Source: Amoebophrya sp. A120 (lineage: Eukaryota > Protista > Dinoflagellata). From it: 64,000 bases of DNA. Position numbers and translations under genes: made by a program. The stretch is from NCBI GenBank assembly GCA_905178155.1, contig CAJINV010000006.1, positions 2,107,600 through 2,171,599 of the forward strand, given 5' to 3'. Shown here piece after piece: positions 1 to 64,000 of this stretch. The notes below the pieces were generated by a model, which had not been told where the DNA came from, did no database searches, and saw only the letters and a program-made list of their open reading frames with translations. The first letter of the stretch is position 1. Each line of letters begins with the position of its first letter.

Positions 1-200
1 ATTTGTGTAGCATGAAGAGCAAGAGGACTCCAGTTGTTGCTATGCAGAGAGGGAATTTCTCATGCGGGAGAGGCATCAAGAAACCCGTGAAATAAAACCT
101 GTGATGCAGCTTTGGCATGCACCACAAACGTGATGGGTCATGCAAAATGTGCATGACAAACGTTCCAGTCTTCCAGACCCAGACATATGTGCAGTTGATA
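1..200. mobile_element. Introner family A (partial, 3' end only)
   Basis: Ends CTTCCAGACCCAGACATATGTGCAGTTGATA. Confidence 0.8.
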
Positions 201-3200
201 GTGCATCTGGAGAACCAATTACAGAAGGAGAACTTGAACATTTTCGACGTGCGAGGCGATATGCAAAGAAAAAAATTAAAGTTTTACAAAAATTACACAC
301 AGTGATGCAAAACGTGCAAGACAGATGACCTGTGCCATGCCCAAAATGCTTGCGGGTCTCGTTTCGTGTGTGTTTTGCACTATGATCTCTGCATTACAAG
401 TTTTCTTCGTCATGCGAGGCAACGTTGTAATGCTGAATTCACTACAAATCCAATGTGTTGTGTAACTGTAACACTTTTTTTTCTTGGATAGGCGAGGACC
501 CGAAATTAGTGGAGAAAATGCTCTTTCTGCTGATAAAGACTGCAGAAGCCCCCCTCACCGTCATTTGTATTGCATGAGCAGCAGTACAAGTGTCAGCGAG
601 AATGCAGGTTTTGCATGACAAATCTGAACAGGAGTGTAGTGCTATTTCGGCTCCTGCCAGAACTTGTCATGCAAAAAATTGCAAGAGGCACAGGGTGGAT
701 TTGGTGCTTCGCATTACAAATGAGCGGGACGAGGGGGAGTTGTGCCCTCTCATAGCTGACCACCCACCCACAGAACCAGGGTGACGCGTACTTGCGGCTG
801 CTGTTGAAAATGCCGGAAAAGTTCGGATATCAAATGCAAAAATGTCTGGGTCTGGAAGAGGCGGGACTTGTCATGCACATTTTGCATGACCCGTGAGGTC
901 TGTGACGCAGGTCCTAGCATCACAGATCTTTTGAGGCCTTCTCGATGCTTATCACGCATGAGAAATGCCCTCTCCGCGTGCCAAGAACTGTCTCCTCTTG
1001 CTCCTCATGCAACACAGATATTTTTAGAATCCGCAGACAGAATTACAACTTGCATTCATCTTCCAGACCCAGACACTTTTACATTTGATATCGGAACCTC
1101 GCGGTATTTGGTGCAGGAGGTGCTGAAAAATTTCTACTTGCTTTTGTGGGAAAAAAACCGGAGACTGGAGCGGCAGAACAGCATCGCAAAGCAGCCCATG
1201 CGGATCAATGACGTGAGTCTGGTGGAACTCGACGTGATTCGGGACGACGAAGATCTTGACAGTGACGCCGATTTTTTTTACAACAGCAACTCCGGAGGTG
1301 CAACCTCCTCAACATCCACCCTCCGTGCCTTCATCGATCTCGAGACTTCCCAAGGAACGAAAAGCATCGAAGCAAGTTTGATGGAGAGCCGGCGAGAAGA
1401 AGATTTTTCAGTAGCTTCTGCAACTGGCAACTGCCCGGAAGATCTCTCCGCGGAAGCGGATATTTTAGCTACGCCGATTTTTGTCGGGTTGAGTGATCCA
1501 GACGTCGATTATGGTTTGGCGGTATCAAGTGTAAAAATGTCTGGGTCTGGAAGAATGCAACTTGTGATGCTGCATTTGGAGTCCAGAAAAATCTGTATTG
1601 CATGAGTACCAAAAGGAATGTAATTTTTGCTACGCGGATAGGGCATTTGTCATGCGGAATAGGCACCAGGAAGCTCTCAAAAAATCTGTGATGCTAGGGC
1701 ATGCATCACAGACATCAGGGCTCATGCAAAACGTGCATGACAAGTGTCCGAATCTTCCAGACCCAGACATTTTTACAGTTGATAAGCGGATGGAAGTTCG
1801 GGAGGAGGTGCGGATGGAAAATTTTCCTCCTCCAGTACCTCTCCAGCGATGCTGACCCTAGCAGAGACGAAACGCAGGCGGGAAGATCTTGGTGACTCAG
1901 AGTCTGGACGAACATCAAGCGACACAAGTGCGGGGAGTAATATTAGGGAAACCGCTGATTTGGAAACCGGCACTGGCATTCTTGCAACAACTACAGCATC
2001 TAGTTCCCACGGTTTGCGCGAGTTTGGGAGGAAGGCCGAGAGGAGGAGGAACAAGCAATTTCAACACGAAACAGGCCGTCCAGGAGGCTCGACGGAACTA
2101 GTACCGGGTGCTGGAGCGAACATTTCGTCTTCTCGCCGGGGAATGAAGCACGCGAGCAGAAATCACAGTGTGACGCAAGAACGGCAGCTTCTGACATCAC
2201 GGAATTCATCCCGACAGCCTCTTCTCGGACGGCGCGGTATCAAATGTAAAAATGTCTGGGTCTGGAAGGATTCATGTTTGTCATGCTCGTCTGGCATAAC
2301 TCTTAAATCTGTCATGCACATTACCCAAGAGCTCCGCTTTTCTGTGATGCAGAAGCGCAGTTTGTCATGCAGAATAGGCAACACCTAGGACCTCAGAAAC
2401 TTTTCATGCTGAGCCAACATTTGTAGCCTCATCATGAGACGCCGCCCAGCATCACAAGTTTCCAGACTTCCACCCAGACACTTTTACATTTCATACGCGG
2501 CGTGACTGCACAATTTCAATCCCAACAGCAACAGCAGCCTGCGACGAACTTTATCTACGGCTACAATCCGTATAATCCACCGGGGCAGCTGGTGGGAATG
2601 ACAGCAGTCTTACCTCCTGGCGCGCCTGCGTATAATTACGGCTACACCTACAGCCCAATGCAGCAGTTCCAGCCTATGGCGGGCGTTTTTATGCCACCGC
2701 AAATTGCACCAGGAGGAGCTCCGGTGATGATGCAGCAACCGTCGCAGATGATGATGCCAGCGGGAGGTGGCGGTGGAGCTCCTGCGCCAGGAGCCGTGCT
2801 GCCACAAGAAGGTGCTAGTATGTACAATGGTTTCATGGGAGGTGGATCACCCGTGTCCACGTCTCAACCGATGATGTACAACTTCAGCCCACAACAGCCA
2901 CCGATGCAGGTGTACAACTACGGAGCAGCAAGCTACGGCCCACCCGTGCAGCAGCAAGAACTGTTGCAGCAGCAAGAGGCGAGAACGAACACAGGAGCAT
3001 CTTCTGGCGCCGGTGAAATAACTACGGAAGATGAAGTTGTGTCGCCTGATCATCAGACGCAAAACGGAGAACTGGAACAACGTGGGGGGCAGCTTGTTCC
3101 GGACGATGCTGTTGTTGACCAGGACCAAGATCAACAAGAACGGGATGAGCAGGTGTCGTCGACCAGTAGTACATCAGATGACCAAGCAACTGCATCACCA

Positions 3201-3793
3201 CCTGCAGGCACCACTCGATCTACAAACGAGCTGCTCCAAACGTCGTCCGCAGGGGGTGGCTCTTACTTTCTCCCGCCACAACAACCGGCATTGTACTTTA
3301 CGTCGTTCCTGCAGGAAAAAGAACAGTTCTCGGCGAGCGCTGGAACCAGCAGATCATTCACCAAAACCACTAGCAACAAGAGAAAATCCAACCAGCTCAA
3401 CGTGATGATCTACTACCGGGATGCGGTGCGGCATGAGTAGGAATTGCAAAAGTGATGTCGTGCTAGTTCTACTAGTAATTGCAATCCAAATTTTCTCAGC
3501 GCGCGCATGCCAAATGGAGTTTCTTGTAATGCTGCTTTAGCCTAGAAAGGCGATTTGTCATGCATATCTGCAATTAGCACGACCACGAGTTGCGCGATCA
3601 GACTTTTGCAATGCATAACAAGCGGCGGAAGCTGATTCAGTTTTTCGACCAGGAAACCAGTGATTTTCCGCTGGACAAGGTGGAATTTTTCAAGACGTTG
3701 GAGGAGAAGGGGGACCGGAATTTGCGGCTGTTGCTCCAGCATTCGGTGGCGGTGGACAAAGACACGCCGTATTTCAACCTGGTGTATTCCTAG
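1..3793 (+). CDS. Multi-exon gene, 5'-truncated by the window; protein of unknown function with a Gln/Pro/Met-rich low-complexity region
   Basis: Exons ~201-259, 491-533, 755-827, 1091-1522, 1785-2237, 2496-3437, 3618-3793 join in frame after removing introners (VHLENQLQKENLNIFDVRGEDPKLVEKMLFLLTTHPQNQGDAYLRLLLKMPEKFGTSRYLVQE...PYFNLVYS*). Stop TAG 3791-3793. Confidence 0.75.
260..490. mobile_element. Introner family E
   Basis: TATGCAAAGAAAAAA...ACACTTTTTTTTCTTGGATA; DR GGCGA/GGCGA. Confidence 0.85.
534..754. mobile_element. Introner family K
   Basis: Imperfect TIR TAAAGACTGCAGAAGCCCCCCTC / GAGGGGGAGTTGTGCCCTCTCATA; DR GCTGA/GCTGA. Confidence 0.7.
828..1090. mobile_element. Introner family A
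   Basis: TATCAAATGCAAAAATGTCTGGGTCTGGAAG...CTTCCAGACCCAGACACTTTTACATTTGATA; DR TCGGA/TCGGA. Confidence 0.9.
1523..1784. mobile_element. Introner family A (opposite orientation to 828-1090)
   Basis: Family A TIRs; DR GGCGG/AGCGG. Confidence 0.9.
2238..2495. mobile_element. Introner family A
   Basis: Family A TIRs; DR CGCGG/CGCGG. Confidence 0.9.
3438..3617. mobile_element. Introner family B (degenerate)
   Basis: TAGGAATTGCAAAAG...CTTTTGCAATGCATA; DR ATGAG/ACAAG. Confidence 0.75.
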
Positions 3794-4429
3794 ATGAGAG
3801 GATGAGGAACGATTAAGTTTAGTACGGGAAGCAGCTCCTGAGGAGGGGTGTTGATGATGGGGAGGAGCTGCATCAACTGGGGGTGAGTGACCACGAAAGA
3901 TCGTGACACTGGAAAGTGACAAGAGCCGCAACATACTTGTCTGGTCAAGAAGCTGCCCTGTCAGAAGAAGTAGAACCGATCCACTACCCACAACGACCGC
4001 AGCCACAGCAGGGCTGATAATTTGCAACTATTTCAGAACAGAAGAACACTTTTTTTTTCACAGACTTATTTTCAATAAACTTACCTTTCAGCATTCTATA
4101 CTTTTCGCACAAATGGTAATGGTTTTAAATCAAATACGTTTCGTTTCTTTTTCAAAATGAGGACAGCATGGATAGTTGTTCGTCAAGCAGCGTTGAAGAT
4201 GAAAAACTCCTGTACAGAATAACATTGATAGGATTGAGTTTGAACAGATCATTGGTTCGCAAGAAAAATGTATTTCTGCGACGTACCGATGATGTTAAAG
4301 CACCACGGGGGCTTCTTGCAAATATTTGTTTCGCGAGGCCGGTTCACTTGTGTTCCCGCTTTGCCAGCGAGGCGGCGGCGTCTTTGTATGTTGTGTCGAA
4401 GTTGTGCAAAAAGTATTCACCACAAGAGA

Positions 4430-5820
4430 AAACGAGGGAGGGGCGCAGCAGTGTGCTGGGTCTGTGAGGCCCTCGGCCGGCGAGGTGTTGCGCCCTTCCT
4501 GCCATGGAGGGGGTGGCGGCCGGCGGGGTTTTTATATTTTTCCCGAATGGAAACGACGGGCGCCGCTGCTCGTCAGGCGATTGCGCTGGTTCCTGAAGTT
4601 CTTGAGCGACTGTGGAGCGGGGCCATCGGGGGGCACATTGTTGGCGCACCAGCGCCCGGAGGGCGACGCGGGCCGCCGTTGTGGATATGGGTGACGGAGT
4701 GGGCGGGCTATCGGTCCGGCCAGTCTGGCGGCAGGCTCGCTGACCCGGAGAGGGAGCCGACGGAGGTCCGGGCGGAGGTTTCTCCGGCGTCGTGCCACCA
4801 GCTGGACACGAAAAACGCACACCCGGGAAAGAAGCCGCCGGCGGGCCCCCTGGTCAGTCTGCCTGCCTTTCGTAGCGAGGGAGCGAGGCGCGTCAGCGGC
4901 CGGCGCAGTTTGTGCACCCATCGGCGCCGGTAGCGATGGGGGCGGGCCTTGTCTGTGTCGCAAGGAAGCCCTGCCGCGCGCTTGGGGGCCTGTATGGCGG
5001 CCGCCCTTCGCTTCGTGGAGCGAGGGCGGCCGCCCTTCCTTTGGGCGTGTGCCTGTGGGTTTCATTTCATTCGCGCCGGCCGCGAGCTAGCGGCTGCGGC
5101 GGGGCGGGAAAAGCGAGGCGGCCTGGCGCAATGATCTACCCTGGCGCCCGTCGGGCCCCGCCAGCGAGCGCTAAAAAGGACCTGGAACAACGCAGCCGCC
5201 TCCTCTGATGCGCCTCCCCCCCGGGCCGCAGAAGCCCCGGGCCGTGTATGTTCCCGCCGCCTGGCCGGCCGCCGGCTGGCTGCCGCCCGCCTCTCCCCGG
5301 GCCGGTACCTGGTTGCCTACCAGGCTGTGGACCGGTGGCCGGCCCTGCCAAACGCTGGTGGGGCCCTTTCTTTGTCGGCCCGCGCGCGATTTGTAGGCAG
5401 GCCGGCCGGCCCGGTCCGGACGGAGCGGTCGCCTCCTGTCGCGCCGCCGCCCGCGGTTGGGGCGGGCCCGCCCGCCGGCCGGGCGAAGGACTAAATTTGT
5501 TGGCTTGTGTTTGGCCGACCCCATTCATTGGCAGGCAGGCCTGGCAGAGTGATTGCTGGGCCTGCCAAGGCAGGGCCGGGCGGGCGCCCGCTGGGCTGGA
5601 TGGTTCTTGCCTCCCCATCTTGCGAAGCACTCTGCGCGACCACGCCCCCGACGAAGGGGCCGCCCGGTGTTGCAGCATGCAGGGAGGCACCTGGGTGGGC
5701 ACCCAGCATGCGTCGTCCATCCAACCTACCATTGACGGCCGCCTTCGTGCCGCGGTCGGTGAAACGAAGGATAAAAGGGCCCAACGTCAGGCGTCCCAAG
5801 GTGGAAGCGTGCATTCCCAT
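4430..5820. other. GC-rich intergenic island upstream of the p25alpha-like gene
   Basis: Visibly very GC/CpG-rich, no introners, only spurious Arg/Gly/Pro/Ala ORFs. Confidence 0.6.
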
Positions 5821-6608
5821 AATCTCAGCCGCGTCGCAGCTGTGTGGGTGTCCTCTGGCCCGTCCTCGATCCCTGCCCTAGTTGTGTCTGTGTTCTCATT
5901 GTTGTCGCAGATGACGATTGTTCTGCGCAGAAGCTGAAGCAGGTCTCCTGCTACAGCGGGTCCTTTCCCTGCAGTCATCCGATGAGCCCCATCGGGGTTG
6001 AAGGTACCTCGCTAGCCGCAAGCATACCAAGTTGCCAAATAGCTACCTACCAGCACTCGCAGCACAGCATCTTTACTGCCACTTATTGCCGCACGAATCC
6101 TTCATCGACCTCCTCTTGGCAATATTGAGTAGATTAAGATATCTCTTCGCGTGCTGATGGAGTGACAACCTGCGCGACTTGACTATACTACATCAAGTTG
6201 AACCAACATGAAAACTTTCACGAACAAGAAGACGAGCACGACTGTTAATATTCGGAGCGTTGACCACGTCGAGAAGGAGAAGATGACAAAGCGCCAAAAT
6301 TCATTAATTTCGTATGTGAAACACGCCTGCTCTCGTCCACCTGTGGATGTAGTGGCACTGCTCGGTGCAAGCAACATAAAATCTTCGAGAATACAGACGA
6401 GAATGTCCACAAGAACTACTTCTACTTGTACTACCTGGGGAGATTCTTCTGTGACGTGAAACTAGTAACTCCGCCGGCCTCGTCGTCTTCCCCGCCGCAA
6501 TTACCTATCTATTGCTTCAATTCTTGGAGTTATCCCCACACCGAGAACGAGGCGGGCCAAGTGCGTGCAACATCGAGTGACCGCGACCCGCGCAGCACAG
6601 TTGCCACG

Positions 6609-9600
6609 ATGACCGTGCTCTCGGCCGCTGGGCCCGCGAAAGAACCACCCGGCGTGATGAACCCGGCTTCGCAGGGTGGTGGTGCAACTGCCGCGGGGAC
6701 CTCCAAACCGCCTGGTGGTACAGGGACTGGCGCAAGTGTCGAGGAAATCGAACAAACATTGTCGGAGATCTTCGACTTTTACGCAACACGGCCGCATTCC
6801 AAAAGTGCTTTGCTCTTTACATTTGTCATGCGTGCTACGACGTGGTCGAGAAGAGCATGGATTAGGATTTGTCCTTCATAATATTGGTAGCGCAGCAGAA
6901 TGCATAGACTGCAACTTGTCGTGCTGCTAGGTCTGCGACAGTGACGAGGAAGATCATGCACATGATAATTTTTCAACACATCGTCCGCATTAACAAACCA
7001 CTGCACCTTCAGGTACCGGCTCCTCTGTCCTAAAGTCTGCCAAATTCATGAAGATGTGTCTGGACGCCGACCTGGTGGACGACATGCAAAGCACCCAGGC
7101 TTCCGACCCACACGCGCGGTCGAAGCTGTTGACGTCTGCACGGTATCCTGTGCAAAAGTGTCGTACTCGTATTTTTGCAGTCAAGCTCATTACAAATCTT
7201 TTTCTCGAGGTAAATCACCGTATACAAATTTCATTTCTCATGCTGAGAAAATTTGTAATGCAATTCATACTAGTACGATATTACTTTTGCAATGCATACG
7301 CGGGTCGACTTGATTTTCAAAAAGTTGTGCGGGAACCGAACGACCATGACTTTTGAGCAGTTCATGAACGCTTGCGTCCAAATCGCGCTCACCAAATACC
7401 CGCACGTCAGCAAAGCCTACGAAGCCTTGTCAATTCTGTACGAGGATATGCATTGCAAACCAAGTACTCGTGCTAAAGATTGCAGACAAAGACATGCATT
7501 AGTGATATTATAAAATGTAAATCAGCATGACAAATTCCAGTTGTAATGCTGAGATACAATTGCAATTCCTGCTAGGTCGACGAGTATACTTTATTTGCAC
7601 TCTATAGAGGAGCACTTTTCGAAATTTCTCAACCCGCACGCGGAGCTCCTTGGCGTGTTCCTAGGCGGGCAACAGGACCACGCGGGCATTGGGGAGGAGT
7701 CTTTTTTCGAAGCCATCGCACCGGTCAAGGAGGCCGTGCTGACGCTCTATCAAGGGTATAATTTCATTTTCACGTTTTTCTGAAACCACTCAACGCATCT
7801 ACTTTCTTACTTTCTATCTCTAATTCTACGTATGCAGCTTGCACCGATTCGTTTGGATGATATTTTGTTGCATGACAGTCGCCCTTTGGTTTTGCAGGTG
7901 CTGTTGAAGCAGAAATTCATTCTCATGCGGGCTCTACAACAACTACATGAAAGCAGGATTACGATTAGCAACGCCAATCTCGAATCAAAGGTACTTCTGC
8001 CAGGAGCTTAATCCGCATTTTCAGCAGCAAACGGCAAGCCTCTATGCTGCGCAAAAGCATCGTACGAGTATGAATCGCATGACAAATTTCCTCAGCATGA
8101 GAAAGAAAATTTGTAGTGCGGATTTAACCTAAGAAAGAAATTTGTAATGCATGAATGCGATTAGTACGAGCACGATACTTTTGCGCAGGATAGCCTCGAA
8201 TCGCAGTCGATGAAGGCCTTTCTCGCATGTCTGCACGACTTCGAGATCGCTCCGAATTTGGTTCCGAAACCGATCTGCTTATCGGTTTTCCGGGAGGTAC
8301 TACTAGATGGCAAAACAGTTTTCATCTACGGAGGCTGTGGAGTTTGAGTTTGTCATGCATGCATGAACTTCGAGGGGAAGATGTGGTGCAATAGGGGTTT
8401 CATACAGTAGACTTGAAGTTCTAGGGGTTTCATACAGTAGACTTGGAATTTGTCATGCGGAAAGATATTAAAGCCCAAATCATACTTAATTGACCACGAC
8501 AGGTCCTGAAAGCGAAAATTCCGGAAGAGTTTTTCGCTCAGTTTTTGAAGACCTCGGAGCTCACGGAGGAAGAACTGCAAAGCAAACCGATTTTGACACC
8601 TGAGGAGCTCTCTCTGAAGGGCCGGCTGTTCACCATCGGACACTTTGTGATTGGACTCTATTTGGTCGGAAAAAAACTCCGAAACGACCCGGCTGGGCTT
8701 TTGCAGCAACCGTCTCCGGCAGTGGTGATAACCGAATTGCTGGAGAGGATGGACGTGTCAACGCCAGGAAAAATCATCTTCACTGCGGAGCGTATTGATC
8801 AATGTCGATGTCGTTTAGTTTTCTTGTGCATGATTGATCGCATTTGCTAGTTATTGTTTGCGTGGCCCGCATGATGACATCAGCCTGCCAGGGCATATAA
8901 CTGAAATAATCCTACAACTACATGACAAACTGGTGATCTCCCCTCATCTCTCATTTCAGGCGCCCGGTCCCTCCCTCTCTCCAGTGCTTTCAACGCGCCA
9001 GGGAAAGTTCCGTTTTCGTTCTTCCCCGAACCCAGGCCGCAATCAACATCTTCTCATAGTACCGGACAAACCGGCGCACCAGCTTCGTCATCTTCATCTA
9101 GTCAACAAAACTACAAAAAACCGACATCCCAGCACCTGCAACAAATCGGCGGCAGTTCGTCTTCCAGTAGCAGCGCGACGAGGCCTATCCAGGAAAAAAC
9201 ACCCATCCCCATCCATGTTTTGCATGACAAGCACTAGATTTTATGCCTGTTTTGCATGACGAATTGGATGGGGATGGGTGTTTTTTTGTGGATAAGGGCC
9301 AGGGCCGGGAGCACGCGAAGCCCAACCACGGGGATCATGAAGAATGGTTTGTCTAACAACTTCGCTAACCGGATTAATAATTCTGGGTCTTCCGCCGGGA
9401 GAAGAAATTTTTCGAAATTTCTCATTCCGGACGACGTCGGGGTTTTCCTCCAACAGCAACTAAAACTGAAAGAAGACGACGATGGATCGGTTCTTTCCGG
9501 CGAGGAGATTGACCACCTGCTCCAGCAGCTCTTCCTTTACTACAGCTCGCTCGGAGACCCTCTGAACCGAAATAGCATGAGCTCCATGAAGTTTAACCGG

Positions 9601-12600
9601 TTCCTCCGCGACGCGGGTTTACTCCCTAGGGATTGCAAATATTTCTGGGTCTGGATAAGTGGAACTTGTAATGCTGTCCGCGGATTCTAAGAATATCTGT
9701 GTTGCATAAGCAGCAAGAGGAGTCAGCTCTTGGCACGCGGAAAGGGCATTTCTCATGCGTAATTAGCATCAAGAAGCTCTCAAAAAATCTGTGATGCTAG
9801 CAACAGCATCACAGACCTCACGGGTCATGCAAAATGCGCATGACAAACCCCGACTCTTCCAGACCTAGACATTTTTGCAATCCATACTCCCCGCGGAATT
9901 GCCGAAGGGCGCTCTGTCTTTTGACCAGAAATCGCTGCAGGTAAAATCAAAGCTGTACAGCAACTACGCGCAATTACACGACGCCGGGGACTACCACGGG
10001 AGCGGAAAATGCACCAGGACCGCGAATCTGGAACGGTTGGTGGAAAACAGCGATTTCGTGTTGAATCAAGTGGATGTGGATTTGATCTTTCTGCAGGCAA
10101 CAAATTACGAGAGGAAAAAACAGCATTCCTCCGGGCACCAAGTACGACACTTGCTGACCGTAAAAAGCTGGCGCAGGGCGGTCGCGGACATTGCAGTGAG
10201 ACGGTACCTGGAATTGTTCGGCGTGGGGGTGGAACGGCTCATGCAGGAACAGCCGGAGGCGGTGATATTTGCAAGTATACTTTTTTACACAATCTTTGAC
10301 TACTTTCGAGCTTTGCTGGACAATCTCGTCGGAGTGAACTAGCTACAACACAACTCTCCTGCTATTGACTTTGAATGAAACAAAAACTTAATAGCCGCCA
10401 TCACCTCCTTTGCGGAGGCCATTCTGCAGCCGCTTTGCAACGCACTAGATTTTCAGTCCCACGTCGACGTTTCGAACTTTGCGGTGGAGATGGGTAGAAA
10501 GGAGATGGTGGAGTTATTCCATTCGCCAAATATCAGTGACGGAATTTCCAAAATTTTCGCCTATTACGTATGCATTGCAAAACTCTAGTATCTTGGTCGT
10601 TATCGCAATACAAATACTAGCGCTTAGCATGACAACATCAAATGGAATCTGTCATGCAAATTTTTTAGGTCGGGAAGGCGATTTGTCGTGCATGGTTGCG
10701 ATAATTTATTACAACTACAACTACGGTGCACAGCTTTTGCAATGGATACCATGCTGACCAAACCTACACAACATCTGCGGCGAACGCAAACTCCGCAATG
10801 ATGAACTTGAATTCCCTTCGCTGGACTGTCAACAGCTTTCTAAAGTATAAAATTCCAAGTTGGATAATTTTGATTTTTTAGTTCAGTGAATTTCATCAAT
10901 TTTTTCCCATGTAAGTTTCTCTTTCTTCTCGATTGAGTGATCTGCTGGTACCAAACTGTCATGCAATAGATCCTAATGTTGTACTGTACAGTACTAAAAA
11001 TATGAGCAGAAGACAACTTCTCAAAAGCAAAAGTACACCCATACAATCATGTACCACTTTTTGAAATAGGTTTTGTGCCGACTTTGAGATCCAGGAGGAG
11101 CTATCGCACCTTCCTATCCATAAACAAACACCCATCCCCATCCAATTTGTCATGCAAAATATGCGTCAGAGCCATTGTCTGCCATGCAAAAACTTGATGG
11201 GGATGGTTTTTTTTTGTGGATACTTCCCCTCCAGAGGATCTTCCAGGATTGCGCACAGGTGGAATTTATGCATTGGAAACATGTAGTGTTTGGGTCTGGA
11301 TCATTGCAAGAGCTGCAAGACTTGGAATGCCGGAACGCATGTTGCGCAACGGTGCTGCTCGTCTGTGCTGTGCTGCAATGAAAATGCGGCTTTGCATGCA
11401 CAGATCGCAGTAGATAGCCGCTTTTAGAAAAGCAAAATTGTCATGCGCTTTCTGCGTACGGGCTCGTCAGATGCACAACACAGTACGGTGACAACTAAGT
11501 ACTTTGCATTTGCTCCAGAATTACGCCAGATATGTTTGCAATGCATAGAACTGGTGGAAAAACGAACAGCGAATACTCTTCCGACTTCCAAAGCGGAAAA
11601 GGCGTCGGGGGACCAGTTAACGCGATTGGGGTTTCAACTCTCCTTGGTTCTGCTTGCCGTCAAGCTCAACAAAGCCGACTCCTCTCTACCGTCCCTGCAA
11701 GACCAGGTGATCGCGCTGTTACACAAACTCAACCACGCTCAGGGCGGGATGAAGGTATACTCCTAAAATCATACTTGGGTAGTTATTTGGGCAGTTTGTG
11801 TTGCATGAATCTGGAGGTTTAGCATTTCGATTTCCACTAAAGCTAACAGTCCGTAATTCGCATGACACCACCTTGGGATATTCTTATTTACGTCGAGGTG
11901 CATGAACTAAAAATCAGGACCGTCCCTCCGTCGCCAGCTTAACCCGCAAAGGGATGCTGTTCACCAACTTACCGCCGCTTATGCAAAGCAAATATGTCTG
12001 GGTCTGGAAGGTTGAAACTTGCCATGCTAACTCTGAATCATGCAAAAATCTGTGTTGCATGAGTGCCAACACCTGCCTCCTTGTGAGCCAGTTCGTTGGG
12101 CGGGAGTTTCTCATGCAGGATAGGCACGACAGAGACATCGCAGAGTCTGTCATGCTAGGTTCGCATTCCAGGCCTCATTGGTCATGGGAAACCTGCATGA
12201 GAAGTTGACAGGCCTCCAGACCCGCCAGACATATTTGCATTTGATACCGCTCGGGACGTTACAACTGGATAATTTCCGGAGGAGTTTTGATTCCACTTCC
12301 GTGGAGAATGTGAATTGGAATTCTGTGAAATATATGGATTGCAAATATGCCTCGGTCTGGAAGAGTGGAACTTGTAATGCTGTCTGCGGATTCTTAAGAT
12401 ATCTGTGTTGTATGAGCAGCAAGAGGAGTCAGCTTTTGGCACGCGGAGAGGGCATTTTTTCTCATGGGTCATTAGCATCAAGCAACTCTCAAAAAATCTG
12501 TGATGCTAGCACCAGCATCACACACCTCACGGGTTATGCAAAATGTGCATGACAAGCCCCGACTCTTCCAGACCCAGACATATTTGCAATCCATAAAATC

Positions 12601-12730
12601 CGAAGAGATGTTTCTCCGGAACTCCTTCAATACCGTAGCTGGGACGACGAGCTCATCTTCTATGGGTGGCGGTGGCAGTACGGCACCGAAGCTGTTAACG
12701 GAGAGGTTTTTCAGGACGCTACGGACTTGA
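6609..12730 (+). CDS. Multi-exon gene; protein with repeated p25-alpha/TPPP-like (EF-hand-like) domains
   Basis: Spliced peptide contains KFMKMCLDADLVD...KLLTSARVDLIFKKLCGNRTTMTFEQFMNACVQIALTKY and LFLYYSSLGDPLNRNSMSSMKFNRFLRDAGLLP...LNQVDVDLIFLQ, resembling the p25-alpha signature. It has 10 TIR introners and ~6 canonical or degenerate introns. Stop TGA 12728-12730; start codon tentative. Confidence 0.7.
7144..7298. mobile_element. Introner family B
   Basis: TATCCTGTGCAAAAGTGTCGTACT...TACTTTTGCAATGCATA; DR CACGG/CGCGG. Confidence 0.85.
7447..7606. mobile_element. Introner family B
   Basis: TATGCATTGCAAA...TTTGCACTCTATA; DR GAGGA/GAGGA. Confidence 0.8.
8043..8192. mobile_element. Introner family B
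   Basis: TATGCTGCGCAAAAGCATCG...CGATACTTTTGCGCAGGATA; DR GCCTC/GCCTC. Confidence 0.9.
8392..8445 (+). repeat. 30-bp tandem duplication inside canonical intron 8297-8502
   Basis: TAGGGGTTTCATACAGTAGACTTG twice. Confidence 0.85.
9186..9294. mobile_element. Introner family C
   Basis: TATCCAGGAAAAAACACCCATCCCCATCC...GGATGGGGATGGGTGTTTTTTTGTGGATA; DR AGGCC/AGGGC. Confidence 0.85.
9627..9886. mobile_element. Introner family A
   Basis: Family A TIRs; DR CTCCC/CTCCC. Confidence 0.9.
10569..10748. mobile_element. Introner family B (degenerate)
   Basis: TATGCATTGCAAAA...TTTTGCAATGGATA; DR decayed, but the frame is restored by removing the element plus 5 nt. Confidence 0.75.
11115..11222. mobile_element. 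Introner family C
   Basis: Family C TIRs; DR CTTCC/CTTCC. Confidence 0.85.
11267..11547. mobile_element. Introner family A (degenerate)
   Basis: TATGCATTGGAAACAT...GGGTCTGG...ATGTTTGCAATGCATA; DR GAATT/GAACT. Confidence 0.75.
11980..12246. mobile_element. Introner family A
   Basis: Family A TIRs; DR CCGCT/CCGCT. Confidence 0.9.
12333..12595. mobile_element. Introner family A (close relative of 9627-9886)
   Basis: TATGGATTGCAAATATG...CATATTTGCAATCCATA; DR AAATA/AAATC. Confidence 0.9.
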
Positions 12731-13749
12731 GAGGAAGAGGGTGTTGTAGCAGGGGGAGGAGTTTCTTCAGTTTTACTCGGCTAGTTTGGAGTAGAGCTAC
12801 AACTGTGCTGGCTTGTTAATACACTTCATGTAGTCAGCACCCACGCAAATCTAAGGAAAAAAACGACATAGACAATAGAGCTTTCGCATCTCATCCACCA
12901 GGGACAACTCGCCGATAATCATTTATTCCACAGCTATACCAAAACGAGGCTTGTTTCGTGCTTTCAAGAAAATTTTATACTCGTGTCGAACAAAATATCA
13001 CCGTGTCGGTTAGCCGTAAGGCAGCAGCTAAGACAGATTCACAGCAAATTCAAATATACGATATACGCTTTCGATCGCCGAAGAGTCCTTACACAGATAT
13101 TACCACATCCACATTTTTACTGCAAGAGTCGCACATCACAATCACTGTAGCAAAACTACTATAAAGCGCATCAGACTTCACTCACAAGACGAAAGTTTCA
13201 TTCGGATCGATAGGTGACAAGGTAGTTGTCGTATTGTAAAAACGCCTTTAGGTAGTTGTACTGCCGAGATGATGCACTCTGAAATTCATCTCGGACTACG
13301 ACGATGCAACAAATGAACTTGATGCTACATCAAATTATAGTCGCACACATCCTACCCTGTTAGAATGAACGCAAATGTATCAACTGTGACGCTGCTGTAA
13401 GTGCCTCTTTCTACCATTTCAAAAATGTCTTTTTAACTCTGCTCTGTCGGTTCACAACTCGTCTCCTGAGTCTGCTTTTTTGGAATATGAGAAAACTGCA
13501 CCTGAAAGTGGAAATGGAAATCAGAAAAGCGAAAGGTATGAAAAAAGCGGCTGCAGAGTATGCCCGTTGTGTGGGCCGCGGCATTTTAATGATAGTAGAT
13601 GACGCACACACCGTCGTCAGCCGGGACGATCATTCACGGACGTGCTCACGCCCTTCTGAAGCTGAACATAACCAGCCGAGTTTTGTGCTCACTGTGTGCC
13701 AGATGATCCCCAGTATAACTGCGCAAACTCAGACAGCCTCCCTCACTTG

Positions 13750-15200
13750 ACGATCTGGGTGCGCAGCCGCGTCGGGCGTGCTCCAACGCCCGGCCGAAGG
13801 AGTCACAAGCAGCGCGGGGCCGTGGCGCGACCAGCGTGCCGCGCCCCCATATTGCAAGGGAGCACACAGGCGGGGACGCCGCCCGAGCTGCGGCGCGTTT
13901 CGTCATTGGCTGCGTCGCGGATTGGCCTGCAGGGGCGGCCCCGACGATTGGTGGGCGGGGCGGATTTTGATGGGGGTCAGGGGGTCGCAAGTTGGGGCCC
14001 CGTCATTATTGAGGCATCCTACGCCACCCCCCTGGGGAGCGGAGTCCCCGCGGAGGCGCCGGACGGGGATGCAGGGCGCCGGCGTGTTCTTCAGGGGCGG
14101 GGGCACGGGGCCCCCGGGGTGGCCCTTTGGCGGTGTGGCGTCGTGCCTGTTCGGCCCCCCGCCCCCGCCCGCGCGCAGGCCGGCCCATCTAGGCCGGAAA
14201 AGTTTGTTGAAGTCACGCTTACCGAGGTGAACAGCGCAGCGGCGGCGGGGGCGAGCGGTTTTGTCGGCTAATATATATGGCCGCGCGGTTGCTCCGCCCG
14301 CCGGCCGACCCCTTTCGTTGTTCGGTGCTTGACCGCCGTCCGGGCCCTCTCGCTAATCACATTGCATGAAGAACAGCGCGCGGCCAACTTGCGCCGGCTG
14401 CGTGCGCAGCCCGCTCGGTGCAGTTGCCCGAAGAAGAGGAGGCCGTCGCGAAGGTTGAGCAGCTATGGCGAGGCTGGTGCGTCGATTAAGGGGACGGGCG
14501 GCGCACCCTTGGCGAGCCGGCCGACGCCTTCAAATCAACGAACCAACGCGACCAGGGCGCATCGGGGGCGGGCCGGCGGAATGCAAACGCCCGCCCGGCG
14601 GCTGGCGCCGGGATTGGTGTACCGACCCCCGCGGCGCCCCACGCGTTCGCGATGGGCCGCCGAAAATGAAACGCCGGAAAATTGGCGACGGCGCCCCCCC
14701 GGCTGACAAGGTTGCGAAGGACAGGGCCGCGGTGCGGCCGCACGTCCGTCGGCCCCCCCCTTCTTTGTTTTCGCGCGCGGGCGCTTGCGAATAGTGCCCG
14801 CCCCCCCCCCTTGTGTGGGCTGTGGTTGCGCGCGTATTTGTGTCCGCCCCCCTTTCACTCCGCCCCAAATTGTAGAGGCGCGCGGCGCAGTCGGGGCGCC
14901 GCCGGAGAGAGATAGAGTGGCGCGGCTGGGTCCCCGGCCCGGCCGGCATCATCTGGTGGATGGTTGGCTTGGTCGGCGTGGTCATTGGTTCCTTCGTCTT
15001 CTGGCCCATTACAACTTGGTTTGCGCCCAGGCTCGCCCGCCGGCTTGCTAGCTTGGCTTGTATTGGGGCGCCGTCGCACCCTGCAAACGTGGTTGGGTGT
15101 CCGCTGCCTGGCGTCGTGAGTGAATGAAGCAAGGCCCGCGGCCGGGCCTCTGTCAAAGGCCCCCCGTGGCGGGCCTAAGTGTGTTTATGTGTCTGTGGGC
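13750..15200. other. GC-rich intergenic island upstream of the membrane protein gene
   Basis: Visibly very GC/CpG-rich, no introners. Confidence 0.6.
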
Positions 15201-15563
15201 ATGGAGGCCTTCTCGCCCTGCTCGTACGTTGTTTCTGTTCATCTCCATTTCGGCGAGATTATTGCTTGTTGGCTTGCATTTGGGCCGTTCCTGTTTCTTA
15301 ATCAATGTTTTCACAGGCGGATCCTGCTTTCATTGTCACGGTTTCACTTCTCCACGGTAGCTCATAGCCTTTTCACGGTCGCCGGCAATGCCTACGCGTG
15401 CTGTTCGCGTGAAAAAGATCCATTTGTGTACGTACGCAAGCTCGTCGCTTTCTTGACTCTAAATTAAGGATTTTCTTGTTTCCGCTGTTGCTCGTCTATT
15501 TGGTGTTGTCGTGTATTTCGGTGTAGTTAAATTCTCCTTTACATACGCATCCCCCAGCTCCAG

Positions 15564-18500
15564 ATGGTGATCGTCGGCGCCGTCCCGCACGAGCGGGGTT
15601 TTAACCAGCAGGAACTCCAAAATTACCCACCGTCTACATCTAGCGGTGTTCGTGTAGAAACCGGCCGCTTCGCCTCCTCCTCCTCGAGCTCATCAACAGC
15701 ACCACAGTACCCCACCAATTACAATGCCAACCCCTACTCAACATCAACCCGAAACACCCCTTCCTACCGGCAGAACCAGTCCAGCCCCTCCCTCACTAAA
15801 CGCATCAAAAATTTTCTCCAACTCCACTGTCGGGACTTCAAGGCGCCATTTAAGGTTTTGATTGAAAAAACCTGCTGGTGTTACCCTTCCAACCAGTTGA
15901 AGAAGAAAAGATCGCTGTATCATCAACTGGTGGAGCTCGAGGAAAACGAGGAGGATTGTACAACAGCCTCACCAGTTTTGTTGGAGACGCAATACTATGC
16001 ATTGCAAAAGCATTGCACTAGTGCTGTGGATCGCATGACAAATTAGCTCAGTTGTATGAGTAGATATGGAATCTGTCATGCTGAATTGCCTTGGGATGGA
16101 GGTTTGTAATGCATGACAGCGATTACTACCACGAGTGCGATACTTTTCTTTGCGGTGGATAAATGCTTGGTGGATAAGGTCGGAGATTTCTTCATCTACC
16201 TCGCGATGGCGTTGATGGGCTTTTTTCTCGTGAAGGTGATCTTGCAAGACAATGATAACAACGCGAACAAGACCGGCGTGAAGATAAAAGACGATCCCGG
16301 AATTGAGAAGCATCCTTTCGAGGTTTTCGATTTTGAGTATCCTGTGCAAAAGTATCGTACTCGTAGTAATCGCCATCGCGGTCATGCATTACAAATCTCC
16401 TTCTCAACCTATATCCGCATTACAAATTTCATTTTTCATGCTGAGGGAATTTGTCATGCGATTACTATATATTATATTCATGCGAAAAAAGAGGTAGACA
16501 GAGGGTAAACAAGAGGTGGCCGAGAGGTCAAAAAGAGGGCAAAAGAGGTAAAAAAGAGGTCGACAGAGGTGGAGAGGTGGCGCGGGACCCCTTTCGAGAG
16601 GGTCGGCGAGAGGGTGCGCGAGTATAGCCCGCCGAAGGACCCACCTTAAGGCGGCGCCTAAGTGCCTCAGAGGGTGCAGAGAGGTCAAAAAGAGGGGGCG
16701 CGGGAGGTCGACAGAGGTCGAGAGAGGTGGCGCGAATAAGGGCCAACCTCTCGCGCACCCTGTCGGCCACCTCTGGGCCACCTCTGTCGACCTCTACCCT
16801 CGAGTATAGCCGGACTATTAGCGGGGACCCCCAAAAGAGGTAAAAAAGAGGGTCTGCGAGAGGTCTGCGAGAGGGTAAAAACACAGAGTAGCGGGCGCGA
16901 ATCCGCATGGGAGTCCCCACATTTAGCGTTGCAGGCTCTTCGCGGAGTTGTTTTGTTCGGCGCCTGTCCCCGCCACCCTCTCGCGCACCCTCTCGCGCCA
17001 CCCTCTTGCGCCACCCTCTCGCGCACCCTCTCGCGCCACCCGCTCGCGCGACCCTCTCGCGCCACCCTCCCGCGCCACCCTCTCGCGCCGGGCGGCTTCT
17101 TTTCGCCCCCGGTGTTCTTTGCAGCTGCTCCCTGCGCAGAGCGCCCACAGGCGCGGGAGGCGCGCAAGTGGTCCGGCGGGTTGGCGCGGCGCAAACTCCA
17201 GCATGCTTCGTTGTGCACAGGCCCGTGGCGTTGTGGTCCGATCGGCAAACTATCTTGCCCCGGCCCAACAGCCTTGCGCTCCGGCGGCAGCCGGAGCATG
17301 GCTGGTTTCTACTAGTGCGATGCTTTTGCATTTCATATTGGGCGGGACGCGCCGATCTTGATTATGGAAGCGTCAGGTTTGAGATCGACAAAGTTGAAAA
17401 GATTTGTCATGCATAAAATGGATACCAGTTGGAAGCCCCATTTCCAAGCGGCGCATGACAAATTTTCGGAGCACTGGAATCCAATTTGTCATGCTGCTTG
17501 GGCGCAGAAGACTGCTTTTGTCATGCTACTTTAGCAGTTCTACCTCTATCCCAAACCCAAACCCTGAATAGGCTCACAATCTGCCTCACTTGCCATCCCG
17601 GCAAGACAGGCACTTCATGCCTTGCATTTTATGCATGGCAAATCATTTCATTTTCAACCTTGACGATTTCAATCCTGACAGATCCATATTGATTTTGGTG
17701 ACCATATGCGAGATTTTGTTTTGCGGGGCGAGTTGCAAAGCCGCGGCAAGTATGTTCCGCACGCGCGAGCACGCCCTGAAACACCCCCGGACGAAGTTGA
17801 TAGCGGCGAACGCGATAAGTCGCAGCTCTGCTTCGGCGGATGTTCGCGGTGCAACTGCTCCTGCAGTTGTAACAATCGGCACAACTACCTCAGCAACTAC
17901 TCGCGGGCAGCCAGCTGCTGGTAATGGTATTGCTAGTAACACATCTACTACACAACTCCCATCTGCCACCGACGTCATCCCCATTTTCCTAGAGAGAGCG
18001 AATTTAGCGGAAAAGTGGGGCATTCTGTACCGGCCGAGTTCGGATGGCTTGGAGTGCCTGTTGGTTGACGGGATATCGTGAGAAAAAAGTGTTACAGTTA
18101 CACATTGTGTTGCAGGCCAAGCAAGACAGACAAGCTCTGTCATGCCGGATATGCACAGCAGCCTCGTTTCATAGGTGTTTTCCCGTAGGATTTCTGCATT
18201 GCAAGTTTTCTTTCTCATGCAGATAAATTTGTGTTGCTGAATTGACATACAAATGTGGAACTGTAACACTTTTTTCTTTGCATACGGGGTTGTGGATTAT
18301 CAATACGACTTGGGCCCCAGTAGCACATCATCTTCAACTTCAGGGCAGCCAACTGCGTTTCTATCGCAAGCAGCCACAACTTCGCAACTCACCCCGGCCG
18401 CAGTCTGGAACCAAAAGTTTAACGCCTACTTAGCAGCAGACAGCGCGAGGTTCGGAGTGCTTCAATTTGGGCCAAGGAATAGGGTATCAACTGCACCAAA

Positions 18501-21500
18501 TATGTCTTGGTCTGGAAGAATTGGGGAGTTTGTCATGCGGATTTTACATGACACACGATATCAGCCATGCACACTCTAGCATCAACACAGGTTGCAGCGC
18601 GAAGGCTTGGTCATCCCAATCCTGCATTAGAAATGCCCTCTACTTCGGGTTGCTGCAAGAGTCTCCGTTGCTTTTGCTGCTCATGCAATACAGATTTTTT
18701 CATCATCGAAAGTTAGCATCACAAGTTTCATTCTCTCCAGACCAAGATGACACATTTGCATTTGATATAGCGAGATAGATTTCTCGTTAGACCACGACTT
18801 GGCGATATTGGCGGTCAACGATTGCTATGCACTGCAAAAGCATCGTACTCGTAGTAATTGCTTTTATGCATGACAAATTTCTGTCCCAAGCCGAATCCGC
18901 ATTAGAAATTTCATTTCTCATGCTGAGAAAATTTGTCATGCGGTTCATACTAGTGCGATCATGCTTTTGCAGTGCATAATTGCCACGCGGACGTTTTCTC
19001 CATGCAGAAGGAGTTGCTCACGAGTTTTTCCGTAGCTTTGTATTGCCGGCGAATCAACAAAGACACCATTCATATGGAGAGAAAAAAGTTTGTCACAGTC
19101 ACTAACTTGCAGGTTTTGCATTACAAATTTTCTTAGCATCACAAACTTTCCTTGTATTGCAGAAACACTAGGGAAATCCCTTACGAAGTTTGGCTGTGAT
19201 GCATTTTTACGCATGACAGCCAATTTTGTATTGCAAAAATGCGCATGAGTGATCGTGACGAACTTTTTTTGTTTGATAATTCACGAGATGGATAGTGGAA
19301 ATAATAGAACGGGTTCAACGTCTACTAACGACGTGCTCCGTCCTCCAGTCGGCGCAAGCAGTGACGATATTTCTTCACGAAGGGATGTTGATCAACAGAT
19401 GGGTGCGAGTCACTTTCGGAACCCTTCTTCCGTGATGGTTCTCATGGACCACAGAGTAACTACAACGAATGGAGAAACAAACGAGAATGGAGATGAAGGC
19501 AACGGCACAAGCACCATAAGCAACACCACCATGCAGCGAATCAGCGAAACAAGAACTGACCAGGAACAGCAGCAATCCACTTTATCCAGAACCTTCTCCA
19601 TCACCAGTTTTGAGGATGAAGACCTGGTAACGCTGTATCAACTGCAAACATGTCAATGAATGTCTGGGTCGGGAGAAATTATTAAACCTGTGTTGCGTGG
19701 GTGTCAAACATAATGAAATTGAAAAATCTGTATTGCATGAACAGCAAAAGCTCGACACTTTCGCCATGCAAAGTCGCAGTTTGCAATGCGTGCTGCGCAT
19801 GAGAAAACGATTGAAAATCTTGGACAGAAATTTGTCATGCTTCAGTGCACTTAATGGCGCACTCAATCATGATCATTCAGCATTACAAGTTTCCAGACCC
19901 GGACGTGTAATTTGCATTGCATTCACTAAGCCGCTGGATTATTTGCGGAATGATTTTCGGATGGATCACCCTGATCCCAACGTTTATGGAAGCGTCAGGT
20001 TTGAAATCGTCACAGTTGAAATAATTTGTAATGCATGAAATGCATGACGCGAGGCATGTGTATTGCAGAGCAGGCAAGTGAGGCCGATTGTAAGCCTGTT
20101 TGGGGTTAGAGCTCGAGCTGCTAAAGTAGCATGAGAAAATCCCTCTTCTTTGCCTAAACAGCATGACAAACTGGATTTAAGGACCACCAAAATTTGTCAT
20201 GCGCCACTTGGAAACTGGGTTCCAACTGGCATCCATTCCATGCATGGCAAACTATTTCAACTTTGTCAATTATTTCAATCCTGACACATCCATAACGCTG
20301 CTGATCAAACCGCACTTCTTCAAGAGGCGGCAGCAATTGTTTCGAGAGGTTTTTCTGAATGCGGGCGGAGCAGCGTCCTCAGGATTCAACCTTTTCGTCA
20401 ACAATTGGAAGAACTTCATTCTCCCACTCTGGCTTTTTCTCTGGGTGGTCGACGGGATAGAAATAATGGCACATGTGCGCTTGTTGGGCCCGCCGTTTGT
20501 GTACTTCCTGTCCACGCACGTGGTTTTGGCGAGTGTGGTCGTAGTGTTGGGGATGCGGTTATGATCCACAAAAGAAGACCCCATCTTGTTCATCCATTTT
20601 TTGCATGACAGGTACGGGATTTTATGGATGTTTTGCATGGCAAATTCGATGGGAATGGGTGCTTTTTTTCTGGATAACGGCTGCAGCAGAAGGATGAGGA
20701 ATTGGTTTTGGAACAGAGGCGGATTCGGGACGGGGAGTTTCTACTTGGCAGAATTTCTATCCTGTGCAGCAAAGTATCGTACTCGTAGTAGTTGCAGTCA
20801 TGCACTACAAATCTCCATCCCAACGCAAAACAGCATGACAAATTCCATTTGTCATGCTGAGCTAATAATTTGTATTGCAATTACTACTACGTGCGATGCA
20901 TTTGCAGTTCATAATTTCTCATGCTGGACAAGAAGACGTTGGCGTTGCTGTAGCGGTCGAGGAAACCACCTCCTCTTCATCCTCGGCAGCAGGTGATGCT
21001 GACGGGGACCCCGGCGGAAAAAAGGAGAGCGAGGTAGAGAAAAGATGTGATGCTAGTACAACATCTTGTTCATTCCCGCTACGACCGGTCAGAACAGCGC
21101 CAGGACTCTTTGTTGCTAAACAACACTTTGGTCGTTTGTGACGGCATAAGCTGTAGAAAATGAAAGCAAAAACCCTTAAATTCCCATGCTGGTCTTCCCA
21201 ATTTCTCGTCCCATTTATCCACTTACTTACAAAAAAAATGAAGAGGAACAAGTATTGAACATCTATGCCACATTACTTAGGTGTCCACCACTATCACAAT
21301 CCTGACCCGAGACGGCATAATCTTCTACGACCCACGCAAGAACTTCAGGCGAATTAAAGATCCCAACCAGCTTCTTCGCGGGATATCAACTGCAAATATG
21401 TCTGGGTGTGGAAGAATGCAAGTTTGTCATGCTTGTCCCACATGATGACTCTTGAAGCTGTAATGCGTGAGCAGGAAAAGTAGTGCCTTTTGCCTGTCGT

Positions 21501-22653
21501 GAAAAAATGTAGTTTGTCATGCGGAAAGCGAAACACAAAGGAGCCCAGAAACTTGTCTTGCGTAGCTGCCTATCGCAGTGTTATTACAATTCATAAATTA
21601 GCATCACAAGTTTCCAGACCCAGACATATTTGCATTTGATATGGGATAGCGGAGAACCACCCTGAGATCGTCAATTATAATTCCGCAGAAACTACGATAG
21701 CAGGAGCTCCTGCTAACCAAGAGAATCAACTGACACAGGGTAGTAGTACCTTCAAGGCGAGTTTTGTGCCGAAAAAGATAGAGCTGGAGAGGAAAACTAT
21801 CGGGGGTGATCAACATTTGGGGCAGGACGATCCAGAAGCGAGAATTATGTACCGAGATTTGCAAACGGACATCTTATTTGCGGATGATGTGGACGGTACG
21901 TTGGAATCTCTTCTAGAAGACGGTGGAACATCAAGACAGAGACAGACAAAAGCAAAACTCGGAACATCTTCTAGCAATGCCAATGACCATCAAACATCGT
22001 CATCACCCTCTACTGGTGTTCTTGGCTCCACCACCGCATCACAAACCACCAAAATCTGCGAAGAACCCGCGCCGATTCTCCTCCGGGAGCTTCTGATCTC
22101 CAACCCATTTGGGATTGTGTGGATAGGGTTATTTCTGTCTCTGACGATCATTCTGTCGCAATTACTCTACCCACTGCAGACGAAGCGAGGGAAATTGGCA
22201 CAAAGTTACCTGCTAACCATGTACTCTTCTCTACTGTCCCTCCAGCTGTTCGGTTTGATTGTGATCTTGAACATGAAATTTGAGAATTTGCCGACGACGT
22301 ACTTACACGCGTTTCTGCTCCTGTTCTCCTACCCCTGTTTGTGCAGCTACTGTGTCTGCTTGTGTTGCTCGGCGAACTACTCCCGGGCGGACATGTTGTT
22401 GGTTTTGGATCAGAGGAAAGCGGGATTGATGACGGGGAGATTTGATAGTGTTGGTGAGGGTTTTGGGAGTAGCAGCGGTGGTGTGGTGGAAGATGGAGGA
22501 AGCGCAGCAACAACAGCTGCGAATGGAAGTCGTGTAGTTGCAACAAGAAATGCGAGTGCGAATACAAATGAGCTGAACGTTGACAAGCATTTGGAAGCAA
22601 TATTAGCGGAGGAAAGTAATAGTCGGGAAGGAATGTTGAGTTACTATGTGTAG
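15564..22653 (+). CDS. Multi-exon gene; multipass membrane protein with a PDZ-like domain
   Basis: ATG 15564. Hydrophobic segments FFIYLAMALMGFFLVKVIL, WIICGMIFGWITLIPT, FILPLWLFLWVV, FGIVWIGLFLSLTIILSQLL. PDZ-like IFLERANLAEKWGILYRPSSDGLECLLVDG...AILAVND...MQKELL...VALYCRR. 12 introners; last exon ends MLSYYV* at 22653. Confidence 0.65.
15996..16161. mobile_element. Introner family B
   Basis: Family B TIRs; DR AATAC/AATGC. Confidence 0.8.
16338..17337. mobile_element. Introner family B enlarged by a nested Helitron-like insertion
   Basis: TATCCTGTGCAAAAGTATCG...CGATGCTTTTGCATTTCATA; DR TTGAG/TTGGG. Confidence 0.85.
16462..17305 (+). mobile_element. Non-autonomous Helitron-like element, copy 1, nested in a family B introner
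   Basis: Inserted between host A|T with no TSD. 5' TTACTATATATTATATTCATGCG; 3' 8-bp hairpin GCTCCGGC-ggca-GCCGGAGC then ATGG-CTGG (CTRR). Internal AGAGG and CCCTCTCGCG minisatellites. Homologous to 28987-29869. Confidence 0.75.
17363..17688. mobile_element. Introner family D
   Basis: TATGGAAGCGTCAGGTTTGAGATCG...CGATTTCAATCCTGACAGATCCATA; DR TTGAT/TTGAT. Confidence 0.9.
18074..18284. mobile_element. Introner family E
   Basis: TATCGTGAGAAAAAAGTGTTACAGTT...AACTGTAACACTTTTTTCTTTGCATA; DR CGGGA/CGGGG. Confidence 0.9.
18485..18767. mobile_element. Introner family A
   Basis: Family A-like TIRs; DR TAGGG/TAGCG. Confidence 0.8.
18826..18978. mobile_element. Introner family B
   Basis: TATGCACTGCAAAAGCAT...ATGCTTTTGCAGTGCATA; DR ATTGC/ATTGC. 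Confidence 0.9.
19073..19278. mobile_element. Introner family I
   Basis: TATGGAGAGAAAAAAGTTTGTCAC...GTGACGAACTTTTTTTGTTTGATA; DR ATTCA/ATTCA. Confidence 0.8.
19636..19923. mobile_element. Introner family A (degenerate)
   Basis: TATCAACTGCAAAC...GTCTGGGTC...CCAGACCCGGAC...TTTGCATTGCATT; DR decayed. Confidence 0.7.
19985..20294. mobile_element. Introner family D
   Basis: Family D TIRs; DR ACGTT/ACGCT. Confidence 0.85.
20560..20676. mobile_element. Introner family C
   Basis: Family C-like TIRs; DR GCGGT/ACGGC. Confidence 0.75.
20758..20913. mobile_element. Introner family B
   Basis: Family B TIRs; DR ATTTC/ATTTC. Confidence 0.85.
21384..21641. mobile_element. Introner family A
   Basis: Family A TIRs; DR CGGGA/TGGGA. 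Confidence 0.9.
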
Positions 22654-22879
22654 CTGAAAATGAAAATATCGTGTTGGCGACGGACCAAGACTGTCGTCGT
22701 CAGTGCGAAGAAAAGCGCGTGCATCGCTGTGTAAAGTCAGTGCAAAAGTGCCTGACCCCGCTGGCGCAAAAGAACAAGGGCGGATTGCAGAAGCTGTTCA
22801 ACTGTGAATAAATGGTTTCACCACTTTGCATTAGCTTCGTGCCTGGTGTTTGAGCTTCATCGATTTTCACGTTTGTCAT

Positions 22880-24520
22880 TGTCCGGGCAGAATCTTTGCT
22901 CCGAATTCGCCGGCAGAGCGAGCCGGTGGGCGCGCATCTTCGTGCACAGTGGCCCCCCGGTCAAGGTGGTGCCAGGGGGCGAGAGCCGCCGGAGAGCGGC
23001 CGGCCCCATCCGCCGCGCCCGCCGCGGGGCGGCACGCAATTCAGCGGCGCCGAGCGGGAAGGGCGCGACGCCGGTACTTAAGCCCTGTCGCAGGCCGTCG
23101 GGCCCTTTCGCGCCCTCTGGTTAGCAGCGCACGAAACCCAGCGCCCGGGCTGCGTATTTGGGGCGTCCGACCACCGCGCAGGGCGAGGGAGCGGCAGCGG
23201 CTGCAGCACGCACATGACCGCCCGGGCAAGTAGGGGGGCCCCGCAGCAAATCGGGAAGCGCCACGCCCGTGCGTGTGGCGCGCGGCAGCTGGCGCCCTAG
23301 TGGCGCCAAGGATGCCGCAGGAACGAAGTGCCTGGGACGGATGGAGAAAGCCACGCCCGGCGGTGGGGGCGGCGGCACAGACCTACTCGGCCCGCAGAGG
23401 TGAGCGCGCCGCCGTCGCGGCCCCAAGCTTGCTAGCAAGCGAGGGCAGGCGACCGCGGGGCGCCTCTAACCGGCTTGGCTTGTGCTGTGCCCAAAGCCCA
23501 GTAGAGCGCCAAAGCCCAGCAAATATGGAGGCCGCGGGCGTTGTGCCTTCAGCTGTTGCCTGGTTTGTCATGCGACTGAAAGGGCCCCCGGCTTGGCGGC
23601 AGGCAGCCGGCGGCCTGTTCGGGGCGGGGCCCTAGGGCACCAGGGGCGGGGCCGGGCGAATGTTTCGAGAAAAGTAAGGGAGGGGGCCCGGTGGACAGGT
23701 GTCGCGCCCGCAAGTCTTCCGGGTGGCAACCCCATCCACCGGGGGGAGAGCGCCAGGCTTTGTCGGCGTGCTTGGGCGGCGCCGGCCCGCGCGGCCGATG
23801 GACCGCCGGCCGGCCCGGGCCGGCGCGTGGGTGCGAGTCGAGTTCAGCTACGCGCGGCCGGCAAAAGGTCCAAAGATAGAAGCGGAGCGCTCGCCCATGG
23901 ATACCTTTGCGCTCGTTGTCTGCGCCAGCAGGGCGATGGGCTTCGATCGCGTAGCCACGAGAGCCGGGCCCGCCGGCGCTGTCCCGCCCCCCCCTTCCTG
24001 GGTTGAGGGGAGGAGCACGCCCCCGGGGGGTTTGGCCCTTTGGGTGGGCTTGTTTCCGCCGCCGGGCGGCTTCGTGTTCGCCTCGTTTGCCACCCCGACC
24101 CCCCCGGGGGGCGCCCGGTTGGCCCCCAAGCTTCCCAGCGCCTGGGGCCGCCTTCGCCTTGGGGCCCTCCCCATGGAGGGCCGCGGGGTCTTCGCCTGGC
24201 TTCTAGCGTCTTTGCCTCGCCGGCTCCGGCCTCCCGCGCAGCCTGCGGCCGGCGGGGCGAGTGTGTGTGGCCGTGCCCCGGCTGGCCCCACCCGGCAGTC
24301 GAGGTTGGCTATTGGTTGTGCTGGCTCGCTGGGCCATTGTGTCGCTCGTTGGTTGGTTTAAATGGCCCTCGTCGGACGGTCGGGGCGCGGGCCATGCTGC
24401 CCTGTAGCCGCCCGTAGGACCGGCTCCCCCGCCCGGTTGTTGTTATCCGCCGCTGCACGGGCCCTCGCGGGCAGCGCGGGCCTGCAGGCCCAGTCCCAGC
24501 GTCCGTTCGCGCACGTCATC
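22880..24520. other. GC-rich intergenic island upstream of the kinase gene
   Basis: Visibly very GC/CpG-rich, no introners. Confidence 0.6.
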
Positions 24521-24814
24521 TGTGACTTTCGTTCGCCACCGTCTGGTCAATGTTGTGTGTGTGTCCCGTCTGTGTGTTCGCAATTTTCTGAGAGGTCCAG
24601 ACGCCGCAAAAGTAAAAAGAGTGGCGCCGAGCATTAACACGTATGCGCTGCATGCACTCTGCCGCGATGTAGTTCCTCTTGTGTGTAGATGTAGTGGCGT
24701 CGTGTTGGCAGTGATTGTTGTTGATCGGTGACGCGACCCGTCTTCTTGCCTGTCCCTTCTTCCGGAGGACGGAGCTGCTCATCAATCTCATTCCACCATC
24801 AGCAATCACTCACC

Positions 24815-27800
24815 ATGGGTTGCAATCAGTCCGCGACCGCTTCCCCTGACGGTCCCCAGGCCGCGTCCCCCGGCTCCAACAAAACCAGTCCGACCGGAGA
24901 GAACAACCAGAGCCCCAATTCCAGTCGTGGCCCAAACAGCCCGGACTCCACCAGAGCAGGCAGTTCGTACCGTCGGAAAGTGAATGCGAGTAGTACAACA
25001 GGCGAACTCCAACTACAACAGCAGAACAAAAGTCCACGAAGCGCCGCAAACACACAAAATGCCCAGTCCCCACAGAACCGTTCGCAACAGCTGAAAGAGC
25101 GAAGAAATTTGGTGTTGCACCAAGCAACATTAAACAACCCCGTCGCCCCGCCACCCGCCCCTCCCACCCCGCCAAACACAGGGCTGCCGGCTTTCTCACA
25201 AATCAACAAAACCAGTCCGAATAGAGGGCCGGCGGCAGGAGGTGGCGCAGTTTCCGGGTTTAACACAACAAGCACTACTGGCGGCGCAGCTACCAGCTCC
25301 TCAAATTTTCCCAACACATCCCCGACCTCAGCTGGTGCGCCCGCTACGCCGCAGTATAATGTGAACTACATGGTGAATACGCCGCCTATCTCGCCAACGA
25401 GTGCGGCGAGCAGAAGAACGCCAACGGGAGGCGGAGGCCCAAGCGGACCAGCCTCTGGCGGACTGCTGCTTGGTGGCAGGATATCTCAAGAAAAAAGTGT
25501 TACAGTTACACACTGTGTTGCAGGCTAAGCAAGACAGACAATCTTTGTCATGCCGGATATGCATAGGAGCCTCGTTTCATATGTGTTTTCTCGTAGGATC
25601 TCTGCATTACAAGTCTTCTCTTTCATGCAAAGAAATTTGTGTTGCTGCCTGAATTCACTACAAATGTGTAACTGTAACACTTTCTTCGTGGGATACAGGA
25701 CTTCCAACAGCATCCCAAGTCTAAACCCCAACGCACATCAGCAACAGCAAGCGCATCAACAGCATAATTTGTTCGGGCAGCAACAAGGAGTTGCAGCTCC
25801 TGGTGGTCAACAAATCTTAAATCAGCAAAATAACAACTATAACTCTTCCCTCAGCGGCACGGCGAATTTCGGTCTTCTACAGCAGTACCTCGAGCCGTTG
25901 ACAGAGTTGGAATTTCACGACTCGGATCCAGAAGAGCTGAACGGGCACTTCAGCTCACCCAGCAACTCTCCCACACAGAAGTTGAACGAACGAAGGGCGG
26001 GGTTGGGCGGCGTGTCAACGATCAACATCTCCGTCCCGCCGACACCGACGAGCGTCAGTCACATGGGTATACGCATTGCAAATGTATCGAAATCGTACGT
26101 GTGCGTCGAGTATATCTGCATGACAAACTTTTTCAAGAAAAAATGTTCAGTTGGTCATGCATATTCTGGTGGGAAAACAGATCTGTCGTGCAAGATTGCG
26201 ATGAGTAAGAATACTTTTGCAATGCATAGAAGAGTAGCAGCAGGCCGACGGTGAATTTTGGCCCGGCGACGCCGACCATGGGTGGCGGAAACAATCCCAC
26301 CTCGTTATCCTGAGGAAAAGCGTCCCCACCCCAAAGTTGTCATGCAAATCTGCATGCTCAAAATGTTTCTCATGCGGAGCACCATGACAAGCATGATTTG
26401 ATGTTAGTCGTGTTTTCTCATTTGTAATGCTCCAATCAGCATAATAGACTAGATCTGTGATCATGCCGCTGAACAAGCTAAACAGGATTTTTACACTACG
26501 AGGCCAAATTTGTCATGCGCAGCAACCAAATCTGGCTGATTTGTCTAGCAGATTTCCCATCTTGACTTATACGGCGGGGACGTTTTTGCTCAGGATACTC
26601 GTCCTCTACCGCACCTACGCCGACCCACGTATGAAAGCCTCAGAATGGAAATCCTCAAAGTGGAAATAATTTGTGATGCATGAAATGCAAGGCAAAAAAG
26701 ACTGCATTGCGGAGGACACAATGGAGGCCGACTATTGTCCTGCTAGGGGTGAAGAATTGGGCTGCTGATTAGCACGACAGAAGGGCACCCCTTTGCCTAA
26801 CTAGCATGACAGACACGTTTTGAGTACCCGGGAAATTTGTCATGCGCCGGCTACAAATGGCACTTCAACTGGAGTCGATTTTTTGCATTACAGATTATTT
26901 CCACTTTGAGGATTTCCAACCTGAGGCTTTCATACCACGCCTCCTCGAGCAGCACCGGCGGCGGCTTTTATCTGCAATCCCCGAAACACAGACGGATCTC
27001 TGACAGCATCAACAGAAACGTGCCGCTGTTCTGCTACAAGATTGCGCATAAGAAGGAGCTATCAACTGCAAAAATGTCTGGGTCTGGAAGATTGCCAGGC
27101 TTGTCATGCATATTCTGCATGACCCATGATGTCTGTGATGCATGACCTAGCATAAGCATCGCAGATTTCTTTTAGGGGGTTTCCTTATGCCTAACCCGCA
27201 TGAGAAATGCCCTCTCCGTGTGGGCTCCTCTTGCTGGTCACGCAATACAGATTCTTTTGGAATCCAGAGACAGCATCACAAGTTTTTACCACCTTCCAGA
27301 CCCAGACACTTTTGCATTTGATAGGAGCAGAACCAACCATCCGGGACTACAGGTACTTCTAGGGGCAACAGAAGGATAAGGAAATTGATCGCGGAAAACA
27401 TTGATGTGAAGCTGGGGAACATGATCGGGAAAGGCTCCCACGGCACGGTCTACGAGGCAAGGCGGGAGGATACGGGGCAGATCATTGCCTGCAAAATCAC
27501 CCCGGTCGACCATCCAGAAGCGCTGAAGGCGATGATATGCATTGCAAAAGATTCGTACTAAGTACAAATCACATTACAAATTAGCTCAGCATGACAAAGG
27601 GAATTTGTAATGCTGTATGAGCTCAGTAAAAAGATTTGTCATGCATATCTGGAATTAGTACGAGTGCGATTCTTTTGCAATGCATAGATGAAAAAGGAAG
27701 TGGACTTGCTACAGCGGTTGAACCACCTATCCAGTGCAAATATGTCTGGGTCTGGAACCTTGTGATGCTAAAATCTTACTGATGGGCGCACTGCAACGGG

Positions 27801-30800
27801 CAGCCAAGCATGACAAATCTCTCGGCTGGTGCTATTGTGTTTCGTTTTCCGCATGACAAGCTGCGTTTTTGCATGACTGACAGGAAGCCTGTTGCCTGCT
27901 TATGCATCACAGATTTATGAGTCATGCCAGACAAGCATGACAAACTCGCACTCTTCCAGACCCAGACATATTTGCATTTGATACGACCCAAACTGCATCA
28001 ACTTCCTCGGAACGCGGGTGGTTTTCACGTATGGAAGCGTCAGGTTTGAAATCGTCAAAGTTGAAATAATTTGCAATGCATAAAATGCGACACAGAAAGT
28101 GACTCTATTGCAGAGGACCCACGGGAGGCAGATTATAGTCCTGGTAAGGGTCAAAAGTTGAACTGCCAACTAGCATGACAGAGGGCAGCTCTTTTGCCCT
28201 AAACCGCATGACAGACTCGCTTCCAGGACCGGGAAAATTTGTCATGCACCGACTACAAACTGTAGGTCTAACTGGTATGCGTTTTGTGCATGACAAACTA
28301 TTTCAACTTTGACGATTTCAAACCTGACACATCCATATCACGGACAACGAAAATAATGGCTCACCATCTTCTCACGGACAGAAGTTTATCCACACATATT
28401 TGGAGTTCATTCCCGGCGGCACGATCTCGGATTTGGTCCAGACGTTTGGCTATGGAATGCAAAAGTATCGTATTGGTAGTGGTACTGCAATCATGGATTA
28501 CAAATCTTTTTCGTGAGGTGAATCAGCATTACAAATTTTAATTTTATTTCTCATGCTATAGAAATAGAAATTTGTAATGCATTTTTTATACGAGTGCGAG
28601 ACTTTTGCAATGCATATTGGCCGGATCGAGGACAAGTTTTTGCTCCGTTCCTTGACCTACCAGGTGACTTTGGGGCTGCAGTACTTGCACAAGAAGGGGG
28701 TCGTCCATCGGGATCTGAAGGGATCGAACGTGCTGCTAACCGTGTATGAATTGCAACCGTAGCGTACTCCTGCTACTCGTATAAATGCATTACAAATTTC
28801 GATTTCCTCAGCACGAGAAAGAAAATTTGCAATGCTGATTTACCTTAAGAAAAAGATTTGTAATGCATGACTGCAAAAATACGAGCACGATACCGATACT
28901 TTTGCACAGGATACCGTGTCCGGCGAAGCGATTCTGTCCGACATGGGGATATGGAGGCGTCAGGTTTGAAATCGTCAAAGTTGAAATTACTATCTATTAT
29001 ATTCATGCGAAAAAAGAGGTCTACAGAGGGTCGACGGGAGGTGGCCGAGAGGTCAAAAAGAGGCCACAAGAGGTCAAAAAGAGGTCGACAGAGGTGGAGA
29101 GGTGGCGCGGGAGGTCATTCGAGAGGGTGGCCGAGAGGGGGCGCGGGTATAGCCGGCCGAACCGTTCACCCGAAAGCCGCGCCTATAGGGACCAGAGGGG
29201 GCTGAGAGGGTCCCGAGAGGGTAAGCGATAGGGGGATAGGGGTGCCGAGAGGTTGTGCGAATAAGGGCGAACCTCTCGCGCACCCTCTGGGCCACCTCTC
29301 GGCCACCTCTGTAGACCTCTACCGGCGAGTATAGCCGGACTATTAGCAACACCTCTCGGGAGAGGTCAAGAAGAGGGCTTGCGAAAGGGTAAAAAAGACC
29401 CGAAGCCGCCCGGCACGCGGCCGATTTTGTTGGGACTGTTTCATGGCGCAGGCCCACACCTCTTGCGCTACCCTCTCGCGCACCCTCTCGCGCACCCCCT
29501 CGCGCCACCCTCTCGCGCTAACCGCTCGCGCCAACAGTTTCCGCCGGGAAGCCAGTTGGGAGGGCGGGGGCGGGTGTGTATGTGATCAACAGAGGGCAGC
29601 GCGGTCCCAGTTCTGCTTCGGCACCTATGCCGAGGCGGCTTCTCTTCGCCCCCGAGCTTCGTTGCAGCTGCTCCCTGCGCATAGCGCCTGAAGGCGCGGG
29701 AAGTGCGCAGGAGGCCCTGCGGGTTGACATAGCGCAAACCGGCGCCAGTACTTCCTTCGACCTATCACGCTGTCCGTAAACTAAAGCCCTGTCGCTGCGG
29801 CCCGATCCGCAAATAGTCCTGCCCCGCCCCAACAGCCTTGCGCCCCGGCGTCAGCCGGGGCATGGCTGGTAGTTTGTCATGCATAAAATGCAGCCCTCAG
29901 AGTACCTGTCTTGCAGAGTAGGCAAGTGTGGCAGATTGCAAGCCTGTTGAGGAGAAGAAACTGAGCAGCTAAAGTAGCACGACACAAGGCGTCTTTCTTA
30001 CCCAAACAGCATGACAAACTGGGTTTCGGCTCTACCCAAATTTGTCATGCGCCACTTAGAAACTGGGTCACTACTTTTATCCATTTTATGCATTACAAGT
30101 TATTTCAACTTTGACGATTTCAATCCTGACGCTTCCATAGGGGACGGCGTTTATCGCGGTATCACAGTGCACAAGAACTCCCCGTCGTCCCCCTCATTTG
30201 TACTCATATCGTATGGACAGCAATACGAACACCACACCAGGTGGACGCTATGCATGACAAGTTCATAGCCTGAGTGTAGTGAGGTTCAGTAGTGTTCCCA
30301 AATTTGTGATGCAGACAGCGCCACAGACTAGCAACTGGATTTGACATTTTCGCATGACAAATGACCATGAGGGGGACGCAGAGCAGTTGTGCACTTTCAT
30401 ACGCGGGGAGCAAAAACGCAAATTTCTATGCGGGAGCGACTTTGTCCGCATTTCAGGGAAATGGGCGGGGTGGGAACAATAAACGGAACTCGCTGACCAT
30501 ACCCGGAAGTGGTCAACATTCGCAGCAAGACAAAGACCAATTGGAGGAAACCATGCAGAATTTACTAAACGAGACCACCAACCAACTAGGGCAGTCCGCC
30601 ACGATACTGATGCAAACCATGTGCGGCTCCATTCCCTGGATGGCTCCTGAAGTGTTAACCGGAAACAACACCGGTCAGAGCAATGCTGCTTCGGGCTACA
30701 AGAAAACCGCAGATATTTGGTCTCTAGGGGGCTTAATCATCGAGATGGCCTCCGGATCGCCGCCCTGGAGTGAGAAGAAATTCGACAACCCGATAGCGCT

Positions 30801-31110
30801 GATGATGGCGCTCAGTATGGGCAAGGGGATACCAGGATTGCCGGAAGACAACAGCGCGCTCGGGGAATTCCACTTCAACAGCGAGAGTTTTTTCGAGGAC
30901 GAAGAGGATGAAGAAGAGTATCACGGTGCAACCGGTGGTGACGCAGCCACCATATCTCCGGGCGCAAAGTTCCTCCAGGACTGCTTCCACCGAGATGCGG
31001 CCTTGCGCCCAAGCTGCACCGAACTGCTAGACTATGACTTCATCCGAGATATGCGAGATCTGCACTACAGACCTGTTTTGATCACTTCGCCGTTAAATGT
31101 AGATCTTTGA
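24815..31110 (+). CDS. Ser/Thr protein kinase, MAP3K/STE11-like, with an N-terminal MGC acylation motif
   Basis: After removing 12 introners the kinase motifs line up in order: IGKGSHGTVY, IACK, KKEVDLLQRLNHPNCINFLG, LEFIPGGTISD, GLQYLHKKGVVHRDLKGSNVLL, LSDMGTA, GSIPWMAPEV, ADIWSLG, CFHRDAALRPSCTELL. Stop at 31110. Confidence 0.9.
25482..25695. mobile_element. Introner family E
   Basis: Family E TIRs; DR CAGGA/CAGGA. Confidence 0.9.
26070..26228. mobile_element. Introner family B (degenerate; 5' end +/-2 nt)
   Basis: TACGCATTGCAAAT...TACTTTTGCAATGCATA. Confidence 0.65.
26306..26597. mobile_element. Introner family F
   Basis: TATCCTGAGGAAAAGCGTCCCC...GGGGACGTTTTTGCTCAGGATA; DR CTCGT/CTCGT. 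Confidence 0.9.
26630..26934. mobile_element. Introner family G
   Basis: TATGAAAGCCTCAGAATGGAAATCCTCAAAGTGG...CCACTTTGAGGATTTCCAACCTGAGGCTTTCATA; DR CCACG/CCACG. Confidence 0.9.
27060..27323. mobile_element. Introner family A
   Basis: Family A TIRs; DR GGAGC/GGAGC. Confidence 0.9.
27536..27686. mobile_element. Introner family B
   Basis: Family B TIRs; DR GATGA/GATGA. Confidence 0.9.
27728..27983. mobile_element. Introner family A
   Basis: Family A TIRs; DR CCACC/CGACC. Confidence 0.9.
28030..28337. mobile_element. Introner family D
   Basis: Family D TIRs; DR TCACG/TCACG. Confidence 0.9.
28451..28616. mobile_element. Introner family B
   Basis: Family B TIRs; DR TTGGC/TTGGC. Confidence 0.9.
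28745..28913. mobile_element. Introner family B
   Basis: Family B TIRs; DR CCGTG/CCGTG. Confidence 0.85.
28950..30139. mobile_element. Introner family D enlarged by a nested Helitron-like insertion
   Basis: TATGGAGGCGTCAGG...CCTGACGCTTCCATA; DR GGGGA/GGGGA. Confidence 0.9.
28987..29869 (+). mobile_element. Non-autonomous Helitron-like element, copy 2, nested in a family D introner
   Basis: Removing it restores host GTTGAAA|TAGTTTGTCATGC, matching family D GTTGAAATAATTTG. Same 5' end as copy 1; hairpin GCCCCGGC-gtca-GCCGGGGC plus CTGG end. Confidence 0.75.
30160..30401. mobile_element. Introner family K
   Basis: TATCACAGTGCACAA...TTGTGCACTTTCATA; DR CGCGG/CGCGG. Confidence 0.85.
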
Positions 31111-32570
31111 CGCTTGATCAAGAACATGAGGGAATAAATAAGTAACGCGCTCGCATTACTCGCCCGAGAAGGTCAAGGTTCCTTTTGAAGTAAGTAAGTA
31201 CGTAGATCTTTCCGGACAGCTTCTAATATCCTGAGCTGGCTATTAAAAGTTTAAGTTTTACTTGAGAACACTAGAAGCACATAGATCCTCACAACAAGTT
31301 CTTCGCAAATGATATATGATAATGAACGTCTGCACCAGCTTCAGCTTGTCGCTTTTATGGTACCAGCTCGTTCTTGGAATGAAATATGCGAATAGCGAAT
31401 GCAAAAATGAAGTCGCTACAGCAAAAAACAAATTAAAAACGCGATCGGGATGATGAATTGAAGGATCGAGGTCTACTCGTCGATCTCCACCGAGGATGGG
31501 AGGAGCTACTTCATACTTCACGTGTGGTCCTCTTCCTCTGCTGTGGCAAAAATCCGTGAAATAAATCTTCTACATCGTGGTCTTTTGTTTTCCAACGTGA
31601 TTGAGGGGTCGAAAACATGATAAAGAGCCGAGATATAGAAGTTCTACTTTGGTCCGTCTTAGAAGAAGTACAGGGGATGATGATCTTCTATCTACGGAGA
31701 TGAGTAGAGGTTGATCTGAAGCGGAAAATTAAATCCACGTACTAGCAGTCTGTGTAGTTGACGAAAATGAATTTAAAAGTCTTGCTCTTCAAGTACTCTT
31801 CGCGAAAATTAGGTCGAGGAACTGCAGACTTGGATCTTGAGTTCAATTTCGAAGGGGTCCTTGATTAGAGGTAAAAGTAGAGTAAAAAAACACACCGTAC
31901 TCAGAATCAGCAGCACGCAACATCGGGGCTTTAGTTGCATTTCGTGACAAAGAACAAGGATATCTTCGATAACTTGAACTTATTCAGCTGGTTCTTTCTG
32001 AGGGCAGTTCATCTCTAGTAATGCTAATACGGGACGACGACATGACGGATTTCACAAAGCGATAAGGACCTCCTGGTGTATGATTTATTAGAAAGCGACT
32101 AATTTTTTATGCAAGCAGTTGACGACGCAAAGAGACTCATTCTTGTCTCCTCGATACGGGAAACTACTCCTGCCAAAATGTTGATGCGCGACAACTATTT
32201 CCCCTAGAGGAAGAAGCCCCTAGCTTTTTTTTTCCCTACGTAAGAGTCTTCGAGGACACGACCGGCCTTCCGGGGAGACGAGGAAAAAGAGCGCCTGATA
32301 TATTGTTTCACACAAGTTGAAAAGTCTTAGTCGCACATAATTGCTGAATTAGTGAAGTACACCAAATCTTCTAGAACCGCAGAAGGGGGACGAGCTTCTA
32401 GCGTGCTACGGGACAACGAGTTACTTTAGAATACAGATTAGGTTCTTTACATACTTTTTCAACATATTACTTTCTATCCTTTACCTTGAGTTGTTGTCTG
32501 ATCTCATACACAACTCTCCTTTCTGTTTCTACACTACCCTCACACCACCACCGCTTATATCCTACACAAG

Positions 32571-35500
32571 ATGGAAGTCCGTCCGAAGGAGCGGATGAAC
32601 ATTTCCGCCGCGTACCACATGGCGATGACGCACGCCGAAGAAGGCATGCAGCCCATGGCGGTGCCGCTCCCCCAGAACTTCAGCTCGTTCGAAGAGGCGG
32701 TAGAAAAGGCGGAGACCTTCCAATATCCTGAGCAAAAACGTCCCCAACCCATAGTCAAGTTGGTAAATCTGCAACACAAATCGCCCAGCTTTGGAAGTTG
32801 TGCATGACAAGTTTCCGTCTGTAGTATAGTGTTGCTTAGCAAGGAAAGCCGCATGAGAAAGCCAATCTCTCATCATATTTACAGCATTACAAATGCCAAA
32901 TCACGATTTGAAACGCCTCTCGTCATGGGAATGCGCATTACAAATGTTCCTGTCGTTGCGCATTTGCATTACAGCCTTGGGGTGGGGACGTTTTTGCTGT
33001 GGATATCCAAGACGCGGTGATCTGGCAGTACCACCAAGCGAAGAAGCGAAAGGTCATCGCCAAGGGCGTGCCGCCGCGGCAGACCGGGCTGGTAATAAAC
33101 GGCATCGGGCAGGAAAAAATCGAGGACATCTCAATGGAAAGCTACGCCCTGACCTCCATTTGCGCAAAGCCGAGATCAAACGGCGCCGCTGACGCACCCT
33201 CCGAATTTAGAAAAATGGCACAGGACATGCGGGCGGGGAGATTGAGAACGAGGAAAAGGAAGTTTCCCAGCAGAAAATTCCGTATTGTTATTGATTGTTT
33301 CTACGTACAATTTTTGTTACAGCGGCATTTTGGGTGGTTTGCGTTTGGTTGTTTGCATGACAAACCGCTCTTCCTTGATTGTCGTGTCACAACCAGAAAC
33401 TACTTTGTGATGCATATACTCAATAGTTCTTTCATTATCGTTATCGTTATCAAGCAGCGCGTCAAATAATGATAGAATCCAAAAGCAAAATAAATCAAAA
33501 ACATCACAGAGGACAAGGACATTCTAGACGGCAACATCTCCTCCGACTCCGAGGGCCACCCGGGGTACGGCTCTGACAAGGAAAAGGAACGGGCCCGTGG
33601 TGACTACATTGCGCAACAAAAAGCCCAGCAGGGCTTAAACAAGGCGTATGTGAGGCCGAATCGACACAGCAGCATGTCCTCCCGAGACGGGTCGGATTCC
33701 GGTTTTCTGTCCGTCGGCGCGAGTCCCATGAGCTACCTGCAAACCCCGGACCGGACGCCGGAGAGTGAATTTGGGAGAACGCCCGGCACGAATATGGATT
33801 TTTATCCCACGAAAAAACTGTTTCACTGTGGTGCTTTTGCAAGATCTGCATCACAAGTTTGTATACACATGTCACGGAAATAAATTTGCCATGCGCGCTT
33901 TCCAAGGGAAAACAGGCTTCAAAATCCAGAATGTCTTGCAAGTGTAGCAAGACAAACACTTTGGTGCTTCGTTCTCTGCATCACAAGTTCACAGGGAAAC
34001 AGTTTATTTTCCTTGCGATAATTGTACCGGGGGAAATAGCAGCATGATGGCGTTGACAAACGACGCACACAGCGACGCGGGCGACAGCGTGGATAACCAG
34101 AGCTTGGCGCTGAGTATTTCTTATTGCAATCATGCATTACAAATCTTTTTCTTGAGGTAGATCAGCATTAGAAATTTCAGTTCTCATGCTGAGGAAATTT
34201 GTAATGCATTTATTATACACATGAAACTATCAGGCCAACTCGCGGCGGGTGATGGGAAAGTAGCCTACAACAAGAGAAAATTCGCCGCGCAAAAAGCCGA
34301 GCGCGTATGCATCACAAAAGTATCGTACTAGTAGAAATCGCATTACAAGTTCGGTCAGCATGACAAGAGGAATCTGTCATGCTAATTTACCTACACAACT
34401 AGATTTATAATGCATACCTACACAACTAGATGATGATGATGATGATGATGATGATGCATAAACGCGATTAGTACGAGCGCGATAGTTTTGTAATGCATAA
34501 CGGGAAGCCGCGAATAAAATCTTGGCGGCCCAGAAGAACGGGTTTGGCAAACAGCAGTTTTTGATTGACCACAGAACACCGACGAGACTGACGGAAATCC
34601 TGGAGCATAGTACTAAATGTGGTTTTCATAATTGCTATTGCTCTGTAAAAAATGCTGGCGTGGTAATAAGGCAATAGGAGTGACGAGAACTTGTGAAGTA
34701 GATGTTGATCATGCACAGCATGCCAGCGCTGTTGTTCTTGTTGTATTTTTGCATGACACCGAAAATAAGAAATTCCGACACTTCAAGAATAGAGAACAAA
34801 TAAATCGATTTTGTTCATCATTTAATCAAACCCACTTTATCAACAACAAACAGACAAGAGAATCGACAAGCACCCCCTCCCTGTGATTACCATCATCCTC
34901 CCGCCCCGCGCTTCCTCCCTCATCAACATTTGCAACTGCATGCCGTTTATCAACGGCAAATATGTCAGTCTGGGTCTCGAAGCTTGTGATGCTGAAGTAT
35001 GCATAAGTCAGCTGCTTTCAAGTGCAGCCAAGCATGACAAGTTTAGTTGACACCGTCTGATTCGTAGCACGCATGACAAACTGCTTGGTCGCATCTCAAA
35101 AAAGTGGCGCCTTTGCTGGCTGTATGCAACACAGATTTTTCAGGAATGCAAGACATGCAACACAGATTCCACTTTTCCAGACCCAGACATGTTTGCAACT
35201 GCATGCCGTTCTTCGAAGAGCACAAGTGGACCCCGTTAACCCGACAGGAGAAGATGTTTTTTAACAGCTACCGTATCAACTGCAAATATATCTGGGTCTG
35301 GAAGAGTGTAAACTTGTCATGCAGGTTTTCTATGACCCACGAGGTCTGGAATGCGGGACCTAGCATGACAGACTCTGTGAGGTCTCTGCCATGCCTATCC
35401 TGCATGAGAAACTCCCTCCCAACGTGCTCGAAAGTGGACAGCTCTTGGCACTCATGCAACACAGACTTTTGTAAGATTCAGATTTAGCATGACAAGTTGC

Positions 35501-38158
35501 ACCCTTCCAGACCCAGACATTTTTGCATTTGATATACCGCACGCCGAAACACTTCGAAAAGGCGCTGTTCAACAAAAAACACAAATTCCGGATCCAATTT
35601 GTGGACAACGCGAGTCAAATCGAGAACTGGCTCTCCGTATCAAATGTAAAAATGTCTGGGTCTGGGAACTTGTGATGCTGGGTAGCGTCTCATGATGAGG
35701 CTACAAATGCTGGCTCAGCATGAAAAGTTTCTGAGCTCCTAGGTGTTGCCTATTCTGCATGACAAACTGCGCTTCTGCATCACAGAAAAGCGCAGCTTTT
35801 GGGTAACGTGCATGCCAGATTTCAGAGTCATGCCAGGCAAGCATGACAAACATGAATTCTTCCAGACCCAGACATTTTTACAGGTGATACTCCGTTTGTG
35901 CAGTGTTTCTGGACCCGAAGATGGAAAACGACTGGCAGCTGAACGAGTACCCCTTCGCGAAGCACGTCCACTTGTTCACGGCGGTTAGAGGGTTTTTCGT
36001 AAACCATGAGAAAGCGCCGGTGAAGAGCACGATCTGCGCGAACTGCGACCTGAAGGAGTTAACCTTGCCGCAATCCGTCCGCTATCCTGTGCAACAGTAT
36101 CGTACTCGTACCAATGCAAGTTTAGCATTACAAATCTTGTTTCCATGGCAAATCTGCATTACAAATTTTATTTCTCATGCTGACGAAGTTTGTCATGCAT
36201 TTATACGAGTACGATACTTTTGCACAGGATATCCGCCACAAGGACGACCAAGTATTGGCGAACTTCTGGCTGGAAATGGAGCGATTTCTGCAAACGATAT
36301 GAAAGCCTCCGGTTGGAAATCCTCAAAGTGGAAATAATTTGCAATGCAAAAAACCACTCCAGTTGAAGCGCCACTTCTAGGCGGCGCATGACAAATTCCC
36401 CGGGCATCTCAAAGTATGTCTGTCATGCGGGTTAACGCAAAGGGGTGGTCTTCTCTCGTGCTAATCAGCATTCCAAGTCTGAACCCGTAGAAGGACAATA
36501 GGCGGCCTCCATTGCGTCCCCTGCAATACAGTCTTTTTTGCGTCGCATTTCATGCATCACAAATTATTTCCACCTTGAGGATTTCCATTCTGAGGCTTTC
36601 ATAAACGAGAAGTCACATGGCGTACATGCAGCCGAATTTGAAGTTGATTGACGCGGCAAGCGTGAAGCGGGTGGTGCCCAAACCCGACTGGACGGAGCAG
36701 CAGAAGAAGGAGTTTGAAGAGCGGGTCGAATCCAACAAACAGCTGCAACTGACCATCACGCACAACAATTTGGAAAACTCCGGGGCGGGCGTGATGGAGG
36801 TGGATAAGTCCAGGCCGCTGATTACCGAAACGATTGACAAAAATTTACTCATCGTCGACAAGGAATCCCTAGTATCCTGTGCAAAAGTATCTGATACTCG
36901 TATTGCAATCATGCATTACAAATTTTTTTCTCAAGGTAAATCTGCATTACAAATTTCACTTCTCATGCTGAGGGAGTTTGTGATGCATTTATAGATACGA
37001 GTGCGATACTTTTGCAGTTCATACCTGAACCCCCGGTTCTACCGACCTGATTTCGACCTGCAGCGAAAGCGAATGGGGAAACCAACCCTGGCGGAGGAGC
37101 AGCAGGCCCTACCGATCGCTCTGAAGCAAAAGATCGAGAAGGGAGAGAAGTTGACGCAAAAAGAGTTGAACGATTTGAACAAGGAGGGAAAAGTATTCCG
37201 AGGAAAAACGTCCCCACCTATCCAGAGTCATCAACTTGGGAAGTCTGCTAGACAAATCAACAAGCTTTGCTTGCTGCGCATGACAAATCTAACGAAGGCT
37301 CGCCGTAATGTAGTCCGATGTTTAGCTTCTAGCTCAGAAGCTGCATCACAGATCTAGCCTATCATGCTGATTCGAGCATCGCAATAAATCATCTCAAAAC
37401 ACGACTAGAATAAAACTATGCTTCTCAGCATGGGGCTCCGCATGACAAATATTTTCAGCATGCAGATTTGCATGACAAGTACGAGGTGGGGACGTTTTTG
37501 CACAGGATAGAAAGTGCCGGATTTCGATGCGGAGGATGAAAACGGCTTCGACTGGGCGGCACAGCCGATTGCCGCACACACCTTGGACATCGGCGCCGGG
37601 CGGCAGATATCAATTGCAACTATGTTGTCCGGGTCTGGATGAACACAGCTCAGGTGTTTGTCAAGCTGTCTCTGCTTGACTCTGAAGGTCTGGCATGCAA
37701 GCCCTAGCACGAACACAGGTTTTTGCAAGGCCTGCCAATGCGTGATCCGCATGACAAACTTCCGCTTTGTTCGGTGACAAGAAATAACGGGATAGTTTTC
37801 TTGCTGTTTATGCATGACAGATGATTTTCCTGTGATCTAAAATGCGCATCACAAGTCTGCATGTCTACTCCAGACCCAGACATATTTGCGATGCATAGGA
37901 GGTCAAGATGCACATCAACGACGAGGAGGACAAGACGAAATTTGACAAACAGATCATGAAGCTGATCGAAGACGTATTATTTGGCTTCTGATTTTTTTTC
38001 GATAGTTTCAATTTGTCAAACGACCCTTGTTTGATTGTATTTTCATGCTATTAATTTTTGAACAACTCCCATATACAACACAACATCATAAACAGTGCAT
38101 CCTCAAGAAGAAGAAGGAGGACAACAGACCGGAGTTTATCGGAAAGAAAACCAAATAG
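32571..38158 (+). CDS. CDC73: Cdc73/parafibromin (Paf1 complex) C-terminal-domain-containing protein; 5' and 3' limits uncertain
   Basis: Spliced 34855-36297 reads PVITIILPPRASSLINICNCMPFFEEHKW...FRIQFVDNASQIENWLSVCAVFLDPKMENDWQLNEYPFAKHVHLFTAVRGFFV...RHKDDQVLANFWLEMERFL, which follows the Cdc73_C motif order. The frame continues to TAG 38156-38158 if intron 37974-38094 is phase 0. Confidence 0.7.
32724..33005. mobile_element. Introner family F
   Basis: Family F TIRs; DR TCCAA/TCCAA. Confidence 0.9.
33803..34020. mobile_element. Introner family L
   Basis: TATCCCACGAAAAAACTGTTTC...GAAACAGTTTATTTTCCTTGCGATA; DR ATTTT/ATTGT. Confidence 0.75.
34306..34499. mobile_element. Introner family B containing a (GAT)n microsatellite
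   Basis: TATGCATCACAAAAGTATCG...CGATAGTTTTGTAATGCATA. Confidence 0.8.
34948..35205. mobile_element. Introner family A whose 3' end is identical to the upstream exon
   Basis: Family A core; DR CCGTT/CCGTT extends to 19 nt. Confidence 0.8.
35274..35534. mobile_element. Introner family A
   Basis: Family A TIRs; DR TACCG/TACCG. Confidence 0.9.
35638..35889. mobile_element. Introner family A (reverse-complement relative of 2238-2495)
   Basis: Family A TIRs; DR CTCCG/CTCCG. Confidence 0.9.
36083..36231. mobile_element. Introner family B
   Basis: Family B TIRs; DR TCCGC/TCCGC. Confidence 0.9.
36298..36603. mobile_element. Introner family G (opposite orientation to 26630-26934)
   Basis: Family G TIRs; DR AACGA/AACGA. 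Confidence 0.9.
36873..37023. mobile_element. Introner family B
   Basis: Family B TIRs; DR CCTAG/CCTGA. Confidence 0.85.
37194..37509. mobile_element. Introner family F
   Basis: Family F TIRs; DR AAAAG/GAAAG. Confidence 0.85.
37608..37897. mobile_element. Introner family A (degenerate)
   Basis: TATCAATTGCAAC...CCAGACCCAGACATATTTGCGATGCATA. Confidence 0.75.
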
Positions 38159-38240
38159 CTTGGCACCTCCCAATAGCAGCTCCTTTCCTTCTTCATCTTC
38201 GTCTTGCATTTGTTCAAACTTGTAAAATTGTCATGCACCT

Positions 38241-38391
38241 TATGCAATGTAAATTTCCTGTACATGTACAGAATGCATGACAGATTTCGCTAACTTGCTG
38301 TGTCCAACTTGTCATGCTACACTAGGATTGAAGGCAAGTTTTGTCATGGAGAGACTGCATTTGTACATGTACAGGAAATTTACTGTGGATA
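38241..38391. mobile_element. TIR element family M, in non-coding (intron or spacer) sequence
   Basis: TATGCAATGTAAATTTCCTGTACATGTACA...TGTACATGTACAGGAAATTTACTGTGGATA; DR CACCT/CACCT. Confidence 0.85.
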
Positions 38392-38490
38392 CACCTAGTA
38401 ATTCTATATTCATCTCCGGTGCTTTTTTGTACCAGTACAACCGTGTGACTGAACGCAGATGTTGAAAAAAAGAGAACAAGGCTCTTCTAG

Positions 38491-41400
38491 GAACAAGCCC
38501 TGGGAGGTGATGATTTTTTCCCCTGTACACGCTTTCGGAGGTGGAACGACAAAATAGGCCGGGAAGAACTCCACAAGGAGAACTTCGTGAAGTGGGTGAA
38601 CGACAACTTTGACTGTGACAAGGCCTATACGGCAGGGAAATTGCACGACGTTGGCTTTTATGCATTGCAGAAGTAACGTCCTAGTATAAATTGCATTACA
38701 AATTTTGGCAAGAAGAAAAGTGGAATTTGTAATGCTGTTTTAACTTAGGAGAGAGATTTATCATGCATATTTACAATTAGTACAAGCACGATACTTTTGC
38801 ACAGCATAGCTTTGGCCACGCACTAAAAACTGACATCGGCTACTACTACCACAAGGACATCAAGCTGGACGCGTTTAAGAGTAAGAAATACGCCAGACAC
38901 CGCTGTCGAATGAACTATCCTGAGTAAAAACGTCCGCCCCAAAGTCAAGATGGGGATTTTGCAACAGAAATCGAGAAGTTTTGGAATTCGGATTCACGCA
39001 TCACAAGCTGCAGTCCCGATAGTGTAGTGCAGGCTATAGCAAGGACAAACGCACCACAGATCCATCTACTTAGCCTGGTTACAGCATTGCAAATGCCAAA
39101 ACACGACTAGAAATGCCTCTCATGGAGATGCGCATTGCAAATCGATTCCTGTCATTGCGAGTCTGCATGACAACTCTGGGGTGGGGACGTTTTTACAAAT
39201 GATATTCACACCGAAGTAATGCTCGTGGAGTGGTACGACCGCCCCGGCGCAAAAATGATCAGCTACATCACAGTATCGAATGTAAAAATGTCTGGGTCTG
39301 GAAGAATGCAAGATTTGTGATGCAGGTTTTCCATGACCCATGAGGTCTGGAATGCGAGACCCAGCATGACAGATTTTTTGAGGTCTCTACCATGCCCTTC
39401 CTGCATGAGAAACTCCCTCTCAACTTGGTCAAAAGCGGCCAGCTTTTGGTACTCACGCAACACAGATTTTTGCATCATTCAGATTTAGCATGACAAGTTC
39501 TAACCTTGTTCCAGACCCAGACACTTTTACATTTGATACACAGCAGAAGACAAGGCCAAGCAGGAACGCGACGCAGAGTATGCTGCAGCGGAGAAGGCGC
39601 AAAAGCGAGCGGCCAGGGACGAGAAAAGAAAGGAGCATATCGTAAGGAAAAATCCCCCCTCCCCATATCAAAAAGGCAGCCTTTTGAAAATTTGTAATGC
39701 TGATTTGTGGTCACAAATTAGGTCAGTGTTGCAAGAGAGCAAGGCCAGAGCGTGCGCCGCCTTACGCAGGCGGTTTGTAATGATGCGCCAACAGGGCAGA
39801 GCAGACGTCTGCCATGCTGAGTGCCTATCTCTAGCCAGCCCCTTCCAGGCACTGTAAGCATCTGCCTGCAGTCCTCCTCTGGAAGACAAAGCTGATTTGT
39901 GCACACGAATCCCGCAACACAGATTGCCATTTTGATATGGGGGAGGATTTCTCAGTTCGATAAAACAGGAGAAAAAAAACGGTGGCGATTGGGACAACTA
40001 CAAGAAAAACGATGAATGGAAACAGTCTTCCAGCTGGCTATGCATTGCAAAAGTATCGTACTCGTAGTAATCCTAATCGCAATCATGCATTACAAATCTC
40101 CATCCCAAGGTAAAACAGCATGACAAATTCCATTTGTCATGCTGAGCTAATTTGTTTTGCAGTTACTACTAGGGCGATACTTTTGCAGTTCATACTGACA
40201 ACAAGGAAACAACACTTACAACTCGTCCAGCTGGAATAACAGCAGTGGAAACAACTACAATTCAGGAAACGACTGGAACCAGGGAGGTGGTGCTGGTTCT
40301 TGGGGTGCTGGCGACTGGAACAACAAAACGACTTCCGGGTACAACAATAATTCCTCAAGTTGGAACAATGACTACGGTAAAACTAGCTGGAAGAATGACG
40401 ATAAAAAAGACAACTGGGACAACAGTTACAACAAGTACGACAAAACTTCTTCCTACGAAAATGCTGACAAGAAGGCAGCGTCCTACAACGCGTTCAACGC
40501 CCCTGCCGCACCAGCGGGAGAGCCGAGTGATAAAAAGAATTCCTTCGAGGTTGAAGAGTCTGTTGTCCCCCGACCTGGTCGCGGCGGAAGCAAAGAAAAA
40601 GAGAGACAAAAGTCCCCAGAGCGAGGACGGGGAGGCAGTAAGGAGAAGGAGCGCGGTACTACGTCTGCTGCTAGCAGTTCTCAAAACAAGTTTCTCTTCT
40701 ACGAAGGTAGAAATGAGAACACCCGTCGAGAGGACGACGTGGAGCGGTACCATCGATCGAGTAAGTACAGGGAAGATTATCATGATAAAGATGACTACAA
40801 CTACCGGGGTGGCAGCAAGCACAAAGACTACAACCAGCCATCTCGGTACAGCCGCAGCCGGGGGCGGGATAGAGGAGCCAGGAGGTCAAAGGAAAAGGAG
40901 GACGAGAGAGACCGGTACGACCGCCGCGACCGTAGTCGATCCAAAGAAGTGAATAAAGAGGAAAACAACGGCCGGGGGAGGAGTCGGTATGGAAACAGAC
41001 GGGACGGGAGTAAGGACAAGGATATCAAAGACAAAGGGGATATCAAGAAAGAAACAACTACCTCCCGCGACGCAAAATCGAAAGCAAAGGACAATATCAC
41101 CGCCAAGGAAGAGAAGAAACCCCCACCTCCTCCGCCTGCTAAGAAGAAAGCTGCAGCTGCTGCGTCCTCTTCCTCAAGTTACAAACCCGGTGGCGGCGTG
41201 GAGGAATATTTGGCGGCGAAAGCGAAAAAGGAGGCTGAAGAGGCGGCGGCGGCAAGTGCGAGGGAGGTGAAATCTAGTCCGGTTATTGACTACACGAAGG
41301 TTAGAGCGGCGGATTTGTTGGCGGATGGAGACAGGTATGTTTATATTGCAATCATGCATTTACAAATCCTTTTCCTAACGTGAATCCGCATTACAAATTT

Positions 41401-41692
41401 CATTTCTCACGCTGAGGAAATCGAAATTTGTAATGCATTTATGCGAGTGCGATACTTTTGCAGTGGATACGTTTTTCATCGTCATGCCACCTGAACTTGT
41501 CATGCAAGTTGAACAAATCAAAATGAAAATCTTTCGAATCTGTGTTGCAACTTACTACTTATGTTGTAAACTATGAAACGAAACACGACAATCAATATGA
41601 ATATCAGCTTCAAGCTCGACAAGGCGGAGTCTGTGGCGAGTAAGAAGGAAGAAGAGAAGAAGCAGGTCAGTGTCAACATGGACGAGTTGTAG
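38491..41692 (+). CDS. Exon series encoding an N/S/W-rich then R/D/K-rich low-complexity protein; either the 3' part of the Cdc73 gene or a separate gene whose start I could not locate
   Basis: In-frame exons across 6 introners (EQALGGDDFFPCTRFRRWNDK...GDWDNYKKNDEWKQ...ERDRYDRRDRSRS...SFKLDKAESVASKKEEEKKQVSVNMDEL*). Stop TAG 41690-41692. Confidence 0.55.
38659..38808. mobile_element. Introner family B
   Basis: Family B TIRs; DR GCTTT/GCTTT. Confidence 0.85.
38916..39204. mobile_element. Introner family F
   Basis: Family F TIRs; DR TGAAC/TTCAC. Confidence 0.8.
39274..39538. mobile_element. Introner family A
   Basis: Family A TIRs; DR CACAG/CACAG. Confidence 0.9.
39638..39962. mobile_element. 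Introner family N
   Basis: TATCGTAAGGAAAAATCCCCCTCCCCATATCAAAA...TTTTGATATGGGGGAGGATTTCTCAGTTCGATA; DR GAGCA/AAACA. Confidence 0.75.
40039..40194. mobile_element. Introner family B
   Basis: Family B TIRs; DR CTGGC/CTGAC. Confidence 0.85.
41336..41469. mobile_element. Introner family B remnant at the 5' end of GT-AG intron 41335-41607
   Basis: Family B core and 3' TIR GCGATACTTTTGCAGTGGATA; 5' TIR eroded. Confidence 0.65.
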
Positions 41693-43139
41693 TGGGTGGA
41701 AAAGAACGGGAGAATTGTGTAACAAGCCGACGATGACGAGAACGCCGAAGGGAATAAACAAAAGTAGAACACGAAGCAAAAATGACCAAAATGCAGCCGC
41801 CCCTCCTCGTCATAAAAGCACGAGCACCTCTAATTATACAACCTGTATCACCAAAATAAAGCCGACGAAGAACCTTCACACTACTCCTTTCAGCACATCT
41901 GCAACAGCAACACCCAAGAAACGGAGGTTTCAAGCAGGATACCGACGAGGAGGAGGTTCCTGCGGGAGTAGAGACATTTTTAAGATTTTTACTCAGATTC
42001 GAAACAAGACAACTACCCACTTCAGGACTTTAAATAGGATTATAACATCAGAAAAACGATAAAAGTGACGTATTAGTCCCGAACTTTTACGCCAGAGAAA
42101 GGACGCTAATTTCAAAACCATGCAACAATAATAGATACTCTCATATACAAAAAAAACACCAAATGCGCGAAAAATTCTTTTTTTTTCATTTTTTCAACAC
42201 TAGGATTAGTCTGCGAGTTTGACAGGGGCGGGGGCGCAGATCTTCATGGGGAAATGAAGCAAGCGGCTTGTTTCTGTCGAACCGAAGAGAAAAATTGCAA
42301 TCGAAAGATAAGAATTCAACCACGACTGGGGTGAAGAAGAGGATGTGAAGACTTCGCCTAGATTGCATATACTTCTTTTTACGCACCCCTAGTACTAGCT
42401 CCACCAAAAAAATTGTGTCGTCTTTCACGACCTTTGCCTTTCCAGCACTCATCTGATAGCCAACTAGTAACTGTGTCACACCACGGCGCGACAAAAAGTT
42501 GATATTTGGATAAGTACAAAGTCGTATTTGCTCATTTTTCCGCCTCAGGAGATGAACTTGCTTCCGGCGCAAGCAGGCGCAGAAGATGAAACTATTGCTA
42601 AAGATGGGCAAAGAGAATCTTATCCAAGTCGCAGTCACTCGTTTATTTTACGCCGTTTATTATTCTTTGTCTTTGTCAACAGAAACAACAGGTGTATCAC
42701 CACAGGAATAGAATCACCTTGTTTAACGTCAGAATACAAATCTCAATTTTACGCTTGAAGACTTGTAATGCAGCTTTTTTGCATTCTCGAATGACCCTGT
42801 ACAAAAACATCCTTTGATAGGACGAGAAATGGAACTTTTCAATATTGTCTTTCTCTTGTACCTTTTGTTCATCACCAGCTTGTTTTGCAGCCGGCGCACC
42901 CTTGTGTCGTGTTGTAACTGCCAGCGCAACTGCAGGGGTTCAAAATCTTCTGATGGTCTTCGTCGACGTTGTTCTTCACAAGCAAGTGAGTTGTGATGAG
43001 CACCGGTCAGAGTTAAAGAAGGCAGTGCACTTTGAGACTCAGAAGAGAGATGTAGGAGATGAGATTGCAGACTGTTGCTTCCGAGTTAGGAACACATGAG
43101 GCGCAGACGACATGTCGAGCATGACGAGGATGAGCAAAG

Positions 43140-45150
43140 GAAAAGAGAGGAGGCGCGCGCGGGAGGGCGCGCAGCAGTGCGCCCATTTTGTTCGTCGTCG
43201 TGCGGAATGCACCCAAATTAGGCTCCGCTAGCGTTGGTGTGCAAGCTTCGAGCCGGCTTGCATTGTGCTTATTATCCGCACGCCGCCCGTCAAAGTGGGC
43301 GGCTTCGCCGGTCATTGCTGGTTTGGAAGGCGGGCGCAGAGCCTGGGTCTGTGATTCGTCCGCGAGGGGCGTCGCGGCGACGGTGACCTATCCGGAGAGC
43401 GGCGAGGAGAGGGCGCTCCTTTTTTGGCGCTATGACCTCTAAGTGTCCAGTCTGCCGCCCTGCCCGAGCATCTGGCCCTGCAAATACCGCAAGCGCCGCC
43501 GTTGCAACGCCGCACGCCGCGGGCGTTTGGGGCGTCTGCCGTTCATAAATTTGCCCCGCGGCCAGGCCCACCAAGGCAGGCCCCGTTGGGCCCAAGGCGC
43601 AGCGCCAATAGTGCGCCGAGCGGGGTGCTCTGCTTACCCTCGTAGGCCATCCAACTTTTAAGCAACCACCGCCGCGGGGCGACGTAGCTACCGAAAGAAT
43701 GGACGTCGGTCGGTGCGGGGGTGATGGAAGAATGGCTGGCAGCGCGTGGGATTGATTCGCGTCCCGAGGGGGCGAGGCAGATAATTGATTAGCCGCCCGC
43801 CCTGCCCGGGCGGGGGCCGGCAGGGGGGATCGATGGATGGATAGAAGACGCCCCGCCTCAAATGGCCTGGCGCAGCTGTAGAAATACGTGTGTGGGCGGT
43901 CCATTGGGTCCTGCCCATGCATTCAACTAGGACGGCGGGCGCAGGGGTTCCAGACCTCGTTTTCTTGCCGCGCGCGGCCCATCATGTTGCAATTAGTGGT
44001 GCGCAATCATGTCAAGTCAATGTATAACTTCGCCTCCTTCGTACATGTGTCATTTGGCGGGTTGACCTGTGTTATTCGTCGTTGATCTTGAGATGCCAAG
44101 AAGTGCTGCAGTGTTTAGAGAGCGTCTTTTAGGTTCTTGGGTCCTGGTGCGTGTGAGTGTTGAATGCTTGTTATTAAGATATCTCAGACAACGTTTGTTA
44201 TTTGGAAAAGCAGTGCGTGAGCTCTGGGCCTAAACGGTTGTGGGACCGCTCGAGAAGAAGTGACAGCGTGTGTTGACCCGCGGAGCAGGCAAAAAAGCGC
44301 TGAGCATGCCGCTCCGCCCCATGATTACTCTTATGGAAACTCGTTCTCCGTCTCCGTTTTGTTGGCGCCAGGAATGTGGTAAGCAGCGCCCAGGGCCGCG
44401 GCCCGTGGCCAGTAGTTGTCTGAGCCGTATCGCCAGAAGCAAGGGGCGCGCGGGCAAGCGTGGCGCCGGCGCGGCCCTCAGTTGCGGCATGCTTGTGGGG
44501 CCCTAATGGCGTCGGGTTGGTTGGGGCCCCCTCTGATTGCGCGCGGCCGGCCGCGTCAGGGGCGCCGTGTGGCCGTCGGCCCCGCGCGAAGACAATGAAA
44601 AGCGAGCGCATTCCGGAGGGGCGTGCCGCGCTCGCAACCCCAAGGACGGACCGAAAAAAGCGCGGCGGAAGGCGCGCCCCGTTTGCTCTCTGTGCCGGCT
44701 GGCGCGCTCTTGGTTGGGTCGGTGGCTGGGGTGTTTTTGTTGCCGCCCGCCCGTCCGCCCCCTCGGGCAGGGCGGAGGCCCGCCGCCTGCGCCCTGCCTG
44801 ACAGGCTGGCTGCTCCATCGTGGGCGCGCGGCAGGCCGCGCCGCCAGCCGGAAGCAAGGCGGACGGCCCGCCCGTGCGAGCGTGTCTGTATTGGCGCGCG
44901 CGCCCGCTGGCGTGCGTGCGTGCGTGCCCCATTGGCTTCCCATGTGTGCCCCTGCGCCCGCGCGGTGTCTGTGGTATTAATTCATCTCAATTGCCAGGGC
45001 CCGGCACGGTCGGCGGTGGCTGGGCGATGTGGTGGTCGTTGCACCCACCTGAAGCATTCGCCCCGGTGGCGCCCATGGATCCTTCCCCGGTGTGTTGGGC
45101 CCTGCCCTGGGCTGCCGTTAAAGTCAGAAAGAATGCCGGCGCGGCCGCTG
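43140..45150. other. GC-rich intergenic island(s) upstream of the gene at 45790
   Basis: Visibly very GC/CpG-rich, no introners; split by a lower-GC stretch at ~44000-44220. Confidence 0.6.
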
Positions 45151-45789
45151 CCTCCCAGTGTATCGTGCTCAGTGTCGCAGCGTAGCCATGATGCCACGAC
45201 AGATCCATCGAACGAAGGGAAGTCAGTCTATGATGCCACAACGCCGGCGTCGCCGCTGCTGCTGGAGGCAATGAATCATGGCAACGCGTTGTGTTGTGGG
45301 CATTGGTATGAATACAGTTTTGCCTGTTCTTCTGTCGCGGTGGTTTATTGCGACGAGTGGAAATAGATTAGATTCAAAAAAAAACGCTGACTCTTCGATA
45401 AGTGTTAAACGAGTGTGGCGCCTCAGGCACTTTGATTCTTGTTGGGAGATACACACCAAAGATGAGTCGTTTCGTCCACATTGAGATTGTGATGTTTGTG
45501 AGATTTTTGATCACCGAGAGAACCACATAGAATTGTCGTTCCGTCACGGCCATAAGTATTTCAGTCCTTGGCCCCGCAAATGTATACACATGAAAGTCGG
45601 TCAGAAACGTGTCACGAAGCAAAATCGACGTTGATATCGCTCTCTCAAAAAAAACACTCATACAAGAAGAAGTAGAAGAATGAACAATTGCATGAGCAAC
45701 TGCAACAGATAGAAGAACCGTACTAGGCGTAGTCAAAAACAAAAGCAGGACGAAGAACGAATTGCCAGTCCTCTCTGTTGAAAATCAAG

Positions 45790-48700
45790 ATGTCCTCCTC
45801 CACCTCTACTTCTACCAACCGCCGCGGCAAGAAGCGAATGCAAGAACCTCAGATGATGAAACCACAACCCCGCCAGCAAAACCAGAATCCCCCCCTTCCC
45901 ACCCCGTACTACGCCCCGAGCGAACCGACGGACCCGCAAGATACCCAGTCTCTTCTGGACATCCTGGCCAAGTCCGTGAACATAGAAAACCGCGCCGATA
46001 TCAAGTGCAAAAGTGTCTGGGTCTGGAAGAATGTGACTTGTCATGCTACATCTGGATCGTGGAAAAATTTGTGTTGCGCGACAGATTTACCAAAATACTA
46101 GGTCCACTTTTGAATAAGTTCTTTAGGGGCAGTTTCTCATGCAGGTAAGGCATGATAGAGATCTGACAGTACCTGTCATGGTGCTAGGCCGTGCATGCCT
46201 AACCGCGTGGGTCATGGAAAACCTGCATGACATTCTTTCAGATGACCCAGACACTTTTACATTTGATAGCCGAGCAGGAAATACAACACCACCGGAACAT
46301 GATCTCAAGCAGTAGATCTGCCAGTCGCAGCCCGGTCAGCGTCGTGCCGCATCAACCCTGCTTCACGACGTCAATGCAAAGCCAGGCGGACGAGGACGGG
46401 AGTAGTGCTAGTGGTGGCGCAGCTGCAGCACTAGCAACCAGATCGGCAGCACATCAGCAGGTCAAGAGCAGCCAAGAGCTCCAGCAAGTGAATCACTACG
46501 GCCAGGTTGTACATGTGCGGGGAACATCAAGCAGGAAAAGTCCGCGTCGCGGCGGCGGGGGAAATAAAAACAAGAAAAGCAATACTAGCAACTTCAATTC
46601 AAAACCAAACAGCACGACGCAGGGGCAGGAGCTTGTTCAGAACGCAAATTTATTTCCCTCTTCTAGTTGGGGCAGCCGCAGCGGCAGTGCCGTCACAAAC
46701 TCCGGTAGTAGCAGGGTGTATTCATCGCAGATGAACACTTTGGATCCGACAGTCCAGGGTGGACGGCCCAGAACCGTGCACCAGCGCCCTCCTTTCGTGT
46801 TAGGACAGAAAGGTCGACCAGTTGGCGCTGGGGTAGCTAAGAATACCATCGGCGTCAATAGCAGTTTGAGTGGGAAGATTGGTGGGGATGACGATGAGGA
46901 AAATGAAAAGGAACTATACGAAGACGCGGACTTTTCCCCGCCACCAGCAATGCCAGACTTCGTGGCGGATGTTGAAGGTGCAAAAATGAAAAACGACACT
47001 GTGTTCTTCCCCAGTCCGCACAACGACGACGAAAACGAAATCAACCACGCCAACGAACCAAATTTCACCACCGAGCGCCGCGACTCCTGCCGCCGCAGCT
47101 TGAAGTTTTTTGCAGGGACGAAAGAGATTTTGAACCCCAATTCCGAAGACCGGAACTCGTCAGTGAATGAGGATTTCGTAGGAAATGCAACAGTATGTCT
47201 GGGTCTGGAAAGATGCAGCAGCTTGTCATGCGGAGTTGTAGAAGTCGCGATCACTACTTACAAACAAGAACTTTGCTGTATGAACCCCAAAAGTAGCTCC
47301 TACACGACACTTGTTACTTCGCAAAAGGCTGGCTTCTTATGGGGGGTAGACATGATCAAAAAGGAAAAGGTCATCTTCTCGCAGAATAAACATCTGTGAT
47401 GCTTTTGCTTTTGCGTGCGTAGCATTCCAGACCATATGATCATGGCAGTGGTCCGCGATGAACTGCATTACAAATCCTCCACGCTTCGTCTTCCAGACTC
47501 AGACATGCCTATTCGCAGTTGATATTTCACACCACTGAACAATTTGGACGGGATCGGAGAGGGGATGTTTGATACCACGGCGGACCGCTTTGCAGCTGAC
47601 GTGAAACCCACAGGTCAACATGCGGAAGAAGATGAAGTTCCGAACAACATTGTCTACCACTACGCTGGCCAGCAGCGCCACGCAAACACCTCTAGAACCT
47701 CCCGAGCATCCCGGGTTTCCGGTCGCTCCAGTGGTCAACTACACCAAACGGTCAGTAGAACACCGGATAGTAGCAGGGGCCAGCAGCAGGACGTGTTTGA
47801 TAACCAGATTGGATCTGACCAACCGACGATGCAAGATGACCTGAATAGCAACTACAACCCGAACGCAAGCAGAGACTATTCCTTCGATAGTCCGGAGGTT
47901 GATGTAGATGAGGATGCAGTTTATTGTGCAGCTGGTGCAGCTCCTGGAGGTGGGCAAGAGCATGTTGATGTTGATGTCGATCTATGAAGTGCAAAAGTAT
48001 CGTACAACTCGTATAAAAAATGCATGACAAATTCCCTCAGCATCAGAAATAAAGTTTGTAATGCGGATTTACCTTGAGAAAAAAATTTGTAATGCATGAC
48101 TGCAATTACTACGAGTACGAGTACGATACTTTTGCACAGGACACGATCCGCACGGCTACAATTCTATCAACGAGGACGACGATAACGAAATCGACATGAA
48201 AAACCAGTCCTTCGGCTCGGACGTGGAGCACCACGTTATCTCCACGCCGTATTACACGCGGAGCAATTTTGACGAAAATTCCGTCATGTTGGAATCCGTC
48301 AACAACTTCAAGTCCGAACAAGTTGTCGCCCGGTCGAAGGGAGCTGCAACGGATGGCAGCGTATGAATTGCAAAAAGATCGTAGTAGTACGTAAAAAAAA
48401 AGTCGCATTACAAATTTGCTCAGCATGACAATTGGAATTTGTGATGCTGATTTACCTTGAGGAAGAGACTTGTCATGCCTAATTGCGATAATTACAACTA
48501 CGAGTCCGATATTACTTTTGCACAGCATACAACGTAGGCTCGAACAAGACTTCGTCAATCCCGTATTACAATGAAAAATGCCCCCACCCCCGAACTTGAA
48601 AGCATTTGTATTGCAAATCTTTCCAAATGAAACATTCGCCCTCTTGCGTGTATCAGCATCACAGATTTCCGATCGTGAATAGCAAAAATTTGTATTGCAA

Positions 48701-51700
48701 AAGATCCCAGCAAGAGCGGTGCTTGTCATGCAAGCGATGCGAAACACGACTAGAATCTGCATCAGAAAGATTCTTACTCCTTTCATGCATGACAAAAAGC
48801 TTTCATTTGGAAACTTCGCATCACAAATTTGTTGCAATTTCAGGGGTGGGGGGCATTTTTCACTGTGATACCCCGCATCTGGTGGAAAACGATGCTAAGC
48901 AGTATGGATTGCAAAAGTATCGCACTCGTATAAATGCATTACAAATTATTTCCTCAGCATGAAAAATAAAATTTGTAATGCTGATTTACCTTAAGAAAAA
49001 GATTTGTAATGCAAGACTTGCATTTATACGAGACGAGTACGATACTTTTGCACAGGATAAGCAGTGCAGCTCCACAACAAGGGAGACAGCACCGCTGTCC
49101 GGGTCTTTACGCGATGTCGTGATTGGTGGAGTGACGAACAGCGGTGGACCTGCGTTATTTAGGGGAGCTCCGGGAGGCTTGAGGTTGGGACTGCCGCCCC
49201 TGTTGAGTGGTAGAATTGTAAAAATTCTGCTTGTGCTTCTTCCCGTGAGTCAGTTGTTCTATTATTCGTGAAGAGTTCTAAAAAATTCACAAAAACGACC
49301 TCCTTGTGCGCGACGTGTCACGCATCATAGATTTATTTTCAAACGTTCACAAAACAGAAAAAGCAATGCTGAATGCTTCCTCCAACACGTCGGCCTCTCG
49401 GCCGGGAAGTCCGGGAAAACAGTTGATGCTTTCCGCGAGGGAGTATAACACGCCGAAGATTCTGTCCCCGTCGCTCAACCATCTCCAACTCCGGCCCAAT
49501 TTCATTCCGCCCAGCAGTTGCTCCAAGAAAAGTGAAACAGTCTCCCCTACTTTGGCCGGCATGACATCTTCAAATGCTGGAGGTGTTGCTGTTGACGCGC
49601 AACATAGTAGTCAACATCAACAGCAGTACTACTACGAGGCTGCTGATGTTCCCCCGCCGCACCAACATTCCCAGTACACTACCCCTGCGTTGCAAATTCC
49701 TATTCCTGGAAGTGGATGTGACACAACTACCTCTCCCACGCTTACAGGACCGGCGCCAGCAGCCGCTCACCCCGACCCGACGGTTGTGGCAACCAACCAA
49801 CCCCACCTGCTGGTAGAGCAAGCAGCCAGTTTAGCCCACACGCTGTCATCTTCCCAGATGGAGCACCAAACGCAGTCTGTGAACGACACTTCTTTCAGCT
49901 CTTCCATCACGAGACTGAAGGTAATTTCCGAGTTGCAAGAGACGAAGAAACGGTGCGAGGATTTGGAGCACACCCTCTACACAGCAAGAAGTCAATGCGA
50001 AGATCTCGTCTTGGAAAACGAGCGACTGAGGGAGCAGGTTTCGCAGCAGAGCTACAGCTATCAGATCAGAGGAGAGCAGGAAAATAACGAAAACAGACAT
50101 GACGGCACGTGCTACTCCAGCCCTGTGGTGAGTCAGGACGGGGTAATTCTTCGGGAAACAAACGGTAGTACCAGTAGAGAACGACAATACCCTGCTGGGT
50201 CGATTTCCAACTCATCTTGCAGTCCGGATGCCGGTCCTGCTGGAGATCAACAGCATCATGAACATCAATACTACACCAAAGTGGGCGACCTGAACCCGCA
50301 TCATCAGGAGTTCTTCACGACACAAATACAGTCCGCAGGAGCCGGTGCTGTGAGTCAACATCGCACGATAGTACCTAGCAACAGACCATCTTTCTACAAC
50401 AGTGTGCGGATTCAACATCACCATCAGAACAGCCTTCCGGTGTCGAAAATGATGAACCCGTCCTGTCACGAAGAAACCTACCACCAGATGCGGCTCCAAG
50501 GGTACTACTGGACGCTGCTCTTCCGGATATCAAACGCAAATATGTCTGGGTCTGGAAAGTTGGAACTTGTGATGCTAGCTTTGGACTCGAAAAAAATCTG
50601 TATTGCATGACCAGCAAGAGGAGTGCAGTTTGTGCTACGCGTGGAAGGCATTTGTCATGCGGAATAGGCATCAAGAAAAAACTGAGAAAACCAGTGATGG
50701 TAGGGAATACATCACAGACGTCACGGGTCATGTAAAATCTGCATGACAACCTTCCAGACGCAGACCCAGACATATTTGCATTTCATACCGGAAAATCGCG
50801 GACAAAACCCTGGACCGAACGGAAGAAATTCTACTGAAAAACTGGAAGTTACTCCAGGACGAGGCGGAAAACTTCCCGTCGGATACGGAGATCCAGGTGT
50901 TGAGTTTTTTGGAATTAGACGACAATTCGAAGGATTCTTTCAAACGGAATTTCACGAAATTCTACATCCGCTTCATGCTGCGGAGCGGGTTTGCGGTGGG
51001 GAAGAAGGTGAAGGTATCAACTGTAAAAATGTCTGGGTCTGGAAGAATGCAAGGTTGTCATGCTTGTCTGGCATGACTTGAGAATCTGTGTTGCATAGGC
51101 ACGAAAAGGCCCTCTTACCTGTCACGCAAAAACGCAGTTTGCCATGCGGAATACGTAAGACATGGGAGCCAGAAAATTTGTCATGCATAGCTGCGTATTG
51201 CAGTCCGTCTACCATTCACTTTTAGCATCACAAGTTTCCAGACCCAGACATTTTTGCATTTGATGGAAGGTTTTGAAGGGCGAAATCGGCGAGAGGGGAA
51301 GGGTTTTGAAAGAACAGATATTAACCCTGCAAATGGACAGAAACGAAGCAAAGAAATTGTTGAAAAAGGCGGTGAGCAATTGTTCATCTTCGAGTAGTTC
51401 CACGATGTTGAGCGCGTTCTTTCCCTTTACAACAACTTCCGAAACTACTGCGTCAAAGTCGTATAACCCGCTCAGGTGTTACAATCTCAAACGTTACAAT
51501 ACAATCTGAGACTTGTCTTGCATGATGAGCATGATCTAGCCAACTCTCATAGGGTTGCGCATGACAAGTTCCGGAGCTCCAAACCCCCCTACAATCTGGG
51601 GAAATTTGTATTGCAAATGGTGGAACGCTGTGCGAGTTTGTCATGCCGATCATGCAACACAAATTCCAGATTCTATTGTAACGTTTGAGATTGTAACGTT

Positions 51701-52445
51701 TGAGCAAGTCATGATAAGTCGTCTACCGCTGGGACTGGTGGGTGGACGTCGACTACAGTACTAGCTTCTTCGAAGTCATCCAGTCTGGTGACCGCCCTGA
51801 ACGACGTAGCCGGAGCTCCACCCGGGGTCGATCTCGTTTCTGATGATCATCGTGCAGTTTGTGATGCGGAACCGGAACGGGGCGAGGCGGAGAGGACGCT
51901 CGTCAAGCAGGAAGAAGACCGGAGGTTGATGGGGACGGATCATTCTCATTCATCCGGGGTGATGTTGTCATCTTCTGATCAAAAAGCCACTGTCATCTGC
52001 TCAACAGCAACTTCTCCGACCAGCACAGGACAAGAACTGATGAAAGTCGCGATGTTAAAAGCCAAATTCGGAAGCCGGAGCGGACTCGCGGAGTTTCTCG
52101 TGAAAAAGCCACTGAAAATCACGTTCGTCGAAGCGCCGAAGTTTGCGATCAACTGCGTTTTGTTTTTATGCAAGAAAAAAACTGTGTAAGTGTAAGTCTG
52201 TGATGCAGCAAATGCAAAACAGTTACACTTGTCATGCTGGAGATGCATCAGAGGCTCTTTCCGTATGTGTTTTCACATACTAGCCGCGCACGACCACAGG
52301 CTCTCTCTGTCATGCAGAGCAAACTTGTGATGCTGTTCCTCCAAGAAACTTACACTAACACAGTTTTTTCCTTGGATAGATTTTCCCAAGGTTTTACTGG
52401 CGGTGCGGGAATGAGGTGGTGGCGTGGGTGGTGGGAAGCGGTTGA
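45790..52445 (+). CDS. Multi-exon gene; large low-complexity coiled-coil protein of unknown function
   Basis: ATG 45790; long exon ORFs 46269-47178 and ~49340-50527; coiled coil RLKVISELQETKKRCEDLEHTLYTARSQCEDLVLENERLREQ; 10 introners. Last exon FPRFYWRCGNEVVAWVVGSG* after removing 52167-52378 plus one DR. Confidence 0.65.
45999..46268. mobile_element. Introner family A
   Basis: Family A TIRs; DR GCCGA/GCCGA. Confidence 0.9.
47179..47524. mobile_element. Introner family A (degenerate, enlarged)
   Basis: TAGGAAATGCAACAGTATGTCTGGGTCTGG...GCAGTTGATA; DR TTTCG/TTTCA. Confidence 0.75.
47983..48143. mobile_element. Introner family B
   Basis: Family B TIRs (ends ACA); DR CGATC/CGATC. Confidence 0.85.
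48362..48529. mobile_element. Introner family B
   Basis: Family B TIRs; DR CAGCG/CAACG. Confidence 0.85.
48564..48870. mobile_element. Introner family H
   Basis: TATTACAATGAAAAATGCCCCCACCCC...GGGGTGGGGGGCATTTTTCACTGTGATA; DR TCCCG/CCCCG. Confidence 0.85.
48903..49059. mobile_element. Introner family B
   Basis: Family B TIRs; DR AGCAG/AGCAG. Confidence 0.9.
50528..50787. mobile_element. Introner family A
   Basis: Family A TIRs; DR CCGGA/CCGGA. Confidence 0.9.
51015..51265. mobile_element. Introner family A
   Basis: Family A TIRs (ends ATG); DR GAAGG/GAAGG. Confidence 0.85.
51462..51716. mobile_element. Introner family J
   Basis: TATAACCCGCTCAGGTGTTACAATCTCAAACGTTACAAT...ATTGTAACGTTTGAGATTGTAACGTTTGAGCAAGTCATGATA; DR AGTCG/AGTCG. 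Confidence 0.85.
52167..52378. mobile_element. Introner family L
   Basis: TATGCAAGAAAAAAACTGTG...CACAGTTTTTTCCTTGGATA; DR GTTTT/GATTT. Confidence 0.8.
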
Positions 52446-53168
52446 AGAGGATGGTTTTTTCGGAGAACCGATAGACAAGCCGCATCTAGCGGATGTTTGT
52501 CGTTGTTCCCCGGGTTCTGAAACAACGATGGTAAGTCACTGGTATCGAATTCAAAACTAGACGACAAGGACAATGTCCTCTAGTCCATTACAATATGCAG
52601 CTGACAAAACAACTTTTTACGAGTATTGTTTTAATTTTCTTCCTTCCAGCGCCGGTTTCTACTTACTTTTAATCGTCCCGACACCTTTTTTCAAGAGCAA
52701 TCAATTTCAATGCCATTGCCTATTACAACATACAAGAAGATAGACAATACAACAAGAGCAAGACGTTAGCCTATTACAACACCCAGCCTCAATTCAATTT
52801 TCCAATAAAAAATTAGTAGAGTAAGAGCTGATACAGATGCAACAACTATGTAGCCTGAATTTAGGATTAGGATTTGAATTTATTTGTTTCAACACGAATG
52901 TACGAGAATCAATGGAGGGCTGTGTCTTTTGAAATTTATTGATCAAGAGGCATGCGCAGGAGATTGCAACCACATTATTACCTCGATAGTGATTAGTCTA
53001 TGCTGTTCCACCGCCGGTTTAGACGCGAGCCGCGACCGCAGTTTCGCTTCACAAACAAGGTGTGAACTCTTCAAAATGAGGATGAGCATTGAGCATGAGG
53101 TCGAGTTTAAATGTATGATACAACGTCGATAAAAAAACTACAACGACGGCACGCACATGCACATAGAC

Positions 53169-54185
53169 ACACATTCAGGAGAATACCAATACATAGAACG
53201 GACCCAGCCATTTTCCTATATTGGACGAATCAGAATTGGAGCTTCTCCTCCAGATGTTCCCGTTCTCGAAAAATGCTGTTCTTATCCCTCCTTTCCGTGC
53301 ATAGATAAGAACACCATTTTCAGGTCGTTACAAACGTGTTCTTATCTATGCACGGCGTGGAGGATAAGAACAGCATTTTTCGAGAACGGGAACATTTGGC
53401 GCAGAAGCTCCAATTCTGCTTCGTGCCAAACACCAGCTTCAGGTCGTTACAAGCATGTTCTTATCTATGCACGGCGTGGAGGATAAGAGCAGCAGTTTTC
53501 GCGAGCGGGGACATTCGGCGCAGAAGCTCCAACTCTGCTGCATGCCAAAACATCAATTCCAGGTCGTTGCAGTAGGTGTTCTTATCTATCTTCCCGAAAT
53601 GTTTGAACGAGTAACCGGCGGGGGGCTTTCAGGGTCTTCCGCCAGTGCGTCCACCATCACCGCGGAAGCGGTGCCAGCGGTGAGTGATTGGGGCGGTGGG
53701 TGAGAGATCGAGGCGCGTTTGAAGAGTTCCGAGAGGTCTCGAGGGGCCTGCGTACCAAGCCCGCACGAGCCGGCTTGCGGCCTTTTTTGGATCGCGAGTA
53801 CGTAGGGCCCGGGGCCGCGAAAAAGATGCCCGCCTGCGCCTGTTGGGCGTGCTGTGAGTGCCCGTGGGTCGCGTCGATCTGCGCAGTGGGGGGGGGGGCC
53901 ACTTTAGTCTATGTCTAGGCTCGTCGGGGTCTTGGCGTGCCTGTTGGTTCCTCTAGAAAGACGCCTGGGCCGCGTGAAAAAACCCGCCAGGGAAGGCAGC
54001 AGCACTCCTACGCAGATGCGACCATAAAAACTGCAGCGCCTGCGTTGGCGCAAAAAAAAAGGCAAATCCCGATGGTATGCTGCGAATTTCTTTAGGGATA
54101 AGAACAATGTTGAAGATCACCTATTTCGTCTCTATAACACATTCAGGAGAATGCCAATACATAGAACGGACCCAGCCATTTTCCT
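53169..54185. repeat. Composite repeat: ~120-bp tandem units plus an inverted unit (53218-53590), all bracketed by 49-bp direct repeats
   Basis: ACACATTCAGGAGAATRCCAATACATAGAACGGACCCAGCCATTTTCCT at 53169-53217 and 54137-54185. Unit TTCAGGTCGTTACAA...GTTCTTATCTATGCACGGCGTGGAGGATAAGA occurs ~2.3 times, with its reverse complement at ~53230-53315. Confidence 0.8.
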
Positions 54186-55210
54186 GAAAGAAAGCAACTT
54201 TTATTTAAGCGAACAATTTTCCATCCTGATATTGTTGAGGTAAAAAAAAACAGATTGAAAAAAAAAGAGGGACAATTTTGAATATATTCTTTCTTTCTTT
54301 CTTTCTCTCGTGCCTGGGCATGGCGTCAAAGGTTCGAAGGCCTACAAAAGCATCGCAATCCAATTGAATATATTCTGAGGCTGTGATCGATCGACAGGAA
54401 TCTTATGATCCATATTTCAAGAATCCATCCTGCATCGTCAGATATCGAATAATCATACCATCGGAAATTTTTCAAATTCTTTCTGATTCATGTCTTCAAA
54501 AAATTCATGCATGGATGGTATAATATGGTTAAAGTTAAATCATTGGAAAATGAAATTCGGAATGAATTCTTATCAGGATCTGTGGTTCGTTATGTTTCTG
54601 TAAAAGTCGGAATCTTCATGATTTGCAAAATTTTTGAAAAATTTGTGGTCAAAATTTCCAACCAATCAGATCGATCACCGATATAGATCATCGAAAACAA
54701 GGACAATAATGATCAATAATCTTTTTCCATCGAGAAATATGATATGATCAATAATCTTTTTCCCATCTGGATTCTGGAAAATCCAAGATCATTATATTTA
54801 GATGATTCGATGAAAAATTCCGAAGAGATTGATGTCGATGAAAAATTATGAAAAAAATATGTATCGATACATATGGAAAATATTGTCCTACATATATCCA
54901 ATCGATCTATCGATGATTTCGATTTTTATTTGATGGAATGGATTATTTGGGGAATCTGGGGAAATTCTATTGAGATTCTCAAATTGATTTTCATATTCGA
55001 TCTTCAATATCTTACCCTAGATATTCAATATCTTTCTAATTATCTCTCTCATCATGAAAAATTTTATATGGAAATTGATATTCCATCATGTATCAATGCA
55101 GATCATAGATTCCAATATCGAAAATCTGAGATTACATCCCTTCAATTCTGTTGCTGAAAAGAAAAAAAAAAAAAATCAAACATATTCAATTCTATTCTTG
55201 ATCTTCATCG

Positions 55211-55370
55211 GATGATTTGACTGAGGTAATTTTGGAAATCCATATTCCGAATCAATGTGATGATAATATTTTCCGATATATTGAGAATTGAAGATGATTT
55301 GACTGAGGTAATTTTGGAAATCCATATTCCGAATCAATGTGATGATAATATTTTCCGATATATTGAGAAT
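55211..55370 (+). repeat. 82-bp tandem duplication in AT-rich spacer
   Basis: GATGATTTGACTGAGGTAATTTTGGAAATCCATATTCCGAATCAATGTGATGATAATATTTTCCGATATATTGAGAAT twice. Confidence 0.9.
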
Positions 55371-56392
55371 CCGATTTATCTTATCCATGACCATGTCTGC
55401 TATACCGATGAAAGCGAAGAGATTCCAAAATACGAAATTCTACAACGACATCGAACAAATCCCGAGGAACGCTATGTTGAGAGTGAGTGCTTTTCGTTTT
55501 CAAATAAATGTTTGCATTCCACAGAAGGACACTGAGAAAATATTCAAGACAACATGAGAAGTCTTTTCATTTTCCGCGAGCCCCAAATTTGCCGGCCTAC
55601 GGTTTCTCATCGTGTTTGGCTTTCAAATCTCGAAAATCTTGCTCAAACGTTTTCGGATCTCGTTATGATTTCATCGATAGCTGAGGTTGCAGCAATGTCA
55701 ATCCCAAGAATCAGAAATAAAAAAGATGGGTGTGATTCTGTTTGAGATGAATGAATCCATGTTGCATACATACATACACGACGCATTTTGCCCTGTGTCG
55801 GGGGTGCGTGCCGCTCGATTTTTGATCGTGACACCGGGAAAGCGATCCACCCAAACGATTTGTACGGAGGAGCAAGAGTGTGAAGCTACCCTCTGTGTTC
55901 GCGATCTGGCTAGACCGGCGAACAGCGCAAGAGGTGAACATCGGAGCCGGGAGGAGATTCATCCATGTTGCATGAATCTCTTGAATTCCGAGGTCTGTAC
56001 TATTTCCTCCTGTTCCCGGTCAGAAACAGTATTTTTTTATGTGTTTTCGTTTTGTATTTTCTTTTCACCATAAGATAGTCTGATGTGGAATATCGGTAAG
56101 AAAATGTAGTTGGAGTTGGTGTGAATGGTTCCAGGTGCATGTTCATGTTGTTCTTTCGATCTTGGTCTTTGCTTTTGCATGCCAATAACAATAAGTCTGC
56201 GTAGCCTATTCCAACTACACTGCAAGCAGTGGAGGTGGCCCCATCGCATCCATTCGCTATCGCTTAAAGGAAAAAATTGAAATATACGTTTGCACCATAT
56301 TTCGAGCACTTCAAAATTGTTGCGTTCGTTGTAGCAGTTGTTCCTTCGTTTCTCTTTCTTCCTCCCTTCGTGTATTTTTACCGTCGGCGTGA

Positions 56393-59300
56393 TCAATCAA
56401 TGTCGGACAACAAATGCTCATGATCAATGCGCCCGCTGCTCCCGCCGGGCGGTTGCAGCTGCGGCATTCCCACGGCCGCAAAGATTTTGCTTTGCTGCGC
56501 CTCTATCTCGGCCTCGGTAGCTGCGGCCTCGTCTGCGTTCCCGCTTTTTTCGCGCAGCAGAACGTCCAAAAGCAGTGGCACTTGCTTCGACCTCCTGGTC
56601 GCCTCGTACGGAGAGAGGTGTGGTTCTTCAGATGTTTGATACTGATCTATTCTCCCAGTCCCACCTGAAGGCGGCCCAGCACTTGTCGATGGCAAAAATG
56701 TTGGTGCCGGGTGCATAGGCGGCGGCGTTGGTGGTTGGGTGAGAGTAGATTTTTTGTTGTTAGTGCTACTAGAACTTGTACCCCAATGTGCATGTGGGCT
56801 TTGATGTTGACTCACAGTCGTAGGACTCCCCGCGGTGGCTCCTGCGAGAGCGAAGTCAGGGCTCGGAGTTGTACGTGCTGGCGTGGTATCAAATGTAAAA
56901 GTGTCTGGGTCGGGAAGAATGCATGTTTGTCATGCTTGTCTGGCATAACTCTTAAATCTGTCATGCACATTACCAAAGAGCCCCAAATTTCTGTCATGCA
57001 GAAACAGTTTGTCATGCAGAAAAGGCAAGACCTAGAAGCTCAGAAACTTGCCATGCTGCGCTAGCAGTTGTGCCCTCCTCATGATACGCCACCTAGCATC
57101 ACAAGTTTCCAGACCCAGACATATTTGCAATGCATACGTAGTCGATCCCCCGCTTGATGGTGATGGACCGCCCACAGCGTGTTGGCATGAGGCAGAAGAT
57201 TTCGTGCCGTGCACACCACCTTCTTGGTGGACCATTTGCATGCTATCCGTTGGGTCAACTACGCCCCGCAGCGGCACCGGCGCTATCAGGTGCTGATGCT
57301 GTAAACCAGGGACTAGCGGTTCAACAGCAATCCCGCTAGTAGACAAGTCCATCGGCTGATTCGGTGGCGAATTCGAATTGGTCGTGTACACGCCTCCAGC
57401 TCCAGATGACATTGCAGGTGGGAGGCGAACCACCGGCACATGCATGTAGGACGACGACCCGCCCGCGTGATGCTGCATTCCCATTCGGTTATCAAATTCG
57501 ATTTGCCCCGGACTTCCCGGCCGGCTTGGTAGCTGCTCTACTTGAAACGGAGGAATCACAGCGCCCCCGCTGGTCGGCCCGATCCCGACATTTACCTGCT
57601 GTTGAAGATTATGATTGTGCTGCGGATGTTGCACGCAGGGATAAGTAGGGTAAGGCTGTCCAGCGATGAAAGGACCCTGATACGTAGGCGCGGTTAGCAA
57701 ATCCGGCGTCCCTGTACGGCTCGGAGCCTGCTGCTGAAATTGTTGTTGATCTATATTGGGCGGAGCTCCCGGAGGCAGGTAAAATGCGACTGGCGCAGCT
57801 GTACATGTACTAGGTCCCATAGGTGGAGAAAATTGTGATGTGAATTGGTTGAAATAAGCTGCAGCAGGAGCATATCACAAGAAAAAAGCGTTACAGTTAC
57901 ACATTTGTAGTCACTTCAGCAACACAAATTTCTCTGCATGAGAGAGAAAACTTGTAATGCAGAAATCCTACGGGAAAACACCTATGAAACGAGGCTCCTA
58001 TGCGTATCCGGCATGACAGAGCTTGTCTGTCTTGCTTGGCCTGCAACACAATGTGTAACTGTAACACTTTTTTCTTGCGATACAGCAGGGTCACCAACAA
58101 CTACACTATTGCCCACAGATAAAAATTCAGAAGTTCGGTCTCCTGGCAGGTTGAAACTGGCACTGTTTCGCCTCAGCAATCCGCTCCCACGACCAGATAG
58201 TACCGATGTGGCGGTAGTAGATCCAGTGCCATCTTTCCCTTTCGTAGTCACCTCGCGGGGAGACAAAGACAAAGCGCCACGATCTCGGGTTCTTGTGCTA
58301 CTAGCGGGCTTTTTTTCGTTTGCAGCCTCTGCTTTTCCTTTTTCCACATCAATCGCAGAACCGGCGTGGTGAAGTTGGTTGCGGTCCCGTCTCTTCGTTT
58401 CAATTTTCGACGGTCGTTGGTCTGCCCGCCACAGACTGCCGGTGGTGGTGCCGAGTTGCAAAGGCGGGCGTGCCGCAGCAGCTGTACTAGTACTACCTGC
58501 ATCTGCCCCACTTGCCTCCACTGTAGCTCCAGCTGCTGCCTCTGGGGTTTCTGCACTGCTAGCTCCGCCCGCGCTTGTTCCACTGGCGGCCTCTCCCGAA
58601 GAGGCAACCTTTCTTCGTCCACGTTTGCTTCGAGCACCGTACAAAGGCACAGCAGGTCCAGCGCCAGCCCGGGTCGGCAGAGTAGGACGCTGCGTCTTCA
58701 TCTCGTCCTCTGCCGGCGCGACAGCTGTCGGTGCAGCTTTCCCGTTGCTGGCAGGTTTTTTGACAGCGCCAGTAGCAGAAGTACTAGCGTTTGCGAGCGA
58801 AGCTTCCGCATTTTCGGTTGCAGAAGCAGAGGCTTGGGTTTGTTGTTCATTCTCAGGACCGGCTGGACGAGCAGCTGCAGATGAAGCGTTCTTCATCTGC
58901 TTCTTCCACGTCTCCATCTTGTATTTCTGGAACATTGCCAGCCGCGCTTCGTGCGCCCGCACTGTCATGGCGTTCTGCGCTTGCGCCGCCCTGCATTCTG
59001 CCTGTTCCAACATGGTTCGCAAAACGGTTCGTGTCTTATGCAATTCGTCATTTTGGGTTCGCAAAGCGGTTCTGGTTTTTTGTAACTCGTCATTTTTCGC
59101 TTGCAACTCTTGAATCCAAGCGAACGCCTCCGTCAGTTGCTGATCTTTGGCTTCCAGCTGTCGCTGCAGTCGTTCGACTTCCAAGTTTTTACTCTGCAAC
59201 AACGTAGACACTGCAGAAATATGCATTTTGCAAATATCTGCTTCGAAGATGATCTGGACTGTCGTGGAAGAATGACTTGTTCGAGAAGATCGTCGTTTCT

Positions 59301-60983
59301 CATGGTCGCCTTGTGACTCAGACTCCGACTCGAATGTTTGTCATGCACGTTCTTTACCCAAAAGGAAACTTAAAAGCTTTCTGTCTCGTGTGTCATGCCG
59401 TCATTTTTCTAGGATAGGCCCTCGAAAACTTGTCACGCTCTGTACTAGCACGGTTGCATTTCAATTTCCCCTCCATCAACCAGCTGCATCACAAGTAGTA
59501 TGCTCCAGACAACTCAGATCGAAGCTATTGCTATTGATATTTGCAGTGGATAAGAAAACGCGTTTTGTGACTGCGTTTCCTCGAGGGTGCTAGAGCTGGG
59601 GTTCGGCGCAACAGCACCTTGAGCAGGCTGCTCTCTCCTACTGTCCGCTTCTTGCTGAAAAGTAAAACCAGGTCTATCATGGACCCATGCTGGTGGAGCT
59701 GGAGCAGGTGCCCCGTCTTCTTGTGAAGCCCACTCTTGCTGCTGCTGTTGTTGTTGTTCTGCCTCGGCCTCCAGAAGGGCTGTTAGGTTAACGGTTCCTG
59801 GAGGTTGCCGCGCTTGCTCCGGAGAGGTACTACTAGCCTGAGCCGCACCAGAACAACCTGCTGCATCAGCTCGAGAGGCCGCGTGTTCTGCTCCTACTCC
59901 TAAGTCATGCGCTTGTCGAGATGGATCTTGAAGAAAGGCGAAATTGTGTTGAAACAAAAATTGCAGATTGGGGAAATAATTCTTCAACCCAGGGTGGTGC
60001 CCCCACGTGTTGCTCTCCGGGGTCTGCAAGCGGCACATATTTATTTCATGGTCCACGTCGGGCAACTGCAGAGCTTCCTCGTGGTCTTCTAATAATTGTG
60101 CCGGACGCTTGTGGTCCAGCGGTGCCGTTGGAGGAGCAGATGCAGCAGACGAGCCACCGTCTTCTACTGTTACTGAGTTGTCCTGCTTTGTCGATGCAGG
60201 AGCGCCGCCACCATCAACTACACTTGTCATCCCCTGAAACTCGGCTTGAAACCGTTGATCGTGGTCTTCAGGCTGATGTCCTATTTCTTCTTTGACCCTA
60301 TGTCTTCGCCCTTCAACAGCAGACGACTTCTCCGCGAAAATGTCCGGCGAATGTTGTGTACTCTGCTCGAGTGTTGAGTCTTTATCTCCGCAGGAGTCGC
60401 CGGGGCTTTTGCAACTTCCTGTATCGGGTACTACTTCAAGGAGCTTGTTCTGTGCACATCCAGAACAAGCTGGTGCAGGGTCTACAGGCACCGGCCCTTG
60501 CGCATTCGCTCCTTGTTGGGCGGCCCCTTTATTACGCTTCCGCTTCCTTTTGGGCTTCGATTTACTAGTGTTTGAAGTTGTACCATCGCGAGTGACACCA
60601 CTAAGCTCCGGGAAGTCATCTACAGCTGGCGCCGCTTGATCTTGTTCAGCCATTGCGGAAACTGCGGCGGCGGAGGTCTTTTTCATCTTCCCAGACACGC
60701 CTCTAGCAGTACCTCCTGCTAGTTGTGGAACCCGAAGCGCCGGACCTCCCGGATGCGCTGGGGGAGTTGAAGGCAGGTTCTTTGGGGAAGATGCTGTAGT
60801 ACTTGATGCTGAGGCTCTAGCGCTAGCGCTGGCTCCCCCCGTTGGCAAGACGAGTTGTAGAGCGGGCGCGGTAAGAACCCAGAAAAACATGACTGCCTTG
60901 ACTGTAGCTCGTTGCGCCAAGCCGGTCAGGTTCCCCATCTCATTACCGCCAAGGACGGGTGGCTGGCTCCTGTGCCGCAACAT
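56393..60983 (-). CDS. Four-exon gene; low-complexity protein with a central coiled coil, unknown function
   Basis: ORFs 59514-60983, 57982-59226, 57032-57820 and 56393-56815 on - appear to join once the introners at 59220-59552, 57873-58082 and 56887-57136 are removed. The last junction was checked codon by codon. Confidence 0.7.
56887..57136. mobile_element. Introner family A (in a - strand gene)
   Basis: Family A TIRs; DR CGTGG/CGTAG. Confidence 0.9.
57873..58082. mobile_element. Introner family E
   Basis: Family E TIRs; DR GAGCA/CAGCA. Confidence 0.9.
59220..59552. mobile_element. Introner, family A-like (degenerate)
   Basis: TATGCATTTTGCAAATATC...GATATTTGCAGTGGATA; DR AGAAA/AGAAA. Confidence 0.75.
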
Positions 60984-62120
60984 GTTGACGGCGAGGAAGG
61001 GGATTCACGATTCGTGATGTCCCTGTTTCGTCGATCAACACTTCTGTTGAGTCCCAAGCAAGTCAAGAAGTTTGTGGTGCCGAAATATATAAAATTGTAA
61101 AATGCGTTTTTGATTTATTAATTGTGAAGAGAAGCGCGACACAAAATTTGTTTTCGAACAAATTTTCATGCACATGCACGGTAACAAAAACCAGGTCGCT
61201 GCAAAAATGCGTTCAAGAGCAGGATGACACTCTTCAAGTTGAAAAAAAAGTTAGCTGCTGATTTGTTCTTCTAGAAGAGAAGAGCTGCACACAGAATAAA
61301 TGAGTGGCTTTTTTCTATAGCCCAGTTAGTATAACAGCTGCTAAAGCAAAATCGAACGATGCATCTACAATTTCGAATCCGTAGTTCTTGAAAAATTAGA
61401 CAGCGACAGTGTTCTGAACGTCGACAGGACTGTGGGTGTAGCTTGTTCTTCTTGGGTGAGTTCTTCATTATATGCGCGGCTATCTTGAAAAATCAAACCG
61501 GACATCAATGTAGCATTGCGACATCTTCAATGAGTAAAGCTAACGCAACATGCGCGTCTTGCGTATCCGCTTTCCGCTTACTTTTGCTGTGATCATAGCG
61601 CGATGTTGAAGAAACAGAGCAGGATCTACCTCGAAGCTAGATAAATAGAAGTTGAAGATCTTTGATCTCCGAATTTCTCTGTTCTTATTTCTGTGTCTCA
61701 CTCAAGAATATACAATGCCGGATCTTTCGATCGCCACATCTGTCCTGTGCATGATAAACACTCGCTTTCAACACAGTCAGTGTGACACTGTAACTGTTTA
61801 ACAAGGGAGTGATGAATCGGAGCTCCTAGAGATCGCGAAATCTTGGAGTGGACGGTGGCTTATTCGCGCAATTACATGCAGTCCAGCATGACAGAAAACC
61901 TCTTGAGGTCGTATGTAAAGCAGCTGGAGAACTGTTCTGTGCAATTTCGGTCAACATCTGGCTGAGCAAGAAGGGAACACAAGCTGGTACTTCTAGCATG
62001 CCCTCCGTATAATTTTTGCGAACTTCCTCACGGTGGTGCAATCGCGTAGTATACGTCGTGGTCTCCGTTCATCTGTCACCACAGGGTGCGCAACAATCAG
62101 ATGTGCATGGTTGTTCTATC

Positions 62121-63174
62121 TTAATTTTCAATCCAAGCCAAAACATCGGGAGCTGTGTGCAAAATGGTTTTTTTTCTGGAATTTCTTCTAGGAAGACGAT
62201 CTTCACGATTTTTACCATCTTCAGAAGGAAGAGCTAGAGTTGTGTTTCTGTCTCCTGCGACAATAAAATCCCGCACCGCGTCGACTACTTGGTATTCGCA
62301 ATTCACGCATGCATTGCAAAAGTACCGCACTCGTATAAATGCATCACAAATTTCCTCAGCATCAGAAATAAAATTTGTAATGCGGATTTACGTTAAGAAA
62401 AAGATTTGTAATGCATGACTGCAATACTTGTACGATACTTTTGCACAGGATATCACGCAATCCGCACTGTAGTCGTGGACCAGTAAAATGGATGGCCTAT
62501 CGGTGACCAACAGCTTCGACCAATGCTCCAGGTCCCACTTATCCAGAAAAACACACCCATCCCCATCCAATTTGTCATGCAAAACATGCATACAGTCCAG
62601 TGTTTGTCATGCAAAACATGGATGCTGGGGATGGGTGTTTTTTTCTGCATACCACTTCGTCTCCTCGTACGAATGGTCCCCGTCGATGAAGATCGCATCG
62701 AACTTGTATTGCTGATCGCCAATCACATTGTCCCCATCGGTAATATCGGGAAGAGCTTCTTCATCTTCTGCAGCATGATTCTGAAACTCCTTCCACGCTT
62801 CCCGACTGGAGACGGCATGGAAGTGGACGTTCGGTGATTTCGCAAATCGTATCAAACGCAAATATGTCTGGGTCTGGAGGAAGAGAGTGCAAGTTTGTCA
62901 TGCTTGTCTGGCATGATTCTCAAGTCTGTGATGCATGAGCAGGAGAAGGGCCTCTTGCCTGTCATGCAACAACGCAGCTTGTCATGCGAAAAACCAAGCA
63001 CACAACAGCACAGAAAACTTGTCATGCTGGGCGGCATATTGCAGCGCGCCCACCATTCGCAAATTAGCATCACAAGTTTCCAGACCCAGACATATTTGCA
63101 ATGCATAAATCGAAACTTCACCTTGGAAAACCGTTTCTTCTGTAACTTCTCCGTCAGGCTCCACGGTTCCATCT
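62121..63174 (-). CDS. Class I SAM-dependent methyltransferase (Methyltransf_24-like), 5'-truncated; upstream exons probably lie beyond the window
   Basis: Spliced: RFAKSPNVHFHAVSSREAW...YKFDAIFIDGDHSYEETKWDLEHWSKLLVTDRPSILLVHDYSADCVNCEYQVVDAVRDF. The FIDGDHSY...HD motif is typical of Methyltransf_24. Confidence 0.8.
62308..62452. mobile_element. Introner family B
   Basis: Family B TIRs (begins CAT); DR TCACG/TCACG. Confidence 0.85.
62540..62651. mobile_element. Introner family C
   Basis: Family C TIRs; DR CCACT/CCACT. Confidence 0.9.
62850..63107. mobile_element. Introner family A
   Basis: Family A TIRs; DR AATCG/AATCG. Confidence 0.9.
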
Positions 63175-63330
63175 TATGCACTGCAACGTTGTCACTGGGT
63201 CTGGAAACACAGAACTTGTAATGCTAGTCCTACATTCCTGGAAAATCTGTATTGCGTGGGCATGTTGACTAACAAGAAGAGGACGCCCACGACCTCTTCT
63301 GTCATTACAAGGCTGCAGCTTATGTCGCGT
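63175..63330. mobile_element. Introner family A, left part, followed by GC-rich sequence running off the window
   Basis: TATGCACTGCAACGTTGTCACTGGGTCTGGAAAC...; no right TIR within the window. Confidence 0.65.
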
Positions 63331-64000
63331 AGTGGGAGGGTGAACGAGTGGACAGGGGGGAAAGAAAAACGCCAGAGGGTGGGCAAGGGAGAAAATTTTT
63401 GATGCAGGACGGGGCCAGGCATCTGCGCCGCTTCTTGCTGAACGAACGAAGGCGGAGCGCCATGGGGCGCCCGTGGTTCCCGTCGTTGCGCGAGCGCGAG
63501 GACCCCGCCCGCACTGGGCGCGCGTTTGCGTGGCGGCAAGCCTTAGGCCCAAGCAACAACGCAAAGCGCGGCAGCGGGCGGGCGCCAGTGGACGGGGGAA
63601 GGAGGCAAGGGAACTAATAGCCCGCGCCATGCGAGGCGCTGGCACGTGACGCCCCGCCCGCGCGTTTGCGGTGTGGCCCGCCCGTGCCGCCTGCCCCCTG
63701 TGTGCCCCGCCCCTGCGCGCCTTGCTGCCCCCCCCGCCCTTCTCCCGCGCGCAGCCTTGCAGAGAAGGGGCTCGCTGATGCCCCTGCCGCGCGCGTGGAT
63801 GGAGGACGGGCGCCGGGGCGGGGCAGCGCAGCCATTGCCCCCCAGGCGCAGGGGCCCACCACCCTCCCCCAGCACCCCCGGACAACAACGGCACCCCCCG
63901 CGTTAGCTCGCGCGAAATCTGCCCCGCCCCCGTCTGCCTCCCTCGCGCGCACCCTCCAAGACAGAGACGGCGGACGGTGGCGCCCTCTGCCGGCCTCCTC

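What the first reader, a model, noticed from the sequence alone, without database searches (positions are those of the whole stretch)
260..63107. One short motif (TTGTCATGC / GCATGACAA; variants TTGTAATGC, TGTGATGC, TGTATTGC) is repeated inside otherwise unrelated introner families
Families with no TIR similarity (A, B, C, D, F, G, H, J, K, L, M, N) each carry several copies of this ~9-mer in both orientations. It is rare in exons and GC islands. It persists even in introns that have lost their TIRs (e.g. ~6823, ~8450, ~10957, ~33355, ~41497). Inference: it is a shared cis element, either a binding site for one transposase that mobilises all families or a recognition/folding signal for intron removal. 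Its retention in decayed introns favours a splicing role.
Basis: partly seen in the sequence, partly recalled or inferred. Interest (0 to 1): 0.8.

Follow-up and report, generated by a model that had tools for sequence, protein, structure and literature searches.

The report
Phased DNA motif in parasite introners
Every family of mobile introns in this marine parasite carries the same ten-base motif, mostly in pairs about 32 bases apart and equally conserved in either direction, so it is likely a DNA docking site for one protein that would move these introns and may also help the cell remove them, which gives a bait for finding an unknown splicing machine.

Summary
Real. The genome fits the published description of Amoebophrya A120 introners. 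The exact 9-mer occurs 99 times: 92 in introners, 6 in GT-AG introns, 1 elsewhere. The motif YYTGTVWTGC is in 15 of 15 families, 78-fold over shuffles, at background in exons and intergenic DNA, and its core changes 2.6-fold less than other interior bases. New here is a grammar: 23 of 85 same-direction pairs lie 31-33 bp apart (2.5 expected). Conservation and insertion are blind to the transcribed strand, and families whose sites all face one way form no motif duplex, so a double-stranded DNA site fits better than an RNA signal. Two internal clocks and motif pairs in repeat-less GT-AG introns suggest selection after insertion, but the strictest clock test is weak (p 0.14). RNA contigs put the cut after base 4 of the duplication. 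No transposase was found. The introners are published; the motif was not found in print. This scan noted it once before on another piece of this genome, without spacing or tests.

The parts
828..63107 (.). Family 0, about 260 bp, 19 copies: 828-1090, 1523-1784, 2238-2495, 9627-9886, 11980-12246, 12333-12595, 18485-18767, 21384-21641, 27060-27323, 27728-27983, 35274-35534, 35638-35889, 37608-37897, 39274-39538, 45999-46268, 50528-50787, 51015-51265, 56887-57136, 62850-63107. Sites near 41+, 73+, 91-, 184-, 216- of the consensus.
3438..62452 (.). Family 1, about 150 bp: 3438-3617, 7144-7298, 8043-8192, 15996-16161, 18826-18978, 20758-20913, 27536-27686, 28451-28616, 28745-28913, 36083-36231, 36873-37023, 38659-38808, 40039-40194, 47983-48143, 48362-48529, 48903-49059, 62308-62452. 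Similar ends but clustered apart: 7447-7606, 10569-10748, 26070-26228, 34306-34499, 16338-17337 (nested insert).
260..58082 (.). Family 2, about 210 bp: 260-490, 18074-18284, 25482-25695, 33803-34020, 52167-52378, 57873-58082
   Evidence: junction of 25482-25695 in RNA contig
26306..39204 (.). Family 3, about 280 bp, all six sites face one way (three 31-33 bp pairs); inserted both ways in + strand genes: 26306-26597, 32724-33005, 37194-37509, 38916-39204
17363..36603 (.). Family 5, about 307 bp: 17363-17688, 19985-20294, 26630-26934, 28030-28337, 36298-36603; 28950-30139 with a nested insert
9186..62651 (.). Family 8, about 110 bp, one pair of same-direction sites 32 bp apart; both orientations: 9186-9294, 11115-11222, 20560-20676, 62540-62651
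11267..51716 (.). Single window copies of further families: 39638-39962 (fam 4), 30160-30401 (fam 6), 38241-38391 (fam 9, nested in a longer intron), 19073-19278 (fam 10), 48564-48870 (fam 12), 11267-11547, 47179-47524, 51462-51716 (entered as 51714 in my scripts, 2 nt short)
1..63330 (.). Damaged or cut elements with sites: 1-200, 533-754 (fam 6), 19636-about 19925, 34948-35205, 59220-59552, 63175-about 63330; family-1 relics inside GT-AG introns 34114-34233 and 41336-41469
6805..11917 (+). Seven RNA-confirmed GT-AG introns without TIRs: 6805-7012, 7756-7990, 8297-8502, 8792-8959, 10275-10394, 10845-11069, 11755-11917. Six of seven hold a site at score >=8, three at >=11.
33282..41607 (+). 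Further GT-AG introns: 41335-41607 (RNA-confirmed, site 41497); 33282-33509 (site 33355), 34610-34853, 37974-38095 (gene model only)
62572..62612 (+). Example of the two-site module, sites 32 bp apart; 19 exact matches of the module pattern in the window against 0 in 100 shuffles
24815..31110 (+). Host protein-kinase gene; removing its 12 elements plus one duplication each gives an open frame and exactly the RNA contig offset (1455)
6100..12800 (+). Host gene with 17 introns (10 TIR, 7 GT-AG); spliced length 3393 equals the RNA contig; 1052-aa stop-free frame

Best explanation
The motif YYTGTVWTGC, laid out in pairs 31-33 bp apart inside all introner families, is likely a double-stranded DNA site for one protein (predicted to be the shared transposase or its DNA-binding partner) that would gather the two TAT...ATA ends, and it is likely kept by selection after insertion because the bound protein would help the host remove the intron during transcription. 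SHOWN: presence in all families, spacing, conservation, strand symmetry, shared ends and 5-bp duplication, exact removal of element plus 5 nt. INFERRED: that a protein binds it; that the binder is the mobiliser (family-specific TIR bodies cannot all be read by one protein, the shared motif can); that selection continues after insertion (moderate evidence); that the later use is intron removal (weakest step; it rests on the confinement to introns and on the reported lack of U1 snRNA). The cut leaves an intron N-TAT...ATA-NNNN, whose +2 to +4 equal the GTAT start of 6 of 8 RNA-confirmed GT-AG introns, so a relaxed spliceosome is the likely catalyst.
For: Grammar: 23 of 85 same-direction pairs at 31-33 bp, 2.45 expected, maximum 8 in 5000 permutations; 14 of 15 families have such a pair; the outermost inward '+' site lies 31-33 (8 ends) or 40-43 (10 ends) from the terminus in 18 of 20 cases, one turn apart; 13 of 76 pairs at 31-33 in 49 low-copy elements not used for the matrix. 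Strand blindness: no family shows an orientation bias among 413 stranded elements, family 3 14/8, family 8 5/5; core change 137/4616 vs 146/4408, p 0.37; both TGT and TGC halves conserved on both strands. Not a pairing signal: 0/71 and 0/19 sites in duplex in families 3 and 8, yet family 3 core 0.031 vs other 0.095. Base-specific constraint: 356 core changes vs 951 expected from trinucleotide-matched interior; the free V position changes at 0.06-0.08. After insertion: duplication mismatches rise with element divergence (3.3 to 9.2%) and are 5.8% at 0-fold, 12.1% at 4-fold sites; in families 1-8 core 153/4409 = 3.5% vs 41/565 = 7.3% (p 7e-5, bootstrap ratio 0.48, 0.34-0.75) and vs family-invariant TIR columns 5.6% (p 4e-6). 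GT-AG introns: 3.0 sites/kb, 21-30x shuffles; 1 of 25 site-bearing ones resembles any sampled element where simulated neutral relics are detected in 52-85% (6 of 30 with the five dropped ones, p<=3e-4); TIR remnant in 4 of 25, yet 5 pairs among 38 sites (about 1.3 expected, p 0.01). Splicing: 15 listed joints, 8 TIR introns each skip element + 5 nt; only 13 of 413 elements would be GT..AG.
Against: No binder or transposase was found: none in 9 long elements, none by Pfam in 53 long frames; PMC7789003 reports putative transposases in A25 only. The duplication clock is uneven: family 0 gives 10/514 = 1.9% against core 2.8% (no signal), families 1 and 3 drive the result, families 2 and 4-8 give 9/285. 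Dropping 6 elements with >=3 mismatches gives 26/544 = 4.8% (p 0.14), pooled 5.0% (p 0.017). A tree-free bound for outer sites is 3.7% (p 0.13). 43 of 68 GT-AG introns lack a strong site (32 of 68 lack one at score >=8), 7 of 543 elements have none. GT-AG relics could come from extinct families; 58 of the 68 are gene-model predictions. Family 7 has no 31-33 pair. 33 is also three turns of double-stranded RNA. The 16.4-bp lattice is borderline (R 0.32; null 95% 0.25, maximum 0.33). No element lies securely outside a gene, so the direct control is missing.
Confidence: 0.45

Rival explanations
1. Transposition only: the motif is an ordinary subterminal binding site for the mobilising protein, conserved because only copies that keep it multiply; after insertion it decays neutrally, and sites in GT-AG introns are relics of extinct families.
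For: Fits the DNA geometry and strand symmetry equally well. Family 0 core 2.8% is not below its clock of 1.9%; strict clock p 0.14. Site counts per GT-AG intron alone fit neutral decay at 15-20%. Precedent: Lemi1/Emigrant (PMC1636448, abstract), Spm TNPA (PMC2613891, passages).
Against: Families 1-8 core is below the duplication clock and below invariant TIR columns; core/other stays near 0.39 whether post-insertion time is a small or a large share of the branch; GT-AG introns keep intact 31-33 pairs without homology or TIR remnants.
Confidence: 0.25
2. DNA site with a host role other than splicing: the bound protein (element-derived or host) keeps chromatin open or lets polymerase pass the foldback insert, so sites are selected after insertion while the cut is set by the hairpin and the TAT end alone.
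For: Explains strand symmetry, post-insertion constraint and the absence from many GT-AG introns; every element folds with paired ends (TIR 74-90% paired; z -5.0 and -5.5).
Against: Sites are confined to introns and absent from intergenic DNA and GC islands. TIR 16-30 drifts at about the neutral rate, with arms 12-25% mismatched, so the hairpin alone is a loose guide for a single-base register.
Confidence: 0.13
3. RNA signal: the motif is read on the pre-mRNA by an RNA-binding protein, or folds into a recognised structure, and directs intron removal.
For: Intron-confined; motif bases are paired somewhat more often than other interior bases (0.65-0.83 vs 0.57-0.67); both senses often contain UGCA; constraint after insertion.
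Against: One-way families are spliced in both orientations; equal conservation of both halves in both senses; no motif duplex in families 3 and 8; 17+/15- in GT-AG introns.
Confidence: 0.12
4. No function: shared ancestry of the families or TG/CA-rich composition produces the repeat.
For: 8 of 105 family pairs share interior sequence; elements are TG- and GC-rich (o/e 1.63, 1.83); some termini resemble the motif (11% score >=8).
Against: 78x over dinucleotide shuffles; 97 of 105 pairs share nothing else; spacers differ while spacing holds; base-specific conservation.
Confidence: 0.05

Closest known systems
Introner elements and non-canonical introns of Amoebophrya sp. A120 (PMC7789003; sections 10, 11, 16 and passages read; supplement text searched, figures not seen)
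   Same: Inverted repeats starting TAT, seven variable bases, then As; short direct repeats; non-GT-AG borders; hairpin; many families. Family lengths match A120 rows of PMC12130899 (19 of 58 rows seen).
   Different: The parts read describe no internal motif, spacing or conservation, leave the border position open, report no U1 snRNA and argue against general transposase mobilisation. Here a common internal site, a fixed 5-bp duplication and a cut register are added.
Subterminal repeats of non-autonomous DNA transposons: Spm/En TNPA sites (PMC2613891, passages), Emigrant MITE bound by Lemi1 proteins (PMC1636448, abstract)
   Same: Short repeated internal motif as the cis determinant that lets a trans-acting protein act on non-coding copies.
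   Different: Other termini and duplication length; motif spread through the whole element with 32-bp phasing; shared by families with different TIR bodies; TNPA binding blocks transcription, whereas here the host genes are expressed and the sites seem selected after insertion.
IS3EU/GingerRoot DNA transposons (PMC10045372, PMC12730594, passages)
   Same: TA...TA termini (TAY...RTA in the fungal families); integrase-like elements with TIRs are reported in A120 (family 38, PMC12130899, passages), a lead for the mobiliser.
   Different: Duplication is 5 bp here, usually 6 bp there; no transposase in hand.
Nonconventional introns of Euglena (PMC12501133, abstract) and MITE-derived introns of Fritillaria (via review PMC11282704, passages)
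   Same: Transposon-like introns with paired ends and non-GT-AG borders removed precisely.
   Different: The Euglena code is a CAG/CTG pair near the ends; here +2 to +4 is TAT, and the conserved signal is an internal, strand-blind, phased motif.

Membership tests
Amoebophrya A120 introner elements | Inverted repeat begins TAT, seven variable bases, then at least three As | tested here: met
   Terminus matrix, 94 ends; families 5 and 7 deviate in the A run
Amoebophrya A120 introner elements | Direct repeat of 3-5 nt at the borders | tested here: met
   Exact 5 bp in 330 of 438
Amoebophrya A120 introner elements | Removed from mRNA at non-GT-AG borders | tested here: met
   the runs are RNA by the tool's guess and lack the introns
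Amoebophrya A120 introner elements | Sequence identity to the published A120 assembly | not testable with these tools
   No genome held; organism inferred from the published description
MITE / non-autonomous TIR DNA transposon | TIRs, fixed duplication, short, non-coding, many copies | tested here: met
MITE / non-autonomous TIR DNA transposon | Cognate autonomous element or transposase with the same ends | tested here: inconclusive
   None in 665 kb, none in viral or prokaryote collections; whole genome not available
IS3EU/GingerRoot | TA...TA termini | tested here: met
   PMC10045372
IS3EU/GingerRoot | 6-bp target duplication | tested here: not met
   1 of 438 at 6 bp, 330 at 5 bp
IS3EU/GingerRoot | DDE transposase of that lineage | not testable with these tools
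   No transposase in hand
CACTA (Spm/En) subterminal TNPA sites | CACTA termini and 3-bp duplication | tested here: not met
CACTA (Spm/En) subterminal TNPA sites | Short repeated internal motif shared by non-autonomous copies | tested here: met
   works-like resemblance only
CACTA (Spm/En) subterminal TNPA sites | Bound by an element-encoded DNA-binding protein | not testable with these tools
   Needs pull-down or EMSA
Single-stranded RNA splicing signal (branch point or intronic enhancer) | Strand-specific presence or conservation on the pre-mRNA | tested here: not met
Single-stranded RNA splicing signal (branch point or intronic enhancer) | Present in nearly all introns at a fixed distance from a splice site | tested here: not met
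   Strong site in 25 of 68 GT-AG introns, positions scattered
Euglena nonconventional intron code | C at +4 and G at +6 of the intron, paired with the 3' end | tested here: not met
   With the register, +4 is an invariant T

The most novel reading that the evidence does not exclude
A protein array bound to phased DNA sites, born as a transposon mobilisation complex, marks introns on the chromosome and stands in for the missing U1 snRNP: splice sites would be chosen by DNA-bound protein and end geometry (one base before TAT, four after ATA) rather than by RNA sequence, and the same sites persist in a third of ordinary GT-AG introns.
Probability: 0.25. Interest if true: 0.92.

Novelty: new variant of a known kind. 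Interest (0 to 1): 0.66.

Why it matters
About two thirds of introns in Amoebophrya are non-canonical, U1 snRNA was not found, and neither the splicing mechanism nor the mobiliser is known (PMC7789003). A motif common to all families, with a defined 32-bp module, is a ready bait to fish out the protein, and it unites what were catalogued as hundreds of families of mixed origin under one cis code. The cut register gives a rule for re-annotating borders genome-wide. If the site is needed for intron removal, it would be intron definition from DNA, carried in by a transposon.

Tried and rejected
No whole genome is held, so all counts rest on the window plus 601 kb of non-redundant loci from one other assembly; those loci were found with a family-0 end pattern, so family 0 is biased to young copies and its ends were left out of the end statistics; none is orthologous to the window. 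No RNA holder is on record as RNA; X1 and X4 are one sample; raw RNA runs X7 and X8 covered only repeats. The first gene-finder runs over-called introns; I used the model only for strand (0 of 61 wrong in the window) and for a filtered GT-AG set (59 of 1041 candidates passed, 1 removed as TIR-like, 5 dropped earlier for homology). The 1219 nt of other introns in the gene at 32570-41690 were not fully reconciled. The first motif fit merged the pseudo-palindromic overlap and was refitted. My idea that the terminus is one more copy of the motif holds for a minority only (13% of ends score >=5): rejected as general. My first clock comparison (5.8% vs 3.0%) mixed families and overstated the effect; the matched values are reported. 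CpG decay as the source: CG o/e is about 1. Selection of insertions for GT or AG: G at +1 in 135 vs 129 for the symmetric position; AG 38 vs CT 21, not compared with exon background. Spacer length variants are only slightly rarer in pairs (6.1 vs 8.9 per kb). Rfam: 0 hits. Viral and prokaryote scans: 0. No transposase-like frame at 52400-56600 by eye (not scanned with Pfam). 53 of 76 long frames were scanned with Pfam (52 loci frames plus one window exon). GT-AG introns form no family of their own: 5 pairs above the null, one convincing and without sites. 27 further copies missed by the first detection were listed but not added. Print searches for the motif: (23 papers with 2 of 3 terms, 20 listed, none naming Amoebophrya, 3 unseen); 0 hits for the motif strings in the text and supplement text of PMC7789003 and in 13 of 14 supplements of PMC12130899. 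Figures (logos S24, S25), Roy et al. 2023 and Henriet et al. 2019 were not seen and could bear on novelty.


Full report
Setting. The window holds seven genes cut by short foldback inserts. I curated 69 elements. They start TAT, end ATA and sit in a 5-bp duplication, which matches the published description of Amoebophrya A120 introners (PMC7789003, section 11); the organism is inferred, not matched by sequence. A scan with a family-0 end pattern gave 158 loci from one other assembly, 601 kb after removing overlaps. An automatic finder that recovered 59 of the 69 window elements with no false call found 438 there; with a second pass the set is 543 elements, 15 families of three or more copies and 52 singletons.

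The observation. TTGTCATGC or its complement occurs 99 times: 85 in intact elements, 7 in damaged ones, 6 in GT-AG introns, 1 in a GC island. An unbiased count puts GCATGAC in 14 and CATGACA in 13 of 15 family consensuses. The refitted matrix is YYTGTVWTGC with six near-invariant positions. Density is 18/kb in elements (78x dinucleotide shuffles), 3/kb in GT-AG introns (21-30x), and 0.1-0.2/kb in exons, intergenic DNA and GC islands (1-2x). Core columns are 2-9x better conserved than other interior columns in 9 of 9 families; on terminal branches 356 of 11865 core positions changed against 3391 of 43172 others, and 951 were expected after matching trinucleotides.

Grammar. Same-direction sites lie 31-33 bp apart in 23 of 85 pairs (2.45 expected, maximum 8 in 5000 permutations); 14 of 15 families have such a pair; spacers differ in sequence. 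The outermost inward-facing site lies 31-33 or 40-43 bp from the end in 18 of 20 cases. The 32-bp pair recurs in low-copy elements (13 of 76) and as 19 exact module matches in the window against 0 in 100 shuffles. Three turns of B-DNA are 31.5 bp (textbook value). A 16.4-bp lattice over all pairs is borderline.

How the introns are cut. RNA-type contigs (X1, X4; one sample; RNA by the tool's guess) give 15 listed joints in 6100-12800: 8 TIR introns skip element + 5 nt and 7 are GT-AG; the spliced length 3393 is exact with the two unlisted joints. In the kinase gene, removing 12 elements gives the exact offset 1455 and an open frame. Seven junctions with mismatched duplications allow one common cut, after base 4 of the left copy; five exclude earlier cuts than 4, only one excludes 5, and three were read from piece ends. 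The intron is then N-TAT...ATA-NNNN. Only 13 of 413 would be GT..AG. Six of 8 RNA-confirmed GT-AG introns begin GTAT, the same +2 to +4, which suggests (inference) one relaxed spliceosome for both classes.

DNA or RNA. No family is biased in orientation to the transcript (413 elements). Families 3 and 8 have all sites facing one way, so their pre-mRNA carries only one sense, yet they are inserted 14/8 and 5/5, and copies of both orientations are spliced. Core change is equal in both senses (p 0.37; 0.035 vs 0.035 in families 1-8) and both halves are conserved in both. Folding gives no motif duplex in those two families (0/71, 0/19) though others can form one. A double-stranded DNA site explains all this most simply.

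Does selection go on after insertion? Mismatches between the two duplication copies arise only after insertion. They track element divergence, have the same transition share, and are 5.8% at 0-fold and 12.1% at 4-fold exon sites, as a clock predicts. In families 1-8 the core (3.5%) is below this clock (7.3%, p 7e-5) and below family-invariant TIR columns (5.6%, p 4e-6). Against: family 0 shows no signal (1.9% vs 2.8%), families 1 and 3 carry the clock, and after dropping 6 doubtful elements the clock is 4.8% (p 0.14) or 5.0% pooled (p 0.017). In GT-AG introns, 25 of 68 hold a strong site; 1 of 25 resembles any sampled element outside the motif, where simulated neutral relics are found in 52-85%; 4 of 25 keep a TIR trace; yet 5 pairs at 31-33 bp remain among 38 sites, about 1.3 expected at matching decay. 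Extinct families could mimic part of this, and 58 of the 68 are predictions. I put selection after insertion at about 0.65. The motif is not required in every intron.

Mechanism. Most likely one protein binds the phased sites and gathers the ends. This would let a single mobiliser serve families whose TIR bodies differ, as subterminal repeats do for Spm and Emigrant (PMC2613891 passages, PMC1636448 abstract). TA...TA ends point towards IS3EU/GingerRoot-like integrase elements, but the 5-bp duplication fails that family's 6-bp rule (PMC10045372). No transposase was found. The later benefit to the host is most likely help with intron removal in an organism without a detected U1 (PMC7789003, section 10); this step is inferred, and a chromatin or read-through role is not excluded.

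Novelty. The introners are published. The motif was not found in the searches and supplements named under Tried and rejected; figures were not seen. An unreviewed note of this scan on another piece of the same genome mentions a repeated 9-base internal motif; look-ups for spacing returned nothing. New here: the matrix over 15 families, the 32-bp module, strand blindness, the post-insertion tests and the cut register. Verdict: real, a new variant of a known kind, interest 0.66.

Noticed in passing
window 16466-17310 and 28991-29870; L021:776-1567; L105:1-83: A GC-rich repeat of about 850 bp without the motif is nested inside introners three times (75% identity); the host intron at 28950-30139 is still removed exactly. 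Class unknown.
   Followed up: partly
window 4440-5900, 13560-15200, 22900-24700, 43130-45200, 53600-54050, 63380-64000: GC islands (0.68 GC) between genes, upstream of the + strand genes; candidate promoter regions; free of elements.
   Followed up: no
window 54100-55400 and 53200-53600: AT-rich stretch (30% GC) with a tandem duplication of about 82 bp at 55208-55371, next to a threefold repeat of about 120 bp.
   Followed up: partly
window 34114-34233, 41335-41607: Family-1 elements turned into, or fused with, GT-AG introns: apparent steps from introner to canonical intron.
   Followed up: partly
window 38241-38391: An intact introner nested in a longer intron (about 38134-38460), which has its own sites at 38228.
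   Followed up: no
element positions 16-30, all families: TIR bodies are family-specific short-period repeats, drift at about the neutral rate and the two arms differ by 12-25%, while TAT and the A box at 9-14 change less (detection-biased).
   Followed up: partly
window 26630-26737, 36496-36604, 39449-39538: Raw RNA reads of run X7 hold introner ends joined to other flanks, so some element copies at other loci are retained in RNA or come from DNA.
   Followed up: no
L018:2635-6090: A C-5 cytosine DNA methylase gene split by an introner (Pfam PF00145 in two frames), although CpG is not depleted.
   Followed up: no
L025:1479-1650 and L034:9579-9779: Two predicted GT-AG introns share about 75 nt without sites or TIRs: a possible other repeat.
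   Followed up: no
window 34420-34464: A GAT-type repeat expansion inside family-1-like element 34306-34499.
   Followed up: no
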